Source: a bacterium (lineage in GTDB: Bacteria > Zhuqueibacterota > Zhuqueibacteria > Oceanimicrobiales > Oceanimicrobiaceae). From it: a DNA stretch of 64,000 nucleotides. Each line of letters starts with the position of its first letter. Within the stretch, counting starts at the first letter, position 1. The DNA is taken from the NCBI GenBank assembly GCA_037446635.1, contig JBBIIG010000014.1, positions 16,294 through 80,293 on the forward strand. Reading direction: 5' to 3'. The position numbers were made by a program, and so were the translations under genes. Below, in pieces: positions 1 through 64,000 of this stretch. The notes under the pieces are model-generated. The model was not told the origin of the DNA. It made no database searches and worked only from the letters and a program-made list of their open reading frames with translations.

Positions 1-1
1 G

Positions 2-178
2 CAGCGTACGGACAACCGCAGTGACTACGGAATGCAATGCCGGGTCTATTTTGTGGATGGCCATTTCACCGGCGTACCGAGTAAGCAAATGATTCAGGTA
101 GCCTTGCAGCACGCGCTGGCTGAGCAACAGGGAATCTCAGTCTTAATTACACGGAGCAATAATGGAGGATTGAATTGA
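2..178 (+). other. 3' end of an upstream ORF running in from the window edge
   Basis: Frame 2 is open from position 2 to TGA at 176-178 ('...MQCRVYFVDGHFTGVPSKQMIQVALQHALAEQQGISVLITRSNNGGLN*') with no start codon inside the window. No family recognised. Confidence 0.2.
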
Positions 179-259
179 TGGATTAATGAAAGACAAACCG
201 CATGAATCCACCGATCCATATATCCATTAATCCTTTGGAAATTTAGAGGAGAAAAGACG

Positions 260-1246
260 ATGACACTCAAAGTAATCTTCTTGACGGGTTTCATTATGGT
301 GTTGGCTTCCGCGCTCTACGCACAGTCAAAAGATTTGCCAGCGGAGTACAAACAGATTCTGCCGCGCGGACAAATTGCGGCCATCACGCAGCCGCAATTT
401 GTTCCAGCCGACAAAGCCGAAATCGCCGATGACTCGTGGGTGCTGGGCGTGGTCATCGACGGTCAGGCACGGGCGTACAGCTTGAATCTGTTGAACAGCC
501 ATGAAGTGGTGAACGACCAAATCGGAGAGCAGGCTTTTGCCGCGGTGTGGTGACCGCTGGCTAATACCGGCGTCGTGTACGACCGCAAATATCAAGATAA
601 AACCATCACGTTTGAAGCTTCGGGCGGGCTGCTAAACAGCGCGTTGGTCATGCAGGATCGCGAGACCGATAGTTACTGGCCGATTATGCAGGGCGAGGCC
701 ATCGCCGGCGAAATGAAGGGGACGAAGTTAAAAGAAATGCCGGTCGCTGAAAAAGTCCAGTGGAAGGATTGGGTCAAAAAGCACCCGAACACATTGGTGC
801 TCTCGGTGAACGGCCGCGAAGACGGCTTCAATCCCTACAAAACATATTTTGAATCGAAAGAAGGCTTTCGCGGGACGGCGGCAAAGGATCGGCGTTTGGC
901 AACTAAGGAGCCGATCTTCGCTTTTCATTATCAAGGAAAAAGTTACGCGGTACCTTATAAGAATTTTGAGGGCGGCAAAACCTTCGATTTGAATGGTGTG
1001 AAACTCTTTCTCTATCGTCCGCCAAAATCCGAAATTTTCTACTCCACCGCGGCCTTTGCGGCTGCGGGTGATGGGTTTAAGATCGAAAACGGAAAGTGGT
1101 ACCACGTGGATTCGGGCTGCCAGTTTAATCCGAATTCGGGTTCATTTGAAAAGGGACCGGGAGCGTGCCCGGAGAAATTTCATGGGTTTGATACCTTTTG
1201 GTACAATTGGAGTTTGTCCAATCCGGATACCCAACTTTTACGGTAA
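260..1246 (+). CDS. DUF3179-family secreted protein interrupted by an in-frame TGA at 551-553 (possible selenocysteine site or pseudogene)
   Basis: ORFs 260..553 and 575..1246 are in the same frame (both = 2 mod 3). The first has a signal peptide (MTLKVIFLTGFIMVLASALYAQS). Read through the stop, the sequence is '...EQAFAAVW*PLANTGVVYDRKY...', which matches the DUF3179 core, so the TGA lies where family members carry the first Cys of the conserved CPLC-type motif, by my recollection of the family. There is an RBS-like GAGGAG upstream of 260. Confidence 0.5.
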
Positions 1247-1354
1247 TTGTAATGAAATGGATTTAACTTTCCGAGAGGAGGTGAAAGAGGAGAGCAAGTA
1301 ACCCCTTTAACTCGCTGTCAAAATTATTCATTCACAAAAAACGGGAGGGTTCCA

Positions 1355-1978
1355 ATGAAAGCATTCAGGACTTTGGTCGTATTCGCTCTGGCAACGGTTG
1401 TAGCTTTTGCTCTGGTCAATCTTTCAGCGCAGGAAACCAAGCATCAGCCCAAACCGCTCACCGAAGAGCAAAAAATGATGATGAAAAACATGGCCATGAA
1501 AAACATGGATAAGTTCATGGCCAGCAAAGACGCCATGATGCAGCTACCTCAGCATCTGAAAAAAACCCAGGACGAATCTATTAAGCTGGGGGAAGAATTA
1601 TTTAATTCGAAGACCGCGCTCAGCACCAATGGCCAGGCTTGCGCCAGTTGTCACCCCGGCGGCGGCACCACCGGCGGCGAAGCCGAGACGCCTATGGCCA
1701 GCGAGGTGACGGGCAAACCGTATAAACTGCCCATCCCGACTCTCATTGGCTCGGCGGCCACGTTTCCGAAATACAAAATTCCTAATGATGCGGTTATTAC
1801 CGTGGGCGATATGGCCAACAACTGCATCATGATGTTTATGGCTGCGCAGCCGCTTGACCCCAAAAGCAAAGAATTTAAGGCGTTGTCTGCTTACGTGACC
1901 TCCTTGAGCAACGAGGACAAAGTGTCGGTGGGAGAAGTGCCAGAGATGATGAAAAAAATGATGGGCGAAAAGAAGTAG
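1355..1978 (+). CDS. secreted monoheme c-type cytochrome
   Basis: Signal peptide (MKAFRTLVVFALATVVAFALVNLSAQE), a single CxxCH heme-binding motif (CASCH) and a Met-rich tail. GGAGG lies upstream of the ATG. Confidence 0.7.
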   Translation: MKAFRTLVVFALATVVAFALVNLSAQETKHQPKPLTEEQKMMMKNMAMKNMDKFMASKDAMMQLPQHLKKTQDESIKLGEELFNSKTALSTNGQACASCHPGGGTTGGEAETPMASEVTGKPYKLPIPTLIGSAATFPKYKIPNDAVITVGDMANNCIMMFMAAQPLDPKSKEFKALSAYVTSLSNEDKVSVGEVPEMMKKMMGEKK

Positions 1979-2058
1979 CTTTTCCATAACTGTGATAACC
2001 CTGACGGGGTTCGCAACCCTGTCAGGGTTAAAACCATTGCACAAACTTTAAATTAGTC

Positions 2059-3072
2059 ATGAAGATTGTCAATATCTGTTTACTATTTGTGGTAGTAAGT
2101 TTGTCTATTGTAACCGCGCAAGATGGTGAAGATGCTGCGCGCTGGAAGAACACGCCGCAGGAGGCTTTCTTAAACAGCGAAATTGTTCAAACCTATCAAT
2201 GCACCAGTTGCCACACCATCGCCGAGCGCGGGGGTACCGTCGGGCCGATCCTGAATCAAGTGGGCAATCGCCGAACCGAAGAGTGGCTGCGCCGCTGGCT
2301 GGCCGACCCGCAGCAGGTTAAGCCCGGAACCAAGATGCCCAAGTTTGATTTCACGCCCGAGCAATTGGATGCGGTGGTCGGCTATTTGACCAACATGAAA
2401 AAAACGCTCCGCACCGATGCCATTCTCGCGCAAAACAAATCTTTAATCGAAACAGGCGAGATGCTGTTTGAGGATTACGATTGCCTGGCCTGCCATCGCG
2501 TGGGCTCCGACGGCAGATTTATCGGGCCGGACTTAACCTGGGTTGGGTTGCGAAAGACCGCGGCCTGGGAAAAAACCTGGCTGGCCGATCCCCCCGGATT
2601 TAAGCCCGATACCTTCATGCCTAATTTTCATATCCCGCAAAAGGGAATAGAAGCGCTGGCGGAGTATCTGCATAACCAGCAAGGACAGAAAAATGCCGAT
2701 TCGCAGGAGTGGGAATTTCGCACCAACTTCTTTCTGGGAAACAGCGATCGCGAACGCGGCGAATTGGTATTCAAGCGCTTTGCGTGTTGGGCGTGCCACG
2801 GTGAGAGCGGCAGCGGCGGCATCAAAAATCCCAACATGGCGCCCGACGAAATGATGCCGCCGCTGAAAGAAGCCGCGGTGAAATATACCGAAGCCGAGCT
2901 TTTGGCGCGGCTGAAAACGAAAACCGCGCCCCGGTCGCTGGATGGCAATAAACCAGCTCCGCCATTTTTCTGTCCGGACTATGGCAATTATATGGAAACT
3001 TCCGAATTCAGCGACCTTTACGCTTATTTGAAATCATTCGCGCCCAAGAAACTCAAGTGGCGGTTTAATTAA
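2059..3072 (+). CDS. secreted triheme c-type cytochrome (three class-I cytochrome c domains)
   Basis: Signal peptide, then three CxxCH motifs (CTSCH, CLACH, CWACH) spaced about 100 aa apart, each followed by a KMP/FMP-type Met ligand region. Confidence 0.7.
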   Translation: MKIVNICLLFVVVSLSIVTAQDGEDAARWKNTPQEAFLNSEIVQTYQCTSCHTIAERGGTVGPILNQVGNRRTEEWLRRWLADPQQVKPGTKMPKFDFTPEQLDAVVGYLTNMKKTLRTDAILAQNKSLIETGEMLFEDYDCLACHRVGSDGRFIGPDLTWVGLRKTAAWEKTWLADPPGFKPDTFMPNFHIPQKGIEALAEYLHNQQGQKNADSQEWEFRTNFFLGNSDRERGELVFKRFACWACHGESGSGGIKNPNMAPDEMMPPLKEAAVKYTEAELLARLKTKTAPRSLDGNKPAPPFFCPDYGNYMETSEFSDLYAYLKSFAPKKLKWRFN

Positions 3073-3280
3073 GTAAGCGGCATTATTCACAGACGGCAAA
3101 AGGTGAGGACGACATCTACATTGAAGTTTATTAATCCAAATGGGAGTAATGGATTATTGGATCGTTGGATCGTAACGCAAACCTCAGGTTTGCCCGCCTG
3201 CCTAAGGCCTCTGGCGGGCAGCTCAAAGCGGAGCTTTGAGTTACATATATAAAATTATCCAAGCTAAAAGGAGCAGAATC

Positions 3281-4012
3281 GTGTCAGTCAGGAAAGTTTT
3301 TTCGATAGCTTTGCTAGCGGTAGTTGCGCTCATCTATTTGGCCAATCATCGTACCTCCGAGGCCAGTTTAAACGGCGGCGCCGTCACCGGCGTGGTGCGA
3401 TTTCCTGGGGAGTATCCGGATCGCGAAAAGATCATGATCACCAAAGACCAGCAGGTTTGCGGCGCGTTTCAGTACTCGGAGATTTTTGTGGTGGCGGAAG
3501 AAAACCACGGGTTGAAAAACGTCGTGATTACGCTGGTAAATGTCAAAGGTGGGCAAGCGCCGGCCGCGGTAACGGCCACCATCGATCAGAAAGGGTGCCG
3601 CTATATGCCCCACGTGCAGGCCGTGCCGGTCGGCAGCAATTTGGAAATTCTGAATAGCGATGGCATCTTGCATAACATTCATGCCTATTACAATGGACTG
3701 GATCCTAAAAATACCGTCTTTAATAAAGCCCAACCTAAGTTTCTCAAAAAAATCACTCATACGCTGGATAAGGCCGGGATGTACTACTTCAAGTGCGATG
3801 TGCACAGTCACATGAGCGCGTATGTGGCGGTGATGGATCACCCGTATTATGCGGTGAGCGATGACTACGGTAAATTTACGATCGATAACGTGCCTCCCGG
3901 TTCCTATAAAATTCAAGCCTGGCATGAGGCTCTCGGCGTTTTAGAGAAGAACGTTACCGTCGCGGCTGGCAAAACCACTGATGTAAATTTTGATATTTTG
4001 CCAAATGAGTAA
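3281..4012 (+). CDS. cupredoxin (blue copper, plastocyanin/azurin-like) fused to a C-terminal CarboxypepD_reg-like beta-sandwich
   Basis: Type-1 copper ligand pattern H...C-x2-H-x4-M ('ILHNIHAY' ... 'FKCDVHSHMSAYV'). The C-terminus ('GKFTIDNVPPGSYKIQAWHEALGV') resembles a carboxypeptidase-regulatory domain. The start is taken as GTG 3281, 7 nt after AAAGGAG. An in-frame TTG at 3236 is an alternative. Confidence 0.6.
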   Translation: MSVRKVFSIALLAVVALIYLANHRTSEASLNGGAVTGVVRFPGEYPDREKIMITKDQQVCGAFQYSEIFVVAEENHGLKNVVITLVNVKGGQAPAAVTATIDQKGCRYMPHVQAVPVGSNLEILNSDGILHNIHAYYNGLDPKNTVFNKAQPKFLKKITHTLDKAGMYYFKCDVHSHMSAYVAVMDHPYYAVSDDYGKFTIDNVPPGSYKIQAWHEALGVLEKNVTVAAGKTTDVNFDILPNE

Positions 4013-4033
4013 TTTATCGAGAGAATGTGAATC

Positions 4034-4520
4034 ATGAAAAAGCTGTTCTTCTATTTTTTAGCCATTTCTAGTTTATTGTTAGTCTCGTGCAATAGTGACC
4101 AACCGTTGGGCAGCAATGACGGGGCAAATCCGAGTAAGTCGGGTTTCGGGGTCTCCGGACTTTTGTTTGAGAACAACCTGGTGATGTGGGATCGCGAGAA
4201 CCAAGGCAGCCGCAGCGAATTATTTCCACAAATGTATTTCACCCGCGCCGACGCCGCCGACTTTCCCACCTGGGACACATTTCCTTCCAACCAGATGGTT
4301 TCCGGCGGTCCGCCACGTGATGGCATACCTGCGCTGACCAATCCCAGAATCGTATCCTCAACTTCATAAGTAACGCGAATCCATTTCAGATGACTGATAA
4401 CGAGACCAACAGCGTTTGGAACATCAAAGGCGAGGCGATTTCCGGTGCACTCTCCGGCGTGAAGCTGACACAGATTCCCGCATACAATGTCAAATCTCAA
4501 TATCGTCGTTCCGATTGCTG
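4034..4520 (+). pseudogene. degraded second DUF3179-family lipoprotein gene (N-terminal 111 aa and C-terminal ~45 aa in different frames, middle missing)
   Basis: ORF 4034..4369 has a lipoprotein signal (LLLVSC) and the DUF3179 N-motif 'GGPPRDGIPALTNPRIVS'. Downstream, frame 0 reads a typical DUF3179 C-terminus ('...[34 protein letters not shown]', stop 4518-4520). The roughly 200 aa that normally lie between the two pieces are absent. Confidence 0.5.
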
Positions 4521-4907
4521 AATGGGGAGGTCGTTGGCGCTCATGTCTCTTCGCCTCATGAGACCCTCCTCATCGAACTCCCAGTGCTCGTTGCCGTGCG
4601 TACGATACCATTGACCGGTATCGGCATCGCGCCATTCGTATTCAAAGCGCACGGAAATGCGGTTATCTGTGTAAGCCCAGAGTTCCTTCATGAGGCGGTA
4701 ATCCAATTCTTTCGCCCACTTTCGTTTCAAAAACTCTTTAATCGCTTCTCTCCCGGTGAAAAATTCAGTGCGGTTTCGCCATTGGGAATCTTCCGTATAA
4801 GCGAGCACAACCCGTTCGGGGTCGCGGGTATTCCAGGCGTCTTCAGCAGCCTTTACTTTCGCCCGTGCGGTCTCTGCAGTGAATGGAGGTTTTATCGGTT
4901 GCTTCAT
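4497..4907 (-). CDS. DUF1348 family protein (NTF2-like fold)
   Basis: The sequence '[58 protein letters not shown]...' matches the strongly conserved DUF1348 signature. Confidence 0.75.
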
Positions 4908-4942
4908 TTTGTGGTTCTCCTCTTGGTAAATTGAATTTATTT

Positions 4943-5275
4943 TTATAAAAGCGTTTTCAGCCTCTCTGTCAACTCACTTTTTGAAATCACCCCGTTTAGT
5001 CGGTCGATCACTCTACCATTTTTGAAAAAGAGCATGGTTGGGATACATTCAATCCCAAATGTCGTGGCGATCGCAGGGTACTCGTCCGCGTTTATTTTCG
5101 CAAAATTAGCTTTACCAGAGAATTCCAGCGCCAAATCTTCGACGATGGCTGTCATGATTTCAGAAGCCCCACTCCAACTGGTCGAGAATAGCACCAGAAC
5201 CGGGAGTACGTTTTCGAGGACCCGGTGATTGAAATTCTTGCTCGTTAATATGATCGTTCTATTGGTTCTCGGCAT
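4943..5275 (-). CDS. thioredoxin-fold protein with active site WSGAS in place of WCGPC (no catalytic cysteines)
   Basis: Thioredoxin-like layout: '[27 protein letters not shown]...[37 protein letters not shown]'. Start chosen at the internal Met (MPRTNRTI) to avoid overlapping the neighbouring gene. The longest ORF runs to 5323. Confidence 0.6.
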
Positions 5276-5295
5276 CGATGTTTTTATGTCATTCG

Positions 5296-5898
5296 TTACA
5301 ACCGAATTCTTGCTGGGCAACACGATCTTAAAATATCCGGGTTTAATTTAGCGATTTCTTCGGCAATTTCTTCACTGGTGAATCGGGGTGTGATATGCTG
5401 CGGGCAGTTCCAATCAAAAGCCTGGATTTTGAAAATGATCAGACGCTCAATGTTGGCTTTGTAATCGGGCATCTTCAGTTCTTTTAACAATTCAGCATTC
5501 TGCTCGGCGTCGATCATTTCTGATTCAGCCCATATTTTCAGACGTTGTTGAGAAGGATAGTCCATTAAGAATAGTGACGCTTTACGGCTCGAATTGATGT
5601 TGCCAACACTGATGTATTGCATGTTGCCGCGAAAATCGGCATAGCCGAGCGTGGTGCTATCGATTACTTTCAGAAATCCTTTCGGACCACCGCGGAATTG
5701 CACATACGGCCAGCCGTTTTCGCCAACGGTAGCCATGTAAAAGCTGTCCCTTGATTCAATAAAAGAAATTTCTCTGTTTGTTAGAACATATTGGTTGCCG
5801 GACGCTTCCACACGGGCGTAGGATTGGCGAGAGCCGTACCGTTGCTGAGCCCTTCTAACGCTATCGGTGAAAGCAAACTTGGTGAAATTCTGGTTCAT
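5296..5898 (-). CDS. pyridoxamine 5'-phosphate oxidase-related FMN-binding family protein
   Basis: 'FTDSVRRAQQRYGSRQSYARVE...FYMATVGENGWPYVQFRGGPKGFLKVID...LGYADFRGNMQYISVGNI' matches the PNPOx-like split-barrel family. ORF of 200 aa. Confidence 0.65.
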   Translation of the reverse strand: MNQNFTKFAFTDSVRRAQQRYGSRQSYARVEASGNQYVLTNREISFIESRDSFYMATVGENGWPYVQFRGGPKGFLKVIDSTTLGYADFRGNMQYISVGNINSSRKASLFLMDYPSQQRLKIWAESEMIDAEQNAELLKELKMPDYKANIERLIIFKIQAFDWNCPQHITPRFTSEEIAEEIAKLNPDILRSCCPARIRL

Positions 5899-5961
5899 GA
5901 TTTTCCTTTTCTTAAACCTCGAAGCCGCGACAGTGAGCCTGCCGCGGCCTTGAGTTTCCGG

Positions 5962-6975
5962 TTATTTCTCCGCGACCAGTTCAAGCTTCGTTGTCAAAAA
6001 GTTTCGGATGTAGCTGGCAATTAGCTCACCATCCTCTTCGAGCGCAAAATGACCCGTGTCCAGCAAATGAAATTCGATGTTCTTTAAGTCACGTTTGTAG
6101 GGATGAGCCCCTTCCGCCGGGAAGATGTAGTCATTCTTGCCCCAAACGATGAGTGTCGGCGGTTGATACTCTCTGAAATAGGCTTGCCAGCGGGGGTACA
6201 AAGGAACATTGGTTTGATAATCATAAAATAATTGCAGCTGTATGGCGGGATTGCCTTCACGTGTCAGATGTCTCAAGTCCATGTTCCACGTGTCGGGGCT
6301 AATGACTTCTTTATTCCTGACGCCATGGGTAAATTGCCATTCGACGCCTTCCTTGGTTATGAATCCTTTGAGCGGCTCCGCATTTTCGGGCGTCCTATCA
6401 TTCCAATATTTCTTTATTGGAACCCAGAACTCTCTCAGTCCTTCGTCGTAGGCGTTGCCATTCTGTACGATGAGCGCTTGCACTCTTTCTGGATGCTTTG
6501 CCGCGATTCGGAAACCCACCGGGGCGCCGTAGTCCATCAAATATATTGAATAAGATTGGATGCCGAGCTGATCCAGAAACTTCTCGATTAGCAGACTATA
6601 ATTATCAAAGCTGTATTCAAACTTGTCCATGGTTGGCTGATCGCTATTTCCAAAGCCCGGGTAGTCGGGAGCAACCAAATGGAACTGATCAGAGAGGGAT
6701 GGGATCAAGTTGCGAAACATGTGGGAAGAAGTCGGAAAACCGTGCAGCAGCAGAATCGTTGGTGCATTGTCAGGTCCGGCCTCGCGATAGAAGATGTTCA
6801 GGCCATCTACATTAACAGTTTTGTAAAAGGTGCGCTGAGTTCTTGAATCAGTTTTGGCCGTCTCTGCCGAGACCGGTTGTGCATCTTTTGTAAACACGGA
6901 CAAGCCAATAACACCGATGATTACAACTGCCGCCAGCATCAGGGCTTTCTGAAAATTAACTTGTAAATGCTTCAT
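5962..6975 (-). CDS. secreted alpha/beta-fold hydrolase (epoxide hydrolase / haloalkane dehalogenase-like)
   Basis: '[38 protein letters not shown]' matches the alpha/beta hydrolase family. Signal peptide present. Start at Met 6975, preceded by AAAGGA. The longest ORF runs to 7041. Confidence 0.7.
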
Positions 6976-7083
6976 GGTCTTAAATCCTTTCTTTATTGAC
7001 TTCATCGTTTTTTCATGATGGAGAGCATTGGGGCTGCCCATCAGCTACAAGCGGACAGCCCAAGTCCTTTCCTTCATTGTTAA

Positions 7084-7830
7084 TTAATTAGTAGCGGTTG
7101 CTTGTTTGATGGCTTCGACGGCTTCCTCGGTGGTCCAAACGGCATTGGCGATGAAACGAAAATTGACCAGGGCCGCCGCATAGCCGTCGCCGTCGGGGAT
7201 GACAGCCGCTGCCGTTGCATCTTTGACCACGGCAACTTCAAAACCCTGTTCCAGCAATTCGCGCAAATGTGATTCGGTACACAGATTTGCCGACATGCCG
7301 GCGAGGATAACTTTGTCGATGCCCCGCTTGCGTAGTTGCAAAACCAGGTCATTTGCTTCCGGTCCGTAAACCTTGTGAGGGCTGGTAACCACGGTTTTGC
7401 CATCCTGAATGTAGGGTTTATAAATTTCGAGAAAGTCGGCGCCGGAGCCTTCAAAGCCGTCCAGGCTCAAGGCGTCTTTGCGGTCGAACATGCCGATGTT
7501 GTGCATCAGCACCTCCAGAGCGCCTCCGAATTTCCATCCTTTGTCCGTCGGGTAGTAATAGTGAGGCGAAACAAAAACCGGAAGGTTGTTTGCTTTCGCT
7601 ATTTTTAACAGGGCCTCAATGTTGGCGACCGTGTTGTTTTCCGTTACACTTTTTCCAACCACCCCCCAGGTCACACCGTCCGGACTCAAAAAGTCGTTTT
7701 GTGGGTCTGTGATGACGATTGCCGTACGCTGCGGATCGATTTTCATCCCTGGATTGGGAAGTTGTGCCATGCCAACTGAGACGATGCCCATCAAAAAAGC
7801 GACTACGATTGTTATTCTTACTGCTTTCAT
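7084..7830 (-). CDS. secreted isochorismatase-family (cysteine) hydrolase
   Basis: 'TAIVITDPQNDFLSPDG' and 'VILAGMSANLCTESHLRELLEQGFEVAVVKDATAA' are isochorismatase-family signatures. Signal peptide MKAVRITIVVAFLMGIVSVGMAQ. An AAGGAGG RBS lies before the Met at 7830. Confidence 0.7.
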   Translation of the reverse strand: MKAVRITIVVAFLMGIVSVGMAQLPNPGMKIDPQRTAIVITDPQNDFLSPDGVTWGVVGKSVTENNTVANIEALLKIAKANNLPVFVSPHYYYPTDKGWKFGGALEVLMHNIGMFDRKDALSLDGFEGSGADFLEIYKPYIQDGKTVVTSPHKVYGPEANDLVLQLRKRGIDKVILAGMSANLCTESHLRELLEQGFEVAVVKDATAAAVIPDGDGYAAALVNFRFIANAVWTTEEAVEAIKQATATN

Positions 7831-8062
7831 CTTCGTCCTCCTTAATAAGGATTCCTGATTGAGTTTAATTGATTGGTGATGATCATCACTACGGTCGAAG
7901 GCAAGGTGTATGCCACCTGAAATGGCGCAGGAAAATACCAGAGGCAATGGACTGATTATCTAATGGCTTAGGAGACCATCAGACATGTTTTGAAGAGAAT
8001 GAATGGTAGGAATAGAATCTTTGGGATTTCGTAGAACCGCGAAATATCACAGAAAAATGGGG

Positions 8063-9613
8063 CTAGACCGGTTTCCTGATGCCCAGCTTCTGCATGCGAG
8101 AGCGCAGGGTATTGGGATTAATTCCTAACCGCAAGGCCGCACCCTTCGGTCCTTCGATGCGCCACTTCGTTTCCTGAAGAACCGATATGATATGATTTCG
8201 TTCAACATCCTCAAGGGTGGCGACGCTTAAAGCCGGGCTTGATGGCTTTTTCAAGAGTTCTAAGCTTTCATCCACTTGCAGAGTTTTGCCTTTTGCGAGA
8301 ATGATCGCTCGTTCGATAATGTTTTCCAATTCTCTGACATTTCCCGGAAAATGATAGCCTTGCAGAGTCTGCATGACTTGTTGTGACACTTGGGAAATCT
8401 TCTTTCCCATTTTTGCTCCGTATTTTTTGACGAAATGGTTGATGAGCAACGGAATGTCTTCCCGGCGTTCCCGAAGTGGCGGGAGCCTAATAGGAAACAC
8501 ATTCATTCGGTAGAAAAGATCATTCCGGAACTCACCGGATTGAACGGCGTGTTCCAGGTCCCGATTGGTAGCAGCTATCACCCGAACATTTACTTTGAGA
8601 GTCTGCGTGCCGCCGACTCTTTCAAATTCACCTTCTTGCAAAACACGCAGAAGTTTAGCCTGTAAGTCCAAAGGCAACTCACCAATCTCATCCAGAAAAA
8701 TAGTACCGCCATTTGCCAATTCAAAACGGCCTTGCTTGCGAGACAGGGCTCCCGTAAATGCTCCTTTTTCGTGGCCGAAGAGTTCGCTTTCGATCAAATT
8801 GGCAGGCAATGCAGCGCAGTTAACTTTTACGAGCGGTCTTTCCCTGCGCGGACTAATCGTATGTAACGCGCGCGCAATGAGTTCCTTGCCGGTGCCGGTT
8901 TCTCCCAATATGAGCACCGTCGCATCTGTTACAGCTACCCTCTCCACATTTCTCAGGACTTTCTTAAACGGCTTACTCGTGCTAATGATTTCATCAAAGT
9001 TGTGTTCGAGTTTGATTTCTTCCTGTAAATAGACGTTTTCGGCCTGGAGCCGGTTTTTCAATTCCACAACTTCTGAGAAAAGCTGGGCGTTTTTAATTGC
9101 AATGGCCGCCTGGTTGGCAAAAACGGCCAGTCGATCAAATTCTGCCGGCGTCATGACCCGACGGCTGAACATGGCAATGACGCCAAGCAATTCACCGCGA
9201 AAGATAAGTGGGTGGCCTGCAAAGGACTGCAACATGTTCTCCACGAGCCACTTTTTGTTTGGGAGCCGATCATCGTTCAGCACATCATTTGTGGACAGCG
9301 GTTCTCTACTCTGGCCAATTTCTCCGATCTTTAATGCACCGAGAGGAACTCGCCGATACCCCCCATGCGTGCGTGTGTACATCCCGGCACTGGCCTTCAG
9401 GTGTAAGCATTGTTCTCGGCTGGAGCAGCTATCCGCTTTGTAGCATTCCGCGCACAGGTCGCCCGGACCGAGCAGCCAGATGCGTGCAAAGGCCGCGTCT
9501 AATTCATCTACCAGACCTTGGGTAATTGTGGTAAGCACTTCCTGAAGGTTCAGACGCGAGGTCATCTGGAGTGTGATACGCTCGAAACTGTCGTCTTTGA
9601 GTTTTTGCTTCAT
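8063..9613 (-). CDS. sigma-54-dependent transcriptional activator (GAF sensor + AAA+ + Fis-type HTH)
   Basis: Walker [24 protein letters not shown] (GAFTGA motif) and a C-terminal HTH. The N-terminal ~180 aa form a GAF-like domain. Confidence 0.85.
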
Positions 9614-9750
9614 GAATGAATCAGCCTAACATATTATGAGCAGACGCGCCGCTTGCTGTCACAAATAATCTGGAGTGGGCAGAAAAGCAAGGCCTGAAGT
9701 CAACAATCGCGGCGGCAAATGTGTCGACCGGACGGATGTTGTTAATAATC

Positions 9751-10446
9751 TCAGAAAATCTCAGCTTTCAAAACTTCAGGTTTACAAATGGTGAGCGATT
9801 TTGTCGTGAAGTCGATGACGCTTTCCGCGCGCAGTTCGTTCAAAACCGTGGCGACGGTTTGGCGGCTGGCGCCGGTGAGGTGGGCGATTTCTTCCTGGGA
9901 GAGAAATTTGGGCACAGAGATTTGGCGATCCTTAACTGTGCCAAAGTCTTCCGCAAATCGCAGCAGAAAAATGATGATGCGCTGCCGCACATTTTTAAAA
10001 ATTAGATCTTCGATTTTCGACTCCACCTTGCGCAGCTTTAAGCCCATCAATTTGAGCATGCGCAGGTTGAGCTTTGGATTCTTTTCAAGAAACTTAATGA
10101 AGTCGTTTTTATTCATCGCACAAATCAGCACCTCGTCGAGCGCCTCGGCCATTTCGACGTAGATTTCTCCCTCATCTTCCGCCAGCGCCAACTCTCCAAA
10201 AATTTCGCCCGGTCCGATAACATCCAGAATCGTCTGGCGTCCCTCTGGAGAAAGCCGGGTGATCTTCACATGCCCGGTTTTTAGAAAATAAATATTCTTT
10301 GATTGCGCCTCCGGAAAATAAATGACGCTGTTTTTCCGAAGTTGGCTCATAGAAGTGCGTGCGGCGAGCGCCCTCAATTCCCTCTCGGACAATCCCTCAA
10401 GAATGTTGATGTTTTTTAGATACCAGAGTTTGGTTTTTTCTGACAT
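9751..10446 (-). CDS. Crp/Fnr-family transcriptional regulator
   Basis: cNMP-binding beta-barrel followed by a C-terminal HTH ('EEIAHLTGASRQTVATVLNELRAESVI'). Confidence 0.8.
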   Translation of the reverse strand: MSEKTKLWYLKNINILEGLSERELRALAARTSMSQLRKNSVIYFPEAQSKNIYFLKTGHVKITRLSPEGRQTILDVIGPGEIFGELALAEDEGEIYVEMAEALDEVLICAMNKNDFIKFLEKNPKLNLRMLKLMGLKLRKVESKIEDLIFKNVRQRIIIFLLRFAEDFGTVKDRQISVPKFLSQEEIAHLTGASRQTVATVLNELRAESVIDFTTKSLTICKPEVLKAEIF

Positions 10447-10621
10447 TATCTATCATTAAAGTTTTGCTCGCGCTTCTAATCAACATCGCGAACGAATTAA
10501 ATATTTCTGCTTTATCTGTTGCTGAACAGTTCTACGGAAGAAAAAGGGATTGAATTTTGTCATTAATATAGTAACTTTATGTAGCTAATGAAATAAGCTC
10601 TTAAATCGAGCGGAAAATCCA

Positions 10622-12943
10622 ATGCCCGCTTTTCGTTTGCCATCTCAAAAGAATTTCATTATACTCATTACCTCAGTATGTGTGATCGCCGTTCTTGTCG
10701 TGTTCGGCCGATCCATCTTCACGCCGTCCTCGGGTTCACATTCATTTTCAGCGGAGGCTTTGCCAGTGCAATCTGATTCCAGCAAATTTAAAAATACTAT
10801 TGAAGCCGTCATCCAGCGTCATCTCGCGGCTGGTGAAAAACCGAATCGGCTCATCCATGAAAAAAGTCCGTACTTGCTGCAGCACGCCTTTAATCCCGTG
10901 CATTGGTATCCGTGGGGCGAAGAAGCGTTCGAAAAAGCGCGCCGGGAAGATAAGCCGATTTTTCTGTCGATTGGATACTCCACTTGCTACTGGTGTCACG
11001 TGATGGAGCGAGAGGTGTTTGAAAACGACTCCCTCGCCGCGCTCATGAACCAGTACCTGGTGAGCATCAAAGTTGATCGCGAGGAGCGCCCGGACGTGGA
11101 CCGCGTTTACATGACAGCGCTGCAGGCCATGACCGGCAGCGGCGGCTGGCCCATGTCCATGTTTTTGACGTCGGATCTCAAGCCATTTTACGGCGCCACT
11201 TACATTCCACCGCACGCCAAGTGGGGGCGGCCCGGTTTCGGCGAAATCATCACCCGAATTCATGAGGTGTGGACCAGTAATCGCCAGGTCGTTTTGGAGA
11301 ACAGCCAGAAGATGGCGGATTACCTGAAGCAAGTGTCGATCCCCAAATTAGATGCGGCCAAAGCCGATCAGCTCGCGCTGCAGCGTGGGTTCGAGTCCTT
11401 TGCTGAAAGTTTTGATTCTGTCACCGCCGGCTTTGGCGGCGCCCCGAAATTTCCGCGGCCCGTGGCGTTCAATTTTCTTTTGCGCTACTACAGCCGAACT
11501 GGCGAGAAAAAAGCGCTCGACATGTCCCTGGCGACCCTCATTAATATGGCGAAAGGCGGCATGTACGATCACATCGGCGGCGGCTTTCACCGCTATGCCA
11601 CCGATGAGCGCTGGCACGTTCCCCACTTCGAAAAAATGTTGTACGATCAGGCGCAGTTGGCGATTTCTTATCTTGAGGCTTTTCAAATTACCAACGAGCC
11701 GTTTTACGCCGATGTCGCTCAGGATGTGCTGTCCTATGTCCAGCGCAACTTGACCCACTCCGAAGGCGGATTCTACTCCGCGGAAGATGCGGAGAGCGCC
11801 GTTGATCCCCAAAAGCCGCAGGAAAAGGAAGAGGGGGCGTTTTACGTTTGGACCAAAAGTGAAATCGACGAGCTCCTCTCGCCCGAGGAAGTCCGTTTGT
11901 TCGACTTTCATTTTGGTGTGAAAAACGACGGCAACGTGATCGCCGATCCCCATCAGGAATTTGTGGGAGAAAATATCCTCTATATTGCCCACACGCCGGA
12001 AGAGACGGCAAAGCAATTTAATATCTCAATCGATGAGGTGCTCGCCGCACTTTCGTCGGCACGGCAAAAATTATTTCAGGCCCGGGAAAAACGGCCGCGT
12101 CCCCATCTCGATGATAAGATTTTGGTGTCGTGGAACGGGCTGATGATTTCGGCGTTTGCGCGCGCGCATCAGGTTCTCGACGAGGTGAAATATCGTGACG
12201 CCGCGGAGCGCGCCGCGAAATTCATTTTGACGAAGTTGTATAATGAAAAGAAGAAGCAGCTTTTGCGGCGCTACCGCGCTGGCGAAGCCCGCTTCGACGC
12301 TCATCTCGAGGATTATGCGTTTTTGATTCAGGGACTAATCGATTTGTATGAATCTACATTTGACATACAGTGGTTGATGACAGCCATCGAATTGACCGAG
12401 CAACAAACCCAACTTTTTTATGATCAAGACGCGGGCGGATTTTTTGATACCTCAGGCGAAGACAAATCCATTCTCGTCCGCACCAAAGAATCGTACGACG
12501 GCGCGGAGCCCACCGGCAATTCCATTGCCATTTTGAATCTGCTGCGGTTGTCGCAAATGATCGACCGTCAGAAGTGGCGCGTGCTGGCAGAAAAATCGCT
12601 GGCTTATTTTGGCAGCCAGATGCTGAATATTCCGCAAGGGCTGGCGCAATTCTTGGTCGCACTTGATTTCAGTTTGTCGAAACCGAAACAGATTATCATT
12701 GCGGGAAAAGCCGACGATCCGCACACTGGCAACCTGCTGGCAGAGGTTCACAAGCGATTTATCCCCAACAAAATAATTTTGCTGGCCGATGGCGCGCAAG
12801 GCCAGAAAACGCTGGCTTCGTACGTTCCATTTATCGACAGTGTGCGAATGATCGATGGCAAGCCCACGGCGTATATTTGCGAAAATTATGCGTGCCAGTT
12901 GCCGACTTCTGATCCGCAAACAATGGTAAAATTGCTGCAATAA
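10622..12943 (+). CDS. thioredoxin-domain (DUF255/YyaL-like) protein with N-acylglucosamine-2-epimerase-like alpha-toroid, membrane-anchored
   Basis: '[43 protein letters not shown]' is the DUF255 signature. A long C-terminal (alpha/alpha)6-like region follows. N-terminal TM helix. Confidence 0.8.
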
Positions 12944-13034
12944 ATAATAAAATTGGGAACTAAAGAAAAGCTGACGGATTAAAAAACACGTCAAACCAAT
13001 CAATTCAACATATCAAAATTTCAAGGAGGTAATC

Positions 13035-13517
13035 ATGAATCGTCCCCCGCGTCTATTGACTTGTTTGTTCAGCATGGTCGTTCTTCTCATGTTTGGCCTT
13101 GCCGCCGGCTTTACGCAGGAACACCCCGAACATCCGAAGCAGGAACATCCGAAAAAAGAGCACCCGAAGGCCGCCGTTAATATCACTAAAGAATCGCTGG
13201 CCGAAGCGATTGAAGGCTACATCCAAAAAGACACGGCTTTGAAAGGCGGCTTTTTCTGCGTTTATGATGCGCAGGCAAAAGCTCCGCTGGCGCTCAAGTT
13301 GGACAAAGTGCATCAGGACAAATTGGCGAAGGTGAGCGATGGCCTCTATTTCGCGTGCAGCGACTTCAAGACCGCCGACGGCAAAACCTACGATCTCGAT
13401 TTCTTTATGAAGGCCACCGACTCCGGGCTGGAAGTGAGTGAGGTGATGATCCACAAAGAAGCCGGCGTCGCCCGCTACGGCTGGGTGGAAGAAGGCGGCG
13501 TGTGGACGCGCAAATAA
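13035..13517 (+). CDS. secreted hypothetical protein with His-Pro-rich EHP(K) repeats
   Basis: Signal peptide followed by 'EHPEHPKQEHPKKEHPK'. No recognisable family. GGAGG RBS upstream. Confidence 0.5.
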   Translation: MNRPPRLLTCLFSMVVLLMFGLAAGFTQEHPEHPKQEHPKKEHPKAAVNITKESLAEAIEGYIQKDTALKGGFFCVYDAQAKAPLALKLDKVHQDKLAKVSDGLYFACSDFKTADGKTYDLDFFMKATDSGLEVSEVMIHKEAGVARYGWVEEGGVWTRK

Positions 13518-13667
13518 CGCTTTGCCTGAAAGAGTCGGCGTTAAGTGATTGGAGTGATGGAGCGTCCATCGTGAAGTGATAAAGGGGAGTAATGGAAAAA
13601 CAACGCATCAATCCATTAATCCAGCAATCCATCACTCCATTATATATTAACTTGGGAGAATAGCCGC

Positions 13668-14663
13668 TTGAACAAAATAACGCTTTTGCTTTTCATTAGC
13701 CTCGCCGGTGCCGCCGGTCTTCTTTCCTGCACAAAATCCCCCGCACATTCCAACGATTTGACGAGAAGAATTCAGTTCTCGTATGCCTTCACCGTGAAAA
13801 ACATCCCGCCAGATGCCAAGCGCGTTGACATCTGGGCGCCCGTTCCGCAATCGGATGCGTGGCAAAGCATTTCGAACCTCGAAGTTAGGTGCCAAGCTCC
13901 GTACTCGTTCGAGACCGAGCCGGAATATGGCAACTCGATTCTTCGGGTATCCGCGAATGGCAGCGTTCCCGACAGCCTTTCGGTGGTGATGAATTTTTCG
14001 GTGACGAGGACGGGCTACCACCTTTTGAAAGGCGAGGATGAATCTGTGGGGGCGGTTTCCGAAAAAATCCGCCAGCGTTTTCTCGCTCCGGATCGCTTGA
14101 TTCCCATCGACGGCAAAATCGCGGAGGAAGCAAAAAAAGTCGTGCGCGAGGACATGCCGCCGCTCGAAAAAGCCCGCGCCATTTATGATCACGTCGCCCG
14201 CACGCTCAAGTATGACAAAAGCGGCGCCGGCTGGGGCCTCGGGGACGCGCTCTACGCTTGTGATGTCCGCGCCGGCAATTGTACCGATTTCCATTCGCTG
14301 TTTATCGGCATGGCGCGCGCCAGCGGCATCCCCGCGCGTTTTGTGATTGGATTTCCGCTGCCGGAAGATGCGGCCGTAGGCGAGATTCCCGGCTATCATT
14401 GCTGGGCGGAATTTTATATCGATGGCAGGGGATGGCTGCCGGTGGATGCTTCGGAAGCTAGCAAACATCCGGAAAAATGGCATGATCTCTTCGGCGGTCT
14501 CGATCCTCACCGTGTCCAGTTCACAGTTGGCCGCGACATTCAAATCCCGTCTTTAGCTCAGTCTGAGCCCCTCAATTATCTCATTTATCCCTATGTGCTG
14601 ATCGATGGCCAGCCACATGAGAAGGTAGAGCGGCAGTTCCGGTTTTCGGAGTTGACGAATTGA
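13668..14663 (+). CDS. transglutaminase-like cysteine protease superfamily lipoprotein
   Basis: Lipobox LLSC. Transglutaminase-core triad context 'GNCTDFHSLFIGMARASGIPARFVIGF...GYHCWAEFYIDGRGWLPVDASE'. TTG start. Confidence 0.7.
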   Translation: MNKITLLLFISLAGAAGLLSCTKSPAHSNDLTRRIQFSYAFTVKNIPPDAKRVDIWAPVPQSDAWQSISNLEVRCQAPYSFETEPEYGNSILRVSANGSVPDSLSVVMNFSVTRTGYHLLKGEDESVGAVSEKIRQRFLAPDRLIPIDGKIAEEAKKVVREDMPPLEKARAIYDHVARTLKYDKSGAGWGLGDALYACDVRAGNCTDFHSLFIGMARASGIPARFVIGFPLPEDAAVGEIPGYHCWAEFYIDGRGWLPVDASEASKHPEKWHDLFGGLDPHRVQFTVGRDIQIPSLAQSEPLNYLIYPYVLIDGQPHEKVERQFRFSELTN

Positions 14664-14675
14664 ACGCGGAGTGAA

Positions 14676-15425
14676 TTGTTGACATCAAAAAAAATCACCC
14701 TGACGGCGCTCCGAAAAGCGCTGCGCCAGGTTGCGGAAAAAGAGCGGGTGCCGGTGCTCATGCGCTTTTTCAAAACCGGAAAAGGAGAATACGGCTACGG
14801 CGATGTTTTTTTAGGCGTCACGGTGCCGAACAGCCGCAAGGTCGCCAAGCAATTCGCTGCCCTTTCATTTCCCGATCTCGAGACACTGCTGCACTCGAAA
14901 TTCCACGAGGAGCGGCTTGTGGCTTTGCTGATTTTGGTTAAAAAATTTGCTCGTGCGGATGAGTCAACGAAGAAGCAGATATACCAGTTCTATCTCGCAG
15001 AGACAAAATGGATAAACAATTGGGATTTAGTCGATCTTTCTGCCGAATACATCATCGGGGAATATTTGCTTTCACATCCGGCGGAAAATGGGGGCATACT
15101 CGCTGAGCTCGCCGTTTCGCCCAATCTTTGGGAGCGGCGCATTGCGGTGCTTTCGACCTTCGCTTTCATCAAAGCCGGCCGGGCAGAAGAGACGATGCGC
15201 ATCGCGGAGATGTTGCTCTCTGATAAGCATGATCTCATTCACAAAGCCGTTGGCTGGATGCTGCGCGAAGTGGGCAAGCGTGTTTCGAAAGAAGAAGAAA
15301 AGAAGTTTCTCGATGCTCATGCGCACCGCATGCCGCGCACCATGCTGCGCTACGCCATCGAGCATTTCCCAGAGTCTGTGCGCAGAAAGTACCTGTCCAT
15401 GAAAGCGGCCAGAGCTTCCAACTAA
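14676..15425 (+). CDS. DNA alkylation repair protein (AlkD/AlkC-like HEAT-repeat family)
   Basis: 'VPVLMRFFKTGKGEYGYGDVFLGVTVPNSRKVAKQF ... WDLVDLSAEYIIGEY' is typical of the PF08713 family. TTG start. Confidence 0.65.
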   Translation: MLTSKKITLTALRKALRQVAEKERVPVLMRFFKTGKGEYGYGDVFLGVTVPNSRKVAKQFAALSFPDLETLLHSKFHEERLVALLILVKKFARADESTKKQIYQFYLAETKWINNWDLVDLSAEYIIGEYLLSHPAENGGILAELAVSPNLWERRIAVLSTFAFIKAGRAEETMRIAEMLLSDKHDLIHKAVGWMLREVGKRVSKEEEKKFLDAHAHRMPRTMLRYAIEHFPESVRRKYLSMKAARASN

Positions 15426-15680
15426 TCTCATTCGCACCAATAGACAAATAAACCCGATATTTCGATCCCCCTGAAATATCGGATTCTACCTCGATTTTTT
15501 CCCTCAACTAATCCTTATTTCAAAGCCCCGTAAGTTTCTTTATCAACATCCGTTTGTAATTCCAAGCAGGCGGCTGTTTTTATTTTGGCACAGCGCTTGT
15601 TTAATCCTGAGCCGTCGACAAACTCAGTTTTGGCTAATTAGCTGTACAATTTACAAACCTTGAAAATAAGGAGAACAATT

Positions 15681-16169
15681 AATGAAAAAATTAACCCTTT
15701 TCTCGGCCATTTTTTTTCACTGCGCTGACGCTCGCGATGGCCGGCTCGGTTTTTACCGTTCAAATGACGAAGTCGGAAACGCGCAGTAATATCGAACGCT
15801 ACAATCTCGATGACACCCGCATTGCGCTGGCCGACTACAGCCCGGTTTCCCATTTCGAAAAAAGGCAAAACCGAGCGCGGCAAGAAGGAATTCAAAGCCG
15901 AGCATCGCGGCATCAAGTACTACTATTTCACCAGCGAGGCTCAGCGGCAGAAATTTCTGAATAACCCCGAAAAGTACGAGCCGGCGTTTGGCGGCGGAGT
16001 CGAATTGAGCTTGGCCGGAAATCAGGTTTTTCAACGGGCAAAAAGCGGCGACACCAGCGGCGTCTTTTCCGTGGTGGAGCTGGTTTCTCGGCCGGGAACT
16101 GGAGTTTATTTTGTCCAACTGGACACCACCAAACAGACCATCGTTCGTCAAGTCACTTTGCAAAAATAA
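15681..16169 (+). pseudogene. secreted YHS-domain protein disrupted by two single-base homopolymer frameshifts (T8 run at about 15712-15719, A6 run at about 15853-15858)
   Basis: Frame 0 (MKKLTLFSAIFF...) switches to frame 2 at the T-run and back to frame 0 at the A-run. Removing one base from each run gives a continuous 162-aa protein with a signal peptide and 'DYSPVSHFEKGKTERGKKEFKAEHRGIKYYYFTSEAQRQKFLNNPEKY', which matches the YHS-domain signature. A strong terminator follows at about 16233-16272. Confidence 0.55.
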
Positions 16170-16232
16170 CCCGCCAATAGATTTCAAATCATCTCATGAA
16201 GGCGCGCCTGCCTTCTGAGTTTCTGATTTTCA

Positions 16233-16272
16233 AGCCCCCGGAGGCAGCAAGTCTTCGGGGGTTTTTATTTCA
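16233..16272 (+). terminator. rho-independent terminator
   Basis: GC-rich hairpin 'gcccccggagg-cagcaagt-cttcgggggt' followed by 'ttttattt'. Confidence 0.6.
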
Positions 16273-16473
16273 CCCAATCTTCACCTGCCCTTAAGTGAAT
16301 TGTAACTCTCCGAGTCTATATTTTTCTCGCGAAATTAGTTTTGAAAAATTAGACGCGAACACCAGCGACGGACACTTTACTGAAAATTTACTCATTCTTA
16401 AGAAATGTGTAACACGGTAATGTTAAGTATGAACACAAGAATTTCAATTACAGATTCCGAGGCCCTCGACCTG

Positions 16474-17169
16474 ATGACGAAGCGCATTTTAATTGTTGAA
16501 GACGAAGCGGATATCAATATGCTGATCAACCAGCATCTTAGTAATTCCGGTTTCGAGGTGGACTCTGTGTACGATGGGTTCCAGGCGTTGGAAGCTGTGG
16601 AATACGGCCGCTTGGATCTGGTGGTGCTTGACATATTATTGCCCGGAATAGATGGCTGGGAAGTGTGCCAGTTTTTGCGGAAGTCGCACACTACCGTGAA
16701 TGTGCCAATCGTGTTTCTTTCGGCGCTCAACAGCGAAGTGGAGCGCATCAAGGGGTTTGATCTGGGCGGCGACGATTATTTAGTCAAACCGTTTTCGCCG
16801 CGCGAGTTGGTGTCGCGAATCAAAGCGGTGCTCAAGCGCAGCGAAAACGGCGCCGCGGGAAAAAACCTGCACAGCGTCGGCGATTTGAACATCGATGATT
16901 TAAAGCATCAGGTGAATGTGGACGGCAGGCACCTTCATTTGACCGGCAGTGAATTTCTGCTTCTTCATCTACTAATCTCACATGAAGGCAGAGTCTTTTC
17001 GCGCCAGGAACTACTTGATGCCATTGGCGGCGAAAATCAAGTTTTGGAGTATGGCAACGTTGATGTGCACGTTCATAACATCCGCCAAAAAATCGAAAAA
17101 AATCCCAAACAGCCGCAATACATTCAAACGGTTTGGGGCGTGGGTTATCGCTTCAGAAATTCCAAATGA
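16474..17169 (+). CDS. OmpR/PhoB-family response regulator (REC + winged-helix), no cognate histidine kinase adjacent
   Basis: 'RILIVEDEADINMLINQHL', a phosphoacceptor-region 'LDLVVLDILLPGIDGWEV' and a C-terminal trans_reg_C ('IQTVWGVGYRF'). The longest ORF begins at 16405. Confidence 0.8.
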   Translation: MTKRILIVEDEADINMLINQHLSNSGFEVDSVYDGFQALEAVEYGRLDLVVLDILLPGIDGWEVCQFLRKSHTTVNVPIVFLSALNSEVERIKGFDLGGDDYLVKPFSPRELVSRIKAVLKRSENGAAGKNLHSVGDLNIDDLKHQVNVDGRHLHLTGSEFLLLHLLISHEGRVFSRQELLDAIGGENQVLEYGNVDVHVHNIRQKIEKNPKQPQYIQTVWGVGYRFRNSK

Positions 17170-17190
17170 GCTTAAATAAGGAGTTGTGCT

Positions 17191-17460
17191 ATGAATGTAG
17201 TAATAAAGCGCTTGCAAATTTTTTCAGCCAGCGTTTCGCACCAGTCGCAATGGCAGTTAGTGCTGACCACGATGGCGCATTCATTCTGGCTGCTTGCGAA
17301 GAGCCTCAAGATCGTGGCGATTTTGCACAAGGAGATGTTTGACTATTTGCTTGGCCGCATGGATTCGGGCATTGTCATGAAACGCAATATCTTCAATCGT
17401 TATGGGACCTGGTTCGTGGATATTCGCGAACTGATTCATGAGGAAATGGGAGTGAAATAA
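17191..17460 (+). CDS. small hypothetical protein
   Basis: 89-aa ORF with AAGGAG 6 nt upstream. No family recognised. Confidence 0.35.
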   Translation: MNVVIKRLQIFSASVSHQSQWQLVLTTMAHSFWLLAKSLKIVAILHKEMFDYLLGRMDSGIVMKRNIFNRYGTWFVDIRELIHEEMGVK

Positions 17461-17495
17461 ATTCTTTCAAAACTAAAACTCGAGGTGAAGTAAGA

Positions 17496-20360
17496 ATGAA
17501 AGTGATCAAAATGTTTTTTGCCGTGGGTGTGATTGTTGTGGTTAGCAGTACTTCGGTGTTCGCGAATGGTTACGCGCGCATCACTGGCACGCTGGTCGAT
17601 GCCGAAACCGGCGAGCCGCTGATTGGCGCCAACGTGTTTTTGGAAAACACCACCATCGGCGCCGCCAGCGATCTCGAAGGCCGCTTTACCATCGCCAAAA
17701 TTCCTTCCGGAAATTACACGGTGGTGGTTTCCATTATTGGCTATTCCACCCGCAAGCTGGCCGATGTTAAAATCGTTGCCGGGGAAACAGTCACTCTTAA
17801 TTTGGCGTTGACGCCGGAAGCCGTTGCCACCGCGGACGTGATTGTCACCGCTGCACTGTTAACCAACACCGAGGCCTCGCTTCTGCGGCAGCGCCAGAAA
17901 TCCATTGCCGTTAGCGACGCCATCAGCGCCGAGGCGATTTCGCGTTCGGCGAGCGGATCGGCTGCCGATGCTATGGAGCAGGTGACTGGCGCCTCCATCG
18001 TCGATGGGCGATACATTTACGTGCGCGGTCTCGGCGATCGTTATATGAACACTCAGCTCAACGGCACGCTTCTCCCCAGCGCCGATCCCAACCGCAACAC
18101 GGTTGCGATGGATTTGTTTCCCGCAAAGTTTATCGAGAACATCGTCACCACCAAAACCTTCACGCCGGACAAACCCGGCAACTTCACCGGCGGCAGTGTA
18201 AACATCACCACCAAGTCGTTTCCCGAGCGCTTCTCCATGTCCTTTTCGGCCTCGTCTGCGTTCAATACTCAGACCTCACTGAAAAGCGGACTGACTTATC
18301 CCGGCGGCGATTTAGATTGGCTGGGATTCGATGATGGCACCCGCGATATTCCAGATCCGCTGACGGATCCGAACGTCGTGATCCCGAACATTGGTTCAGC
18401 GTTTACTAATCGCGAACAAGCGTTGGAGTTGGATCGGCTATCAAAGGCATTCAATCCGGTTATGTCGGTCTCCTCAAAAGACGCGCCGGTGGATCAAAGC
18501 TACGCTTTTTCAGTGGGAAACCAGTTGAGTTTGTTGGGCAAGCCGCTGGGATTTTTTATGAGCCTCAGTTACAATCGCAGCTTTTCTTCCTATCATGATG
18601 GACTCACGGCGCAATACAATTTGAGCGGCAAAGTGGCCGAGGTTAACGAGCTGACGAACCTGTTGGAGTTGAACGACTCCAAGAGTTCGGAAGAGGTGTT
18701 GTGGGGCGGTTTGGCCAGCCTCTCTTTCAAGCCCAGCGCCAGCCACAGCCTTCAGGCCAACTTCACCTACAATCGCACTGGTGAATCGCAGGCGCGTTAT
18801 CAAGTCGGTTCGATGCCGCGCGACCTTGCCCCCGGGACGTTTTACGAAACGCGTGTTTTGAAATGGGTCGAGCGCGACCTGCGCTCATTGCAGTTTAGCG
18901 GCGATCACTATTTCAAGAGTCTCTTGAATATGCGGGTGGATTGGGCCAGCTCGCTCACCGGCTCCAAGCAGGATGAGCCAGACCTGCGCTTCTTCAGCAA
19001 CGACTTTACGCCCTCCGTTCGCCAGGGACGAGATACGACCTTCTACGCCATTTCGGTGTCAAACTATTCGCGCCCCGTGCGTTATTACCGCAACCTCGAG
19101 GAAAATATTTGGGACTCGTATCTCAACATTTCCATTCCATTCAAGCAATGGAGCGGTTTGGGCAGCTCGTTCAAATTTGGCGGCGCTTACGGATTGAAAG
19201 ATCGCACCTTTCGCGAGCGGCGCTACGAATATTTTCAATCATCCATTCGCTACAGCGGCGATCCGGAATCGTTTTTCGCCCCAGAAAATGTCGGCATCGT
19301 TGACAGCACCTCGGGCCGGTTCTACCGGTTTGGCAACTACATTGTGGACGCGACTCAGCCCTCCAGCAACTACGATGGCGAACAGGATATTTACGCTGCT
19401 TTTGCCATGATCGATATGCCACTGCTCCGGCGGCTGCGGCTGATCACCGGCTTGCGGTATGAGACGACGCGCATCGAGGTTGCGAGTCAGGATGCCAGCA
19501 AACAAGCAGGCCAGCTTTCAACAAACGATATCTTGCCGGCCACAAACTTGATTTTTCAATTGACTGAAAATATGAACCTGCGCGCGGCGTACGGCCGGAC
19601 TTTGGCGCGCCCGACATTCCGCGAGTTGGCGCCATTCGCTTCTTTCGATTTTATTGGCGATTTCATTTTCGTCGGCAATGCCAATCTCGAACGCACGCTC
19701 ATCGACAACTTCGACCTGCGCTGGGAATGGTTCTCGCGCCCCGGCGAGATTTTTGCGGTCAGTGGATTCTACAAGAATTTCAAAAATCCCATCGAGCGTG
19801 CCATTGTCTCCAACAACAACAACGGACAATTTCAAAATGTTGACAACGCGCGCGTGATTGGGCTGGAATTTGAGCTGCGCAAGCGCCTCGATCAGATTCA
19901 CCCGATTTTGAGCAACTTTCAAATCGGCGGCAATTTCACTCTCATAAATTCGCGAGTGGATATCCCGCAAAAAGAGCTGTTGCCCATTCTCGCGCTCGAC
20001 CCGAATGCCTCGCATCAGCGCCCATTGCAGGGGCAGTCGCCGTACGTTCTGAACCTCGACCTCGGTTACGACAACAACGCCACGGGCACGGCGGTAAGCG
20101 TGTTCTACAATCTGTTTGGCAGGCGCTTGTCCGAAGTCAGTCTCGGCGGCACACCTAATGTGTTCGAGCAAGCGCGCAGCACGCTGGACGTCACGCTTTC
20201 GCAGAAAATCTGGAAAGGGTTCGCATTGAGAGCTTCCGCAAAGAACCTGCTCGATACCAGTGTTCGCAAGTCACACGCTTATAAAGGCCAGGAGTTTGTG
20301 GTTTCCGAGTACAAGTTGGGGCGCACCTTGTCATTTGGAACAAGCTTCAGTATTAATTGA
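17496..20360 (+). CDS. TonB-dependent outer-membrane receptor with N-terminal CarboxypepD_reg domain
   Basis: Signal peptide. 'ITGTLVDAETGEPLIGANVFLENTTIGAASDLEGRFTIAKIPSGNYTVVVSIIGYSTRK' is a CarboxypepD_reg domain. The plug region ('DGRYIYVRGLGDRYMNTQLNGTLLPSADP') and a C-terminal beta-barrel ending 'TLSFGTSFSIN' follow. Confidence 0.8.
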   Translation: MKVIKMFFAVGVIVVVSSTSVFANGYARITGTLVDAETGEPLIGANVFLENTTIGAASDLEGRFTIAKIPSGNYTVVVSIIGYSTRKLADVKIVAGETVTLNLALTPEAVATADVIVTAALLTNTEASLLRQRQKSIAVSDAISAEAISRSASGSAADAMEQVTGASIVDGRYIYVRGLGDRYMNTQLNGTLLPSADPNRNTVAMDLFPAKFIENIVTTKTFTPDKPGNFTGGSVNITTKSFPERFSMSFSASSAFNTQTSLKSGLTYPGGDLDWLGFDDGTRDIPDPLTDPNVVIPNIGSAFTNREQALELDRLSKAFNPVMSVSSKDAPVDQSYAFSVGNQLSLLGKPLGFFMSLSYNRSFSSYHDGLTAQYNLSGKVAEVNELTNLLELNDSKSSEEVLWGGLASLSFKPSASHSLQANFTYNRTGESQARYQVGSMPRDLAPGTFYETRVLKWVERDLRSLQFSGDHYFKSLLNMRVDWASSLTGSKQDEPDLRFFSNDFTPSVRQGRDTTFYAISVSNYSRPVRYYRNLEENIWDSYLNISIPFKQWSGLGSSFKFGGAYGLKDRTFRERRYEYFQSSIRYSGDPESFFAPENVGIVDSTSGRFYRFGNYIVDATQPSSNYDGEQDIYAAFAMIDMPLLRRLRLITGLRYETTRIEVASQDASKQAGQLSTNDILPATNLIFQLTENMNLRAAYGRTLARPTFRELAPFASFDFIGDFIFVGNANLERTLIDNFDLRWEWFSRPGEIFAVSGFYKNFKNPIERAIVSNNNNGQFQNVDNARVIGLEFELRKRLDQIHPILSNFQIGGNFTLINSRVDIPQKELLPILALDPNASHQRPLQGQSPYVLNLDLGYDNNATGTAVSVFYNLFGRRLSEVSLGGTPNVFEQARSTLDVTLSQKIWKGFALRASAKNLLDTSVRKSHAYKGQEFVVSEYKLGRTLSFGTSFSIN

Positions 20361-20392
20361 GGCACTCAAGGATTATCAATAGGTGAACCAAC

Positions 20393-20916
20393 ATGAATCC
20401 GCGCGCAAAAACCCATACGAGCCGACTATCAACCCAGTTTGTTTTTGGAATTCTGTTCGTGGCCGGCGTCGCCATCGGCCAGCCTCCGACCGGTTTGACT
20501 TTCAAAGAAACGCGTCAATTGTTTCCATGGGCGGATATGTTTAAACCCATCAAGGATATCAATGAGACGACGAAGATTGCCGAAGTTTGGGATACCGACG
20601 ACCCCATCGAATTGCTTGGTTGGGCGATCGTGAAGGAGATGGCTTACGAGGACCGCGAATTCTCACTCGTCTTAGGCATCAAAAAACAAGATCGCGCGAT
20701 TTCAAAAATCATGATCTCCCACAGGACTTCCTCGCGCAATTCGAGGGCCGAAGCTTGCGCCATAGTTTTGAGATTGTTAAAACGCCGGAGGACGAAATGT
20801 TCTTGCCCCGAAAAGTCAGGCCAATCCGGGATCGCATTGAGCTTTCCGAGGAAATTGCCAAGAGCGTGGAAGAGGTGCTTTCCCTGTTTCAGAAAATGAG
20901 CGAAAACGTCAACTGA
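20393..20916 (+). pseudogene. membrane-anchored hypothetical protein split by a -1 frameshift in an A5 run (about 20703-20707)
   Basis: ORF 20393..20899 (frame 2) and 20587..20916 (frame 1) overlap. Inserting one A gives a continuous protein of about 175 aa: '...GIKKQDRAISKNHDLPQDFLAQFEGRSLRHSFEIVKTPEDEMFL...SENVN'. N-terminal TM helix. The function is unknown, though 'FLAQFEGRSL' weakly resembles an FMN-binding domain. Confidence 0.45.
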
Positions 20917-20985
20917 AGATTTGCTAACTCACTCAAATAACCTAATCGAATGACTAATCCTAAACCAGAAGGAGAGGAGGTCTAA

Positions 20986-22647
20986 ATGAAGCGTTGGACA
21001 TTTGTTTTGTTAATCCTGTTATTTCCGGCTGTGCTTGCCGCACAAGGCGTCGTGCAGGTGTTTGATGCGGATATAGTTGGGGATGTGCTTTGGACTAAGA
21101 ACAACACCTACGTTTTGAACGGTTTGGTATTCGTGGAGGACGGCGAGACCTTGACCATCGAAGCTGGCACGGTGGTGAAAGGGAAGCCGGGGCAAGCGGA
21201 GGCGGCGAGTGCGTTAATTGTGGCGCGCGGCGGGAAGATTTTTGCGGAGGGCACGCCGACGCAGCCGATAATTTTCACCGCGGAGGCGGACGACGTGACA
21301 GACCCGAACGATTTGCCGGCGAACACGCGCGGCTTGTGGGGCGGCGTGATTATCTTGGGCCGCGCGGTGATCAACGTGGCAGGCGGGGAGCAGGACATCG
21401 AAGGCATTCCGGTGACGGAGCCGCGGGGGGTTTATGGCGGCACGGACGACGATGACAACAGCGGAGTTTTTCGGTACGTATCGATTCGCTACGGCGGCAC
21501 CAACATCGGGGCCAACAACGAGATCAACGGCTTGACGATGGGCGCGGTGGGGCGCGGGACGACAATTGAATTTGTAGAAGTGTTCAACAACGCGGACGAC
21601 GGCTACGAGTGGTTTGGGGGGACGGTGAACACGCGTTATTTAGTGAGCGCCTTCAACGATGACGACGGTTTTGATTATGATGAAGGGTGGCGCGGCCACA
21701 ACCAATTCTGGTTTTTGATTCAGGCGGAAGACGCCGGCGGTTCGGGCGGTGAGCATGACGGCGGCACGACGCCGGAGGATGGCTTGCCGTTTGCGATCCC
21801 GTTGATTTACAATGCGACGTATATTGGCAGCGGCGCCAGTTCAGCTAACACGCGCAGTGACTTTGCTTTGAACATTCGGGACAACGCGGGCGGGAAGTAT
21901 TACAACAGTATTTTCACGGATTTCTTTGGGCGGGCGGTTCAGATTGAAGATTTGGCGAGTGGGGAAGACAGTCGGGCGCGTTTGGACGCCGGCGATTTGG
22001 TGCTGCAAAACAACATTTGGTTTGGGTTTGGCGCCGGCAGCGCGACCACGGATTTGTTTGCGCAGGATTTCGTGCATACATACATGACCGACGCTGCCAA
22101 CAACAATCGCTTCGTCGATCCCATGCTGAATGGCGTCAGCCGCGCCGCCGATGCCGGCCTTGATCCACGTCCCGATGATGCAAGTCCAGCGTTGAGCGGA
22201 TTCGTTCAGCCGCCGACTGACGGTTTTTTTGCGCCCGTCGATTATGTCGGAGCGTTTGGCGACCAAAACTGGGCAGCCGACTGGACGTTCCTTTCAGAGG
22301 CCGGCTATCTGACGACCGCTGGCGCCCGTACGCCCAACGTGGTCACTTCAGTGGAGGAAGAGCGAATTCCAAACGTTCAGCCCACCAGATTTACGCTCAG
22401 CCAGAATTATCCGAATCCGTTCAACCCGACCACCAACATCAACTATGATTTGGTAACGACTACCCAGGTTCGGTTGACGGTGTACAACCTGCGCGGCCAG
22501 AAAGTCGCCACGCTAGTGGATGGTGTGCGCCCTGCTGGCAGCTACACCGTTACCTGGGATGCCGCAAATCTTTCGAGCGGAATATACATCTACCGTTTGG
22601 AAGCTGGCAAAAATGCCGTCTCGCGTATGATGACGCTTTTGAAGTAA
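20986..22647 (+). CDS. secreted T9SS cargo protein (C-terminal Por sorting domain), Gly/Asp-rich
   Basis: Signal peptide. The C-terminal ~80 aa ('FTLSQNYPNPFNPTTNINYDLVTTTQVRLTVYNLRGQKVATLVDGVRPAGSYTVTWDAANLSSGIYIYRLEAGKNAVSRMMTLLK') carry the T9SS type-A sorting-domain signature. AGGAGG RBS. Confidence 0.8.
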   Translation: MKRWTFVLLILLFPAVLAAQGVVQVFDADIVGDVLWTKNNTYVLNGLVFVEDGETLTIEAGTVVKGKPGQAEAASALIVARGGKIFAEGTPTQPIIFTAEADDVTDPNDLPANTRGLWGGVIILGRAVINVAGGEQDIEGIPVTEPRGVYGGTDDDDNSGVFRYVSIRYGGTNIGANNEINGLTMGAVGRGTTIEFVEVFNNADDGYEWFGGTVNTRYLVSAFNDDDGFDYDEGWRGHNQFWFLIQAEDAGGSGGEHDGGTTPEDGLPFAIPLIYNATYIGSGASSANTRSDFALNIRDNAGGKYYNSIFTDFFGRAVQIEDLASGEDSRARLDAGDLVLQNNIWFGFGAGSATTDLFAQDFVHTYMTDAANNNRFVDPMLNGVSRAADAGLDPRPDDASPALSGFVQPPTDGFFAPVDYVGAFGDQNWAADWTFLSEAGYLTTAGARTPNVVTSVEEERIPNVQPTRFTLSQNYPNPFNPTTNINYDLVTTTQVRLTVYNLRGQKVATLVDGVRPAGSYTVTWDAANLSSGIYIYRLEAGKNAVSRMMTLLK

Positions 22648-22658
22648 CAGTCGACGAC

Positions 22659-22897
22659 TTGCCACGCACTTCAAAAGTGCGTGGCACGTTTTGAGTAACC
22701 TGGAATTGCCTGGCACTTTAAAAGTGCCAGGCAATTTTAATCCCGTGCCATGCCCTTCAAAAGTGCCTGGCAAGTGTATAACCAAAAACTCCCTTCACTC
22801 TCGAACCTTTCCTCGAGTCAGGCGCTGGGCTAAGTTAGCCGGCGCCTGTTTTATTTTGAAGTGCACAAGTGCCAGGCACTTTCAAAGTGCCTGGCAC
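22659..22897. repeat. four tandem copies of a 28-29-nt palindromic REP-like element (TGCCAGGCACTTnAAAAGTGCCTGGCA family) with an embedded hairpin+T-tract terminator (about 22828-22860)
   Basis: Copies at 22659-22687, 22707-22734, 22745-22772 and 22869-22897. Each is a 9-bp stem around a TTYAAAA loop. Additional copies lie at 32757-32785 and 40788-40816. Confidence 0.75.
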
Positions 22898-22986
22898 TTT
22901 GTCTCCCCGGCTTTTCTGTTGCATTTCAGGACGATTTGTTTTAAAATTCAACAAAATTCAACAAACAATTTTAGCCGCGATGACTC

Positions 22987-23979
22987 ATGAAACCACAACC
23001 GCAGAAGCTAGCGTTCGTCTACTTCGTTCTGGTTATTTGTGGCTGTCTCAACGACGCCGACCGCAACAACCCGCTCGATCCCGCTTCTCCAAATTTTAAA
23101 AACACCGGGGGCATTTCCGGGCAAACACTTAGTTTTTACTCGCCGTTTTCTCCTATCGCCGATGTGGAAGTTCGTTTAGACCCCGGCCCGCTGTTGACGA
23201 CCAGCGACGCTCAAGGCCGATTTAGTTTTGCAAATTTACTCGCGGCGGCCTACCAGATTCGCGCCTCCAAAGATGGGTATGCCGCAGTTTTCGACACGGT
23301 CGAAGTTCCGCTGCAGCAACTGGCACAAATAAGTTTGAATCTGGACGCCTTGCCCGTGATCACGAACCCCCGCGTCAGCTCCAGCCACATCAGCCGCTGG
23401 TGGCCGCAGACCGATTTGTATTTGCTCGCGGCCAACGTTCGAGTGGAGGATTTAGACGGCGTCAACGACATCGCCACCATCGAGTTGCTGATTCCGGATT
23501 TGAGTTTCGTCGATACGTTGTCGATGACGGCCGCGCCGGGAGTGTTTCAGATTCAGGTTCTGGAATCGCAGTTGCCGGGGCGCAACTTGCAGGAGGTGTT
23601 GGGACGAGAGATTTTGATTCGCGCCAAAGATCGCGCAGGCTTCAACAGCACGTCGGCGCCGCAGTTCATCGCCCGCATTATTGAGGAGGTGCCAATAACG
23701 TTATCTCCGCAGGGATTAGAAACCGTTGCCACCGCCAATCCCACTTTGCAGTGGCAGGCACTGAACCAGCCCTATCGCTTCACGTATCGCGTTGAGTTGT
23801 ATCGCGTGGATTTTGGCATTAACAATCTGGTTTGGCAACGTGGCGAGATTGATCGCGCTACCACAGAAATCATCGTCCCGGAAAATCTGACTCCCGGAAC
23901 TTATTTCTGGACTATCGCCGTAGTTGATGAATTTGGCAACCTGAGCCGCTCGAAAGAGGCCTCGTTTCAAGTGAATTAA
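22987..23979 (+). CDS. hypothetical lipoprotein with beta-sandwich (CarboxypepD_reg/Ig-like) domains
   Basis: Lipobox VICGC. 'DVEVRLDPGPLLTTSDAQGRFSFANL' is a CarboxypepD_reg-like region. No catalytic motif. Confidence 0.55.
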   Translation: MKPQPQKLAFVYFVLVICGCLNDADRNNPLDPASPNFKNTGGISGQTLSFYSPFSPIADVEVRLDPGPLLTTSDAQGRFSFANLLAAAYQIRASKDGYAAVFDTVEVPLQQLAQISLNLDALPVITNPRVSSSHISRWWPQTDLYLLAANVRVEDLDGVNDIATIELLIPDLSFVDTLSMTAAPGVFQIQVLESQLPGRNLQEVLGREILIRAKDRAGFNSTSAPQFIARIIEEVPITLSPQGLETVATANPTLQWQALNQPYRFTYRVELYRVDFGINNLVWQRGEIDRATTEIIVPENLTPGTYFWTIAVVDEFGNLSRSKEASFQVN

Positions 23980-24059
23980 CCGGAGTAAAACGCTTAAGCG
24001 TTTCACTCCGAAGTCTATAGGGGCGTATGACTATACGCCCCTGCGAAGTGAACCACCAA

Positions 24060-25547
24060 ATGCAAATCAAATCCAACAACTCGCGCTCTTCCCTCGAAGC
24101 CCTTTCCGAAATCGCGCAGGTGATCAACACCATTCAGGAGATCGATCCCCTGCTCGAAAAAGTTTTGGAGATCGCAATGGCCACGCTGGAAGCGGAGCGC
24201 GGATTCGTGCTGCTAAAATCTGCCGCGGCGCCGCAGGGTTTCGAAATCCGCAGCAGCCGCAATTTCGCCGAAACGCAGATTTCCGATCTCACCCGCATTT
24301 CCACCAGCGTGGTGCAAGCGGTGCTGAGCGCCGGCGAACCGTTGCTGGTTTATGAAGCGCAGACCGATCCCAAATTCCGCGAGACCGAGAGCGTGGTGCT
24401 GCAAAAAATCCAGTCCATTGCCTGTGTGCCGCTGCGGCTGAAAGCCAAACAGATCGGCGCCATTTATCTCGACAGCCTCACCCGCCGCAGCAAATTCACG
24501 CAGGACAGCCTGCCGTTTCTGACGGCGTTCGCCAATCAGGCCGCCATCGCCATTGAAAATGCCAAGCTCTATCACGCCCTGCGGGATGAAAATCGCCGGC
24601 TGCGCTCTGAGGTGCAGCGGCTGCACGGTTTCAAAGAGATCATCGGGCAGAGCCCGAAGATGCGCGCGGTGTTCGACATGCTGAGCCGGGTAGTGGAGTC
24701 CGATGCCACCGTGCTCATCGAAGGCGAGAGCGGCACCGGCAAAGAACTGATCGCCCGCGCGCTGCATTACAACGGGCCGCGCAAAGACCAGCCGTTCATG
24801 GCGCTGTTTTGCGGCTCGCTGCCGGACTCGCTGTTGGAAAGCGAGCTCTTCGGCCACAAAAAGGGCGCGTTCACCGGCGCGGTTTCGGACAAACGCGGAC
24901 TTTTTGAAGCGGCGGACGGCGGCACGTTTTTTCTCGATGAAATCGGCGATCTCAGCCCGCAAATTCAAACCAAGCTGTTGCGCGTTTTGCAGGAGGGCGA
25001 AATCAAACGCGTGGGCGAAAATCAAATTCGCAAAGTGGACGTGCGCATCGTCTCCGCTACCAACAAAGTGCTCAAAGATTTGGTGAAAGCCGGCAGCTTT
25101 CGCGAAGACTTGTTTTATCGCCTCAACACCATCAACATCGTGTTGCCGCCGCTGCGCCAGCGCAAAAGCGACATCCCGCTTTTAGCGCATCACTTTCTCG
25201 ACAAGTATGCCGCCAAGAAAAAAAATCACATCAAAGGATTCGACAAATCCGCGCTCGAGGCGTTGACGAATTATTTGTGGCCCGGCAACGTGCGCGAGCT
25301 GGAAAACACGATCGAACGCGCGGTGGTGATGGCGCGCGGTGAGTTTATCACCGTCGCGGATTTGCAACTGCCGAAAAATGAGCCCGCGGCAGAAATCGAA
25401 TCCGGTTTAACTCTGGAAGAAGTCGAAAAGCGGTTGGTGCAAAAAACATTGCTGGATCAAAACCATAATATCTCCGAAACCGCGCGCGTGCTGGGCGTGT
25501 CGCGGCGCTGGCTGCATTATAAAATCAAAGAATGGAATATTTCGTGA
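24060..25547 (+). CDS. sigma-54-dependent transcriptional activator (GAF + AAA+ + Fis HTH), paralogue of 8063..9613
   Basis: GESGTGKE, '[15 protein letters not shown]' and a C-terminal HTH ('[22 protein letters not shown]'). The longest ORF starts at 24027, but that ATG lies inside a conserved intergenic hairpin, so Met 24060 (MQIKS) is preferred. Confidence 0.8.
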
Positions 25548-25585
25548 GCAATTCGTAAATCGCTGAGCAAGGTGTTAATTAAGAG

Positions 25586-25830
25586 AATGGAGTATTGGAT
25601 TGATGGAGTAATGGATTAATGCGCCAGCGTTCCCACTCCTTGCCAAGGAGGGGGTTAGGGGGGTCGGTGATCTGATGTGGAGTTGTGGAGTACTGGATTA
25701 ATAGATGACTGCTTTGGGACGATGCGCTCTTCGCTTGACCCGTACGAATGTGCGCTTTTTCATCACTCCACTACTCCATCAATCCATTACTCCAATAATC
25801 CAATAATCCAATAATCCATCAACTCCGTCA
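25586..25830. repeat. about 245-bp MITE-like element bounded by imperfect inverted repeats built from GGAGTAATGGATT / TGGATTAATG words
   Basis: Left arm 'atggagtattggattgatggagtaatggattaatg'. Right arm 'catcaatccattactccaataatccaataatccaataatccatc', which is the reverse complement of the same word set. Related shorter copies lie at 159-236, 3129-3172 and 13545-13645. Confidence 0.6.
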
Positions 25831-25846
25831 TCGAAATTATCAAGAC

Positions 25847-27571
25847 ATGAAGACGACGAAAGAGATCGGGGGAATTCAAATTTTCGCCGAAATCCATTCG
25901 GGCGCCACCACGTTGGTGTTCAAAGGCTATCAGCCGGCGCTCGACCGCATGGTGCTGCTCAAAGTGCTGCGCCCGGAATTTAATCACGACGCCGAACTCA
26001 CCCGGCGCTTCGAGGAGGAGGCGCGCCTCACCGCCAAAATCCAGCATCCGAACGTGGCCGCGATTTACGATTACGGCCGCGCCGGCGACTGGCGCTACTT
26101 CGCCGCCGAATTTGTGGAAGGGTTTAATTTAGGAGAAATCATTCATCAGCGAAAACTGCCGCCGGAATTGGCCGCGTTCATTTTGTTGGAATGTGTGCGC
26201 GGACTGAAAGCCGCTCACGACAAAAAAATTTTGCACCGCGATCTCAAACCTTCGAACATCTTGATTTCCCACGAAGGTCAGGTGAAGCTCACCGACTTCG
26301 GCATGGCTTCGCTGCGGCCAAGCGCAGAGCAGCAACTTGAAGAAAAAATTTCCGGAACGTTAGCCTATCTCGCGCCCGAACAAATTTTGGGAAAGCCTGC
26401 CAGTCCCTCCTCCGATATTTTTTCGCTGGGCGCGACTTTCTTCGAAATGGTGACCGGCGAACCGGCATTTGCCGGTGAAAATCCCGGCAATATATTCGAG
26501 GTAATATTGCATTCAGATCCTTTCGCAAAAATTTCCAGCGCCGCTTTCCCGGAAATATGGCGGCGAATTTGTGCGAAGATGCTGGCAAACGATCCGGCGC
26601 AACGATACAGCGAGTGCTCTGCGCTGATCGCAGACATTGAGGTCGCTGGCGTTTTTGTAAATTCTTCTGACTTGAAAAGTTATTTGTTCGATCCAGTTAG
26701 TTATTTAGAAAAAGTCGTGATCGCCCCGGGTTCCGTTTCCAGGTTTTCGCCGACTGCCACGGAAGGTGCTCGTTCGGGATTTTTCCGCCTGCGCGGGCAG
26801 GCAATTCCGCACGCTACGTTGCGCCGAGTCTGGCCGGCAGCCGCGGCGATAATCCTTATCGTTATGGCTGCGGCTATTGGGTTTTCATTTTTGCAAAAGA
26901 AAGAAAAACTAGCTTTGCGCGAAGAGCAGCAGGCAGCATTTTTATCACCATCAGACTCAAACGCCATTCAAAATAATCAATCAAAATTTGTTGATGAGCC
27001 GAAGCCAACCACAACCGTCGCAGCACGCGAAGCTGAAATTAATGCGCCAGCGCAACCGCAGCCAGGGCAAATGATGATTGGGATTGAAAAAGACGCAACC
27101 CCATCAGCCCAAATTCCGGCCGAACATCCGGCGCCGGAGTTTGGCTATTTGACTATCATCTGCACGCCGTGGGCAGCGGTTTTTGTCAACGGCGATTCGC
27201 TCACCACGACGCCGCTGCGCTCGCCGATAAAATTACCGCTCGGCCGCCATGAGTTGATTTTGCGAAATCCGCAATTTCCAGAATTCAAGCAGTGGATCGA
27301 ATTAAGTGAGGAAAATACGACGATCGAAATTTCGCTGTGGAGTCTGGTCGGCACGCTCAAATTAGAAGTGAGTCCGTGGGCGGAAGTTTATGTCGATGGC
27401 CAATACCAAGACACGGTGCCGCCGCAGCGGCGGCCGCTGATTTTGTCGCCGGGCCAGCACGTGCTCATGCTCAAACATCCGCAATTAGGCGCGTGGGAGA
27501 CGCCTATTGAGATCGCCGCCGGCAAAAATTTGGAGATGAAATTTAATCTTCAAACCCTGCTGTCAAAATAG
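25847..27571 (+). CDS. Ser/Thr protein kinase with transmembrane segment and C-terminal PEGA-like beta-sandwich domains
   Basis: Hanks kinase motifs 'HRDLKPSNIL', 'DFGMA' and 'APE'. A TM helix (AAAIILIVMAAAIGF) follows. Two C-terminal repeats ('LTIICTPWAAVFVNGDSL', 'LKLEVSPWAEVYVDGQYQ') match PEGA domains. Confidence 0.8.
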   Translation: MKTTKEIGGIQIFAEIHSGATTLVFKGYQPALDRMVLLKVLRPEFNHDAELTRRFEEEARLTAKIQHPNVAAIYDYGRAGDWRYFAAEFVEGFNLGEIIHQRKLPPELAAFILLECVRGLKAAHDKKILHRDLKPSNILISHEGQVKLTDFGMASLRPSAEQQLEEKISGTLAYLAPEQILGKPASPSSDIFSLGATFFEMVTGEPAFAGENPGNIFEVILHSDPFAKISSAAFPEIWRRICAKMLANDPAQRYSECSALIADIEVAGVFVNSSDLKSYLFDPVSYLEKVVIAPGSVSRFSPTATEGARSGFFRLRGQAIPHATLRRVWPAAAAIILIVMAAAIGFSFLQKKEKLALREEQQAAFLSPSDSNAIQNNQSKFVDEPKPTTTVAAREAEINAPAQPQPGQMMIGIEKDATPSAQIPAEHPAPEFGYLTIICTPWAAVFVNGDSLTTTPLRSPIKLPLGRHELILRNPQFPEFKQWIELSEENTTIEISLWSLVGTLKLEVSPWAEVYVDGQYQDTVPPQRRPLILSPGQHVLMLKHPQLGAWETPIEIAAGKNLEMKFNLQTLLSK

Positions 27572-27659
27572 TGGAACGCCATTTGCCTTTTTCATGGCCG
27601 GTTTGGCTCGGACCATTCATCAGCGGGAAAAATTTGCACAATAAACTGGAATTTTCAAC

Positions 27660-28910
27660 ATGAAACAGATCGTCTTTTTTTTGATTGTGCTTGGTTGGTT
27701 GGTGTGGGTTGAGGACATCTCGGCGCAAGCCGGCTGGATTTTCAAAACGCCGATGCCCACGGCGCGCGCCGGCATTTGCGCCGCGGTGCTCGACGGCAAA
27801 GTCTATGTGATGGGCGGCCGCAGCAGCAGCGGCCAGGTGCTCGATTTGGTGGAGCGATACGACCCGCAAAACGACCGTTGGGAAAGTTCGCCGCGTTTGC
27901 GGGATGGGCGCGAGAACGCCGCGGCGGTGGTTTATGATGGCACCATCTTTGTGCTCGGCGGCCGCGATCACGAAGGAGAAGTCATAAAGAAGGTAGAATT
28001 TTTTAATCACAATAGAAATGAATGGGAGGGCTTTGATGATATGTTAGAAAAGCGGGAGGGGCTCGGCGCCGTAGTGGTGAATGGTCTTCTGTATGCCGTG
28101 GGCGGTGGCGATGAACACGAAGTGTTGTTGGATGGCGTGGAATTTTTTGATCCAAGCCAGCGGAAATGGATTAAAGCGAATGACTGGCAGCTGATTTTGC
28201 CGGCGGCATCGCTGGTCGCGGTGGCGGTGCGGGATTCCGCCTTCACCATCGGCGGATTTGGGGGCGTGTTGGGACCGCTGAATATTGTGCAGCGGTACTA
28301 CGCCGGCTTGGAAACGGCGGTGCGTGCCTCCCTGCTGATTGGGCGCGGGGGGTCGGCTGTCGTCGCCCGCGGCGACTCCATTTTCGTTTTGGGAGGAAGC
28401 GGATTGTTGGGCACGTTAAATTCCGTTGAGGTGTTCATCCCGAAATTCAATCGCTGGGAAAGCTTCTCATCTCTGCAAACCGCCCGCGAGAACTTCGCCG
28501 CGGTGGCGGTGGATCACACGCTGTTCGTCTTTGGCGGCCGCGGCGCCAACGGCCACGCCCTCAACTCCGTGGAAGCGTATGAGCTCGTGACCGCGGTGGA
28601 AGACGAGCCGCCGATTTTGCCGCTCGGTTTTGCGCTGGAGCAAAACTATCCCAATCCCTTCAATGCTGGCACGAAGATCGTTTTTCGTGTTCCAGCCTCT
28701 AACAGTACGGCGGCGATTCGATTAGAGATTTTTAATGTGCGCGGCGCGCGCGTGGCAACTTTGGTCGATGGGCCGCGGCTGCCAGGCGAGTACGAAGTGT
28801 TTTGGGACGGCGCTGATTTTCAAAAGCGGCCGGTTGCCAGCGGAATTTATGTGTACATATTAGAAATGGGCGGACAACGCATCGCCAAAAAAATGATCCT
28901 GAGCCGATGA
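27660..28910 (+). CDS. Kelch-repeat beta-propeller protein with T9SS C-terminal sorting domain
   Basis: Repeated 'YVMGG / FVLGG / YAVGG / FVFGG' Kelch blades. C-terminal 'FALEQNYPNPFNAGTKIVFRV...IYVYILEMGGQRIAKKMILSR' is the T9SS sorting domain. Confidence 0.75.
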   Translation: MKQIVFFLIVLGWLVWVEDISAQAGWIFKTPMPTARAGICAAVLDGKVYVMGGRSSSGQVLDLVERYDPQNDRWESSPRLRDGRENAAAVVYDGTIFVLGGRDHEGEVIKKVEFFNHNRNEWEGFDDMLEKREGLGAVVVNGLLYAVGGGDEHEVLLDGVEFFDPSQRKWIKANDWQLILPAASLVAVAVRDSAFTIGGFGGVLGPLNIVQRYYAGLETAVRASLLIGRGGSAVVARGDSIFVLGGSGLLGTLNSVEVFIPKFNRWESFSSLQTARENFAAVAVDHTLFVFGGRGANGHALNSVEAYELVTAVEDEPPILPLGFALEQNYPNPFNAGTKIVFRVPASNSTAAIRLEIFNVRGARVATLVDGPRLPGEYEVFWDGADFQKRPVASGIYVYILEMGGQRIAKKMILSR

Positions 28911-29701
28911 AACCTACTATTATTTTTCTGATTCTATTTTTGCAGGCTACCGTTTTTGGACAGGGCGCCGAGCGCGATCTGATTGAAGAAATTCAAACGG
29001 CGTACAATCAATTGAATTACCCGGAAGCGGAAATCAAAGCGCAGGCGGCGCTCAAAGATTTCCAGCGCTTCACTCCCGCCCAGTTGACCGAGATTCACAA
29101 AATTTTAGCTCTCATTTATTTTTCTCAAAACCAAGAAGACGCCGCCCGTTTGCAATTTGAAAATGCGCTGTCGCTCTCGCCGGATTTAAAACTCGACCCG
29201 CTGTTTGTCTCGCCCAAGATCGTGGAGTTTTTTGAGGACATAAAAAAAGCGCGCGCGGCAAAGGTGAATGATGCCGGCGCGCCGCGAGCGGATGTGCGGT
29301 ACGTGCTAGTGCAAGACCCGCGTCCGGCCGCGGCCATGCGCTCGATGATTTTGCCGGGCTGGGGCCAGCTTTATAAAGGCGAGAAAACCAAAGGTCGCGT
29401 GCTGCTCGGACTCTGGAGCGCCGGCGTCATAGGAACCGTCGCCGCACACATTGCCCGCGCCAACGCCGAGGACAAATACCTTGCGGAAACCGATCCCAAT
29501 CGCATCGAATCCCGTTACGACGCCTTCAACCGTTATCACAAGCTGCGCAACAACCTGTTGATTTTCTCCGGCGGCGTCTGGCTCTTCAGCTACCTCGACG
29601 CCATCGTCAAAAAACAAAATCCCAATTATTCCTCTCAAAATTCCGTTCTCATTCTCCCAAATTTCGACAAACCGCAGGTGAGCTTCGTCGTTCGTTTCTA
29701 A
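28907..29701 (+). CDS. TPR-like / DUF5683-like protein, translationally coupled to the Kelch gene
   Basis: ATG overlaps the upstream stop (ATGA). N-terminal TPR-like helices. 'SMILPGWGQLYKGEKTKGRVLLGLWSAGV' resembles the DUF5683 PGxGQ motif, by my recollection of the family. Confidence 0.5.
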   Translation: MKPTIIFLILFLQATVFGQGAERDLIEEIQTAYNQLNYPEAEIKAQAALKDFQRFTPAQLTEIHKILALIYFSQNQEDAARLQFENALSLSPDLKLDPLFVSPKIVEFFEDIKKARAAKVNDAGAPRADVRYVLVQDPRPAAAMRSMILPGWGQLYKGEKTKGRVLLGLWSAGVIGTVAAHIARANAEDKYLAETDPNRIESRYDAFNRYHKLRNNLLIFSGGVWLFSYLDAIVKKQNPNYSSQNSVLILPNFDKPQVSFVVRF

Positions 29702-29998
29702 CCGGAGTGAAACGCTTTAGCGTTGCAGTTTCCCTGTGGAGTGCCAAACTTTAGTTGGCCTACGTCACCTAAAGCTTGACACTCCTCGCCTGCGCAAACT
29801 TTTCTCACGCCATTGCAAACCCTGCGCATACCAATTTTTCAACGACTCAATTGGGCGCGTTAAATCACGAATCGTAAACCATCACAAGATTACCACTTAA
29901 CGCCCCTCGATTGTGACGCGACCGCGCTGGCATCGCCTTTGCGTGATGAACGTCCAAACCAATTCACCCAATTTATTTCAAAAATAGGAGGATTTGTC

Positions 29999-32740
29999 AT
30001 GCCAACGGTACGGTTTACAAAATCAATTTTATGGACGTTGCTGGCGAGCGCGATATTGCTGGCCGCAACGAACCTGTGGGCGGCGGGAGAATTCGTTCTA
30101 TCCACGCGCTCCGATTTTTCCACCAATGATCGCATTTTCACCCGCGACGACACGCTGTTCATGAAAGTCATTGTGCCCAATATCGATGTCACTGAAATTC
30201 ACGACAACGAATTTCGTTTGCACGCTGAGAGCGGCGGCGGAAATTTCGAGGGCAAATTCACCAACCATCTGAACGGCACCTTCACCGCGAAGCTGGCGCT
30301 AAAAAACGCCGATCCCGGCGAAGCTAACTGGGAATGGCGCGGCCGCATCCGCGATCGCCACGGCCGCGAATTTGAAGCCGAAGTGAATCTGCAAATCGTC
30401 GCCAGCATCAATGGCGATATCGAAGTGAGGCTCAAGGGTAAGATTGAGGCACTGGGTGCGGATTTTGTCGTTGTCCAAAAAACGAAAGTCTTTGTGGATG
30501 CCCATACCCAAATCGTTGATGAAAATGGACAGGCGTTGACGTTCGTCGATTTGCGCGTCGGGCAGTCGGTGACAGTGACCGCGGTACGGAAAGAGAACGG
30601 CGATCTACTGGCGCGGCGCATCGCGTTTGTTTCGCGTTCGGAAAACGAACTGGAGTTGAAAGGCGTCATCGAAAGCATCGACGAAAGCAGTCTCGTGGTG
30701 CTTGGTCTCACGTTCAAGGTCGATGCCAACACCGAAATTGAAGACCACGACAACAACCCGATTTCGTTGAATGATTTATCGGTTGGCCAGTTCGTGGAAA
30801 TCAAAGCGAAAATTCAGAGCGACGGCTCGCGGCTGGCGCTGCGCATCCGCGTTGAAGATCACTCCGGTGAAATCGAATTGAAGGGGAAAATTGAAGCGCT
30901 GGGCGACCACAGTTTGGTTGTCTCCGGCGTGACGTTTGAAGTTACAGCGAATACCGAAATCCTCGGCGACGATAACCAGCTTATTTCGTTTGCCGATTTG
31001 CAGGTCGGCTTTTTGGTGGAGGTGAAAGGCATTCCAACTCAAGGGGAAACGATCATGGCAACGCGCATCAAAGTGGAGGGAGAATTATTTGTCGATGATG
31101 AAATCGAGTTTACCGGGCTGGTGTTCGAGGTCGGCGATCATTTCATCGTGGTTTCCGGGTTGCGATTTGAAGTGAGCGCCGCCACCGTGATTTTAGATGA
31201 CGACAATCATCCCATTACTTTGGCCGACATTCGCGCCGGCGTGTTTGTGGAAATTCGCGCGGACGTTGCCGCCGATGGCTCATTGCAAGCGACCAAAATT
31301 AAAATCGAAGATCGCTTCGACGATGAGGTCGAATTGACCGGCGAAATCGAAAGCATCGGAGAAAACACCCTGACGGTCGATGGCAAAGTTTTTGTGGTCA
31401 ACGAAAGCACGGTGGTGCTGGACAACCGGAACCTGCCGATTCCCTTCAGTGCGCTGCAGGTTGGGATGCTCGTCGAAGTGCGCGCTGATTTGCAGTTGGA
31501 CGGCTCGCTGCTGGCGACGCGCATCAAAATCGAAGATCGCGATGACGACGAAGTGGAGCTGACGGGCCGCATTGAGGCGATTGTTGGCCAAACGCTGGTG
31601 GTCGGCGGCTTCACGTTCACCGTGGACGCCAACACCGTTGTTCTCGACAACCGCAATAACGCAATCGCCTTTGCCGACCTGCGCGTTGGGTTGATTGTGG
31701 AGATTCGCGCCGATAAGCAATTGGACGGAACGCTGCTCGCCACCCGCATCAAAATTGAAGACCGCATGGCAGACGAAGTGGAAATCACCGGATTGATTGA
31801 AGCCCTCACCGAGTCCGCGATCACCGTCGCAGGCCAAACCTTCCTGTTCACGGAAAACACCATCGTGCTGGATAATAACAATTTGCCCATTCCGCGCGCG
31901 AATCTTTCGGTGGGGCAGCGGGTGGAAATCAAAGGCGATCTTTTGGCGGACGGCACGCTCATCGCGCTGCGAATAAAATTAGAGGACGGCGCCAACAACG
32001 AAGTGGAGGTTGAAGGGCCAATCTCCGCGGTTGGTCTCGGCACGCTTGCGGTTCTGGAAAATAATTTCATCGTCAACCTCGGCACCGAGATTCTCGACAT
32101 CAACAATTTGCCAATCACATTGGGCGATTTGTTAGTTGGACAGGTCGTGAAAGTGCGCGCTGTGCTGGAACTGAACGGCACGCGCATCGCTACGCGCATT
32201 CAGTTGAAAAACGTGGTTGTGATGTCAGGCAATATCGCGCAGGTGAACGTGAATAGCGTGGTGATTTTGAATAAAGTTGTGAAGATTGATGCCAACACGT
32301 TGATTCTGGCCGAACAGAATCGCGCCATCGCTTTTGCGGATTTGAAAGTCGGCGACCGCGTGGAAGTGCGCGGTGAGCCGCAGCCCAACGATGAAGTAAA
32401 CGCGACGAAAATCAAAACTCAGCAGCCGAATGTGATTACCGGTATCGGCGATTCTGATGCGGGTTCCAACCTTCCCAAGCAGTTTGCGCTGGAGCAGAAT
32501 TATCCCAATCCCTTCAACCCGAGCACGAACATCAGTTACAATCTCGCGCGCGACGGCCGGGTTCGTCTCGCGGTGTACAACTTGCTGGGTCAGCGAGTCG
32601 CCACGCTGGTGGACGAGGTTCGCCCGGCTGGGAGTCACACTTTAACCTGGAATGCCGCGAATCTTCCCAGCGGCATTTACATCTACCGTCTGGAAGCCGG
32701 CGGCAATGTGTTGTCGCGGCGGATGACACTTTTGAAGTGA
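29999..32740 (+). CDS. 914-aa T9SS cargo protein made of about 10 tandem DUF5666-like repeats
   Basis: A repeat unit of about 60 aa ('...TVDGKVFVVNESTVVLDNRNLPIPFSALQVGMLVEVRADLQLDGSLLATRIKIEDR...') recurs about 10 times. C-terminal 'FALEQNYPNPFNPSTNISYNLARDGRVRLAVYNLLGQRVATLVDEVRPAGSHTLTWNAANLPSGIYIYRLEAGGNVLSRRMTLLK' is the T9SS sorting domain. Start at ATG 29999, after AGGAGG. Confidence 0.75.
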   Translation: MPTVRFTKSILWTLLASAILLAATNLWAAGEFVLSTRSDFSTNDRIFTRDDTLFMKVIVPNIDVTEIHDNEFRLHAESGGGNFEGKFTNHLNGTFTAKLALKNADPGEANWEWRGRIRDRHGREFEAEVNLQIVASINGDIEVRLKGKIEALGADFVVVQKTKVFVDAHTQIVDENGQALTFVDLRVGQSVTVTAVRKENGDLLARRIAFVSRSENELELKGVIESIDESSLVVLGLTFKVDANTEIEDHDNNPISLNDLSVGQFVEIKAKIQSDGSRLALRIRVEDHSGEIELKGKIEALGDHSLVVSGVTFEVTANTEILGDDNQLISFADLQVGFLVEVKGIPTQGETIMATRIKVEGELFVDDEIEFTGLVFEVGDHFIVVSGLRFEVSAATVILDDDNHPITLADIRAGVFVEIRADVAADGSLQATKIKIEDRFDDEVELTGEIESIGENTLTVDGKVFVVNESTVVLDNRNLPIPFSALQVGMLVEVRADLQLDGSLLATRIKIEDRDDDEVELTGRIEAIVGQTLVVGGFTFTVDANTVVLDNRNNAIAFADLRVGLIVEIRADKQLDGTLLATRIKIEDRMADEVEITGLIEALTESAITVAGQTFLFTENTIVLDNNNLPIPRANLSVGQRVEIKGDLLADGTLIALRIKLEDGANNEVEVEGPISAVGLGTLAVLENNFIVNLGTEILDINNLPITLGDLLVGQVVKVRAVLELNGTRIATRIQLKNVVVMSGNIAQVNVNSVVILNKVVKIDANTLILAEQNRAIAFADLKVGDRVEVRGEPQPNDEVNATKIKTQQPNVITGIGDSDAGSNLPKQFALEQNYPNPFNPSTNISYNLARDGRVRLAVYNLLGQRVATLVDEVRPAGSHTLTWNAANLPSGIYIYRLEAGGNVLSRRMTLLK

Positions 32741-32919
32741 CCCGGAATTGCCCGGAATTGCCTGGCACTTCAAAAGTGCCAGGCAATTTTAACCCCACGT
32801 TGTGTAGGGGCGTATGGCCATACGCCCCTACTGTGAAATGATTCTGTAACCCGGGGGGGCGATTCATGAATCGTCCCTCCGGGATCCCATAATTATCGCC
32901 TTTCTCCTTAAATCAAAAG

Positions 32920-32966
32920 CAGGCGCGGACGTTTGAAAGTCTCGCGCCTGCTTTATTTTTCTGGAT
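32920..32966 (+). terminator. rho-independent terminator
   Basis: 'gcaggcgcggacgtttgaaagtctcgcgcctgc' hairpin followed by 'tttattttt'. Confidence 0.65.
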
Positions 32967-33042
32967 GAAATTTTTCATTCAAAGGGTTGCCTTAGTTGCA
33001 AAGATTGTTAGATTGATGGATTAATTCAAGGAGACCAAATTC

Positions 33043-34434
33043 ATGCCGACCGAAAAATTCGACGCCATCGTCATCGGCTCCGGACAGGGTGGGGGGCCGC
33101 TTGCCACCACCCTCGCCAACGCCGGCTGGAAAAGCGCGCTCATCGAAAAAGAGCACGTGGGCGGCACCTGTGTGAACGAAGGCTGCACGCCGACGAAAAC
33201 TATGGTCGCCAGCGCCCGCGTGGCGTATTTGACGAGGCGCGCTGCGGACTACGGGGTCCACACCGGGCCGATCAGCGTGGATATGAAAAAAGTGCGCCAG
33301 CGCAAGCGGGACATCGTCACCAGCTTCCGCAGCGGCAGCCAGAAGCGAATGGAGAGCACTAAAAATCTCGAGCTGATTTTTGGCGAAGCGCGCTTCACGG
33401 CGCCGAAAACCATCGAAGTGAAATTGAACGCGGGCGGCGTGCGACAAATGGCCGCCGATAAAATTATCATCAACACTGGCACGCGGCCGGTGAATCCACC
33501 GGTGCCGGGACTCGATCAGGTTCCCACGCTCAACTCAACTTCGATCATGGAACTCGACACCGTGCCGAAGCGCCTGCTGGTAATGGGCGGCGGCTACATC
33601 GGTTTGGAGTTCGGACAAATGTTCCGGCGTTTCGGCAGCGAGGTGACGATTGTCCAGCGCGGCAAGCAACTGCTGGCGCGCGAAGACGACGACGTAGCCG
33701 ATGAGGTCGCAAAAATTCTGCGCGCAGATGGCATCGAAGTGCTGCTGGAAACCGAAGCCGTGAGCGTTTCAAAAAATTCGAATGGCGAAATTAATCTCAA
33801 AGTCAAAAACAGCGCGGGCGAACGAACGCTGACCGGGACGCATTTTCTGGTGGCGGTGGGTCGTATTCCCAACAGCGATCGCCTCAACCTCGAATCCGCC
33901 GGCGTGAAGCTTGACAAACGCGGCTTCATTCAAGTAAACGAGCGGCTCGAAACCTCGGCGGCGGAGGTGTACGCCCTCGGCGATGTGAAGGGCGGACCGA
34001 TGTTCACTCACATTTCTTACGATGATTTTCGCATCCTGCGCGCCAATCTTTTGGAAAAGGATGGCGCCGCGATCACGGGGCGGCTGGTGCCCTACACGGT
34101 GTTCATCGATCCGCAATTAGGCCGCGTGGGATTGACCGAAACCGAAGCCCGCGAAAGAGGCTTGAATTTCAAAGTCGCGAAAATGCCCATGAATTACGTC
34201 GCTCGCGCGTTGGAAATGGACGAGTCCCGCGGCTTCATGAAAGCCGTTGTGGATGCCGGCAGCAAACAAATTCTCGGCGCCGCGATTTTTGGCATCGAGG
34301 GCGGGGAGATGATGGCGGCCCTGCAAATAGCGATGATGGGCAAGCTGCCGTACACCGTATTGCGCGACGCCGTCTTTGCGCACCCCACTTTAGCGGAGGC
34401 CTTCAACAATCTTTTCTCGACATTGGATTCGTAG
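33043..34434 (+). CDS. class-I FAD-dependent pyridine nucleotide-disulfide oxidoreductase (dihydrolipoamide dehydrogenase / MerA-core-like)
   Basis: FAD fold '[12 protein letters not shown]'. Redox-active disulfide '[13 protein letters not shown]'. NAD fold '[14 protein letters not shown]'. C-terminal dimerisation-domain 'HPTLAEAF'. No NmerA domain or C-terminal Cys pair. GGAG RBS. Confidence 0.75.
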
Positions 34435-34477
34435 AAGACAGTCCGAAATTGTAGCCAAAGTTGTCCGCAGCGGACGC

Positions 34478-35428
34478 GTGGAGAGCAGCCACCGTGGGCA
34501 CATTACTGTAGTCGATGCCGACGGAAATTTGCACGCGTCTGTGGGCGATCCTAACCACGCTACCTACATGCGCTCCGCCGCCAAGCCGGTGCAGATCATG
34601 CCGCTGCTCGAAGACGGCGTGGACCAACATTTCGGACTCACCGATTCGGAGCTGGCAGTGATCATGGCTTCGCACAACGGCGAGGAGGTTCACGTTCGCG
34701 CCGTTGAAAGCATCCTCAAAAAAATTGGACTCACGGACAGCAATCTCAAATGCGGCTTTCATCCCCCGATGTACGGACCCGCCGCGGCTCATCACATCCA
34801 ACAAAATCTTCCCAAATCCCCGATTTACAACAACTGCTCCGGCAAGCACTCCGGCATGTTGGCGGTGGCTAAATTTCACAACTGGCCGCTGGAGAATTAC
34901 CTCGATCCCCATCATTCCCTGCAAAGTCGCATCAAAGAACGGATGGCGTTTTTCTCGGGTTTAAATGAAGATGAAATCGGCGTGGGCGTGGATGGCTGCA
35001 GCGCGCCGGTGTTTTATCTGCCCCTCAAAAACATGGCGCTGATTTATGCGAAGTTAGCCGCGGGTGTGACTCAATCCGCCAACCGAGTTTTTGAAATCAT
35101 GACTGCTCATCCGGAAATGATTGCCGGCACCGGCCGCTTCGATTCTGAATTGATGCGAGTGACGTCCGGCCGCATGATCAGCAAAGTCGGCGCGGAGGGA
35201 ATTCGGTGCGTTGGAGTTGTGGGTGAGCGGCCGCTGGGTATTGCTCTCAAAATTGCAGACGGCAGCAAACGCGCTTCGGAGGCGGTGATGCTGGAGGCGC
35301 TGGGGCAATTGAAGTTGATTTCTGAAGCCGAATTGGATGCTCTGGCAGATTTTTATCGTCCCGAGATTGTGAATTTTGCGGGAATTGAGACGGGCGTCAT
35401 TCGTCCGGAGTTTGAGTTGCGGCTCTAA
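34478..35428 (+). CDS. asparaginase-II family (PF06089-like) protein
   Basis: 'ESSHRGHITVVDADGNLHASVGDPNHATYMRSAAKPVQIMPLLE...' matches the family N-region. The only in-frame start is GTG 34478. The conserved region upstream ('EIVAKVVRSGRV') has no start codon and abuts the stop of the preceding gene. Confidence 0.6.
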   Translation: MESSHRGHITVVDADGNLHASVGDPNHATYMRSAAKPVQIMPLLEDGVDQHFGLTDSELAVIMASHNGEEVHVRAVESILKKIGLTDSNLKCGFHPPMYGPAAAHHIQQNLPKSPIYNNCSGKHSGMLAVAKFHNWPLENYLDPHHSLQSRIKERMAFFSGLNEDEIGVGVDGCSAPVFYLPLKNMALIYAKLAAGVTQSANRVFEIMTAHPEMIAGTGRFDSELMRVTSGRMISKVGAEGIRCVGVVGERPLGIALKIADGSKRASEAVMLEALGQLKLISEAELDALADFYRPEIVNFAGIETGVIRPEFELRL

Positions 35429-35509
35429 ACACCGGGGTCTTTAAGACGCCGGAGTTTCATTGATCTACTTTCGTGCAAACTCCGGGGTCTTTAAGACCCG
35501 GAGTTTTAG
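35428..35509. repeat. two copies of a conserved terminator-like hairpin AAACTCCGGGGTCTTTAAGACCCCGGAGTTT (third copy at 37088-37116)
   Basis: Copies at 35428-35457 and 35478-35509, right after the asparaginase-II stop. A near-identical copy follows the tryptophanase stop. A-tract before and T-tract after the stem allow bidirectional termination. Confidence 0.65.
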
Positions 35510-35707
35510 TGAGTTTCTCTCACTTTTGCGTTTCCGTTTATCAGAAATAAGAAAAGTTCTCTCCCCACGGAAATCTCCCAATTCAGCAGAGCTTTATAAA
35601 TCAGTCGGTTAAACTCCTCTAGAATCTCACCCAAAATCTGGCATCATTTTCGCTTGAGCGACTTAAACCTTTGCAAGGTTTTTTGAAATCAAACCGAGGA
35701 GAACATA

Positions 35708-37084
35708 ATGCAATTCCCTGCTGAGCCGTTCAAAATCAAAGTCGTGGAAAAAGTCAAACGCACTACCCGCGAGGAGCGCGACCGGCTGCTGCGGGAGGGC
35801 GGATTCAATGTTTTCAATTTGCCGGCGGAGAGCATCTACATCGATCTGCTCACCGACAGCGGCACCGCGGCCATGAGCGACTACCAGTGGGCCGGCCTGA
35901 TGATGGGCGATGAGTCCTACGCCGGCAGCCGCAATTTTTACAACTTCCAAAATGTTGCGCGCGAGATTTTCGGGTTCAAACACATCGTGCCCACTCACCA
36001 GGGGCGCGTGGCGGAGAACCTGCTGTTCTCGGTGGTGCTGAAAGAGGGCGACATCGTCCCCAACAATATCCACTTTGACACCACGCGCGCCAACGTGGAG
36101 TATCACAAAGCCCGCGCCGCGGATCTGGTAATCGATGAGGGCTTGGACCCGAGCAGCGAGTTTGCGTTCAAAGGCAACATAGATTTGCGGAAGTTGGAGG
36201 CCGTGATCAAAGAGTACGGACGCGAGCGCATCCCGCTGGTGATGATGACCATCACCAACAACTCCGGCGGCGGCCAGCCGGTATCGATGCAGAATATTCG
36301 CGAGACCAAAGCGCTTTTACAGAAATACAACATCCCGCTCTTTTTCGACGCCTGCCGTTTTGCCGAGAATTGTTATTTCATCAAAGAGCGCGAGCCGGGC
36401 TGCGAAAACAAAACCATCCTCGAAATCGCGCAGGAATTGTTTTCTTACGGCGACGGCTGCACCATGAGCGCCAAAAAAGACGGATTGGTGAACATCGGCG
36501 GGTTCCTCGCCACCAACAATGACGAGTGGGCCGAGCACATCAAGAATCTCGAAATTTTGATAGAGGGCTTTCCCACCTACGGCGGACTCGCCGGCCGCGA
36601 CCTCGAAGCCATGGCGCGCGGCCTGCAGGAAGTGCTGGATGAAGATTACCTGCGCTTCCGCATCAGTCAAGTCCGCAATCTCGGTGAGCAGTTGATCGCC
36701 GCCGGCGTGCCGATTGTCAAGCCCGTGGGTGGCCACGCGGTTTATCTCAATGCCCGCGAGTTTCTGCCGCACATTCCGCAGGAACAATTTCCGGCGCAGG
36801 CGCTGACGGTGGCGCTCTATCGCGAAGCCGGCATCCGCGCGGTGGAAATCGGCAGCTTGATGTTCGGCTCGAAAGACCCGAAGACCGGCAAAGTCACGTA
36901 TCCCAAGTTGGAATTGGTGCGGCTGGCGATTCCGCGGCGAGTTTATACGACGATGCATATCAACTACGTGGCGGAATCGATCATCGAGATTTTCAAGAAT
37001 CGCGAGTCGTTGAAGGGGCTGCGAATCGTGAAAGAAGCGCCGTTTCTGCGTCACTTCACGGCGGTGTTGGAGGAGGTGGGGTGA
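35708..37084 (+). CDS. tnaA: tryptophanase (tryptophan indole-lyase; beta-eliminating lyase family, PLP-dependent)
   Basis: 'AEPFKIKVVEKVKRTTREERDRLLREGGFNVFNL..IYIDLLTDSGT' and 'FPAQALTVALYREAGIRAVEIGSLMFGSKDPKTGK' match E. coli TnaA more closely than tyrosine phenol-lyase. 458 aa. GGAG RBS. Confidence 0.7.
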   Translation: MQFPAEPFKIKVVEKVKRTTREERDRLLREGGFNVFNLPAESIYIDLLTDSGTAAMSDYQWAGLMMGDESYAGSRNFYNFQNVAREIFGFKHIVPTHQGRVAENLLFSVVLKEGDIVPNNIHFDTTRANVEYHKARAADLVIDEGLDPSSEFAFKGNIDLRKLEAVIKEYGRERIPLVMMTITNNSGGGQPVSMQNIRETKALLQKYNIPLFFDACRFAENCYFIKEREPGCENKTILEIAQELFSYGDGCTMSAKKDGLVNIGGFLATNNDEWAEHIKNLEILIEGFPTYGGLAGRDLEAMARGLQEVLDEDYLRFRISQVRNLGEQLIAAGVPIVKPVGGHAVYLNAREFLPHIPQEQFPAQALTVALYREAGIRAVEIGSLMFGSKDPKTGKVTYPKLELVRLAIPRRVYTTMHINYVAESIIEIFKNRESLKGLRIVKEAPFLRHFTAVLEEVG

Positions 37085-37298
37085 TCTAAACTCCGGGGTC
37101 TGGAAGAACCCGGAGATTTATAAGCAATTTTCGAAAATCGGATAACGTTATTCGGTTTTCGATTTCCGATTTCCGAATCCCAAAAATAAGCCTTGAAAAT
37201 CCACCTTTATTATCCTATATTGTGGCGTTTTATTCTTGAAAATAAACCGAACCCTGTCAGGGTTTCAAACCCTGACAGGTTATGACAGCGGAGGTTAA

Positions 37299-37973
37299 TT
37301 GCTCAAAGCCGTGCTCTTTGATTACGATGGCGTATTAGTTGACAGCATGAATTATCATGTGCAGGCCTGGCAGATCGTGTTCAAAGAATTCAACATCGAG
37401 ATTCGCCCCGAAGAGGTGTTGCTTGCCGAAGGCGCCCGTTCCATTGAGTTGGCGCGTCAAATTTTGTCCCAAAATAACATTCTCATTGCGGAAGATAAAT
37501 TAGTGGAGTTTGTAGAAAAGAAGCAGCGGACTTATCATGAAATCACCGGCGCCAAATTTTTGGAGGATGCGCGAAAGTTGATTCTGAAAGTAAAGAAGCG
37601 TGAGATGCGCGTGGGAGTGGTGAGCGGCGGCGCGCGCTTCGATATTGAAAATTCGCTGCCGCCGGACGTGCGCGGGCAAATCGATGTGATTATTTCCGGC
37701 GAAGACGTTCGCCGCGGCAAACCCGACCCCGAAGGATACCTGAACGCCGCGCAGAAGTTAGGGGTATTGCCAGCCGAGTGTTTGGTGATCGAGAACGCGC
37801 CGTTTGGCATTGAGGCCGCGAAACGCGCCGGGATGAAAGTGGCCGCGGTGGCGACGACCTTGCCGCGGCATCTGTTAAATGGCGCCGATTTTCACGCCGA
37901 TGATCTCGCGCACTTGAATAAACAATGGCCATTAATTTTTAAGCCGCAAGTCCAAACCCAGAAAGTCGATTGA
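37299..37973 (+). CDS. HAD-superfamily hydrolase (beta-phosphoglucomutase-like subfamily IA)
   Basis: Motif I 'VLFDYDGVLVDS'. Motif 'VVSGGAR'. 'GKPDPEGY'. TTG start. Confidence 0.7.
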   Translation: MLKAVLFDYDGVLVDSMNYHVQAWQIVFKEFNIEIRPEEVLLAEGARSIELARQILSQNNILIAEDKLVEFVEKKQRTYHEITGAKFLEDARKLILKVKKREMRVGVVSGGARFDIENSLPPDVRGQIDVIISGEDVRRGKPDPEGYLNAAQKLGVLPAECLVIENAPFGIEAAKRAGMKVAAVATTLPRHLLNGADFHADDLAHLNKQWPLIFKPQVQTQKVD

Positions 37974-39166
37974 TCTTTTTACCCAAGGAATGGTTCGTGC
38001 CAGTTAATCGTACTATTCGAAGTTTTGTTATTCATCTCTTCCTTCTCGTTTTATTTTTTTCTTGCACACAGAATCCCATCCAGGTTGATGTCCGCGTCTC
38101 GCCGGAGCTATCCGAGCTTATTGTGCCGGCGCTGGTGTACAATCAATCTGCCCGCAAACACGTGATCTCGGTTAAAGTGGTAGATCCCCAGGGCGTAGCG
38201 GACATTTCGCAAGTATCGCTCACGATTACCAAAGCCGGCGAGTCCGTTCCGGCGCTGCAAAAAAATCTGGTGGATGACGGAACTCAGGGGGACATCATTC
38301 CCAAGGATGGCGTGTTCGCGGCGCAAATTGATGGCAACTTCGCTGGGGGCGAGGTCGGCGAGTTTCGCGCAGCGGCATCGGCCACCGACTTAAGCGGTAA
38401 CCAGAGTAACACGCTGGAGGCGACCATCACCGTCGCGGCGGGCGCCGAGAATCTGCCGCCGGAAATTAAAAATGTTTCGGCGCCGAGTTCGGTGGCAGTG
38501 GATGTGCCGTCGGATTTTATTGTGCAAGTGGAGATCACCGATCCCAATGGTCTGGAAGACGTGCTTCTCGTGCGCTCGGAATTTTTTCCGCCAGCTCACC
38601 CAACTCCAACAAAAGTTGACACTCTCAACGATGATGGCCTGAATGGCGATATCGAAGCCGGCGACGGGGTTTACACCGCCACGTTTAGCTCAAGCCAATT
38701 TCGGGAAGCAGCGGATTATTTTCTGCGCATTGTGGCGGAAGACCGCGCGGGCGATTTCAGCGCGGCGGCGGTGGCCGGAATCCGCGGCGTATTTTTGAAT
38801 CCACGCGCGCCAGTGATCTCCAATTTAGTGGCGCCCGACACCGTTCGGGTGGACCCCAATCAGGTGGTGCAGATTTTAATGACCATCGACGCCTCCGACC
38901 CGCAGGGTTTGTCGGACATCGATTTCGTGCGCTTCCGCAGCTTCCTGCCCGATGGCCGGGAAGCCACCGACAGCCCGTTTGAAATGGCCGACGACGGCAA
39001 CCGCGCCCGCAGCGGCGATCTGATTGCCGGCGACGGCACCTACAGCATCATCATCAATCTGCCGCCAGGGACCACGCCCGGAAATTTTCGTTTCGTGTTT
39101 GAAGCCAAAGATAAATCGAATTTGTTCAGCAACCAAATCGAACATATTATCACGGTGATTCAGTGA
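37970..39166 (+). CDS. hypothetical lipoprotein with four repeated about 95-aa beta-sandwich domains
   Basis: Lipobox LFFSC. Recurring 'xDDGxxGDxxAGDGVYT' motifs ('NDDGLNGDIEAGDGVYTATF', 'ADDGNRARSGDLIAGDGTYSII'). Confidence 0.55.
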   Translation: MIFLPKEWFVPVNRTIRSFVIHLFLLVLFFSCTQNPIQVDVRVSPELSELIVPALVYNQSARKHVISVKVVDPQGVADISQVSLTITKAGESVPALQKNLVDDGTQGDIIPKDGVFAAQIDGNFAGGEVGEFRAAASATDLSGNQSNTLEATITVAAGAENLPPEIKNVSAPSSVAVDVPSDFIVQVEITDPNGLEDVLLVRSEFFPPAHPTPTKVDTLNDDGLNGDIEAGDGVYTATFSSSQFREAADYFLRIVAEDRAGDFSAAAVAGIRGVFLNPRAPVISNLVAPDTVRVDPNQVVQILMTIDASDPQGLSDIDFVRFRSFLPDGREATDSPFEMADDGNRARSGDLIAGDGTYSIIINLPPGTTPGNFRFVFEAKDKSNLFSNQIEHIITVIQ

Positions 39167-40776
39167 AAAATTTATCCGCTCGACAAGGATTTGTTATCCT
39201 CGTCGAACAATTATTTGGGGGATTTAATCCCTTTTCAATGATTCGCGGGAATTGGGACTGCATTGACTGTGTCAATGCTGCTGCAGCGACACAGTCGCCG
39301 CACTCCAAGAGGTTATTTTTTCCGAGACGATTGGTTTTAATAGCTGTTCTTTTGTTAGCGCCCTTTTTTAGCTTCTCCAACTCCTTCTCCCAAATTCTTC
39401 ACAAATACGCTTTCCGTCTCGATGCCCAGCCCAAACCCGGATTGGCCAGCAACACCATCACCGACATTAAAGTTTTCGGCAGCGCAATCTGGTTTGGCAC
39501 CGGCGACGGCCTGAGTCGCACCAAAGATGACGGCCTGTCATTCGAATCCTTTCGGCACGAGCAGGAGATTGGCCGCGGCGGCGTTTCAGGGTTGGCAATT
39601 GGCGACGGCATTATCTGGGTGGCCACGGGGTTTGATTCCACCACTCCGTTGGGCCGTTTTCAAACCGGCGGCGGCCTGGCCTATTCGAAGGATGACGGCC
39701 AGACCTGGGTGTTCGTTCCGCAGCCCGGCCCGACTCCCATCAACAACATTACATTTGATATTGCGCTGCGCGGCGACGAAGTGTGGATCACCAGCTTTGC
39801 CGGCGGCCTGCGCAAATCGGTGGATCTCGGACAGTCGTGGGAGATCGTTTCGCCGGATTCGTTCATTTTCGATCCGGTGGCGCACCTCAACCACCGCGTG
39901 TTTTCGGTGACCGTGGTGGACAGCATTCTTTGGGTGGGCAGCGCCGGCGGCATCAATCGCTCCAACGATGGCGGCATCACCTGGACTAAATTCAGCCATC
40001 AAAATCAAGCGCGTCCCATTTCCGGAAATTTTGTGGTGGCAATTGGGCGGCAGCGTTATGCCAACAAAGACATCATTTGGGCTGCCACGCGCGAGACCAC
40101 CATCGAGTCCGGCGACGAAACCGAATTTCGCGGCGTGTCGTGGAGCGAGGACCAGGGCTTCACCTGGCGCACGGCCTTGGAGGGCGAAACCGTTCACAAT
40201 TTTGCTTTCGATGATTCGGTGGTGTACGCAGCTTCGGATAACGGCCTGTGGAAATCCATTGACGGCGGCGAAACCTGGGCGCTGTTTCCCAACATTGTAG
40301 ATGTCTCGAATGGCCGGCAGATTCTTGCTAATGAAGTTTTTTCGGCCGGCGTCAGCGCGGGGCACACGCTGTGGGTTGGCACACGCAATGGTTTAGCCAA
40401 AACTTCCGATAACGCGCTCACCTGGGAAGTCTTTCAAGTATTTGAACCCACCGGCCGCGACGGCGCGCCGCGCACCTATGCGTATCCCAATCCTTTTTCG
40501 CCCAGCGTTCACAACAATTTGGGCGGAAGAGGACACGTACGCTTTCAGTACAACACCATCAACCCCACGCAGGTTACATTAAAAGTCTATGATTTTGCGA
40601 TGAAGCTGGTGCGAACCGTGGTGGCGGATGCGCCGCGCCCCGGCAGCAGCGACATTTATGAAACCTGGGATGGCACCGATGAAGGCGGCCGGCAGGTGGA
40701 CAACGGCGTCTATTTTTATCGGCTGGAGTTGTCCGGCGACGGCACGTATTGGGGAAAATTGGTTGTTCTGAATTAA
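39163..40776 (+). CDS. BNR/Asp-box repeat (sialidase-like / Ycf48-like beta-propeller) protein with T9SS C-terminal sorting domain
   Basis: Multiple S-x-D-x-G-x-T-W Asp-boxes (DDGQTW, DLGQSW, DGGITW, DQGFTW, DGGETW). C-terminal 'YAYPNPFSPS...VYFYRLELSGDGTYWGKLVVLN' is the T9SS sorting domain. The real start is probably internal (about TTG 39331), just before the signal peptide. Confidence 0.7.
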   Translation: MKNLSARQGFVILVEQLFGGFNPFSMIRGNWDCIDCVNAAAATQSPHSKRLFFPRRLVLIAVLLLAPFFSFSNSFSQILHKYAFRLDAQPKPGLASNTITDIKVFGSAIWFGTGDGLSRTKDDGLSFESFRHEQEIGRGGVSGLAIGDGIIWVATGFDSTTPLGRFQTGGGLAYSKDDGQTWVFVPQPGPTPINNITFDIALRGDEVWITSFAGGLRKSVDLGQSWEIVSPDSFIFDPVAHLNHRVFSVTVVDSILWVGSAGGINRSNDGGITWTKFSHQNQARPISGNFVVAIGRQRYANKDIIWAATRETTIESGDETEFRGVSWSEDQGFTWRTALEGETVHNFAFDDSVVYAASDNGLWKSIDGGETWALFPNIVDVSNGRQILANEVFSAGVSAGHTLWVGTRNGLAKTSDNALTWEVFQVFEPTGRDGAPRTYAYPNPFSPSVHNNLGGRGHVRFQYNTINPTQVTLKVYDFAMKLVRTVVADAPRPGSSDIYETWDGTDEGGRQVDNGVYFYRLELSGDGTYWGKLVVLN

Positions 40777-40842
40777 TTTCTCACAAATGCCAGGCACTTA
40801 GAAAGTGCTTGGCATTTTCTTGTAAATGAAGGAGCTGATTTT

Positions 40843-41823
40843 TTGACCCATTTTTTTAAGACGATTTTTTTGGTCTTTTGCCTGCTGGTCTCCGCCACCA
40901 CGGCGCTGGCGCAGGCCGGTAAGGCCGGCGCCTTTTTACGGCTGGGCGTCAGCGCCCGCGCCAAAGCCATGGGCGACGCCTACACCGCGATGGCGCGTGG
41001 CGCCGAAGCCAGTTATTACAATCCGGCGGGATTGCCTTTTCTCGAGCACAAGGAAGTTGCGGCGTCGTACTGGCTGCTTTCCCTCGATCGCCAATTCACT
41101 TACATCGGTTTTGGATTGCCCATTCACCCAAAGGAAGATAGCACTGGCCGCGGCGCCTTCGACGGCGGCTTCGCGCTTTCGTGGATTCACGCCGGCGTGG
41201 ACAATATCGATGGCCGCGACACCGACGGCCAGTCCTTTGGCGACATCTCCAACTCGGAAGACGCGTTCGTGTTTTCGTTTGCGCTGAATCCGGTGCAGAA
41301 ATTATCGCTGGGACTTTCGGTGAAGATTTTGTGGAACCGCTTTCCCGATCTCGGAATTGATGGGCAAACCATCTCCGCCACCGGCGTGGGCTTCGATTTT
41401 GGCGCCCTGCTGACGCCGGCGCCGTGGCTCACGTTGGGCGTTTCGGTGCGCGACATCAATTCCAAATATACCTGGAACACGCAGGATTTGTACGGCGAAG
41501 ATGACGGCTCCGAAACCACTAACAAGTTTCCAAAAATTTTGCGGGTGGGCGCCGCCTTTCAGCCGCCGCAAATTCCGAACGTGACCTTGGCATTTGATTT
41601 TGAGGACAGCAAAGAGCTGGACAACCGGGTTCACTTCGGCGCAGAGGCGGTACTGGGAAACCATCTGTTTCTCCGCAGCGGCTTTGATGACGGTTCGCTC
41701 GCTGCCGGCGCCGGCTACGGTTTCGGCGTGTTCGGCAGGATGTCGCAGATCAATTATGGCTTTGCCTCCGCTGGTGACCGTCCGGAGGCCGAGCATGTTT
41801 TCAGTTGGGTGTTTCAGTTTTAG
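40843..41823 (+). CDS. PorV/PorQ-like (UPF0164-type) outer-membrane beta-barrel protein
   Basis: Signal peptide. 'GAFLRLGVSARAKAMGDAYTAMARGAEASYYNPAGL' is the N-terminal signature of the PorV/LptO-like barrel family. C-terminal aromatic residue (…WVFQF). Confidence 0.55.
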   Translation: MTHFFKTIFLVFCLLVSATTALAQAGKAGAFLRLGVSARAKAMGDAYTAMARGAEASYYNPAGLPFLEHKEVAASYWLLSLDRQFTYIGFGLPIHPKEDSTGRGAFDGGFALSWIHAGVDNIDGRDTDGQSFGDISNSEDAFVFSFALNPVQKLSLGLSVKILWNRFPDLGIDGQTISATGVGFDFGALLTPAPWLTLGVSVRDINSKYTWNTQDLYGEDDGSETTNKFPKILRVGAAFQPPQIPNVTLAFDFEDSKELDNRVHFGAEAVLGNHLFLRSGFDDGSLAAGAGYGFGVFGRMSQINYGFASAGDRPEAEHVFSWVFQF

Positions 41824-41825
41824 GT

Positions 41826-41930
41826 GTCGCAAATCGGAAATCGGAAAACGGAAATCGCAAACCGGAAAACGTAAACCGTAAATCGGAAATCGAAAAACGT
41901 TATTCGATTTCCGTTATTCGATATGCGGAA
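41826..41930. repeat. tandem array of AAATCGGAAA(A)CG units with AACGTTATTCG motif; related copy at 37129-37190
   Basis: 'gcaaatcggaaatcggaaaacggaaatcgcaaaccggaaaacgtaaaccgtaaatcggaaatcgaaaaacgttattcgatttccgttattcg'. The 37129-37190 copy is 'ttttcgaaaatcggataacgttattcggttttcgatttccgatttccgaat'. Confidence 0.6.
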
Positions 41931-41947
41931 TTGCATAGGAGTACAGC

Positions 41948-42868
41948 GTGAGAAATATTCAAATTACAACCGTATTGATTTGCTCGCTCGGCGTTTTTTT
42001 GAACTCAGCCTTTGCCCAAACCGGCAGCGCCGGCGCCACCGGGCTGGCGTTTCTGAAATTGGGCGTTGGCGCGCGCGCTAACGGCATGGGGGAGGCCTTT
42101 GTCGCGGTTGCCAATGACGCCGCCGCCACGTTCTGGAATCCGGCCGGTCTTTCCCAACTCGAACGTTCGCATTTCACCTTCACGCACAGCGAATGGATTC
42201 AGGATATTTCCAGCGAGTTTCTGGCGTTGGCGTTTCCGGCTTTTGGCGGCGTGACCGGCTTCAGCGTTTACGTCAACAATGTGGGCGGCATTGAACGCCG
42301 CGTCAACCCTTCTGAAGAACCGCTTGGAACCATTGACGCCAACGATGTTGCTCTGGGCGTCTCGTATGGCCGCTCGTTGGGTTCATCCATGCAGGCCGGC
42401 ATCACGGTAAAATATCTTTACGAGAAAATTTACCTGGAAAGCGCTTCGGGGTATGCTTTTGATTTCGGCCTGAATGTTCAACCTTTTGGCAGCGCGTTAA
42501 ATTTGGCGGTCGCGGCGCAGAATTTAGGCTCAATGAATGAGCTGCTGGCCGAGTCCATCGATTTGCCGAAAACCCTGCGCTTCGGCGCCGCTTATTCGTT
42601 TCCGCTGGCCGCGCTCGATGGCGCGGTGGTGCTGGCTGCAGAGGGCGTCAAAGTTGTGGAGAACGATCTGCGCGGCAGCTTCGGCGCCGAAGTGCAATTG
42701 AAAAAAATGCTGGCTTTACGCTTGGGATACCAGAGTGGCTACGAGGATAGAAGCTTGGCCGGCGGGTTTGGTTTGTCCTTCCAGCGCTACCACCTCGATT
42801 ATGGCTACACCCCGGTTGGTTCGAATTTAGGCGATACCCATCGTTTTTCCTTCGGCCTGGATTGGTAA
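41948..42868 (+). CDS. second PorV/PorQ-like outer-membrane beta-barrel protein (paralogue)
   Basis: 'GLAFLKLGVGARANGMGEAFVAVANDAAATFWNPAGL'. Ends '...FSFGLDW'. Confidence 0.55.
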   Translation: MRNIQITTVLICSLGVFLNSAFAQTGSAGATGLAFLKLGVGARANGMGEAFVAVANDAAATFWNPAGLSQLERSHFTFTHSEWIQDISSEFLALAFPAFGGVTGFSVYVNNVGGIERRVNPSEEPLGTIDANDVALGVSYGRSLGSSMQAGITVKYLYEKIYLESASGYAFDFGLNVQPFGSALNLAVAAQNLGSMNELLAESIDLPKTLRFGAAYSFPLAALDGAVVLAAEGVKVVENDLRGSFGAEVQLKKMLALRLGYQSGYEDRSLAGGFGLSFQRYHLDYGYTPVGSNLGDTHRFSFGLDW

Positions 42869-43128
42869 AACTCGGAATTCGAAGCTATACGCCAGAACTG
42901 ATCCCGCCTTCGGCGGAAATCGGCCCGCAAAAATTAGGGGTGAAGAGGCGGATCTGCTGCTAAGAAGGCTTATTGGATTTGCTTGTATTTCGAGTTTCGA
43001 TATTCGGAATTTGTAAGTTGCTCTAAAAAAATAACTATCAAGATTGCCATTGACTGCAGCTAAAAATTATCGTATTATTTGCCGTATTTTTTGTGTTGTT
43101 TCCCAAGTCTTTATGAGGAGGAATCAGT

Positions 43129-45297
43129 TTGAAGCGGATCAATATTGCGTTCGGAATTCACAATCATCAGCCGGTGGGCAATTTCGATTTTGTGTTTGAA
43201 GGCGCGTACAACGACGCCTACCTGCCCTTTCTCGAGGTTCTCGAAAAGCATCCCAAAATTCGCATCGCCCAGCATTACACGGGCATTCTCTTTCAGTGGA
43301 TAAAAGATCACAAGCCGGAATTCATCCCGCGACTCAGAAAGTTAGTGAAATCCGGACAGATCGAAATGATGACCGGCGGATTTTATGAACCGATTCTGTC
43401 GGTGATTCCGTACCGCGATAAAATCGGCCAGATCAACAAGCTCACTAAGTTTGTGAAAGAACACACGGGCTACGATCCGCAGGGGATGTGGCTGGCGGAG
43501 CGCATTTGGGAGCCGCAGCTTCCCAAGCCCATCAGCGAGGCCGGGGTGACCTACGTTGTATTGGACGATTCCCATTTCAAAAGCGCCGGCTTGCAAAACG
43601 AGCAGCTCCTCGGCTATTACATTACCGAAGAGGAGGGCGCGCCGGTTTTTCTGTTTCCCATCAGTGAGACCTTGCGTTACACCATTCCATTTCAAAAGCC
43701 GGAAAAGACCATCGAGTATTTGCGTTCGATTGCCACGGAGGGCGGGCAAACGCTCGTGGTGTTTGCGGATGACGGCGAGAAATTCGGCGTCTGGCCGGGC
43801 ACCCATAAACACTGTTATAAAGATGGCTGGCTGGAGCAATTCTTCCAACAGCTCGAAGCCAATCTCGATTGGATCAACATCCTGCATTTTTCGGAAGCGC
43901 TGAAAAAGATTAAACCTTTGGGGCGAATTTATTTGCCCACCGCTTCATATCGGGAGATGATGGAATGGGCCATGCCCACCCGCGCGATCCATCAGTATGA
44001 GGAGTTCGAAAATATTCTCAAAAAGAATCACCTGCATGATCAATACAAAGTTTTTGTGCGCGGCGGCTTCTGGCGCAATTTCATGGCCAAGTATCCTGAG
44101 GCCAACAACATGCACAAAAAGATGCTGCACATTAGCGACCGCCTCGCGCGTCTCGACGCCAAACATCGCACGTCTAAGGCCTTTCAGGAAGCGCAGGATC
44201 ACCTCTGGGCCGGTCAGTGCAATTGTCCCTACTGGCACGGCGTGTTCGGCGGGCTTTATCTCAACCATTTGCGGTTTGCCACCTACCGCCAGTTTATTGA
44301 AGCCGAGCGCATTTTGGAGCGCTTGGAAAAGAGCGCCGAAGAATTTAAAAACGGCTGGGTCGATCTCCAAACCTGCGATTACGACAGCGACGGCCTGGAC
44401 GAAGTCATCGTGACCAACAAAGTCATGAATCTTTACTTTGCTCCGGAAAACGGCGCGTCGTTGTTCGAGTGGGATTACAAACCCAAAGCCATCAATCTGC
44501 TTGACACCATGACCCGGCGCGAGGAAGGTTATCATAAAAAGCTGTTGCAGCATCAACAAAATCATCACCAAAAAAATGAAGGCGAGATCGCCAGCATTCA
44601 TGACTTAGTGGTGATGAAAGAAGAAGGGCTGCAAAATTTTTTGCATTATGATTTTTACCGCCGCGCCTCACTGCTTGATCATTTTTTGAAGGATGACGCC
44701 ACGCTGGACTCATTCGCACAATCTCAATACGAGGAAGCCGGCGATTTTCTAACCGCGCCCTACGAATGGTCGCGCAGCGAATTGAAAAATGGCCGCACCA
44801 TTGAGTTTTGGCGATCGGGCCGGGTGAGTGGTTCCCACGGAGCGAGCGCAGTGTGGTTGGAGAAGCGGATCACGGTGCTCAATTCGGAGGCCCGCATCGT
44901 CGTCGATTATAAGATAAAGAACGACGAACAGCAGGAGCGGGCGTTCTGGTTTGGCAGCGAATTGGATTTTGCGCTGCTGGCCGGCGACGCGGACGATCGT
45001 TACTTCGTTTTTCCGGGGCGCGAATTGAATGGCGCGCGCCTGCGCAGCACGGGTGAAATAAAAGACGCCAACCAGGTGTATTTGGTTGACGAATGGCTGG
45101 GCCTGCGGATTGGGCTCAAATTTGAACCATCCGGCTGCATCTGGCGTTTTCCCATCGAAACCATCTCGCAATCGGAAGCCGGCTTCGAGCGCGTCTATCA
45201 AAGCTCGGTGGTGTTCCCCAATTGGAAATTTAAGTTGCAACCCGGAGCCGTGTGGAGCAATAAACTCGAAATCACGATTGAAGATTTGAAGAGGTAA
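43129..45297 (+). CDS. glycoside hydrolase family 57 protein (4-alpha-glucanotransferase / alpha-amylase type)
   Basis: 'INIAFGIHNHQPVGNFDFVFEGAYNDAYLPFLEVLEKHPKIRIAQHYTGILFQW' and 'WLAERIWEP' are GH57 signatures. 722 aa with a C-terminal beta-domain. GGAGG RBS. Confidence 0.8.
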   Translation: MKRINIAFGIHNHQPVGNFDFVFEGAYNDAYLPFLEVLEKHPKIRIAQHYTGILFQWIKDHKPEFIPRLRKLVKSGQIEMMTGGFYEPILSVIPYRDKIGQINKLTKFVKEHTGYDPQGMWLAERIWEPQLPKPISEAGVTYVVLDDSHFKSAGLQNEQLLGYYITEEEGAPVFLFPISETLRYTIPFQKPEKTIEYLRSIATEGGQTLVVFADDGEKFGVWPGTHKHCYKDGWLEQFFQQLEANLDWINILHFSEALKKIKPLGRIYLPTASYREMMEWAMPTRAIHQYEEFENILKKNHLHDQYKVFVRGGFWRNFMAKYPEANNMHKKMLHISDRLARLDAKHRTSKAFQEAQDHLWAGQCNCPYWHGVFGGLYLNHLRFATYRQFIEAERILERLEKSAEEFKNGWVDLQTCDYDSDGLDEVIVTNKVMNLYFAPENGASLFEWDYKPKAINLLDTMTRREEGYHKKLLQHQQNHHQKNEGEIASIHDLVVMKEEGLQNFLHYDFYRRASLLDHFLKDDATLDSFAQSQYEEAGDFLTAPYEWSRSELKNGRTIEFWRSGRVSGSHGASAVWLEKRITVLNSEARIVVDYKIKNDEQQERAFWFGSELDFALLAGDADDRYFVFPGRELNGARLRSTGEIKDANQVYLVDEWLGLRIGLKFEPSGCIWRFPIETISQSEAGFERVYQSSVVFPNWKFKLQPGAVWSNKLEITIEDLKR

Positions 45298-45304
45298 TTT
45301 AAAG

Positions 45305-46891
45305 ATGAAACAGTATCGCAGAAGCTTTCTCGTCATTTCCTCGGTTACTTTGCTGTTTTTAATTTTGGCGTGGCGCTTTGACGCCCAAACCAAAACCGGA
45401 AACATCTACGAACAGAGCCAGCGCTTCATCGAAGTGATGCGGGCGGTGAAAGAATTTTATGTGGAAGATTTGGACACCGGCGAAATGGTGGAGGGCGCCA
45501 TCAACGGCATGTTGGAACGGTTGGACCCGCATTCGGTTTTTATCCCCAAAGAAAAGGTGCAGGAAATCAACGAACAATTTGAGGGAGAATTCGAGGGCAT
45601 TGGCGTGGAGTTCGTCATTAACAATAAATTGCCGACGATCGTTTCCCCCATCGCTGGTTCGCCTTCGGAAAAGGTGGGGCTGCGCGCTGGCGATCGCATT
45701 GTCCGCATCGAAGGCGTTTCGACCTATGGATTCACCGAGGATCAAGTACGGGAAAAACTGTTGGGCCGCAAAGGCGCCAAAGTGACCATTGAAATTTTGC
45801 GCCCCGGTTTGGAGGAGCCGTTCACGGTGACCATCACTCGCGACAAAATTCCGGTGTACAGCGTGCTGGCGGCTTTCATGCTCGACGCGCGCACCGGCCT
45901 GATCAAAATCGGGCGCTTTGCGCGCACCACCAATGAGGAGTTTCAGAAGGCGCTGCTCGACTTAAGGGGCAGGGGCATGAGGCGGCTCATTATCGATTTG
46001 CGCGGCAATGCCGGCGGCTATCTCGAACAAGCGGTGGAGATGGTCGATCACTTTTTGGGCGGCGAAAAGCGCATTGTTTACACTCGCGGCCGCACTCCCA
46101 ACTCCAGCGAAGATTACTTTGCCACCGCCGCCGGCGATTACGAGCAATTGCCGCTGGTGGTGTTGATCGATCACGGTTCGGCCAGCGCCGCAGAAATTGT
46201 GGCCGGCGCGATTCAAGATTGGGATCGGGGATTGGTCGTGGGGCAAACCAGTTTTGGAAAAGGGTTGGTGCAGCAACAAATTCCTTTAAAAGACGGCTCG
46301 GCCTTGCGGGTAACCATCGCCCGCTACTACACGCCCAGCGGCCGGATGATCCAGCGCCCCTACGAGTATGGCCTCGAAAGCTATTTTGCCGAGGGTTTGG
46401 ATGATCGCGATCCCAACGCGGAGGCGGACAGCGCCTCCGGTCGTCCGGTCTTTTTAACCAGCGGCGGACGGAAGGTTTATGGCGGCGGCGGGATCTCGCC
46501 GGATGTGATCGTCAAACCCGAAGTGATTTCGCTCACCTCGGTTAGATTACTACAACAGCAGATTTTCTTTGAATACGGCACCACCTACGCCGCGCAGCAT
46601 CGTAGTTTGGCCAGCAATTTTCTGGGGTTTCGCGATCGTTTTCAGGTTGATGAGCAGATGGTGAACGACTTTATCGGCTTGGCGCGCCGCCGTGGCGTCG
46701 AGGTGAACGATCAACATGTTGCGCAGGACAGCGGCTTCATCAAACGGAGGATCAAAAGCGAGCTCGCCCGCAATTTGTGGGGTACACGGGAGTTTTATCA
46801 AATCGAAGCGCTGGGGGACCAGCAGGTGGTGGAGGCCAGAAAACTCTTCGAGCGCGCCGCGAAGATCGCCGGGCTGAAACTCGAAGGCTAA
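45305..46891 (+). CDS. ctp: carboxyl-terminal processing protease (S41 family, PDZ domain)
   Basis: PDZ 'GSPSEKVGLRAGDRIVRIEG'. Catalytic region 'LVVLIDHGSASAAEIVAGAIQDWDRGLVVGQTSFGKGLVQ' with the Ser/Lys dyad context. Confidence 0.85.
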   Translation: MKQYRRSFLVISSVTLLFLILAWRFDAQTKTGNIYEQSQRFIEVMRAVKEFYVEDLDTGEMVEGAINGMLERLDPHSVFIPKEKVQEINEQFEGEFEGIGVEFVINNKLPTIVSPIAGSPSEKVGLRAGDRIVRIEGVSTYGFTEDQVREKLLGRKGAKVTIEILRPGLEEPFTVTITRDKIPVYSVLAAFMLDARTGLIKIGRFARTTNEEFQKALLDLRGRGMRRLIIDLRGNAGGYLEQAVEMVDHFLGGEKRIVYTRGRTPNSSEDYFATAAGDYEQLPLVVLIDHGSASAAEIVAGAIQDWDRGLVVGQTSFGKGLVQQQIPLKDGSALRVTIARYYTPSGRMIQRPYEYGLESYFAEGLDDRDPNAEADSASGRPVFLTSGGRKVYGGGGISPDVIVKPEVISLTSVRLLQQQIFFEYGTTYAAQHRSLASNFLGFRDRFQVDEQMVNDFIGLARRRGVEVNDQHVAQDSGFIKRRIKSELARNLWGTREFYQIEALGDQQVVEARKLFERAAKIAGLKLEG

Positions 46892-46922
46892 AAAATCGGC
46901 GCCGGGCGCAACAAAAAAAGAG

Positions 46923-46951
46923 TTGACTTTTTAACAAAAATTATTTATACT
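46923..46951 (+). promoter_or_regulatory. near-consensus sigma-70 promoter (TTGACT-17-TATACT) for the exbB-exbD-exbD-tonB operon
   Basis: -35 TTGACT at 46923-46928, a 17-nt spacer and -10 TATACT at 46946-46951. About 70 nt upstream of the exbB ATG, which has a GGAGGAG RBS. Confidence 0.55.
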
Positions 46952-47021
46952 TTTGCAAATTTTTGAAATTAAAGGGTGTTATGCGAGTAATTTAATCACT
47001 TATTTGGGAGGAGAAACCGTA

Positions 47022-47657
47022 ATGAATTTGCTGAAAATGTTCCACGACGGCGGCGGTTTTATGTGGCCGATTTTAGCCTGTCTGATCCTCGGAATCGCAA
47101 TTAGCTTGGAACGATTTTGGACCCTATCAAGAGCTTCAGTTAATACTCGAAAGTTTCTCGCCACCATTAAAAAAGCGCTGCAAGAGGGTGGGGTGAAGGC
47201 GGCGACGGAGGTGTGCACCAACACTCGCGGGCCCGTGGCCTCGATTTTTCACGCCGGGCTGCTGCGCGTTGATCGTGGAATCGAACACGTTGAGAAAGCG
47301 ATCATGAACGCTGGCAGCATTGAAATGGCCTTCCTCGAAAAGGGCCTGGTATGGTTGGCTACCATCGTCAGCGTAGCGCCCATGTTGGGCTTCCTCGGCA
47401 CCGTGTGGGGCATGATCTTAGCGTTCGATCAGATCGCCCTTGCTAACGACATTTCTCCCGCCATCGTGGCCGGTGGTATTTCGGTAGCGCTTTTGACCAC
47501 CCTGTTTGGTCTGGTGGTCGCCATCATCATTCAAACTGCCAACAACTATTTCATCTCTCGTGTTGACAAGCTCATCGTCGATATGGAAGAGAGCTCGGTT
47601 GACTTTGTTGACACGCTCATCGAAATGGAAAAAGAAGGCCGGCTCAAAAAGGCGTAA
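47022..47657 (+). CDS. exbB: MotA/TolQ/ExbB proton-channel family protein
   Basis: Three TM helices. 'GFLGTVWGMILAF' is the signature. Start at ATG 47022, because the longer ORF from 46953 would begin inside the -10 element. Confidence 0.85.
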   Translation: MNLLKMFHDGGGFMWPILACLILGIAISLERFWTLSRASVNTRKFLATIKKALQEGGVKAATEVCTNTRGPVASIFHAGLLRVDRGIEHVEKAIMNAGSIEMAFLEKGLVWLATIVSVAPMLGFLGTVWGMILAFDQIALANDISPAIVAGGISVALLTTLFGLVVAIIIQTANNYFISRVDKLIVDMEESSVDFVDTLIEMEKEGRLKKA

Positions 47658-47696
47658 TCGAGTTTTGAGGCAGTATTTTTTAAGGAGCATTCAAAT

Positions 47697-48098
47697 ATGC
47701 TGGTAGAAAAAAAGAAAAGTCGCATGACAGAAATTCCGTCGGCGTCGTTGGCTGATATCGCATTTCTACTCCTGATCTTTTTCCTGGTTACCACCACTAT
47801 CGACGTGGATAAAGGCATCGGTTTGACGCTGCCTGCCAAGGGCGAGGAGACCCAGGTTCGCACCAAAAATATCACCAATCTATTGATCAATGCCCAGGGC
47901 CAAGTTTTGCTGGATAACGAATTGATCGAGATTGGCGATATTAGCCGAATCGTTCAGGAAAAGATCCGCGAGAACGAAAATTTGATCGTCTCCGTCAAAA
48001 CCGATCGCGAAACCAAATACGAAGTCTTCGTTCAGGCTTTGGACCAATTGAAAATAGCCAACGCATCGCGTATTTCAATTGCCGAACCCGAGAAGTAA
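47697..48098 (+). CDS. exbD: ExbD/TolR biopolymer-transport protein
   Basis: 'MTEIPSASLADIAFLLLIFFLVTT' TM helix followed by a periplasmic domain. Confidence 0.8.
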   Translation: MLVEKKKSRMTEIPSASLADIAFLLLIFFLVTTTIDVDKGIGLTLPAKGEETQVRTKNITNLLINAQGQVLLDNELIEIGDISRIVQEKIRENENLIVSVKTDRETKYEVFVQALDQLKIANASRISIAEPEK

Positions 48099-48114
48099 AA
48101 AGGAGGGTGCAAAT

Positions 48115-48528
48115 TTGAAATTCTCGAAAAAGCAAAATGTGCAAGCAGGCATCCCGTTGGCGTCGTTGCCGGACCTGGTCTTTTTGCTATTGATATTTTT
48201 TATGGTGTCATCGGTTTTCAAGGAATTTTCCGGCATCCCGGTGCGGCTGCCGAACGCCTCGAAGATTGAAAAATTGTCCGGCAAACGTGACGTCGCCTAC
48301 CTTTGGCTCAGCAGAGACGGCCAAATCTCCATCGACGATAAATTCGTCAACCTGTCGGATGTTTCGAAAATCATGTACCAGAAACGTATCGACCCCATGC
48401 ACCCATTGAAAGTGGTGTCGTTGAAAATCGATAAGGAAACGGAAATGGGGAGAGTTACCGACATCCACGAGCAGCTCCGTGAAGCCGACGCGCTAAATAT
48501 CAATTACTCCGCAAAACCTTCATCATGA
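48115..48528 (+). CDS. exbD: second ExbD/TolR protein
   Basis: 'AGIPLASLPDLVFLLLIFFMVS'. TTG start 6 nt after AAGGAGG. The longer ORF from 48079 overlaps the upstream gene. Confidence 0.75.
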   Translation: MKFSKKQNVQAGIPLASLPDLVFLLLIFFMVSSVFKEFSGIPVRLPNASKIEKLSGKRDVAYLWLSRDGQISIDDKFVNLSDVSKIMYQKRIDPMHPLKVVSLKIDKETEMGRVTDIHEQLREADALNINYSAKPSS

Positions 48529-48538
48529 GAGGTGATGT

Positions 48539-49177
48539 ATGAAAAAGAATCCAGAGGCGAACTTGAAGCTCAAATACCGTAAAGTATTTGAAGTGAGCTT
48601 GATCATCACGCTGGTGGTGCTGATCGTTTTCTTTCAAATGCTGCGCGCCATCAGCTTGGAGGCCACCGAAGCCAAAACTCCGGAAATTAAGATCGAGGTA
48701 GCAGACATTCCGCCCACCGAGCAGATAAAACGTCCGCCTCCGCCTCCCAAGCCTTCGGTGCCGATTCCCACTGAAAATGAGGACATTCCGGAGGATTTGA
48801 CGATTGAAAGCACCAACCTCGATTTAACCGAAATACCGCCTCCGCCTCCGCCTCCCGAGGACGACGGCGAAGTCAATATTTTTGTGCCGTATGATGAACC
48901 CCCAAGCCCAATCGGAGGCTTTGCCGCTATTCAGCGCGCCTTGAAATATCCGGAAATTGCGCGCAAAGCCGGCATCGAAGGCAAGGTTATCGTGCAGGTG
49001 CTGGTCTCCGAAAAAGGGGAAGTGGTGGATACCAAAGTGATTAAATCCCTGGGACACGGCGGCATGGATGAAGCGGCAGTGAATGCTATTCGCAGCGTTA
49101 AATGGAAACCCGCTTTGCAAAGAGATAAACCCGTCAAAGTTTGGGTGGCTATTCCGGTTATTTTCAAGCTCAAATAA
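48539..49177 (+). CDS. tonB: TonB energy-transducer (Pro-rich spacer + C-terminal TonB domain)
   Basis: N-terminal TM helix. 'PPPPPKPSVPIP...PPPPPPPED'. The C-terminal domain 'PPSPIGGFAAIQRALKYPEIARKAGIEGKVIVQVLVSEKGEVVDTKVIKSLGHGGMDEAAVNAIRSVKWKPALQRDKPVKVWVAIPVIFKL' is the TonB_C fold. Confidence 0.85.
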   Translation: MKKNPEANLKLKYRKVFEVSLIITLVVLIVFFQMLRAISLEATEAKTPEIKIEVADIPPTEQIKRPPPPPKPSVPIPTENEDIPEDLTIESTNLDLTEIPPPPPPPEDDGEVNIFVPYDEPPSPIGGFAAIQRALKYPEIARKAGIEGKVIVQVLVSEKGEVVDTKVIKSLGHGGMDEAAVNAIRSVKWKPALQRDKPVKVWVAIPVIFKLK

Positions 49178-49264
49178 TTGGGGCTAAAAATTGCCTTCAG
49201 ATTTTTTGTAAAAGCGGCGACCGAGAACCGGCGCCGCTTTTTTTGTTGTGAATGAGTTAATGCT

Positions 49265-49783
49265 ATGAGTCCACAGCTCCGCAATTTCCCTTTCGTGGTT
49301 TTGATTTTGCACTTTGCGGCGTGCTTCAATCCTTTCGCTCCGAGCCTGGATAAAGCTCCCGATTTCTCTAACATCATTACCGAGCAGCGAAGTCCGGAAG
49401 AGGTGCTGCAGAATTTTAAATATGCCTATACTTTCAAAGACTCTCTCCTCTACCACGACGTTTTGGAAGAGTCGTTTGTATTTGAATATTTCGATCCCAA
49501 TCTCGCGCCTTCGGGCGGGTTTCGCACCTGGGGCCGCGATGTTGACTTAAAAACGACTGGCCAGCTTTTTCGCAATTTTGACGTGATTGACCTCGAATGG
49601 CTGGCCACCCTGTTTTCAGAATCGGACGGAGAATTTGAGCGGCGGTTCATGCGATTCAACCTGAATCTGGTCGGGCCTAATTTTAATTTTATTGTGAGCG
49701 GGACCGCCATTTTCACCTTCCGGCGCTCCGACCTCGATAACAAGTGGCGGATCGTCCGCTGGAAGGATGAATCGGATCTCTAA
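49265..49783 (+). CDS. hypothetical lipoprotein
   Basis: Signal plus lipobox 'LILHFAACF'. No family recognised. Confidence 0.45.
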   Translation: MSPQLRNFPFVVLILHFAACFNPFAPSLDKAPDFSNIITEQRSPEEVLQNFKYAYTFKDSLLYHDVLEESFVFEYFDPNLAPSGGFRTWGRDVDLKTTGQLFRNFDVIDLEWLATLFSESDGEFERRFMRFNLNLVGPNFNFIVSGTAIFTFRRSDLDNKWRIVRWKDESDL

Positions 49784-49958
49784 CAGCTAACAGGCTGTTT
49801 GAAACTCACCTGGAGTTTTTTAGCAACCTAATGTAACCCAAGTAAATTTTCCGGAATATTTTTTTTGAAGCCCATGTTCACTCTTTTGAATCACGTCAGA
49901 AGTATCGCCCAGTTCTTATTCCTGTGTAATTTAATTAAGAGCATTTTGGAGGATTTCG

Positions 49959-50615
49959 TTGATGGAACAAGAGTGTCGCCGCTTTTCAAATCTAATCACC
50001 GCGCTGGTGGATGACGAATTGCAAAGCGCAGAAAAGAGTGAAGTTGAAAATCACTTCAAAATCTGCCCCCCCTGCCACCAGCGCTATCAGAATGAAAAGC
50101 GGGTTAAAAGGGTGGTTGCCGATCGTTTGCCTGTTATCAGCGCGCCGGCGTATCTGGTGCAGCGAATCCGCCATCATCTGCAATCGGGCAGAGCGTGGCC
50201 GGGTTTCTGGGAGTTGCTGCGCGATTTGTTTGTTTACCATCCTCTTTCTGCATCCTTTGCGGCTGCGGCGTTGATTTTAATCGTGGCGCTGCCGACATAT
50301 TTTCTCTCCATCCACCGTGATCAGACCGCGAATTTCGCGGGTGAGTTGAATGGCAAAGTTGTTGAGCTCCAGGGGCAAATCATCTGTTTGGATTGTGCAT
50401 ACACCTATCACGATGAACAGAATCAAACGCCGCACACTGAGATTCATCGCATCGGGATCCGCTGCGCCGCCGATCAAATCTGGACGTTTCTTGATACCCG
50501 TCCGCACCAGGAACTGCTGCACGATCCGAAGTATTTGCAGCGGAATGTTCTCGTCAAGGGCGTCGTTTATCAAGATGCGCGCTATGTTTTCATTAAAGAC
50601 TACCAACTATTGTAA
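49959..50615 (+). CDS. putative zinc-finger (zf-HC2) anti-sigma factor-like membrane protein
   Basis: N-terminal 'HFKICPPCHQRYQNE' (H-x3-C-x2-C), a TM segment (AAAALILIVALPTYFL) and a Cys/His-rich C-terminal domain (CLDCAYTYHDEQNQTPHTEIHRIGIRC). No ECF sigma gene adjacent. Confidence 0.5.
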   Translation: MMEQECRRFSNLITALVDDELQSAEKSEVENHFKICPPCHQRYQNEKRVKRVVADRLPVISAPAYLVQRIRHHLQSGRAWPGFWELLRDLFVYHPLSASFAAAALILIVALPTYFLSIHRDQTANFAGELNGKVVELQGQIICLDCAYTYHDEQNQTPHTEIHRIGIRCAADQIWTFLDTRPHQELLHDPKYLQRNVLVKGVVYQDARYVFIKDYQLL

Positions 50616-50657
50616 TACCTTCCCACGGTTTTTCATCGAGCCCAAACCTGAACCAGC

Positions 50658-51560
50658 ATGTTCAAACGAATCAGCGTGGTGGTTAATCCCGTTGCTGGCG
50701 GAAAGAAAGACAAATCGCAGCTCATCGCCAGGCTCACGAAGTTGCTTTCCGCCCCCGGGCGCAGCCTCTCCATTCAGTACACCGAAAAATCCGGCGACGC
50801 CAACCGCTTGGCTCGCGAAGCCGTGCAGCAAAATTCACAGCTCGTGGTGGTGATCGGCGGCGACGGCACCGTAAACGAAGTCGGCTCGGCCCTGGTTGAT
50901 ACCGACGTGCCCATGGCCATTATCCCGCGCGGCTCGGGAAACGGCTTTGCCCGGACGCTGCGGCTGCCGCCGCAATTAGAAGACGCCGCGGCTTTAATCA
51001 ATGATGGAGCGATTTCGCTAATCGACGTTGGGCAGGCGAACGAGCGCTACTTTTTTATGCTAATGGGAGTTGGCTTTGATGCCCGGATCGGCGAGCGATT
51101 TAACGCGCACTCCTCACGGGGGCCGCTGCCGTACTTCTATCTCAGCGCCAAAGAATTTTTTAACTACCGGCCCGCGCCGCTTCAAATCAACTTCAACGGA
51201 AAAGCTTTAGCGCTGGCGCCGTTTATGATTATCATCGCCAACGCCCAGCAGTTTGGCAACAACGCGCGCATAGCGCCGCACGCGATTTTGAACGACGGCC
51301 TGCTCGATATTTGCATCGTGCGCCGCCTCTCTTTTTTCGATCTACTCTTCGCACTGCCCAAACTTTTCAGCGGCCGCATTCACAATTATTCCGGTGTCGA
51401 GTTTTATCAAGCCCAACAGGTTCAGTTACAGCGCGAGCGCGCGGATTTTATCAACCTCGATGGCGAAGCCGTTTGGGAGGAAGCGGTGGTCAACGTTAGG
51501 GTGCTGCCGCGGCGCCTGAAAGTCATCACCCCAAAATTTTGCCCGGCGTTGGCGCCATGA
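50658..51560 (+). CDS. diacylglycerol-kinase-family lipid kinase (YegS/BmrU-like)
   Basis: 'ISVVVNPVAGGKK', 'VVVIGGDGTVNEV' (the GGDGT motif) and 'IPRGSGNGFAR'. Confidence 0.8.
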   Translation: MFKRISVVVNPVAGGKKDKSQLIARLTKLLSAPGRSLSIQYTEKSGDANRLAREAVQQNSQLVVVIGGDGTVNEVGSALVDTDVPMAIIPRGSGNGFARTLRLPPQLEDAAALINDGAISLIDVGQANERYFFMLMGVGFDARIGERFNAHSSRGPLPYFYLSAKEFFNYRPAPLQINFNGKALALAPFMIIIANAQQFGNNARIAPHAILNDGLLDICIVRRLSFFDLLFALPKLFSGRIHNYSGVEFYQAQQVQLQRERADFINLDGEAVWEEAVVNVRVLPRRLKVITPKFCPALAP

Positions 51561-52213
51561 ATTCTCTGGTCATTTTTGTCAAACATCCCGCACCCTACAA
51601 GGTGAAAACCCGGCTCGGAGCGCAAATTGGTTATGCCTTAGCCGCCGACTTGTATAAAATTTTTATTGAACAAACCATCACGATGGCGGCGCGCAGCTCC
51701 GCCGACCGCGTGTTGATTGCGTATGAGTCGGCCGAGCGCGCTGACGACGTTAATTTGGCATTGCCCGCGGCGATGGCGGCGTTTCCGCAAACTGGCAGGG
51801 ATTTAGGCCAGCGGATGTTCAACGCTTTTCAACACACGTTTGCAGAAGGAGCCCATTCCACCGTGATCATCGGCAGCGACAGCCCCACGCTGCCGCGGCA
51901 TTTTCTAAAGCGAGCGTTCGATTATTTGGAACATAAAGATTTAGTGCTTGGCCCGGCGCAAGATGGCGGCTATTATTTGATCGGTTTAAAAACTCCCGTG
52001 CAAAAACTTTTTGAAAACATCGAATGGAGCTCGCCAGTTGTTTTGGAAAAAACGCTGGCGCGCGCCGAACAATTGCAGCTCTCTTTTGATTTGCTGCCCG
52101 TCTGGTACGACGTCGATGAAATCGAATCGCTGAAGCGCGCCGCCCACGATGACGCCAGCGGCCAGATTAAAAACTTCCTGCTGCGAAACTGTCCCACCAT
52201 CCAGCTTGATTGA
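51557..52213 (+). CDS. DUF2064 / TIGR04282-family nucleotidyltransferase-fold (CofC/MobA-like) protein
   Basis: 'LVIFVKHPAPYKVKTRLGAQIG' matches the DUF2064 N-terminal signature. 'IIGSDSPTLP' and 'LGPAQDGGYYLIGLK' are nucleotidyltransferase-like motifs. The ATG overlaps the upstream stop (ATGA). Confidence 0.65.
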   Translation: MNSLVIFVKHPAPYKVKTRLGAQIGYALAADLYKIFIEQTITMAARSSADRVLIAYESAERADDVNLALPAAMAAFPQTGRDLGQRMFNAFQHTFAEGAHSTVIIGSDSPTLPRHFLKRAFDYLEHKDLVLGPAQDGGYYLIGLKTPVQKLFENIEWSSPVVLEKTLARAEQLQLSFDLLPVWYDVDEIESLKRAAHDDASGQIKNFLLRNCPTIQLD

Positions 52214-52214
52214 A

Positions 52215-52910
52215 ATGATTTTAGCCGCCCACCAACCTGGCTATTTGCCGACGATTGATTTTTTCTACAAAATGTCGCGCGCGGATGTTTTTGTTTTGGC
52301 GGACGATCTGGTTTTTACGACCCACTCGGATATTAATCGCGCCAAAATTAAAACCGCCCGCGGCCCGAGTTGGCTGACGGTGCCAGTTCGCACGAAGAGC
52401 CGGCGCGGCCAGCTCATTCATCAAGTCGAAACCGATCACCAGCAAAATTGGCGCGCCAAGCATTGGAACACCCTGCGCATGAATTACGCCTACGCGCCCT
52501 ATTTCGAGCTGCACTCCGACTACTTTGAAACTCTTTACTTGTTCGGCGATCCTCCGGCCCGTTTGTTTGAATGGAACGCCGCCGTCATCGATTATCTCGC
52601 GGCCTCGCTGAAATTAAAAACTAAATTGATTCGCAGTTCGGGCCTTAACGTTCACGCCCGCGGCCAGGAGTGGGTTTTCGGCGTCGCCGCCGCCACTGGC
52701 TGTCGCACTTATTTGGCGGACGCAGCCTTCGCGAGGTATCTATCAAAAGAAAAATTTGCTCAACATGGACTCGCCCTGCAATTCTTGCAAAATCCCAAAT
52801 TGCGATACCACCAACAATTTGGCGATTTCATCAGTGGACTTTCTATTGTCGATCTCCTGTTCAACGAGGGAGAACGCAGCCGCGAAATTTTGATGGAGAA
52901 CTCGCCGTGA
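52215..52910 (+). CDS. WbqC-like family protein
   Basis: 'MILAAHQPGYLPTIDFFYKMSRADVFVLADDLVFT' is the typical N-terminus of the WbqC family (PF08889). Start 2 nt after the upstream stop. Confidence 0.6.
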   Translation: MILAAHQPGYLPTIDFFYKMSRADVFVLADDLVFTTHSDINRAKIKTARGPSWLTVPVRTKSRRGQLIHQVETDHQQNWRAKHWNTLRMNYAYAPYFELHSDYFETLYLFGDPPARLFEWNAAVIDYLAASLKLKTKLIRSSGLNVHARGQEWVFGVAAATGCRTYLADAAFARYLSKEKFAQHGLALQFLQNPKLRYHQQFGDFISGLSIVDLLFNEGERSREILMENSP

Positions 52911-53590
52911 AGGTAGTCGTCATCATCCCGGCTTTCAATGAGGAGCAGTCCATCGGTCTGGTTTTACAGGATATTCCGCGGCAGCTTGTTGACGCCGTGA
53001 TCGTCGTCGATAACGGCTCGCGCGATCGCACTGCGGAACTCGCCCGGCTTGGCGGCGCGGAGGTGGTTCGCGAAACACGCCGCGGCTACGGCAGCGCCTG
53101 CCTCGCCGGCATTAAACACGCAAAAACAATGAACCCCGACGCCGCGGTTTTTCTCGACGCGGATTTCAGCGATCACCCGCAGGAGCTGGTCGCACTTTTG
53201 GAAAAGATCGAAAGCGGCTTCGATCTTGTCATCGGTTCCCGCACTCTCGGAAAGGCCGAGCCCGGCGCGCTGCTGCCGCAGGCGCGTTGGGGAAACTGGT
53301 TGGCGGTTTCGCTGATTAAATGGTTCTTTGGATTTCGTTACACCGACCTCGGGCCATTCCGTGCCATCAAGTGGGACAAGCTGTTGGCGCTGGATATGCA
53401 GGATCGCAACTTTGGCTGGACCGTTGAAATGCAGGTGAAGGCAGTAAAAGCAGAATTGCGGATTACCGAGGTTCCGGTGAGTTACCGCAAACGCATTGGC
53501 ATCTCGAAAGTAACCGGCACGATTTCGGGAACCATCAAAGCCGGTTACAAAATCATTTTCACCATCTTAAAATATGCGTTTCGGAAATAA
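52907..53590 (+). CDS. family-2 glycosyltransferase (TIGR04283-like)
   Basis: 'KVVVIIPAFNEEQSIGLVLQDIP...VIVVDNGSRDRTAELAR' and a 'DAD' motif region. GTG start overlaps the upstream TGA (GTGA). Confidence 0.7.
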   Translation: MKVVVIIPAFNEEQSIGLVLQDIPRQLVDAVIVVDNGSRDRTAELARLGGAEVVRETRRGYGSACLAGIKHAKTMNPDAAVFLDADFSDHPQELVALLEKIESGFDLVIGSRTLGKAEPGALLPQARWGNWLAVSLIKWFFGFRYTDLGPFRAIKWDKLLALDMQDRNFGWTVEMQVKAVKAELRITEVPVSYRKRIGISKVTGTISGTIKAGYKIIFTILKYAFRK

Positions 53591-53594
53591 CGAG

Positions 53595-53700
53595 CAGAGC
53601 GTCTCCTGTTCGCTCCCACGCGGGGCGTGGGAGCGAGAGAGCTCTCGTGGTAGCAAGAGGCTACTGAATGACTTGTTCCCACGCTTTTTGCGTGGGAACA
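53595..53700. terminator. pair of hairpins sharing a CCCACGC...GCGTGGG core between convergent genes (bidirectional terminator)
   Basis: 'gctcccacgc-gggg-cgtgggagc' and 'cttgttcccacgc-tttttg-cgtgggaacaag'. Confidence 0.55.
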
Positions 53701-53705
53701 AGCTG

Positions 53706-54290
53706 CTAAAAACTCGCGCCAGACAAGGCCTGTGAATGAGGATGTGAATCGGCGATGACGGTGACATATTTTATCATCACCGAGTATTTGTTGGCAAGCG
53801 ATTCCACCGGGTTGACGCGAATTCCAAAATTATAAAAAAAGGATTTTTCGTCGCTGTCAAAACAGGCGCGCAGCGGCGCCCTGCTGCAGTCGAACAACTT
53901 GATGGCCAGCAGCGAAAAATCGAATTCAAAATCCAGGGCAAGATCATAACTCGATTTTTGCAGATGCTGCTTGAGCGCGTTTTTGGGCAGGCCCAGCAGG
54001 TTGATATCTTCTTTGGAATAGGGCAGGATATCCAATTTGAGGCGGCTGTCGATAAAACTCACCATTTCAAGTTGAGCGACCACCGTGATGCGCCAGTTCG
54101 GGCGCTTTTCCCGCAGCTTCTCCAAAGCTTTGAGCGCGACGCCAAAATGCTCGACTTTAACCGGCATGAAAATTAAAATTTTCTGCGCTTTAGCCAATCG
54201 TTCCACCACGTCAACCGCGCCTGCTTTTTCAGAAATTCGAAATTTCAATCGCAGCGCCGCGCTGGCAAGTTTAGCGAGAGGAGGAGTCAT
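53706..54290 (-). CDS. hypothetical protein (weak resemblance to the N-terminal domain of GT9 heptosyltransferases)
   Basis: 194-aa ORF, last gene of the minus-strand operon. 'AQKILIFMPVKVEHFGVALKALEKLREKRPNWRITVVA' resembles a GT9 N-domain. The assignment is weak. Confidence 0.35.
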   Translation of the reverse strand: MTPPLAKLASAALRLKFRISEKAGAVDVVERLAKAQKILIFMPVKVEHFGVALKALEKLREKRPNWRITVVAQLEMVSFIDSRLKLDILPYSKEDINLLGLPKNALKQHLQKSSYDLALDFEFDFSLLAIKLFDCSRAPLRACFDSDEKSFFYNFGIRVNPVESLANKYSVMIKYVTVIADSHPHSQALSGASF

Positions 54291-54355
54291 TCGAGTAGCG
54301 AGAGTTGGTTAGCCATTTTGGCGGAATATAATCATAAAACCCGTTTCGAGCAAGA

Positions 54356-56344
54356 TTAAATTTTGAGATCGATTTGCACGCCGAAGCGTCGGTCGCGTTG
54401 GCCTTGAATTTCGTCGGCGCCGCTGCCGATGACGTCGGTATCGTCGCGAAAGGTCTCCGCATATTTCGCCGAGAACCCCATGAACCTGAACTGGTAGTTT
54501 ATAAGTACATACCAACGCGCGCCCTCGCCGAATAAGCTGCGGTTGGTGGCCAAGCCGGGCAGATCGGGCTCGTATTGAAACACCGCGGAGTCGAAGGAGT
54601 CGGTGTCAAAAATGGTTAAACGCGCGGTCAGGGTCAGGGCTTTCGTGGGCTGGAGGCGAACATCCTGGTACATCAAAAAACCCTGCTCATCGGTTTCTGC
54701 GACCGCCGAGTTGAAGCGATTCGTTTTGAACGAAACGAATTCCCAGCGGCTGCGCAACCGCAGCTGCCGGCTGAGATCGTAATCCAATTGCAGCCGCCCC
54801 TGCCGTTTTAGAATCTCAACGAATTCGCGCCGCTCCCGCATTAATTCATCCTCGAACGTTTCAGTTTCTTGTTTTTGATTTTCGCGATAGCGCAGCGTCA
54901 GCCGCAGACGGTTGGAGAATCGCTGCTCAATCTGCGCCAAAAATTCGTTGCCATCGAACGGCAGCGGCTCAAAAAACGTCCGCCACGGATGGGTGAAAAT
55001 ATCGTAGTAGGCGCTGACCGCGGTGCGCTCGCCAATTTTGAAATGAAGGCCGGAATAATACCCGCGCTCGTTTTGGGTGCTGCCGTTGGCGTCGGCGAAG
55101 GCGAAGCCGTGCAGGTTCTGAAAATCTTTTCCGTAATCGCGAAACAGAAACGCCAGTTGGATTTTTTTGAAGTCGAGCAGGGCGCCGGCCAGCAGCGCGC
55201 GGCCGCCGTTTTTTGATCCCGCTGCTTCTCCAAAAAGATTGGCGCTGGGAATTCGCCAATCCCAGTGAAATCCGGCCACGGCGTTTTTTCTGCCGCGAAA
55301 TGCGAAGCGCTGCCGGACAAGATCGGGATCGTTGATGGTTTTGTCGAATTTTGAAAAGTAAAAGCTGCCGCCAACCGTAAGCTGCAACGGCAGTTGCAAT
55401 CGCAGCGCCGCGCCGGCCAGCGATTCCGTGAGCGCGTCCTTTTTGCTGAGCTCGTTTTCGTTGCGGTGGAAACCAGTGGCGAAAAGTCCGGAGACTTCAT
55501 TTTCGGAAGTGAGAGTAGCATCCAACTTGGCGCGCGACGCAAAAATGGTGGCGGCGAAATGTTTCAAAGTCACATGCGCGACCCCGCCGTGCAGCGCGGC
55601 GTTTTCATCTACTGTGCTGTAGCCGCGAAATTCACGGCCGCGTTTTTTGATGGGGAAAATCGCGTCGGCGCTTTTGGAAAAGCCGTACGGCCCCCACAGC
55701 GTCAGCCCCTGCCCGATTTGCAGCAGATAATTTCCAACCAGAAAAGAGAAGTTTGGGTGGGCGTCCACGGCGACGTAGTAGAGCCGCAGATCGTCCCAGC
55801 GCCGTTCGCCGCTGTCTTTCTCCAATAAAAATCCGCCGGAAATTTTTTCAGCGATTTGATATTGAATGCGGTGATAAATTTTTTGCGGCGAGTAGAGATA
55901 ATCGCCCTCCTCGAAGCCAACCGGCCGATCGACGCGATCGCTCAGCCGGCTGCGCAGGTTGAGGCGAATGCTTTTTGGGGCGGGCCGCGCCGGCTTTTTT
56001 ACAAACACCAGCTCGCGCAAATATTCGTACGTTTCGGCATTCACCCCGTCAACGCGCAGTAATTCTTCGACGCGCTTAAATTCGCCGCGCCGCTGGCGGT
56101 AGCGCAAAATGTTGTCGCGCAGAACCGGGGTGAGTCCGGGAATGATCTCCAATTCCTCCAGCGTCGCCGAGTTGAGATCGAGGGGATATTCTTTCAAGTT
56201 CAAAAGAATTTCGTAAAGCTCGGATTGTTCCGAGCTTTCTTCCTGGCTTTCCAGCAGTTTTTCCGCCATGGTTTCCTGGGCGAAAAGGGGGGCAGAAAGG
56301 CAAAGATAAATTACGAAGAAAGATGTTGTAGATAGGTTTTTCAT
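54356..56344 (-). CDS. outer-membrane beta-barrel protein with N-terminal (periplasm-facing) ComEA-type helix-hairpin-helix DNA-binding domain
   Basis: Signal peptide. 'LDLNSATLEELEIIPGLTPVLRDNILRYRQRRGEFKRVEELLRVDGVNAETYEYLRELV' is a ComEA/HhH domain. About 560 aa of amphipathic beta-strands follow, ending '...RFGVQIDLKI'. Confidence 0.6.
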   Translation of the reverse strand: MKNLSTTSFFVIYLCLSAPLFAQETMAEKLLESQEESSEQSELYEILLNLKEYPLDLNSATLEELEIIPGLTPVLRDNILRYRQRRGEFKRVEELLRVDGVNAETYEYLRELVFVKKPARPAPKSIRLNLRSRLSDRVDRPVGFEEGDYLYSPQKIYHRIQYQIAEKISGGFLLEKDSGERRWDDLRLYYVAVDAHPNFSFLVGNYLLQIGQGLTLWGPYGFSKSADAIFPIKKRGREFRGYSTVDENAALHGGVAHVTLKHFAATIFASRAKLDATLTSENEVSGLFATGFHRNENELSKKDALTESLAGAALRLQLPLQLTVGGSFYFSKFDKTINDPDLVRQRFAFRGRKNAVAGFHWDWRIPSANLFGEAAGSKNGGRALLAGALLDFKKIQLAFLFRDYGKDFQNLHGFAFADANGSTQNERGYYSGLHFKIGERTAVSAYYDIFTHPWRTFFEPLPFDGNEFLAQIEQRFSNRLRLTLRYRENQKQETETFEDELMRERREFVEILKRQGRLQLDYDLSRQLRLRSRWEFVSFKTNRFNSAVAETDEQGFLMYQDVRLQPTKALTLTARLTIFDTDSFDSAVFQYEPDLPGLATNRSLFGEGARWYVLINYQFRFMGFSAKYAETFRDDTDVIGSGADEIQGQRDRRFGVQIDLKI

Positions 56345-56363
56345 TAGCGTTTTCGAAAGTGTT

Positions 56364-56380
56364 AAACCCTGTCAGGGTTG
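56364..56380. repeat. AACCCTGTCAGGGTT palindrome (copies also at 1997-2030 and 37250-37290)
   Basis: Near-perfect 15-nt palindrome. The other two sites carry it as a tandem pair ('taaccctgacggggttcgcaaccctgtcagggtta', 'gaaccctgtcagggtttcaaaccctgacaggtt'). Confidence 0.6.
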
Positions 56381-56388
56381 TAATTTTT

Positions 56389-57513
56389 TTAATTGCTTTC
56401 TAAAGTTACAAATGGTTTGATTTTCTCCAGTTTGTTTTTTCCGATTCCCGGGACGTTGAGTAAATCGTCAATTTTTTGGAAGGGGCCGTTTTGCTCGCGA
56501 AATTCCAAAATGGCGCGCGCCAAACTCTCGCCGATGCCCGGCAGTTTTTTGAGATCATCAATCCTGGCGGAATTGATGTTAATTTTGCCGGGCGGAGATT
56601 CCGGATCCGGCGCCGGTTCGATTTTAGTCGAATCGATAGGCAGGATTTCGGGAGAAACCTCCACCACCGGTTTGGGTTCGGGCGGCGGTTGTTTTCCAAA
56701 ATGAATGGCCAGCGAAGTTTGATGAGTGAGCCCGAGATCGTTGTGGGTGAAGAAGGCGTAATCAATGGCGACGCGCTGGATGGCGACGCCGAATCCCGCG
56801 GAGAAGCGGCTGGGGTGATTGGCCGCGCCGGCGCGAATGGCTAAATTTGCCAGCGGCTTGAATTCGCAGCCGAAACGCGCCTCTGCGGCAAAGCGCACGT
56901 CTTTGAAAATTTCAAAATTCAAAATAAGATTGTTGAGGGGATGAACCGAAACGCCACTAGAAAAAATTTGCGGCGCATGTTCGTCGGTTTGTCCAATGGT
57001 GGGACGGTTGACGTTTTTGGCGACGAATCCAAGATTGATCTCAGACGAGAGTGGTACTAAAATTCCAAGATCGAGTCCTACTGCGCCGCCGGAGCCGTAG
57101 CCCTCGATGTGAACGGTTTGATAGCGCAGGCCCACGCCGTAAAAAAGCTTGCGCTGATAGTGGTGGCTGAACGTTAGGCTGAGCGCCTGCTCGCGGTAGA
57201 GGCCGTTGCCAAAGGTGAGCGCACCCAATCCCACGCGCCGATTCCAAATCGGGAAACTGAGGGCGAGAGTTCCAAAGTTGATCTCGGAAAGCCCGAACGG
57301 CTTTTGATAAAAAATCGCCAGCTCGGTTCCAACCAACTGACCCAACCCGCCGACGTTGAGAAAGACGGCGTCGGCGGTGTTGGCCAGCGCCACATAGGTG
57401 GCGCCCATTCCCAGCGACCGAGCGCCCACCGGCCACTCTTCCGCGCCCACTGGCTCTGGAACGTACAATAGTGCAACCACCGCGAAGAAGAAAAAAATCT
57501 TGCGTTGAGTCAT
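56389..57513 (-). CDS. PorV-like outer-membrane beta-barrel protein with C-terminal ComEA-type helix-hairpin-helix domain
   Basis: Signal peptide. 'GARSLGMGATYVALANTADAVFLNVGGL' is the PorV/UPF0164-like barrel signature. C-terminal 'ININSARIDDLKKLPGIGESLARAILEFREQNGPFQKIDDLLNVPGIGKNKLEKIKPFV' is a ComEA HhH domain. Confidence 0.6.
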   Translation of the reverse strand: MTQRKIFFFFAVVALLYVPEPVGAEEWPVGARSLGMGATYVALANTADAVFLNVGGLGQLVGTELAIFYQKPFGLSEINFGTLALSFPIWNRRVGLGALTFGNGLYREQALSLTFSHHYQRKLFYGVGLRYQTVHIEGYGSGGAVGLDLGILVPLSSEINLGFVAKNVNRPTIGQTDEHAPQIFSSGVSVHPLNNLILNFEIFKDVRFAAEARFGCEFKPLANLAIRAGAANHPSRFSAGFGVAIQRVAIDYAFFTHNDLGLTHQTSLAIHFGKQPPPEPKPVVEVSPEILPIDSTKIEPAPDPESPPGKININSARIDDLKKLPGIGESLARAILEFREQNGPFQKIDDLLNVPGIGKNKLEKIKPFVTLESN

Positions 57514-57614
57514 CTTCGCCTCGCAACAATTAGCTTGACATTCATTGACGGTTTTATCTATATTTTTTCAAAATCAGTGTAAAATCTGGACACCCATTCC
57601 GGGAGGTCGCGTCC

Positions 57615-58505
57615 GTGGCAACCACGAAACTCTCTTATTTGCGCTTCCAAATGCTTCCCCTCCTTTCCTCGATAAGTTTAGCAATTGCGGTTCTGCTGCC
57701 TTCACGGGCAGCGGCGCAGGCGGTGAAGGCGAACGTGAACGTTATCATCGATAAGCTGCCTATTGAAAAACAGGAAAAAATGAGAAACTTCCACCGCGTC
57801 GTCAAAGACTACATCGAAAACGCCAATTGGTTTTTGGATGACGACGCCGTGCCCATCGAAGTGACCCTGCAAATGTTTCTCACCGATATTCCCTCCAACA
57901 TCGAAGATCGCTATCTCTGCGAGCTACTGGTCTCAAGCGCGGACGTGCAGTACTTCGATAAGCGCTTCCGTTTTCCGTTTCAACCGGGAACGCAATTGGT
58001 TTACAGCGAACAAGCGATTGACCCGCTTACCGGCGTGATCGATTTTTACCTGAACCTGGTTTTAGGCAATGAGCTGGATAAATACAGCGGCTTTGGGGGA
58101 GACGTTTACTACAAACGAGCGCAAAGCATTGCGGCGCTGGGCAAGTTCGTGCGCACGGAATTTGTGCGCGGCTGGCCCGAGCGCGAACAACTGATTAAAC
58201 GGGTGTTCGAGGAGCCATTTATCACCTTCCGCAAAATGAAGGATTTCTATTTTTATGGGCTGTACGTCCGCGAAAAAAATCTCGCCGACGCCCGCAAAAA
58301 TGTGAAGATTGCTTTGGACATGCTCGAAACTGTCATCGAGAAGAAAGGCGATCTGGATGAGCCGCGACAGTTTTTAAACGCGCACTACTTGGAGTTTATC
58401 GATCTTTTCAAAGACTACGAAAACAAAAAAGAGATTTTCAAAAAGTTGATCAAGTTAGATTCGGCTCACAGAGAATTGTATGAAGCGCACGTTGGGGAGT
58501 CGTGA
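57615..58505 (+). CDS. secreted hypothetical protein (DUF4835-like)
   Basis: GTG start and signal peptide (LLSSISLAIAVLLPSRAAAQA). 296 aa with no catalytic motifs. Confidence 0.5.
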   Translation: MATTKLSYLRFQMLPLLSSISLAIAVLLPSRAAAQAVKANVNVIIDKLPIEKQEKMRNFHRVVKDYIENANWFLDDDAVPIEVTLQMFLTDIPSNIEDRYLCELLVSSADVQYFDKRFRFPFQPGTQLVYSEQAIDPLTGVIDFYLNLVLGNELDKYSGFGGDVYYKRAQSIAALGKFVRTEFVRGWPEREQLIKRVFEEPFITFRKMKDFYFYGLYVREKNLADARKNVKIALDMLETVIEKKGDLDEPRQFLNAHYLEFIDLFKDYENKKEIFKKLIKLDSAHRELYEAHVGES

Positions 58506-59136
58506 GTGAACAGCGACAATTTATAAATTGTTTGGAATAAGTCAAGAGCTTTTTTTCACTGACATCATTTTATACATTAGTATTACGCAACAAGTACACT
58601 CTTTAGTATTTCAATTACGGTCGAAGTTTTGATTGCGACAGATCAGTGAAAGGCAAGGGAACCGTGACTACTGTGCCACTTGTAAGTGTGCCCACGCTTC
58701 GTCCTCCTCTGGGCGATTCCAATCAACCGCCAGGGCTTCTTCCCTTAGCAGGGCGGTTATATTCAGTTTTTTCGTCAAGAGCTAAGATGGTTACAGGCGC
58801 ACGATTAAATGGATGGGGACGAGCTTTGATCAACCCACGGGCGTGCCGGATGTCTCGGCCAATGCAATTGGGATTGGATATCGGCATCCTCGTGCAAAAC
58901 CTGTTTCCACACTGGACGCTCTCCAGACAAAGCGAGTCGTTCCCCAAACGCTTTCGCAAGTTTGACCGCCCACCTGCGGCTGGGTTTCAGGGACTCTCCT
59001 TTGGCCTGGCGCTGGCCTGTTGACTGTCGCCGGCCAACTGTTGGCGGATTTGGGGCCGGGTGAAATTAGGAAGGCTTCAGTCGCAAATCTCAAAATGGTT
59101 TGGAAGAGATTGCCCAGATAATCCGTTAGCTTAAAC

Positions 59137-62100
59137 TTACCGCATCACCACCAACTTCTCCACCACCTCCACCTGCTCGTCGCCGCGGCGGGCGATGAGT
59201 TTGTATAAATACACGCCGTTCGCCAGCGCGTCGCCGTCGAAGTCGCGGGCGTTCCAGTGAAATTGATTGAAGCCGACGCGCGCCGGTAGAAAGTCCGCTT
59301 CGTGGATCAGACGGCCCGCGACGGTGTAAATTTTCAAGCGCACTTCATCGGCGTCCTGGGAGAGAATGTAGGTGAACGCGGTTTCGTTTTGAAAGGGATT
59401 GGGATAGTTCAGCACCTCGGTGATCTGGAAACGCGAGCTCACCTGAAACGCCTGCTCGAAATAATTGAGGTTGCCAGACGGGTCGCGGGCAAACACTTCG
59501 ATTTGATGATCGCCCTCGGAAAGGTTTGCGGTGAACAGGACCAGCGCTTTCAAATCGCGCTGCTCGGGGTTGGACTGCGGCAGAAATTGCGCCTGGCTCG
59601 CGCCGCTGCCGTAACTCACCTTTTGCTGATCGAGATAGACCACCACCTGCGAGGTGTCGGTGAACTGCGCCGGTCCGCGGTCGCGGATTTCCACCACCAC
59701 TTGCGGCGCGGCGGAAACAAAATCGCCGGCGGCCACCGTGCGGCCATCCATCTGTACGCGGATGACCGGCGCCAGCGTGTCGCGCACCACCCATAAACTG
59801 AAATCAGCGGCGTTGTTGGTCTCATCCAATTCCGTGATGCGATCATCCGCATCGAGTCGCACCGTCAGTTCGATTTTTCCGCTCAAACCACTAGTGGAAA
59901 TCAACGCCGGGTATTCGCGGATTTCATCCACCTGCAATCCGCCGACTTTCATTTTCTGCACTTCAGTTGCGCCCCGGAACATACTCACGAAGAAACTATC
60001 AGCGGCGGCGAGGCCAAAGTTGGCCGCGCCGATCGTGACCTGCGCTTCCGCGCCCACTTCGACTGTATCCTGCTGCACGTGAATCTCACTTTTGACGGTG
60101 GCGAGATCCGGCGGCGGAGAAAAATCCACTGACCATGACTGCAGCCGCGGCGTCGTCAATCCATTCGCGCTGGTGAGCGCGGCTGCCAATTGGATTTGTG
60201 GATAAGCCTGCGCCGGGATTTGCGAGAGGTCAATTTCGGCGGCGGAAAAGTTGGAGATCAACGTATCCAATGCGCTGCTGCCGCGCGGTTTTCCGATCAC
60301 CGAAAATATGATTTGATTTTGCTGATCTGATTCAAATGCGAGCCGCGCCGATTTCCACTCCAGCGCCGGCCCAATGAGCGGCGAAATCATGCGCCCGTTT
60401 TTCGCAAAACGATACAGCGTATCCGCGATGGCGATGGCGCCCTCCCCAACTTTTTTCCATTCTTCCGGCACCGTTCCAATGGCCGCACCCTTGCGCCCGA
60501 TGATCGCCCAGGCGTCGCGAAAGCGCACCTGCCGCGTGAATTGGCTGCCGATGCTTTCCAGCGCCAAATAGGCGCTTTCGGTCATGGAGACGCTGCCGTC
60601 ATCGCGAATGGCGGCGAGCACGATTCTGCCCTCTGGCAGCGCGTTGATGAACTGCGCCAGCGCCTCGGCGTTGGCGGTCGCGCCGTAGGTGTCGAAGCTG
60701 GCGCGATCCAGCAGCGCGCCGTCAGTCTCATCGAATACCGCGAGATTGTGGCCGCGCCTGTTGAGACTGACGTGCTCGTCGTTGCGCCACAGCCGCGCAA
60801 AGTTGCCGTCGCTGAACCCCGCCGATTCCGCCAGAAATGAAAGCTGGTTTTGTCGCAGCACCGCAAAGCGCGGCGTCACGCTAACGTTCTCCAAAAAATT
60901 GTTTTCAAATTGTTCGGCGCGCTGCTGCCGCCATTGCCCCGACGTTTGCGGCGAATAGGTGAACGATGCCGTCGCCCACGGCCCAAATTGTTCGCCGTCG
61001 AAGGTGCGGACGCGCCAGTAGTAAACGCCGGCCTGCGAAAGGTTCGGCTGCCAACGCGTGGTCAATCTCCCTTCGTCAATGGGCGGCGAGGCCTGGCGCA
61101 GCGGGCTGTCGAACGCCGCGCTGGTGTCGATTTCAAAAAAATAAACCAATCCCGCGATTTGAATTTTCGAATTGTTGGCGACCAGTTCCGGATTCGCGTT
61201 TTGCACCACGCCAAAATTCAGCGGCTTGATCAAAGTTAAGTCCGATGAGAAAACGGTAACCGTTTGTTCGGCAAAATTGTTGTTTTTGTCTGTTTCCGAA
61301 ATGCGATTTTGCGGATCGATTTCCACTTGAATGCGATACGCTCCGGGTTCATCCGGGAGACGCCACGACACCGTCACCGAATCGCGAAAGCCGGTTGGCG
61401 GGCGGATGAGCGCAGCGATCGGTGTCGAGTTGTTTTCGAAATCCAAAATCGAAATTTGCCCGGCCACGCTGTCAACCGGCTGCAGTCCGAAATTGCGAAT
61501 GACGGCGGAGATGGCCGCCGTGGAATCGGTGGTGAGCAGCAACTCGGGGGCGACGGTGATGTCCTCGTTTTGAATGCTCAACTCCGGTTGTGTGGGAATG
61601 TTCAACGCCAGCGCTGGGTCGCCGATGAGGATGTACTGGTCGATGACAAATTTGCTGCGCGGCTGGCCGCCGAGCCGCTGCCACAGTTGATACTTCGCGG
61701 AAGTGGTCGCCGCGCCCACGCTGCGCAAGGTGTCTTTGGTCACCGCGCGAAACAAACCATCGAGCAGAAAATAATCCTGAGTAATGTACCCAAAGCCCGC
61801 CGAGCCCCAGTATGCCGCTGCGCCGTTGGGGTGCAGCACAAACTCTTCGCTGAGACTGTTCAGCACGGGTTCGGCGAAGCGGGCGGAGTGGCAGGACATG
61901 CCGGTGATGAACGGGAACACCTCGCGGTTTTGCCAGTCGTCCGGGTGGCCGATGTCGATGTCCCACACCTGGCTGCCGGCGTGGCCGATGAAATTAACCC
62001 AGAGAACGCCATCGTGAATTTTCTCCGAAGCGGTACGTTTAAAATTCAGGGTGATGGCCTCATTGGTGGTTTTGTTGTACGGGATGGCGAGGCCGCTGAA

Positions 62101-64000
62101 GGGCGCCGGCGCGACGTGGTCGTTGACGAGTCGGGTGCCCTGCGAAAGAAAAATAGCTTGCTCGGTGGCGTTGATGCCGCCATTGGCAAAGGCAATTTCT
62201 TTGTTCCACGCGCCGAAGGGCAAGCGCTCGTACGCCATGATTTTGTCGATGACGATGGCCGCCTGCTCCGCGGTTTCGACCGGAATGCGCCCGACGAACA
62301 GATCCGGCAGCACATCGTCCGGGCCGTCGAGCAGGGCGTACCAGTTGTCGGCGACGAGGATGCCGTAGGAAGGAACGTAATTGGTTTTCACCGCGCCCGC
62401 CGATAGTTTTTTCGGATCCCACGAAGCGTCGCCGAGCAGAACCAAATAGGTGGGCGCCGGCTTTTCCCAAAACTCAAAGGCGTAACTCAAAAACGATTTG
62501 ATGGCTTCGGGCGCAATGATGCCGAAATTGAATTCGTCATAAATATCTTGCACATCGACGACCGCTGTCCGGAAGCCATTCCGATCGCGGCGGTAGTCTG
62601 CCAGCCTCTGCGCTTCATCCAAAAAATTTTTGTGGGTGATGATGATGTAATCCGCGGCGCTGGCGGTTGAATGCAGATCGCTATTTTTTTCTTTTTCAAT
62701 GCGGCTGATTTTTTTGAGGCCGGATTTCGACGCGGCGAAATAAAATGTCGCCGCGCTGGTGTCCGTGAACCCAGCCGAGTAGCCCAGCGCCGACTCGCCC
62801 CGCAGCGTGTCGCTGACTGCGGCCGGTCCGCTCAATCTCCTCGAAAGAACTTCTTTAGCCGAGCCCACCACCGCGCCCTTGCGGCCGACGAACGCCCAAC
62901 TATCGCGGAACGCAACTTGCCGAATGAGGCCGCTGCCAGCGGACTCATAAGCTTGATACACCGCTTCGTTCAAGTTGGTGGCGCCTTCGTCGCAAATGCC
63001 GGCCAGCACGATTTGACCCGCAGGCAGGGAATTCAAATAGGCCGCCAGTTCATCGGCGGCGGCCGGCGCGCCGAAGGGATCGAAGCGGCGAATTTCCGAG
63101 GCCCCGGTTTGGGGATCGATGGTCATGATGTGATGGCCGCGGCTGCGGAATTCCTGCACCTCAAAATGGGCGATGAGCTTCACAAAGTTGCCGTCGTTGA
63201 AGCCGGCGGATTCCACTTGAAAAAAAGAGGCGCGGTCGATTAGCGGTTGCCACCGCCTGCCTTTTAGAGGATCGAAAATGGTGATCTGTGAATCCGAAAA
63301 ATTGTGCAGCAAATAATTTTTGATGACGCGGCCGGGGTTGTCGGCTTTGAATTTGAAATGACTTTGCGCCGCGGCCGGCGTTCGTGGGTAGATGACGTCC
63401 ACCCAATCGAGATAGATTTGATTCACCAGCGCGCCGCTGCCGCCGACGAGATGCAGGTCGAAACGATTCTGGCCGTTGACGAAAAGCGACGTCGGCAGAA
63501 TTAGATTCCACAGCAGCTCTTCGCGATCGTCAAAGAAATTTTCGCCGACGAGTTGATTATTAATAGTGAGCCGGACGTGGTGATCCGGATTCACCGGATC
63601 TTGGGTCGTTCCCTGCAGCCGCAGTTTGAGCGTGCAATTTTCCACGGCGTAGTGCAGGCCACTTAAATTGAAACTGAAAATGTCGTGTTCGTTTTCAAAA
63701 ATGTAGCGGCCAATCCAGCCTTCATCCGGGTCGATTTCGCTGGAGCTGTTGGAGCGATGAAAGATAACTTCGCGCTCGAGATGCAGGGTTTCCCAATAAA
63801 ATGGGTCGGGCTGGTTTTGTGAAATTCCGGATGGAATCAATTGGTAGCGCGGCCCGGGGTCGCCATCGTCCGTGAGAAAATAGACATTGGTGTCGGTGTA
63901 AAAATCGTAGTAGCGATCGCTTGCCTGCGCAGGCAGGCGGCCGCGATGCCAGTCGGCGTAAAAGTAAATGGTGTCCAGCGGAGAAAATGTGACATTCTGC
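59137..64000 (-). CDS. very large T9SS cargo protein (partial; N-terminus beyond the window edge) with C25 (gingipain-like) peptidase domain and two ILEI/FAM3-like domains
   Basis: The frame is open to position 64000, so the TTG at 63840 is not necessarily the start. C25-like catalytic region 'VNFIGHAGSQVWDI...ITGMSCHSARF'. Two paralogous about 150-aa domains ('RRGHNLAVFDETDGALLDRASFDTYG...ALAQFINALPEGRIVLAAIRDDG' and 'RSRGHHIMTIDPQTGASEIRRFDPFG...LAAYLNSLPAGQIVLAGICDEG'). C-terminal T9SS sorting domain '...NYPNPFQNETAFTYIL...VYLYKLIARRGDEQVEVVEKLVVMR'. Confidence 0.7.
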   Translation of the reverse strand, partial: QNVTFSPLDTIYFYADWHRGRLPAQASDRYYDFYTDTNVYFLTDDGDPGPRYQLIPSGISQNQPDPFYWETLHLEREVIFHRSNSSSEIDPDEGWIGRYIFENEHDIFSFNLSGLHYAVENCTLKLRLQGTTQDPVNPDHHVRLTINNQLVGENFFDDREELLWNLILPTSLFVNGQNRFDLHLVGGSGALVNQIYLDWVDVIYPRTPAAAQSHFKFKADNPGRVIKNYLLHNFSDSQITIFDPLKGRRWQPLIDRASFFQVESAGFNDGNFVKLIAHFEVQEFRSRGHHIMTIDPQTGASEIRRFDPFGAPAAADELAAYLNSLPAGQIVLAGICDEGATNLNEAVYQAYESAGSGLIRQVAFRDSWAFVGRKGAVVGSAKEVLSRRLSGPAAVSDTLRGESALGYSAGFTDTSAATFYFAASKSGLKKISRIEKEKNSDLHSTASAADYIIITHKNFLDEAQRLADYRRDRNGFRTAVVDVQDIYDEFNFGIIAPEAIKSFLSYAFEFWEKPAPTYLVLLGDASWDPKKLSAGAVKTNYVPSYGILVADNWYALLDGPDDVLPDLFVGRIPVETAEQAAIVIDKIMAYERLPFGAWNKEIAFANGGINATEQAIFLSQGTRLVNDHVAPAPFSGLAIPYNKTTNEAITLNFKRTASEKIHDGVLWVNFIGHAGSQVWDIDIGHPDDWQNREVFPFITGMSCHSARFAEPVLNSLSEEFVLHPNGAAAYWGSAGFGYITQDYFLLDGLFRAVTKDTLRSVGAATTSAKYQLWQRLGGQPRSKFVIDQYILIGDPALALNIPTQPELSIQNEDITVAPELLLTTDSTAAISAVIRNFGLQPVDSVAGQISILDFENNSTPIAALIRPPTGFRDSVTVSWRLPDEPGAYRIQVEIDPQNRISETDKNNNFAEQTVTVFSSDLTLIKPLNFGVVQNANPELVANNSKIQIAGLVYFFEIDTSAAFDSPLRQASPPIDEGRLTTRWQPNLSQAGVYYWRVRTFDGEQFGPWATASFTYSPQTSGQWRQQRAEQFENNFLENVSVTPRFAVLRQNQLSFLAESAGFSDGNFARLWRNDEHVSLNRRGHNLAVFDETDGALLDRASFDTYGATANAEALAQFINALPEGRIVLAAIRDDGSVSMTESAYLALESIGSQFTRQVRFRDAWAIIGRKGAAIGTVPEEWKKVGEGAIAIADTLYRFAKNGRMISPLIGPALEWKSARLAFESDQQNQIIFSVIGKPRGSSALDTLISNFSAAEIDLSQIPAQAYPQIQLAAALTSANGLTTPRLQSWSVDFSPPPDLATVKSEIHVQQDTVEVGAEAQVTIGAANFGLAAADSFFVSMFRGATEVQKMKVGGLQVDEIREYPALISTSGLSGKIELTVRLDADDRITELDETNNAADFSLWVVRDTLAPVIRVQMDGRTVAAGDFVSAAPQVVVEIRDRGPAQFTDTSQVVVYLDQQKVSYGSGASQAQFLPQSNPEQRDLKALVLFTANLSEGDHQIEVFARDPSGNLNYFEQAFQVSSRFQITEVLNYPNPFQNETAFTYILSQDADEVRLKIYTVAGRLIHEADFLPARVGFNQFHWNARDFDGDALANGVYLYKLIARRGDEQVEVVEKLVVMR

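Follow-up and report, generated by a model that had tools for sequence, protein, structure and literature searches.

Octamer tandem-repeat hairpins between the genes of a bacterial contig as probable gene-less members of a family resembling 23S rRNA intervening sequences

Five copies of a tandem octamer repeat, none of them with a gene inside, are interspersed in the window, that is, the whole 64-kb stretch of DNA which was analyzed (Table 1). The repeat unit is TGGAKTRW in tandem, mostly followed by an inverse array of WYAMTCCA, and the repeat period of the window copies was found to be 8 by TRF, with a frequent super-period of 16 nt. The window was searched with the two-unit pattern TGGAKTRWTGGAKTRW, allowing at most one mismatch, and 18 matches were obtained against 0.05 expected (0 of 100 shuffles gave 18), all confined to positions 171-186, 3142-3165, 13550-13639, 25588-25818 and 33009-33024. 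The repeat words and coordinates given in the earlier note on this DNA were correct and the enrichment is far above chance; the last of these copies was overlooked there. No Rfam family, rRNA included, was found in the window at gathering thresholds.

Table 1. Positions of the octamer-repeat copies and of a separate heptamer array in the window
Feature	Positions	Strand	Details
Copy 1, degenerate octamer hairpin	155-234		+ units 163-186, inverse arm 201-234
Copy 2, solo array, 4 units	3131-3173	+	GGGAGTAA TGGATTAT TGGATCGT TGGATCGT
Copy 3, convergent hairpin	13550-13639		+ units 13550-13565 and 13585-13600; - array 13608-13639
Copy 4, left arm, 4 octamers	25588-25619	+	TGGAGTAT TGGATTGA TGGAGTAA TGGATTAA
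Copy 4, GC-rich 56-nt insert	25622-25677		holds palindrome CTCCTTGCCAAGGAGGGGG; non-octamer
Copy 4, inner array, 3 units	25678-25701	+	TGGAGTTG TGGAGTAC TGGATTAA
Copy 4, right arm, 7-8 inverse units	25761-25826	-	includes 3 x AATCCAAT
Copy 5, minimal, 2 units	33009-33024	+	TAGATTGA TGGATTAA
Separate family, about 10 AATCGGA-like heptamers	41827-41925		then short inverse partner TTCGATTTCCG

The arms of copy 1 are 34 nt long, 71% complementary and separated by a 12-nt gap, and 25 nt separate the end of the copy from the ATG at 260. Copy 2 carries a single inverse unit, TTAATCCA, at 3131-3138 ahead of its + array, and its start lies 69 nt past the stop codon at 3072. Copy 3, in which the - array comprises 4 units with a TRF period of 8, is placed 32 nt past the stop at 13517 and 28 nt ahead of the TTG start at 13668. 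Copy 4 is a composite of a left + array, a GC-rich insert, an inner + array and a right - array, the last lying 20 nt ahead of the ATG (25847) of a Ser/Thr kinase gene; its arms, earlier put at about 45 bp, measure 34-35 nt with 83-88% complementarity and are 139-163 nt apart. The palindrome CTCCTTGCCAAGGAGG of copy 4 was also considered as a repeat family of its own and was rejected, since a single similar site (L001) among 210 loci is too few for a family. Copy 5 precedes a gene for a pyridine-nucleotide disulphide oxidoreductase, 18 nt ahead of its ATG at 33043. The heptamer array (TRF period 7, 10 copies, 80% matches) belongs to another family of like design and is placed in the spacer from the stop at 41823 to the start at 41948.

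Arm pairing was analyzed by RNA folding. A folding energy of -99.9 kcal/mol was calculated for the region of copy 4 (25570-25846; z -4.7 against shuffles) and of -31.8 kcal/mol for copy 3 (z -4.35), the fold of copy 1 is weak (z -2.3), and no significant hairpin was obtained for copy 2 (z -1.6) and none for copy 5 (z +0.4). The earlier note had described inverted termini in each copy and had named arms that do not pair as a refuting result; pairing was found in copies 3 and 4 but is weak in copy 1, and copy 2 is one-armed, the convergent layout within the window being confined to copies 1, 3 and 4. The repeats are real, while the arm size of the largest copy and the inverted termini of every copy had to be revised. 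The co-variation of the arms at variable unit positions was also measured (match 0.61, against a null of 0.65 with arms swapped between elements), and as own arms match no better than swapped arms there is no sign of selection for pairing.

The distribution of the family was surveyed by a scan of a genome collection, in which none of the fetched comparison loci overlaps the window. The best named relatives belong to KSB1, with 43-46% identity, and a T9SS sorting domain noted in one neighbouring gene may point to the FCB group. At least 115 loci were obtained, about three quarters of them within real arrays, and the MAGs carrying such arrays bear the labels KSB1, Calditrichaceae, Ignavibacteriales, Bacteroidota and Brocadiaceae, and also Verrucomicrobiota, Chlamydiota, Deltaproteobacteria, Thermodesulfovibrio and Acidobacteria, so that the labels span about ten phyla; the matches in Firmicutes are bare two-unit ones, as expected by chance. 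Further copies of a dispersed inverted-repeat family, as had been proposed, are therefore present in many genomes. Array pairs are oriented convergently in 53 cases and divergently in 1, with loops mostly of 4-60 nt; each arm holds from 2 to more than 80 units, and the loops are unrelated, with no internal sequence common to the copies. The proposed check for target-site duplications gave no enrichment, a direct repeat of at least 4 nt standing beside 7 of 51 elements against 21% in random controls. A single IS256-like transposase ORF was seen between arrays (L042), and no other transposase.

The location of the copies relative to genes was examined as well, because they had been reported 20-100 bp upstream of start codons and suggested to donate promoters. 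The window copies do lie roughly 20-110 nt ahead of starts, but copies 2-4 are equally placed 32-69 nt past the preceding stop, which follows from the neighbouring genes being all co-directional. Across the collection, with genes called plainly as the longest ORFs, the median distance of the arrays is 24 nt to the upstream stop and 82 nt to the downstream start, 34 arrays being nearer the stop and 13 nearer the start (p=0.0013); spacers between convergent genes are favoured over divergent ones (17 vs 4 arrays), 91 of 99 elements are outside called ORFs, and solo arrays are mostly sense-oriented (16 vs 6, p=0.05). The proximity to stop codons and the bias to convergent spacers are the opposite of what is expected for promoter donors, and a scan for sigma-70-like promoters at 25300-26000, covering copy 4 only, found none; promoter donation by the octamer arrays is not supported. 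At the copy-4 junction the flanking genes overlap in the relative L120 (spacer 0), which makes an intra-operonic position of the junction probable. The spacer is 125 nt with 2+1 units in L116, 126 nt with decayed units in L118 and 299 nt in the window; the ortholog L116 retains the left flank and first two units of copy 4, and the GC-rich insert is missing from the spacers of both L116 and L118.

A longer form of the element, as had been suggested in the earlier note, does exist, but its cargo is not a transposase. In two loci (L017 and L027) the loop between the arrays holds an ORF of about 145 aa which belongs to PF05635/TIGR02436, the Avd-like four-helix-bundle family annotated as "23S rRNA intervening-sequence protein". 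A metagenome search with the protein only gave 80 relatives, in at least 15 distinct flanking contexts, about half of the loci being one orthologous junction and therefore not independent. Among the 68 of these 80 relatives having at least 100 nt on each side, + units were found upstream in 67, - units downstream in 56, both in 55 and at least one of them in all 68. In a sample of the genome collection the gene is inside only 2 of about 100 arrays, so the arrays could predate the gene, and the gene could have landed in the loops of pre-existing arrays. No PF05635 gene or remnant was detected within the window; copy 4 has none in its core, where only its own octamers matched, nor does the GC-rich insert show similarity to PF05635 genes; the link for the window copies hence rests on their shared arms. 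No defence-system model of PADLOC fits the cassette protein, and the gene tables of L207-L212 hold PDH-operon genes and unrelated neighbours, with the reverse-transcriptase family absent. A recent transfer of the cassette across phyla was considered for proteins 85-90% identical and labelled Verrucomicrobia and Acidobacteria, and was dropped since the adjacent E3 genes, which are 85-94% identical, share the conflicting labels, making these labels unreliable.

The same design is built from other repeat units as well. Distant PF05635 genes are flanked by 6-7-nt units in the layout seen for octamers, for example by convergent heptamers in L025 and L008, and the MAG of L025 has octamer arrays elsewhere, yet heptamers around its PF05635 gene. 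On cyanobacterial plasmids all five annotated four-helix-bundle genes adjoin period-7 arrays, which in four cases flank the gene convergently on either side, and the unit differs from gene to gene. The relation between the complete and the bare form is seen at the E2|E3 junction of a sister family whose arms are unlike the octamers: L211 carries an arm-gene-arm cassette, while L212 carries the L211 arms with the first about 20 nt of the ORF and its tail, the gene being gone. This orthologous pair shows that a cassette was reduced to a bare hairpin through internal deletion, which follows the logic of non-autonomous derivatives. In both, the pyrimidine-rich arm comes first, by which a universal rule of "G-rich arm first" is ruled out. 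A literature search, with most subscription journals outside its coverage, gave nothing specific on the octamer words or on tandem repeats associated with four-helix-bundle genes.

As octamer arrays bracket a PF05635 gene elsewhere, the window copies are best read, with a probability of roughly 0.6, as members, without a gene, of an IVS-like family of repeat hairpins and not as classical MITEs or promoters. Complete elements consist of two facing arrays, 5'-(TGGAKTRW)n - loop - (WYAMTCCA)n-3', which in full length enclose the gene of about 145 aa in the design of the classical 23S rRNA IVS, and the array size of the window copies changes by gain or loss of whole units. The window copies stand in short spacers between co-directional genes and are probably transcribed with those genes, and their RNA probably forms long imperfect hairpins. 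Such hairpins could serve in processing or in 3'-end protection; one possibility is cleavage by RNase III, as happens to the stems of IVSs. Solo copies probably derive from cassettes by internal deletion, and the spread is probably tied to the cognate four-helix-bundle protein and not to a classical transposase.

The closest known system is the 23S rRNA IVS of Leptospira, Coxiella burnetii and Brucella, which likewise has an inverted-repeat stem, a PF05635 gene of about 120-150 aa in the loop and variable short tandem repeats beside the ORF, the ORF often decaying and the whole being regarded as selfish (PMC4990558). In Coxiella, S23p lies in the loop of a selfish IVS whose 28-bp inverted-repeat stem is cut by RNase III, and tandem GACAGAT heptamers in variable number are found upstream of the ORF (PMC4990558). 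In contrast, the octamer elements lie between protein-coding genes and not in helix 25 or 45 of 23S rRNA, their stem is entirely made of degenerate tandem units, most copies and all those of the window are ORF-less, and excision by RNase III, shown for IVSs, would be expected here by analogy. Compared with the IVS, a stem is clear in window copies 3 and 4 and weak in copies 1 and 2, and a PF05635 ORF in the loop is seen in L017 and L027, with array flanks in 68 of 68 relatives, and in no window copy.

It is also conceivable, though unlikely, that the unit is a site, on DNA or RNA, at which the cognate four-helix-bundle protein or some other factor acts, the solo arrays forming a trans-acting regulatory or structural network in which the hairpin potential is incidental; this is compatible with the IVS-like reading. 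Octamers go with L017-like proteins and other 6-7-mers with L025, L008, L211 and each cyanobacterial plasmid protein, the L025 MAG uses both kinds of unit in different places, the arms do not co-vary, and the solo arrays are sense-biased. Avd-type proteins are moreover reported to act together with a reverse transcriptase and nucleic acid, as in DGRs. Against it, a period of 8 bp is out of step with the helical repeat of DNA, the window lacks a PF05635 gene, and the co-variation of unit and protein comes from about 10 subfamilies with their kinship ignored.

A classical MITE, that is, a non-autonomous cut-and-paste element moved in trans by a transposase acting on octamer termini and supplying promoters or operator arrays, is very unlikely. 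The fixed outer-to-inner polarity of the inverted arrays (53 to 1), the dispersal over many genomes, the deletion derivative at one site (L211/L212) and the transposase ORF of L042 agree with it, but L042 is an isolated case and the gene of all 68 cassette relatives is PF05635, a target-site-duplication signal is missing, arm length varies with no common core, the largest copy has no promoter-like site, arrays are biased to gene 3' ends and convergent spacers, and the copy 4 junction is probably intra-operonic in relatives. Bacterial MITEs resemble the octamer elements in being small and intergenic with inverted termini and in having gene-carrying and deleted forms, and differ in their target-site duplications, defined length or core and transposase-encoding parent. 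The MITE-like label of the earlier note thus applies only loosely: dispersal, a gene-carrying form and the logic of deletion are supported, while transposase, target-site duplications and promoters are not.

Plain microsatellites, which would arise by local polymerase slippage in AT-rich spacers and be immobile, gene-independent and alike by convergence, are very improbable. Unit number does differ among orthologous junctions, the 16-nt super-periods are compatible with block slippage, and heptamers in inverted pairs have been described from Xanthomonas and Nostoc (PMC4692102) and from Beggiatoaceae (PMC4679880), but one 8-nt unit, variable at the same three positions, is met repeatedly across about ten phyla, the polarity is strict (53 to 1), and the arrays flank one gene family nearly without exception. 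Extremely improbable is the addition of (TGGAKTRW)n to both 3' ends of a break by a templated activity of the telomerase or reverse-transcriptase kind, perhaps aided by an Avd-like protein, with a convergent pair formed on rejoining: it would account for the convergence of 53 array pairs against 1 and for arms that are statistically independent of each other, and PF05635 proteins are homologs of Avd, the reverse-transcriptase partner in DGRs, but it is purely conjectural, the gene tables of L207-L212 show no reverse-transcriptase family, and the pyrimidine-rich arm comes first in L211/L212, so that no universal G-rich-strand rule holds.

Tandem heptamers (STRR, GGGAATC, TAACTGA) and the 23S rRNA IVS have been known for decades, and their origin, mobility and function were never agreed. 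Intergenic heptamers are described as GGGAATC in Xanthomonas, with 70-75 convergent pairs per genome, GGGGAYT in Nostoc and STRR in Calothrix (PMC4692102), and as TAACTGA in Beggiatoaceae, Cyanobacteria and Bacteroidetes (PMC4679880). Like the octamers they stand singly or in convergent pairs, vary in copy number in close relatives and cross phyla (PMC4692102, PMC4679880); the octamers differ in their 8-nt unit and in being linked to PF05635, as are the cyanobacterial plasmid heptamers. Terms for the four-helix-bundle or S23 gene have 0 occurrences in these two papers. REP elements, which in E. coli stabilise upstream mRNA, offer a further comparison. REP/BIME and REPINs are likewise short dispersed imperfect palindromes in spacers, often past stop codons and within operons, but a REP is one palindrome of 20-40 nt with a GTAG/CGTC head and a RAYT (Y1 transposase) partner (PMC3333891, PMC3116915), whereas the octamer elements are multi-unit 8-nt arrays with a TGGA start and a PF05635 association.

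The comparisons link an 8-nt version of such arrays, found in many uncultured phyla, with PF05635 genes, and the layout also holds for 6-7-nt units on plasmids of cultured cyanobacterial strains. We tentatively suggest, at somewhat less than an even chance, that tandem-repeat hairpins in bacterial spacers are the cis-acting arms of one unrecognised and widespread class of selfish cassettes, which would include the octamers and the cyanobacterial STRR-type heptamers, with those of Xanthomonas and Beggiatoa as further candidates. Such a cassette would carry a single gene, for an Avd-like PF05635 four-helix-bundle protein of the kind known from 23S rRNA IVSs and homologous to Avd (PMC10053308), and the abundant gene-less hairpins, window copies included, would be deletion derivatives. 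Each protein subfamily having its own repeat unit would imply that recognition or propagation of the arms is the task of the cognate protein, with no recognisable transposase. The hypothesis that the repeat unit matches the protein subfamily and that solo hairpins are deleted cassettes is testable, and the plasmids of Nostoc and Calothrix are accessible systems for this purpose. In annotation these hairpins are best treated as repeat elements in operon spacers and not as promoters. Since arrays can surpass 1 kb (L143), they are a likely source of assembly breaks in MAGs.

The octamer copies of the window are best read as gene-less members of a family of elements which resemble the 23S rRNA intervening sequence (IVS) and carry tandem repeats as arms. 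The observation made in the earlier note is real, with corrections. The repeat words at its four sites were found to be 8-nt tandem units with the consensus TGGAKTRW (plus unit; the inverse, minus unit is WYAMTCCA), and the two-unit pattern with at most one mismatch gave 18 matches in the window against 0.05 expected, a number approached by none of 100 dinucleotide shuffles. These matches are confined to the four sites and a fifth one (copies 1–5 in the table), TRF gave repeat periods of 8 and 16 for the arrays, and the search of the window with Rfam found no family. Inverted termini had been ascribed to each copy; this stands for copies 3 and 4, whose arms pair with no shuffle folding as well, is weak for the degenerate copy 1 and fails for the one-armed copy 2, both of which fold weakly.

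Features of the window and of related loci with their positions
Sequence	Positions	Feature	Details
Window	155-234	Copy 1	degenerate; arms 71% complementary; fold z -2.3
Window	260-1246	DUF3179 gene	in-frame TGA at 551-553 (TGG TGA CCG, 548-556); ORFs 260-553 and 575-1246
Window	3131-3173	Copy 2	essentially one-armed array; fold z -1.6
Window	3180-3245	GC-rich stem-loops	caaacctcaggtttg; gcccgcctgcc...ggcgggc; agctcaaagcggagctttgagtt
Window	13550-13639	Copy 3	convergent pair, plus then inverse units; fold z -4.35
Window	25588-25826	Copy 4	convergent pair, plus then inverse units; left array, GC-rich 56-nt insert, inner plus array, 60-nt stretch, right array of 7-8 units; fold z -4.7
Window	25622-25677	GC-rich palindrome	TTCCCACTCCTTGCCAAGGAGGGGG, inside copy 4 insert
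Window	33009-33024	Copy 5	two-unit pattern match
Window	41827-41925	Heptamer hairpin	~10 tandem heptamers (AATCGGA-like), then short inverse partner; between stop at 41823 and next start at 41948
L001 (Chlamydiota MAG)	5620-5660	GC-rich palindrome	TTCCCCTCCTTACCAAGGAGGGG, adjoining octamer array
L042	622-707	Plus array
L042	448-1941	IS256-like transposase ORF	
L042	2333-2372	Minus array	
L143	723-1898	Upstream array	82 + 62 units (>1.1 kb)
L143	2378-2513	Downstream array	17 units
L149	655-1877	Very large octamer array	
L209, L210, L207	about 2400-3000	Octamer cassettes at E2|E3	
L211	1927-2500	Cassette at E2|E3	different PF05635 gene between TCCTCG-type arms
L212	2418-2500	Solo element at E2|E3	arms as in L211; first ~20 nt of ORF and ORF tail, gene absent

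The palindrome in the insert of copy 4 and the similar one of L001 are at just these two sites among 210 loci, and may represent a second small element nesting in arrays. Several stem-loops unlike the octamers lie directly 3′ of copy 2, and a probable GTG start near 3281 comes after them.

All genes neighbouring the window copies are on the plus strand, and the copies do precede the DUF3179, cupredoxin-like, transglutaminase-like and Ser/Thr kinase genes, as had been described; the arrays of copies 2, 3 and 4 begin 69, 32 and 40 nt after the preceding stop codon. The DUF3179 frame is split by one in-frame TGA, which may reflect a pseudogene, an error of sequencing or codon recoding. The junction of copy 4, between a sigma-54 activator gene and the kinase gene, was followed in three syntenic contigs reached through homologs of the window kinase. 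Copy 4 is dispensable because the junction states differ: in L120 (kinase identity 64%) the two genes overlap with zero spacer, L116 (81%) has a 125-nt spacer with the left flank as in the window, two plus units and one inverse unit, L118 (65%) has a 126-nt spacer with decayed inverse units, and the spacer of the window (100%) is 299 nt. The element changes in size by whole units, and its site is probably an intra-operon junction.

Further copies, for which a genome-wide search had been suggested, were found by a single scan for TGGAGTAATGGATTRWTG across 185,579 species genomes, which gave at least 115 loci. Since about 70 matches are expected by chance alone in 596 Gb (our own arithmetic), every locus was checked singly, and about three quarters of the loci among the matches listed belong to multi-unit arrays, of which a single MAG often has several. 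These MAGs carry the labels KSB1, Calditrichaceae, Ignavibacteriales, Bacteroidota, Brocadiaceae, Verrucomicrobiota, Chlamydiota, Deltaproteobacteria, Thermodesulfovibrio and Acidobacteria; the Firmicutes matches are two bare units. Positions 1–4 and 6 of the unit are near-invariant and positions 5 (G/T), 7 (A/G) and 8 (A/T) are variable. Array pairs are convergent in 53 cases and divergent in 1, with loops mostly of 4–60 nt, and this polarity is not explained by hairpin stability since arms in the reverse order would pair just as well. The arm complementarity at variable positions (0.61, against 0.65 ± 0.02 for arms swapped between elements) gave no sign of compensatory selection between arms, whose pairing stems from the five fixed positions.

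With genes taken from simple ORF calls, 47 elements have co-directional, 17 convergent and 4 divergent neighbours (p=0.007); those in co-directional spacers are a median of 24 nt away from the upstream stop and 82 nt away from the downstream start (34 elements nearer the stop, 13 nearer the start; Wilcoxon p=0.0013), a bias to gene 3′ ends and operon interiors. Solo arrays lean to the sense orientation (16 vs 6, p=0.05), and target-site duplications are not enriched among the octamer elements. Polarity, independent arms, position, solo orientation and the duplication result argue against both earlier interpretations: a classical MITE is disfavoured by these rules, and promoter donation likewise by arrays lying nearer the upstream stop, by their rarity in divergent spacers and by the window region 25300-26000, where no sigma-70-like promoter was predicted. 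In locus L042 a transposase ORF lies between a plus and a minus array and its frame extends into octamer array; it is probably an insertion sequence which landed in or beside the array.

In two loci (L017 and L027) the plus and minus arrays are about 500 nt apart and exactly enclose one small ORF, frameshifted in L027, which belongs to PF05635 '23S rRNA-intervening sequence protein' (E 1e-18) and TIGR02436 'four helix bundle protein' (E 6e-21). A metagenome search using peptide patterns internal to the protein only yielded 462 relatives that were confirmed; the best 80 of them were analysed further. Among the 68 of these best 80 having at least 100 nt on each side, two or more plus units lie just upstream in 67 and two or more minus units just downstream in 56, with arrays on both sides in 55 and on at least one side in all 68, which ties the octamer to PF05635. 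In L125 and L190 complete hairpins stand on either side of the cassette gene. Very large octamer arrays, as in L143 (around a PF05635 gene) and L149, are likely to break short-read assemblies.

About half of the best 80 relatives are found where E2 and E3 meet in a 2-oxoacid dehydrogenase operon, a single orthologous junction, and the remainder occupy at least 15 other contexts. Two PF05635 subfamilies that are unrelated occur at this E2|E3 junction, one with octamer arms and the other with TCCTCG-type arms (the L211 protein has no BLASTP similarity to that of L017). The junction looks like a preferred landing site; in another relative the spacer is only 20 nt. A derivative left with only its arms by internal deletion is directly exemplified by L212, which belongs to the TCCTCG-type sister family, outside the octamer family, and comes from a relative whose E3 likewise has about 85% identity to the query. 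The taxon labels of this lineage are inconsistent: PF05635 and E3 proteins that are nearly identical (85–94% identity; P0130, P0131, P0136, P0242, P0247, P0254 and P0275) come from MAGs of which some are labelled Verrucomicrobiota and others Acidobacteria (Sulfopaludibacter, Acidoferrales).

The Coxiella IVS has been described as selfish, with a stem of a 28-bp inverted repeat cut by RNase III, S23p in the loop and tandem heptamers of variable number upstream of the decaying ORF (PMC4990558). PF05635 proteins are homologous to Avd, the accessory protein of diversity-generating retroelements (PMC10053308). Convergent heptamer arrays without known function are reported from Xanthomonas and Nostoc (PMC4692102), and TAACTGA repeats cross phyla in Beggiatoaceae, Cyanobacteria and Bacteroidetes (PMC4679880); neither paper mentions S23 or four-helix-bundle genes. 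We found no paper on the TGGAKTRW octamer in a literature coverage that is incomplete, and an earlier description is possible. The window copies probably descend from PF05635 cassettes; they would form intercistronic hairpins in the transcript and undergo processing as IVS stems do, and the PF05635 protein may recognise its own repeat unit.

The cassette layout is general across repeat units. An HMM from the cassette proteins detected distant PF05635-like ORFs flanked by convergent heptamers in L025 (Calditrichaceae; AAGTGAG-like, with an ordinary octamer array away from the ORF) and L008 (GTTCAGN). Period-7 arrays adjoin 5/5 annotated four-helix-bundle/'S23 ribosomal protein' genes on plasmids of cultured cyanobacteria, convergently on both sides in 4/5, each plasmid having its own unit (AGGGTGT, AAGGCAG, AGGGAAG, AGGGAAC, TCTGCCC). 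The heptamer hairpin of the window, which has yet another unit, lies between two genes and is absent from the earlier note, is a second repeat-hairpin family beside the octamers.

Follow-up and report, generated by a model that had tools for sequence, protein, structure and literature searches.

Near the 5′ end of the stretch of DNA analysed here (64,000 nt, referred to as the window) lie two ORFs, 260..553 and 575..1246, which share a single reading frame and are separated by nothing other than a TGA at positions 551-553. Translation of the window bore out this layout as the earlier note had described it, including the context of the TGA, which reads ...AAVW*PLANTGVVYDRKY. Between the ATG at 260 and the terminal TAA no further stop codon occurs. 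The 21 nt that separate the two ORFs are themselves stop-free, and the GTG at 575 with which the second ORF begins is in frame with the ATG. The features of the locus and of its surroundings are collected in Table 1.

Table 1. Features of the DUF3179 locus and of its surroundings in the window.
Feature	Position	Strand	Remarks
Shine-Dalgarno-like AGAGGAG	245..251	+	8 nt upstream of ATG 260; read from the sequence
Complete gene, very probably of a DUF3179 selenoprotein	260..1246	+	328 codons including one Sec codon; TAA at 1244-1246
Probable N-terminal signal peptide MTLKVIFLTGFIMVLASALYAQ	260..325 (end approximate)	+	predicted from the sequence
UGA, very probably read as selenocysteine U98	551..553	+	motif W-U-P-L-A-N; TGA in 146/158 homologous loci
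SECIS-like hairpin	567..586	+	within codons T-G-V-V-Y-D-R
Separately called 223-aa protein P0001	575..1246	+	100% identical to NCBI record
Cys pair C287, C303	1118..1168	+	C287 at 1118-1120 (DSGC...), C303 at 1166-1168 (...ACPEKF)
SoxA/TsdA-like cytochrome c	1355-1978	+	exported redox protein, directly downstream
Cytochrome c with three cytochrome-c domains	2059-3072	+	exported redox protein
Weak cupredoxin-like match plus CarboxypepD_reg domain	3236-4012	+	exported redox protein
Degraded DUF3179-like stretch	4034-4530	+	Pfam E = 8e-7
DUF1348 gene	4497-4907	-	adjoins the degraded DUF3179-like stretch
Thioredoxin-fold protein	4943-5323	-	Pfam Thioredoxin E = 6e-19; active site W-S-G-A-S
Type IX secretion markers	20986-22647, 29939-32740, 41948-42868		two Por_Secre_tail-domain proteins and one PorV-like protein

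The ATG at 260 follows a Shine-Dalgarno (SD)-like site, and no comparable purine-rich site was found upstream of the internal GTG (positions 555-574 read cgctggctaataccggcgtc). The N-terminus that it opens has the build of a signal peptide: its n-region is basic, its core is hydrophobic, and it has Ala-rich ASA/YA sites. The N-termini of homologues are similarly hydrophobic or carry lipoprotein boxes such as LAGC and LLGC. Together, the predicted signal peptide and the lipoprotein boxes of its relatives suggest that the protein is probably located outside the cytoplasm.

When Cys is written in place of the stop, the 328-aa read-through product matches the Pfam family DUF3179 (PF11376) with E = 4.7e-55 and 187.5 bits, against a gathering cut-off of 27 bits. 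The match takes in aa 37-324 of the product and positions 2-292 of the 292-position profile, and so spans the TGA. A scan of the same read-through protein against NCBIfam matched no family. We then aligned the product with 55 full-length homologues, which are 43-55% identical. This placed the TGA in the column of the family's conserved Cys, as the earlier note had supposed: 50/55 homologues have Cys there and 5/55 have Ser. All 50 full-length Cys forms read W-C-P-L/I-A/S-N at this site. The earlier note had further observed that the second Cys of the motif is Ala in this gene, and had taken the layout for the classic one, with Sec (selenocysteine) at the first position of a CxxC motif. Ala is indeed present at +3, but it is no loss peculiar to this gene, as the window protein shares it with almost all relatives, Sec and Cys forms alike (WUPLAN/WCPLAN; one Cys form has Ser). 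Since Ala at +3 is family-wide, this is not a protein with a UxxC/CxxC redox motif.

The Ser-form homologues are a small full-length group (P0035, P0044, P0055, P0081 and P0098). In four of them the motif is W-S-P-M-A-N and the C-terminal Cys pair is retained; P0035 has W-S-P-I-A-N and no such pair. Moreover, at one locus, on a large contig of an Acidobacteriota MAG (L042, 3298-3300), TGG (Trp) stands in place of the Sec codon. Either some lineages can do without the residue, or the Ser and Trp forms are errors or inactive copies.

Conservation of the TGA was examined at the DNA level. A tblastn scan of 80 homologous loci, with one genome per species, found TGA at the Sec site in 78 of the 80, with TGC in one and TGG in one. 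The matches cover query residues about 2-327, across the TGA, and the encoded proteins are 47-69% identical to the window protein, with conservation on both sides of this codon. Among the hosts of these loci are candidate division KSB1, Calditrichota, Acidobacteriota, Gammaproteobacteria, Planctomycetota, Nitrospira, Polyangiaceae and Krumholzibacteriia. When the hits of a metagenome scan, for which a Cys-form protein was the query, are added to the genome loci, the total is 158. The codon is TGA in 146 of these (AAVW-TGA-PLAN), a Cys codon (TGC/TGT) in 11 and TGG in 1, and every relative above about 55% identity has TGA. The same TGA in 146/158 homologous loci excludes chance.

These counts bear directly on the choice left by the earlier note, between a selenoprotein and a fresh pseudogene in which a recent TGC/TGT-to-TGA point mutation had inactivated a DUF3179 gene of the Cys type. 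The latter would need no more than one base change, the local hairpin is weak and a degraded DUF3179-like remnant lies close by. However, a recent inactivating mutation cannot explain a TGA that is conserved across loci from many phyla, including all of the closer relatives, and both halves of the gene are conserved at the protein level. The remnant is real, as the earlier note had reported, but it does not lend pseudogenisation the support that was claimed for it. It consists of canonical DUF3179 pieces in two frames, with the N-terminal and mid-domain motifs in the wrong order and the Cys-motif region missing: a lipoprotein signal is followed by ..FGVSGLLFENNLVMWDRE.. and then by ..GGPPRDGIPALTNPRIV.., and after a frame change by ..ETNSVWNIKGEAISGALSGVKL... 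It is the scrambled, frame-shifted remnant of a different DUF3179 paralogue of the canonical CPLC/T type (GGPxxDGIPA/CPLT), and tells nothing about whether the gene at 260..1246 is intact. A paralogue of this type is found intact at another locus (L046, 5359-6495; ..SFCPLTGSG..), 1.4 kb downstream of the Sec-type gene. We consider the fresh pseudogene refuted and give it next to no credence.

The TGA might instead be a conserved true stop, such that the locus yields two polypeptides, or only the 223 aa from GTG 575, with the hairpin having a part in termination or reinitiation. It is precisely this 223-aa product that automated annotation reports, and conservation of a TGA is by itself no proof of Sec. 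Against this, homologues with a Cys codon here each form one full-length protein in which the flanking motif is the same, GTG 575 is without an SD site, and the internal start varies among homologues (Met-Tyr-Asp... or Leu-Ala-Asn...). Moreover, the C-terminal product would be left without a signal peptide and the hairpin has SECIS geometry, as set out below. A true stop is thus very improbable. P0001, the public protein entry for this locus, is an artefact of gene calling, which stops at the Sec codon and restarts at the internal GTG. Of the 120 best database homologues, about half are C-terminal fragments of the same type, of ~223 aa, and the closest relatives (56-70% identical) are almost all ~223-aa fragments that begin just past the TGA position. 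The Sec forms of this subfamily are thus systematically mis-annotated. The 223-aa call is deprived of the signal peptide, of ~100 N-terminal residues and of the active-site residue. Once the Sec codon is recognised, a protein of 328 aa, probably exported, is regained, and this correction of the gene call is the main value of the finding. By the same token, the organism is probably a user of selenocysteine.

We next consider the RNA downstream of the TGA. In single-sequence folds of the 60 nt that follow it, a family helix, CGGCCGU-CGUGU-ACGGCCG, recurs. Its 5′ arm begins 13 nt past the TGA, and the TGA-to-loop spacing is 20 nt. Unguided RNAalifold on 77 sequences did not return this 7-bp helix and gave a different, weak 4-bp structure instead; therefore, the helix seen in single-sequence folds was tested explicitly, in an ungapped alignment of the 77 sequences with columns 26-32 paired with columns 38-44. 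In this alignment 90.8% of cells are paired, and double-sided changes occur at 3/7 helix pairs, amounting to 25 cells in all. Among the compensatory changes, C-G is replaced by U-A in 11 sequences, through a GCC-to-GCU substitution that is synonymous for Ala on one side and a Gly-to-Ser substitution on the other, and by G-C in 5 sequences. Column shuffles matched the observed helix values in 0/500 cases, although such statistics overstate independence because the sequences are phylogenetically related. Control registers slid by 1-3 nt reached only 20-51% pairing.

The Cys forms, which encode nearly the same peptide, serve as a control for selection on the protein. The mean number of pairs, out of 7, is 6.37 among Sec forms (134 distinct sequences) and 4.27 among the 11 Cys forms (Mann-Whitney p = 3e-9). 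At least 6 of the 7 pairs are formed in 94% of Sec forms and in 0% of Cys forms (0/11), and the loop CGUGU is found in 118/134 and 2/11, respectively. At third codon positions, the entropy among Sec forms is 1.0-1.9 bit outside the helix and drops to 0.19-0.83 bit within it. Taken together, these sequence comparisons point to RNA-level selection on the hairpin that is specific to Sec forms. The published bacterial SECIS (bSECIS) model specifies a loop of 3-9 nt, a stem of 4-16 bp, a UGA-to-loop distance of 16-37 nt, a G in the first two loop positions and a stability cut-off of -7.5 kcal/mol (PMC13188914). The family register fits this geometry, with a loop of 5 nt, a stem of 7 bp and a spacing of 20 nt, and its loop has G at position 2, followed by U.

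The window's own copy of the hairpin is one of the weaker ones. In the family register, positions 567-573 face 579-585 across the loop CGUGU (574-578), and 5/7 pairs are formed. An alternative register pairs 570-575 with 580-586, leaving C583 bulged and a loop of UGUA, at -5.9 kcal/mol; its 6 bp plus bulge and its spacing of 22 nt also agree with bSECIS geometry. The hairpin singled out in the earlier note, gcgtcgtgtacgaccgc, lies at 570-586, starts 17 nt after the TGA and is the window's best local fold. It had been dismissed as weak and not a convincing SECIS element. The weakness stands, but the hairpin occupies the SECIS position conserved in the family. Its -5.9 kcal/mol misses the bSECIS cut-off of -7.5 kcal/mol or lower, a value used as a heuristic in searches rather than a biological requirement. 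The median energy among the genome loci is -7.1 kcal/mol, with 36/77 passing the cut-off, and that among the 134 distinct Sec forms is -7.6 kcal/mol. Compared with shuffles the window hairpin is no better (z = -0.55 to -0.97), and it ranks 54th of 77. An identical variant is present in a KSB1 genome (L018), so that this weak form is evidently tolerated.

A further reading has UGA translated not as Sec but as a standard amino acid, through Trp/Gly recoding or leaky near-cognate read-through. The Trp codon at L042 would suit it, as would the fact that Sec machinery was not seen in the window: a tRNA scan of the 64 kb found none, and SelA, SelB and SelD were not among the 34 larger window ORFs scanned, which is weak evidence given that the window is a small part of the genome. 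However, TGA is the terminator of 22/55 large ORFs in the window, and therefore a reassigned genetic code is not the explanation; the homologous loci likewise come from standard-code phyla. Moreover, the residues that replace the TGA are Cys (11 loci) or Ser, which is the signature of a Sec/Cys family, with Trp occurring once, and DUF3179 is curated as a selenoprotein family. We regard translation as a standard amino acid as highly unlikely. An Rfam scan of the whole 64-kb window gave no match, and no second selenoprotein gene was recognised in it, the other TGA read-through candidates not being coding on both sides.

We conclude that 260..1246 is very probably one intact gene, encoding an exported DUF3179 selenoprotein in which UGA 551-553 is read as Sec. 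Of the two possibilities raised in the earlier note, the selenoprotein is thus the one upheld, by a TGA conserved at the Cys column across phyla, by a conserved and covarying hairpin, and by a family that is already catalogued. Judged on sequence evidence, we hold this selenoprotein reading to be correct with high confidence. The ribosome would read the UGA as selenocysteine, with the hairpin at 567-586, which starts 13-16 nt downstream of it, acting as a bacterial SECIS element and presumably recruiting SelB with Sec-tRNA(Sec). In the loop motif W-[C/U]-P-L-A-N, Sec would stand where the family has its one conserved Cys. As there is no second Cys at +3, it would act alone and not as one half of a CxxC pair.

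What this residue does may be proposed with less assurance. Our best guess is that Sec is most likely the lone redox-active or metal-/substrate-binding nucleophile of an extracytoplasmic enzyme. Conserved residues that are candidates for lying around U98 are H81, E82, N85 and D86 of the HEVVND motif, R109, D133 and W140. A fuller proposal, that the W-U-P-L-A-N branch is an extracytoplasmic selenoenzyme whose Sec works alone, with no resolving Cys, on a Rieske-like beta-sandwich, is speculative and in our estimate rather unlikely. Sec rather than Cys is kept in about 90% of the sampled members, from at least seven phyla. If the proposal were true, so strong a preference for Sec in an exported protein would suggest a chemistry that is hard for Cys in the periplasm, for example one that deals with metals, chalcogens or reactive oxidants.

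The C-terminal Cys pair, C287 and C303, was considered as an obligatory partner of Sec. It is present in 28-29/79 loci, mainly from a clade of KSB1, Calditrichota and Gammaproteobacteria; it is absent from most Acidobacteriota Sec forms and from the Cys forms, and is kept in 4/5 Ser forms. An obligatory partnership was rejected, given that most Acidobacteriota Sec forms are without the pair and most Ser forms have it. The two residues are more likely to form a structural disulfide than to supply a resolving thiol.

Gene neighbourhoods were also inspected. As conserved operon partners, the window's downstream genes for cytochromes c and the cupredoxin-like protein were rejected, for they lie beside DUF3179 in 0/80 loci, and no conserved neighbour gene in the related genome loci gave a clue to function. 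The only recurrent neighbours are an ECF sigma factor and an anti-sigma partner. The ECF-type sigma gene stands divergently upstream of the Sec-type DUF3179 gene in 18 of 81 loci (e.g. L001, 1385-2690, minus strand), and in 9 a zinc-finger anti-sigma-like gene joins it; both identities were assigned by eye from sequence. This pair is not found in the window; there the DUF3179 gene is preceded by a plus-strand gene that ends near 177. Elsewhere in the window, the thioredoxin-fold protein has both redox cysteines replaced, the active-site motif of thioredoxins normally being W-C-G-P-C. Markers of Type IX secretion are also present (Table 1). Taken with the best DUF3179 matches, which come from unclassified MAGs, KSB1 and Calditrichota, they suggest that the source organism is related to the FCB group or resembles KSB1/Calditrichota.

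Lastly, we compared the gene and its product with known systems. A structure was modelled for a 55%-identical Cys homologue, in place of the window protein. The likeness to a Rieske-type [2Fe-2S] ferredoxin is one of fold only. Homology to Rieske [2Fe-2S] proteins found no support: the CxH...CxxH ligands are not there, profile comparison gave 2.5% probability and Foldseek returned no significant PDB match. A sequence search of the PDB found no relative. Like bSECIS elements of the E. coli fdhF type, the family hairpin is a stem-loop inside the coding sequence shortly past the UGA, with a small apical loop that has G at position 2 and then U, a spacing of 20 nt and a 7-bp upper stem. It differs in that the window copy falls short of the stability cut-off and has its best register shifted by a few nt.

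Canonical Cys-type DUF3179 proteins follow the pattern GGPxKDGIPA ... HExxND ... CPLC/T ... SGLLxxNLxxxDRET. The window protein shares with them the domain and the HE..ND and [C/U]PL motifs. However, the canonical proteins have Cys in place of Sec, Cys or Thr at +3, and GGPxxDGIPA as the N-terminal motif where the window protein has LPRGxIAAI. Two reviews count DUF3179, with the motif UxxC/T, among the prokaryotic selenoprotein families (PMC9312934, PMC13188914), a listing for which both cite Zhang & Gladyshev 2007 (PMC1976440). Some of the relatives are named 'DUF3179 domain-containing (seleno)protein' in their NCBI records. The window gene is therefore a member of an already catalogued selenoprotein family, for which the Sec position and the SECIS principle are known too, and scientifically it adds little. 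It agrees with the catalogued members in its Pfam family, in having Sec at the conserved Cys that begins C/U-P-L-x, in the SECIS-like hairpin just downstream and in the existence of Cys homologues. It differs from them in the Ala at +3 (U-P-L-A-N) that is found in nearly all subfamily members sampled. This Ala, together with the overwhelming predominance of the Sec form in the subfamily across the two DNA samples (146/158), is what may prove mildly useful toward the function of DUF3179.

Follow-up and report, generated by a model that had tools for sequence, protein, structure and literature searches.

Four consecutive genes, encoding a putative lipid kinase, a DUF2064 protein, a WbqC-like protein and a GT2 glycosyltransferase, form one operon that is conserved across the uncultured KSB1 lineage. 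The genes lie in a stretch of 64,000 nucleotides, the whole of which is referred to here as the window. They are regarded as one unit because they are joined by start/stop overlaps or 1-nt spacing, and because the arrangement recurs in 13 loci while the upstream flank changes. The operon may produce a sugar head group for the cell envelope that is linked to a lipid phosphate and is N-acylated or N-aminoacylated, a reading that is put forward tentatively and at somewhat less than an even chance.

Layout and conservation of the four-gene block

The locus comprises the following features:
50658..51560, forward strand: lipid-type kinase gene (ATG...TGA; 300 aa)
51557..52213, forward strand: DUF2064 gene (218 aa), in ATGA overlap with the kinase gene
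52215..52910, forward strand: WbqC gene (231 aa), with its ATG start at 52215
52907..53590, forward strand: GT2 gene (227 aa), in GTGA overlap with the WbqC gene
53604..53700, no strand assigned: hairpin pair between the convergent GT2 and DUF6913-like genes

Linkage of the four genes by overlaps or short gaps, as claimed in the preliminary description, was confirmed in the sequence, both in its coordinates and as translational coupling. The kinase and DUF2064 genes overlap by 4 nt (ATGA, 51557-51560), the DUF2064 stop codon (TGA, 52211-52213) is followed by one unpaired base and then by the WbqC ATG, and the WbqC and GT2 genes again overlap by 4 nt (GTGA, 52907-52910). A mechanical list of open reading frames gives longer versions of WbqC and GT2, starting at 52149 and 52670, respectively. 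The shorter starts are backed by the N-termini of homologues (MILAAHQP..., MKVVVIIPAFNEE...), by a 231-aa database protein that is 100% identical to WbqC (P0001) and by a 227-aa GT2 that is 92% identical (P0169). Downstream, the hairpin region contains two strong hairpins with 12- and 13-bp stems and the common core CCCACGC...GCGTGGG. Its RNA fold has an energy of -70.7 kcal/mol (z = -6.65 versus shuffles), and the window contains the motif at this location only, against a chance expectation of 0. The pair, which was not called by a consensus terminator scan, is a probable bidirectional terminator at the 3' end of the operon.

Co-location of the genes in relatives had been named beforehand as a point on which the proposal could fail, and the same four-gene order was recovered in 12 species-level genomes. 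All four genes were found in the same order and on the same strand at 13 loci in these species-representative genomes (KSB1 and allied MAGs), and also in several metagenome contigs (L001, L002, L008, L092, L093). Nearly every junction in the relatives is an overlap or a gap of no more than about 10 nt, the exception being a 56-nt called gap in L008. Across the block loci, WbqC proteins are 41-60% and kinases 45-65% identical to those of the window, and the flank 5' of the block differs between loci. The arrangement is not due to chance. Part of its conservation could nevertheless be inherited synteny, because all known examples of the block come from a single lineage. In its extreme form, this explanation holds that the four neighbours share no pathway and were kept together by common ancestry within that lineage alone, consistent with the confinement of every full block to KSB1-type genomes, the synteny of the downstream genes and the occurrence of each of the four families without the others. 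Such an account is very unlikely, given that the overlaps are kept at 41-65% protein identity despite a rearranged upstream flank, that other lineages have the DUF2064-GT2 pair independently and in both gene orders, that a fusion of DUF2064 to a TIGR04283-type GT2 exists, and that the kinase-DUF2064 pair recurs on its own.

Families and predicted folds of the encoded proteins

The domain assignments made at the outset (DAGK-family kinase, DUF2064, WbqC and GT2) were all upheld by HMM searches (PF00781, PF09837, PF08889 and PF00535, respectively). The kinase carries both the catalytic domain (DAGK_cat, PF00781, 6e-32, 110 bits) and the YegS_C beta-sandwich domain (PF19279, 5e-29, 101.5 bits), and its score against TIGR00147 (158.4 bits versus a cut-off of 118.65) places it within that family. 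The GGDGT glycine-rich ATP motif lies within residues 63-74 of the translation (VVIGGDGTVNEV). PDB relatives are DgkB, BmrU and YegS (1e-23 to 6e-30), while the specific equivalog models for YegS, DgkB-type and MamU kinases are each matched below cut-off; hydropathy revealed no transmembrane segment. By sequence, the protein is a member of the YegS/Rv2252/BmrU family and a putative lipid kinase. The kinase-DUF2064 pair is also present without the rest of the block in L091 and L095, and the kinase-adjacent DUF2064 proteins of L091, L095 and L097 fall within the clade of the four-gene block in a neighbour-joining tree.

The DUF2064 protein matches PF09837 (8e-37, 126 bits) and is a member of TIGR04282 (197.9 bits versus a cut-off of 134), a family for which the sequence library searched has over 17,000 cluster representatives. 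The CofC model TIGR03552 is matched across residues 15-196 (7.7e-10) at 38.7 bits versus a cut-off of 105, so that the protein is homologous to CofC but not a member of the equivalog. Furthermore, it matches PDB entry 3cgx (3e-31), and the family profile matches FbiD (6bwg, 5e-4) and a 3-phospho-D-glycerate guanylyltransferase. Its KVKTRL and GSDSP align with the KTRL (NTP-binding) and GDLP (metal-binding D-x-P) of FbiD, and residues invariant in 21 DUF2064 sequences include K15, K17, R19, D108, D136-G-G-Y, D185 and D187, the last two of which would correspond to the second metal site of FbiD. A putative CofC/FbiD/MobA-like GT-A-fold nucleotidyl-transferase is suggested. The likeness to CofC/FbiD and the 3-phosphoglycerate guanylyltransferase covers the full length, with K-T-R-L, D-x-P and a C-terminal D-x-D kept, and extends to the logic of a kinase followed by a nucleotidyl-transferase; unlike CofC/FbiD, however, the protein has neither CofD nor another F420 gene nearby and scores far below the CofC cut-off. 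Scans of most of the larger ORFs in the window found no F420 genes. Elsewhere, DUF2064 proteins occur fused to TIGR04283-type GT2 domains and to class I/II aminotransferases, and are partnered with either type of GT2 as well as with GT-C transferases.

The GT2 protein (PF00535, 5e-21) has a GT-A catalytic domain with a DxD motif (DAD), and in both fold and profile its closest relatives are Dol-P/Und-P sugar synthases. The best HMM matches are the Dol-P hexose transferases AglJ (123.7 bits versus a cut-off of 325) and DPhHxTase, and the protein falls below every NCBIfam equivalog cut-off. It differs from DPMS, AglJ, ArnC and GtrB in having no transmembrane domain by hydropathy, only an amphipathic C-terminal helix; in a fold that is nearly as close to the soluble-acceptor enzymes GpgS and MpgS; and in its coupling to a kinase, DUF2064 and WbqC, all three of which are absent from those systems. 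Human DPM1 is presumably a short form that likewise has no transmembrane segment, so that a missing segment does not exclude polyprenyl-phosphate transfer activity. Outside this lineage, 11 of 79 sampled loci have an orthologue of the GT2 (44-60% identical) directly beside DUF2064, and in approximately 13 of the 79 a GT-C transferase (GT87 or ALG3-like) is encoded no more than about 4 kb from DUF2064, often at the same loci. Characterised GT87/ALG3-like GT-C members use polyprenyl-phosphate sugars. The protein is best described from its sequence as DPMS/AglJ-like ("type A"), a putative polyprenyl-phosphate sugar transferase.

In the preliminary description, DUF2064 and GT2 had been taken for the TIGR04282/TIGR04283 pair ("rSAM/selenodomain-associated transferases 1 and 2") and an arsenosugar-like pathway had been suggested. 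The pairing did not hold, as the GT2 scored only 46.2 bits against TIGR04283 versus a cut-off of 182; genuine partners from other loci scored 230-237 bits. What the two systems have in common is a DUF2064 protein above the TIGR04282 cut-off paired with a GT2. Other DUF2064 relatives of similar identity (approximately 35-44%) occur together with genes for ArsS-like radical SAM proteins (DUF3641), TIGR04283 GT2, VTT/DedA and purine nucleoside phosphorylase (PNP), and the NCBI name of TIGR04282 would point to arsenosugar or seleno-sugar biosynthesis. The window DUF2064, by comparison, falls in its own kinase-linked clade, apart from the ArsS/TIGR04283-linked clades of the neighbour-joining tree. 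Across the 64 kb window, a search for nearby arsS or arsM returned neither an ArsS nor an ArsM homologue; ArsS, ArsS-methyltransferase fusions, PNP and VTT gave no match there as tblastn probes, and Pfam scans of most of the larger window ORFs found no Radical_SAM, DUF3641 or arsenic genes. Arsenosugar or seleno-sugar synthesis is already contradicted by these results and is extremely unlikely here, and for the TIGR04282/TIGR04283 system with ArsS the arsenosugar function is itself only predicted.

WbqC matches PF08889 over residues 7-223 of 231 (1.6e-59, 201.8 bits versus a gathering cut-off of 21.3). Its predicted fold, a Rossmann (HUP) domain, matches BshC and class I aminoacyl-tRNA synthetases, and on this model the protein is a putative ATP-dependent carboxylate-amine ligase. 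The post-strand-1 motif is HQPGYL in WbqC and QQAGLL in BshC. Unlike BshC, WbqC has 231 rather than 540 aa and no coiled-coil (dimerisation) domain, and sequence homology between the two is not detectable, with no BshC match for either the single WbqC sequence or a 39-sequence profile. In vitro reconstitution of the BshC reaction has never been achieved (PMC5790435), and for that reason "BshC-like" does not fix the chemistry of WbqC. The fold link matters for the same reason, as WbqC is a simpler, single-domain relative that might be easier to crack.

WbqC is present in many surface-polysaccharide loci. At 67 WbqC loci without the block, neighbours include DegT aminotransferases (37 loci), PIG-L de-N-acetylases (25) and 4,6-dehydratases (21), i.e. 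enzymes creating free sugar amines. Neither the window nor the block loci that were probed showed this usual context of an amino-sugar or surface polysaccharide cluster: tblastn gave no match for aminotransferase or de-N-acetylase genes in either, and none for GT-C genes in the window. As a result, the amine for acylation by WbqC has no visible source.

Candidate pathway and alternative products

The preferred reading is that of a lipid-phosphate-linked sugar head group. The general idea of a lipid-linked sugar modification had been advanced in the preliminary description, and it is supported by the DPMS-like GT2 and by orthologues of that protein beside DUF2064 and GT-C transferases; the arsenosugar alternative offered with it fell away. 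This reading starts from what was observed: the order, coupling and conservation of the genes, the families and predicted folds of the proteins, and the recurrent pairing of DUF2064 with GT2 and with GT-C transferases. The substrates, the step order and the nature of the product are inferred. The four encoded enzymes are soluble or membrane-peripheral. In the first step, the YegS/BmrU-type kinase would produce a phosphorylated intermediate, either a lipid acceptor phosphate (from polyprenol or diacylglycerol) or a phospho-substrate for the second step, in which the CofC/FbiD-like DUF2064 protein would combine the phospho-substrate with NTP to give an NDP-activated donor. The DPMS-like GT2 would then transfer a sugar from an NDP-sugar to the lipid phosphate at the cytoplasmic membrane face, and WbqC would spend ATP on coupling the amine of the sugar to a carboxylate, that of an amino acid or of another acid. 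A kinase of a lipid-kinase family is an awkward fit for feeding a soluble nucleotidyl-transferase, which speaks against this scheme.

To our knowledge, DUF2064 and WbqC are large families without an experimentally defined reaction. The preliminary description knew of no experimentally defined product for the DUF2064-GT2 pair, and the literature search likewise gave no paper defining a product for DUF2064 or for WbqC. The arrangement suggests a general role for DUF2064 in the NDP-activation of unusual phospho-substrates that are handed to a GT2, which, if correct, would also explain the presence of DUF2064 in predicted arsenosugar clusters. With DUF2064 and WbqC placed between a kinase and a DPMS-like transferase, the compact, coupled operon is a small expressible system for finding substrates. 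We know of no cultured model organism for the KSB1 phylum, and the operon would be a first handle on its envelope glycolipid or glycoconjugate chemistry.

Two other types of product were considered. The first, judged unlikely, is a phosphoglycerate-type anionic lipid head group, like the ceramide (di)phosphoglycerate of Caulobacter or, as a further analogue, the phosphoglycolipid of Thermus/Deinococcus. The kinase would phosphorylate diacylglycerol or ceramide, DUF2064 would make NDP-glycerate from phosphoglycerate (like CpgD and the 3-phosphoglycerate guanylyltransferase), GT2 would glycosylate the glycerate hydroxyl (like GpgS) and WbqC would amidate the glycerate carboxyl, a reaction suited to its predicted adenylate-forming ligase fold. 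Homology of DUF2064 to CofC/FbiD and the 3-phospho-D-glycerate guanylyltransferase is consistent with this scheme, as are the translational coupling of kinase and DUF2064 and their pairing apart from the block. In Caulobacter, a DAGK-superfamily ceramide kinase (CpgB) and a phosphoglycerate cytidylyltransferase (CpgD) build CPG2, so that a lipid kinase and a GT-A-fold nucleotidyl-transferase likewise yield a lipid head group (PMC12275187, PMC9393093). CpgD, however, belongs to COG1213 rather than DUF2064, the Caulobacter pathway (CpgB, CpgD, CpgA, CpgC) has no GT2 or WbqC, and the block has no counterpart of CpgC or of CpgA, a PgsA-like transferase (PMC9393093); the two are alike in their logic and not in the families of their enzymes. 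By HMM and sequence matches, the GT2 is also closer to Dol-P hexose transferases (AglJ, 124 bits) than to GpgS (48 bits), and its orthologues adjoin GT-C transferases.

The second type is a soluble small molecule, either a low-molecular-weight thiol or a compatible solute, built like bacillithiol (BshA-BshB-BshC) or mycothiol (MshA-MshB-MshC). GT2 would join a hexosamine to an acid or alcohol, WbqC would attach an amino acid such as cysteine to the amine of the sugar, and the kinase and DUF2064 would supply an activated precursor. WbqC is predicted to share its fold with BshC and with class I aminoacyl-tRNA synthetases, and we take MshC to be a homologue of the latter. Away from the block, WbqC occurs with glycosyltransferases and, in the 25 of 67 loci noted above, with PIG-L/LmbE-type de-N-acetylases, presumably the family of BshB and MshB, in keeping with the same three-enzyme logic. 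All four block proteins lack transmembrane segments, and GpgS and MpgS, both solute enzymes, are among the fold matches of the GT2. Furthermore, the gene just upstream encodes a ZAS-type (H-x3-C-x2-C) anti-sigma factor whose best NCBIfam match is RsrA of the mycothiol system (45 bits, below cut-off), but this gene is not consistently adjacent in relatives and its product, unlike RsrA, has a membrane segment. The block also departs from bacillithiol and mycothiol synthesis in having a GT2 in place of a GT4 transferase, no de-N-acetylase by tblastn in the window or the block loci probed, and two extra enzymes, a lipid-family kinase and DUF2064, without a role in known thiol pathways. The GT2 is widely distributed and highly conserved, mostly without WbqC, including as a stand-alone gene and beside GT-C genes. 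A soluble product is quite improbable on this balance.

Neighbourhood of type IX secretion genes

Genes for type IX secretion attachment accompany the block in conserved synteny. With the exception of L011, each block locus that extends far enough downstream, like the window itself, continues with three genes, one DUF6913-like, one encoding a PorV/PorQ-family-ComEA fusion and one PorD-like, and in the window a PorU-like C25 sortase gene comes after these three. In Porphyromonas and Tannerella, the Wbp/Vim pathway provides the linking sugar, which carries a 2-N-seryl or 2-N-glycyl group (PMC7468200). Because of the PorV/PorQ-ComEA, PorD-like and PorU-like genes downstream, it is conceivable, at a low probability, that the operon makes a lipid-linked anchor or "linking sugar" for cargo attachment by the type IX secretion sortase in KSB1, with WbqC placing an amino acid on an amino sugar and so supplying the free amine that PorU needs.

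Organization and conservation of the four-gene block

Four genes encoding a YegS-type kinase, a DUF2064 protein, a WbqC-like protein and a family 2 glycosyltransferase (GT2) form a tightly coupled unit, preceded by a membrane anti-sigma factor gene.

Features of the block and the gene directly upstream
49959-50615: ZAS-type (H-x3-C-x2-C) membrane anti-sigma factor; ends 42 nt ahead of the kinase gene
50658-51560, +: kinase gene; PF00781 and PF19279; TIGR00147, 158 bits (cut-off 119)
51557-52213, +: DUF2064 gene; PF09837; TIGR04282, 198 bits (cut-off 134); ATGA overlap with the kinase gene
52215-52910, +: WbqC gene; PF08889, 1.6e-59; start one base past the upstream TGA
52907-53590, +: GT2 gene; PF00535; GTGA overlap with the WbqC gene

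HMM scans against Pfam and NCBIfam bore out all four domain assignments of the preliminary description, and the linkage it proposed is read directly in the two overlaps and the one-base gap. Longer alternative ORFs for the third and fourth genes occur in a mechanical ORF list; the starts used here are backed by homologue N-termini and by database proteins P0001 (231 aa, 100%) and P0169 (227 aa, 92%). Transmembrane segments were detected in none of the four block proteins. Twin hairpins at 53604-53700 (12- and 13-bp stems with the common core CCCACGC...GCGTGGG; z = -6.65) close the unit ahead of a convergent gene, and their motif was found nowhere else in the window. A promoter and terminator scan, with FCB-group promoters outside the tool's coverage, gave no usable promoter and left the hairpins uncalled by its terminator consensus. 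No ECF sigma gene lies beside the anti-sigma gene in the window, while one is present at two related loci (L006 and L007). A 172-aa ORF 5' of the anti-sigma gene (region 49265-50615) has relatives 63-75% identical and no Pfam or NCBIfam match.

In order to examine conservation, one genome per species was scanned with an alignment of 16 WbqC sequences, and the resulting 80 loci were probed by tblastn with the kinase, DUF2064 and GT2. The full block, with order and strand kept, was found at 13 loci from 12 genomes, with locus L030 cut by a contig end. Four of these genomes carry the name candidate division KSB1, two the label 'Cytophagia' and one the label 'Calditrichaceae'; the other five are unclassified. 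Five metagenome contigs (L001, L002, L008, L092, L093) carry further full blocks, and no copy was found outside this lineage in either the genome survey or the metagenome contigs. Across block loci, identity to the window was 41-60% for WbqC, 45-65% for the kinase, 45-62% for DUF2064 and 67-75% for GT2. In the available gene calls, the genes at most junctions overlap by 4 nt or lie 0-10 nt apart; L008 differs, with a called gap of 56 nt. The upstream flank varies by locus (TonB, an ORF and an anti-sigma gene at certain loci, DUF3179 or MscL elsewhere) with the block intact. Because relatives carry the same co-located genes, the four-gene unit is confirmed as real; that it reflects synteny alone, with no shared pathway, is highly improbable.

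Two diverged block copies occur in a single MAG, GCA_046758365.1, on contigs JBHIAC010000035 and JBHIAC010000042 (L006/L012 and L007/L013), with WbqC proteins 51% and 48% identical to that of the window. They reflect either a genuine duplication or the mixing of two related organisms in one bin. One relative, L008, has an inserted GGDEF-domain gene (7297-8457) immediately 3' of GT2. In S. aureus, the soluble diacylglycerol kinase DgkB is reported to be brought to the membrane by a GGDEF protein (2025 paper, PMC11962490). The L008 arrangement is probably a coincidence.

DUF2064 and its glycosyltransferase partner

DUF2064 is homologous to CofC over its whole length (7.7e-10, HMM). The family profile matched 3cgx (6e-58), FbiD (5e-4, with KTRL and D-x-P aligned), a 3-phosphoglycerate guanylyltransferase (0.012) and KdsB. 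Its invariant residues include K15, K17, R19, D108, D185 and D187. The family comprises 17,656 representatives at E <= 1e-3, and no paper in the literature searched mentions DUF2064. Its genomic context was sampled in 80 diverse metagenomic relatives (34-48% identity; 79 counted) plus four DUF2064 look-up loci. At 28 of the 79, a GT2 gene lay no more than about 4 kb away, and in most of these it was directly adjacent; 17 were of the TIGR04283 type and 11 of the window type (44-60% identical to the window GT2, on either side). GT-C membrane transferases (GT87 or ALG3-like) were present at about 13 of the 79, ArsS-like radical SAM enzymes at 9, VTT/DedA proteins at 7 and purine nucleoside phosphorylase (PNP) at 4. 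Among the sampled and look-up loci, a YegS-type kinase adjoins DUF2064 only in L091, L095 and L097. Fusion proteins join DUF2064 to class I/II PLP aminotransferases (P0292 and P0318, 525 and 585 aa), a TIGR04283-type GT2 (P0349, 438 aa), and a glutaredoxin-like CxxC segment or Cys-rich N-terminal domain (P0346, P0355), and no kinase fusion occurs among the best 150 of the 17,656 representatives. The fusions with aminotransferases resemble PntC-AEPT (PDB 6pd1), a fusion protein that activates an amino-phosphonate head group. Based on the neighbour counts and fusion proteins, GT2 is the constant partner of DUF2064, and the most economical role for DUF2064 is NDP-activation of a phospho-substrate later used by GT2.

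A recurrent cluster (L133, L140, L156, L159, L168) combines a DoxD-like membrane protein, DUF2064, a window-type GT2, a radical SAM-SPASM protein and GT87/ALG3-like GT-C transferases, with a Nudix gene in three of the five.

The preliminary description had raised an arsenosugar-like pathway as one alternative, and had noted the TIGR04282/TIGR04283 pairing, sometimes seen with ArsS. This reading is extremely improbable and was rejected: the window GT2 is of the wrong type, scoring 46 bits against the TIGR04283 cut-off of 182; a rough neighbour-joining tree placed kinase-linked DUF2064s inside the clade of the four-gene blocks, with ArsS/TIGR04283-linked and GT-C-linked members elsewhere; and tblastn of the 64 kb window found no ArsS, ArsM-fusion, PNP or VTT homologues. 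Clusters of the arsenosugar type at other loci (L138, L150, L155, L166 and others) do carry DUF2064 with ArsS, a TIGR04283 GT2 and PNP. Their gene content suggests a route in which PNP would convert 5'-deoxy-5'-dimethylarsinoyl-adenosine to the ribose-1-phosphate, DUF2064 would form the NDP-sugar and GT2 would transfer it.

Among the four block proteins GT2 shows the highest conservation, with homologues 62-65% identical in Chlorobi relatives and Thermoanaerobaculia; in one Chlorobi-related genome it stands alone. Top profile matches were the dolichyl-phosphate hexose transferases AglJ and DPhHxTase, the C-terminal helix is amphipathic, and orthologues elsewhere have GT-C transferases as neighbours. 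By fold, DPMS, GpgS and MpgS all fall within 2.5 Z units, a spread that does not separate acceptors.

WbqC and a candidate lipid-linked sugar pathway

Single-sequence and profile searches gave WbqC no relative among solved structures; fold comparison alone recovered relatives, namely BshC-type proteins and class I aminoacyl-tRNA synthetases, followed at lower scores by other class I synthetases and then nucleotidylyl-transferases. WbqC is thus predicted to adopt the 'HUP'-type Rossmann fold seen in adenylate-forming enzymes. The HIGH motif of class I synthetases sits after strand 1, where WbqC has HQPGYL and BshC has QQAGLL, a weak observation made by hand. Invariant residues in WbqC include P8, Y10, D30, N41, R42 and H83. 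Among 67 WbqC loci from many phyla that have no block, neighbours include DegT aminotransferases (37), PIG-L de-N-acetylases (25) and 4,6-dehydratases (21), as well as GT4 and WecA-like transferases, NeuB and radical SAM enzymes. The enzymes adjoining these genes make free-amine sugars. BshC is itself a putative ligase that would attach cysteine to the free amino group of GlcN-malate, and its activity has yet to be reconstituted in vitro (PMC5790435). Fold and context together suggest that WbqC may be an ATP-dependent ligase that attaches acyl or aminoacyl groups to amino sugars. It is quite doubtful that the product of the block is a soluble thiol or solute.

We tentatively favor, at somewhat less than even chances, a four-enzyme module building a lipid-phosphate-linked, N-acylated or aminoacylated sugar. 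The kinase would supply a phosphorylated intermediate (either the lipid phosphate or the DUF2064 substrate), DUF2064 an NDP-activated donor, GT2 would move the sugar onto the lipid phosphate, and WbqC would N-acylate or aminoacylate its amine. This retains the uncharacterised lipid-linked sugar modification of the preliminary description and drops its arsenosugar and TIGR04283 framing. A lipid head group of the phosphoglycerate type, for which the Caulobacter CpgB kinase and CpgD cytidylyltransferase provide a working analogue (PMC12275187, PMC9393093), is unlikely. The kind of operon is familiar, that of glycoconjugate or lipid-head-group biosynthesis; the four-gene combination, in which two orphan families meet two that can be interpreted, has no description in the literature searched, where WbqC, TIGR04282 and the Pfam/InterPro accessions receive passing mentions only.

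At L005 (6001-9215), a relative of WbqC (46% identical) belongs to a block of other composition, listed as methyltransferase, 152-aa ORF, WbqC, B12-binding radical SAM enzyme and UbiA prenyltransferase. The family may serve a further lipid-related purpose here.

Type IX secretion neighbourhood

The block is flanked by a dense type IX secretion (T9SS) neighbourhood (53706-63840; also 40843-42868, 20986-22647, 29939-32740 and 39163-40776). The 3' side of the block begins with a DUF6913-like gene, continues with a gene for a 662-aa helix-hairpin-helix (HHH) protein and then runs through the last three genes listed below.

Type IX secretion genes near the block
40843-42868: two further PorV/PorQ-family genes, upstream of the block
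56389-57513, -: PorV/PorQ-family barrel fused to a ComEA HHH domain
57615-58505: PorD-like DUF4835 protein
59137-63840, -: PorU-like C25 sortase (288 bits, below the cut-off of 420)

Several cargo proteins with T9SS C-terminal sorting domains are encoded upstream of the block. An independent WbqC-PorU association (L017, L023, L024, L025, L039) was rejected, because the tblastn matches there span nothing but a generic T9SS sorting domain at the C-terminus (residues 1478-1567). The T9SS cargo of Porphyromonas and Tannerella is joined through an amide bond to an N-seryl or N-glycyl sugar borne by a glycolipid (PMC7468200). It is very unlikely that the block supplies a KSB1 equivalent of this attachment glycolipid, a proposal that would draw on a ligase-containing operon beside attachment genes and on synteny in one lineage. 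In L001, L014, L020, L021, L022 and L040, the first four genes downstream keep their synteny with the block; in L008 and L092 the first three do so before the fetched sequence ends. Among loci with enough downstream DNA, L011 is the sole departure from this order.
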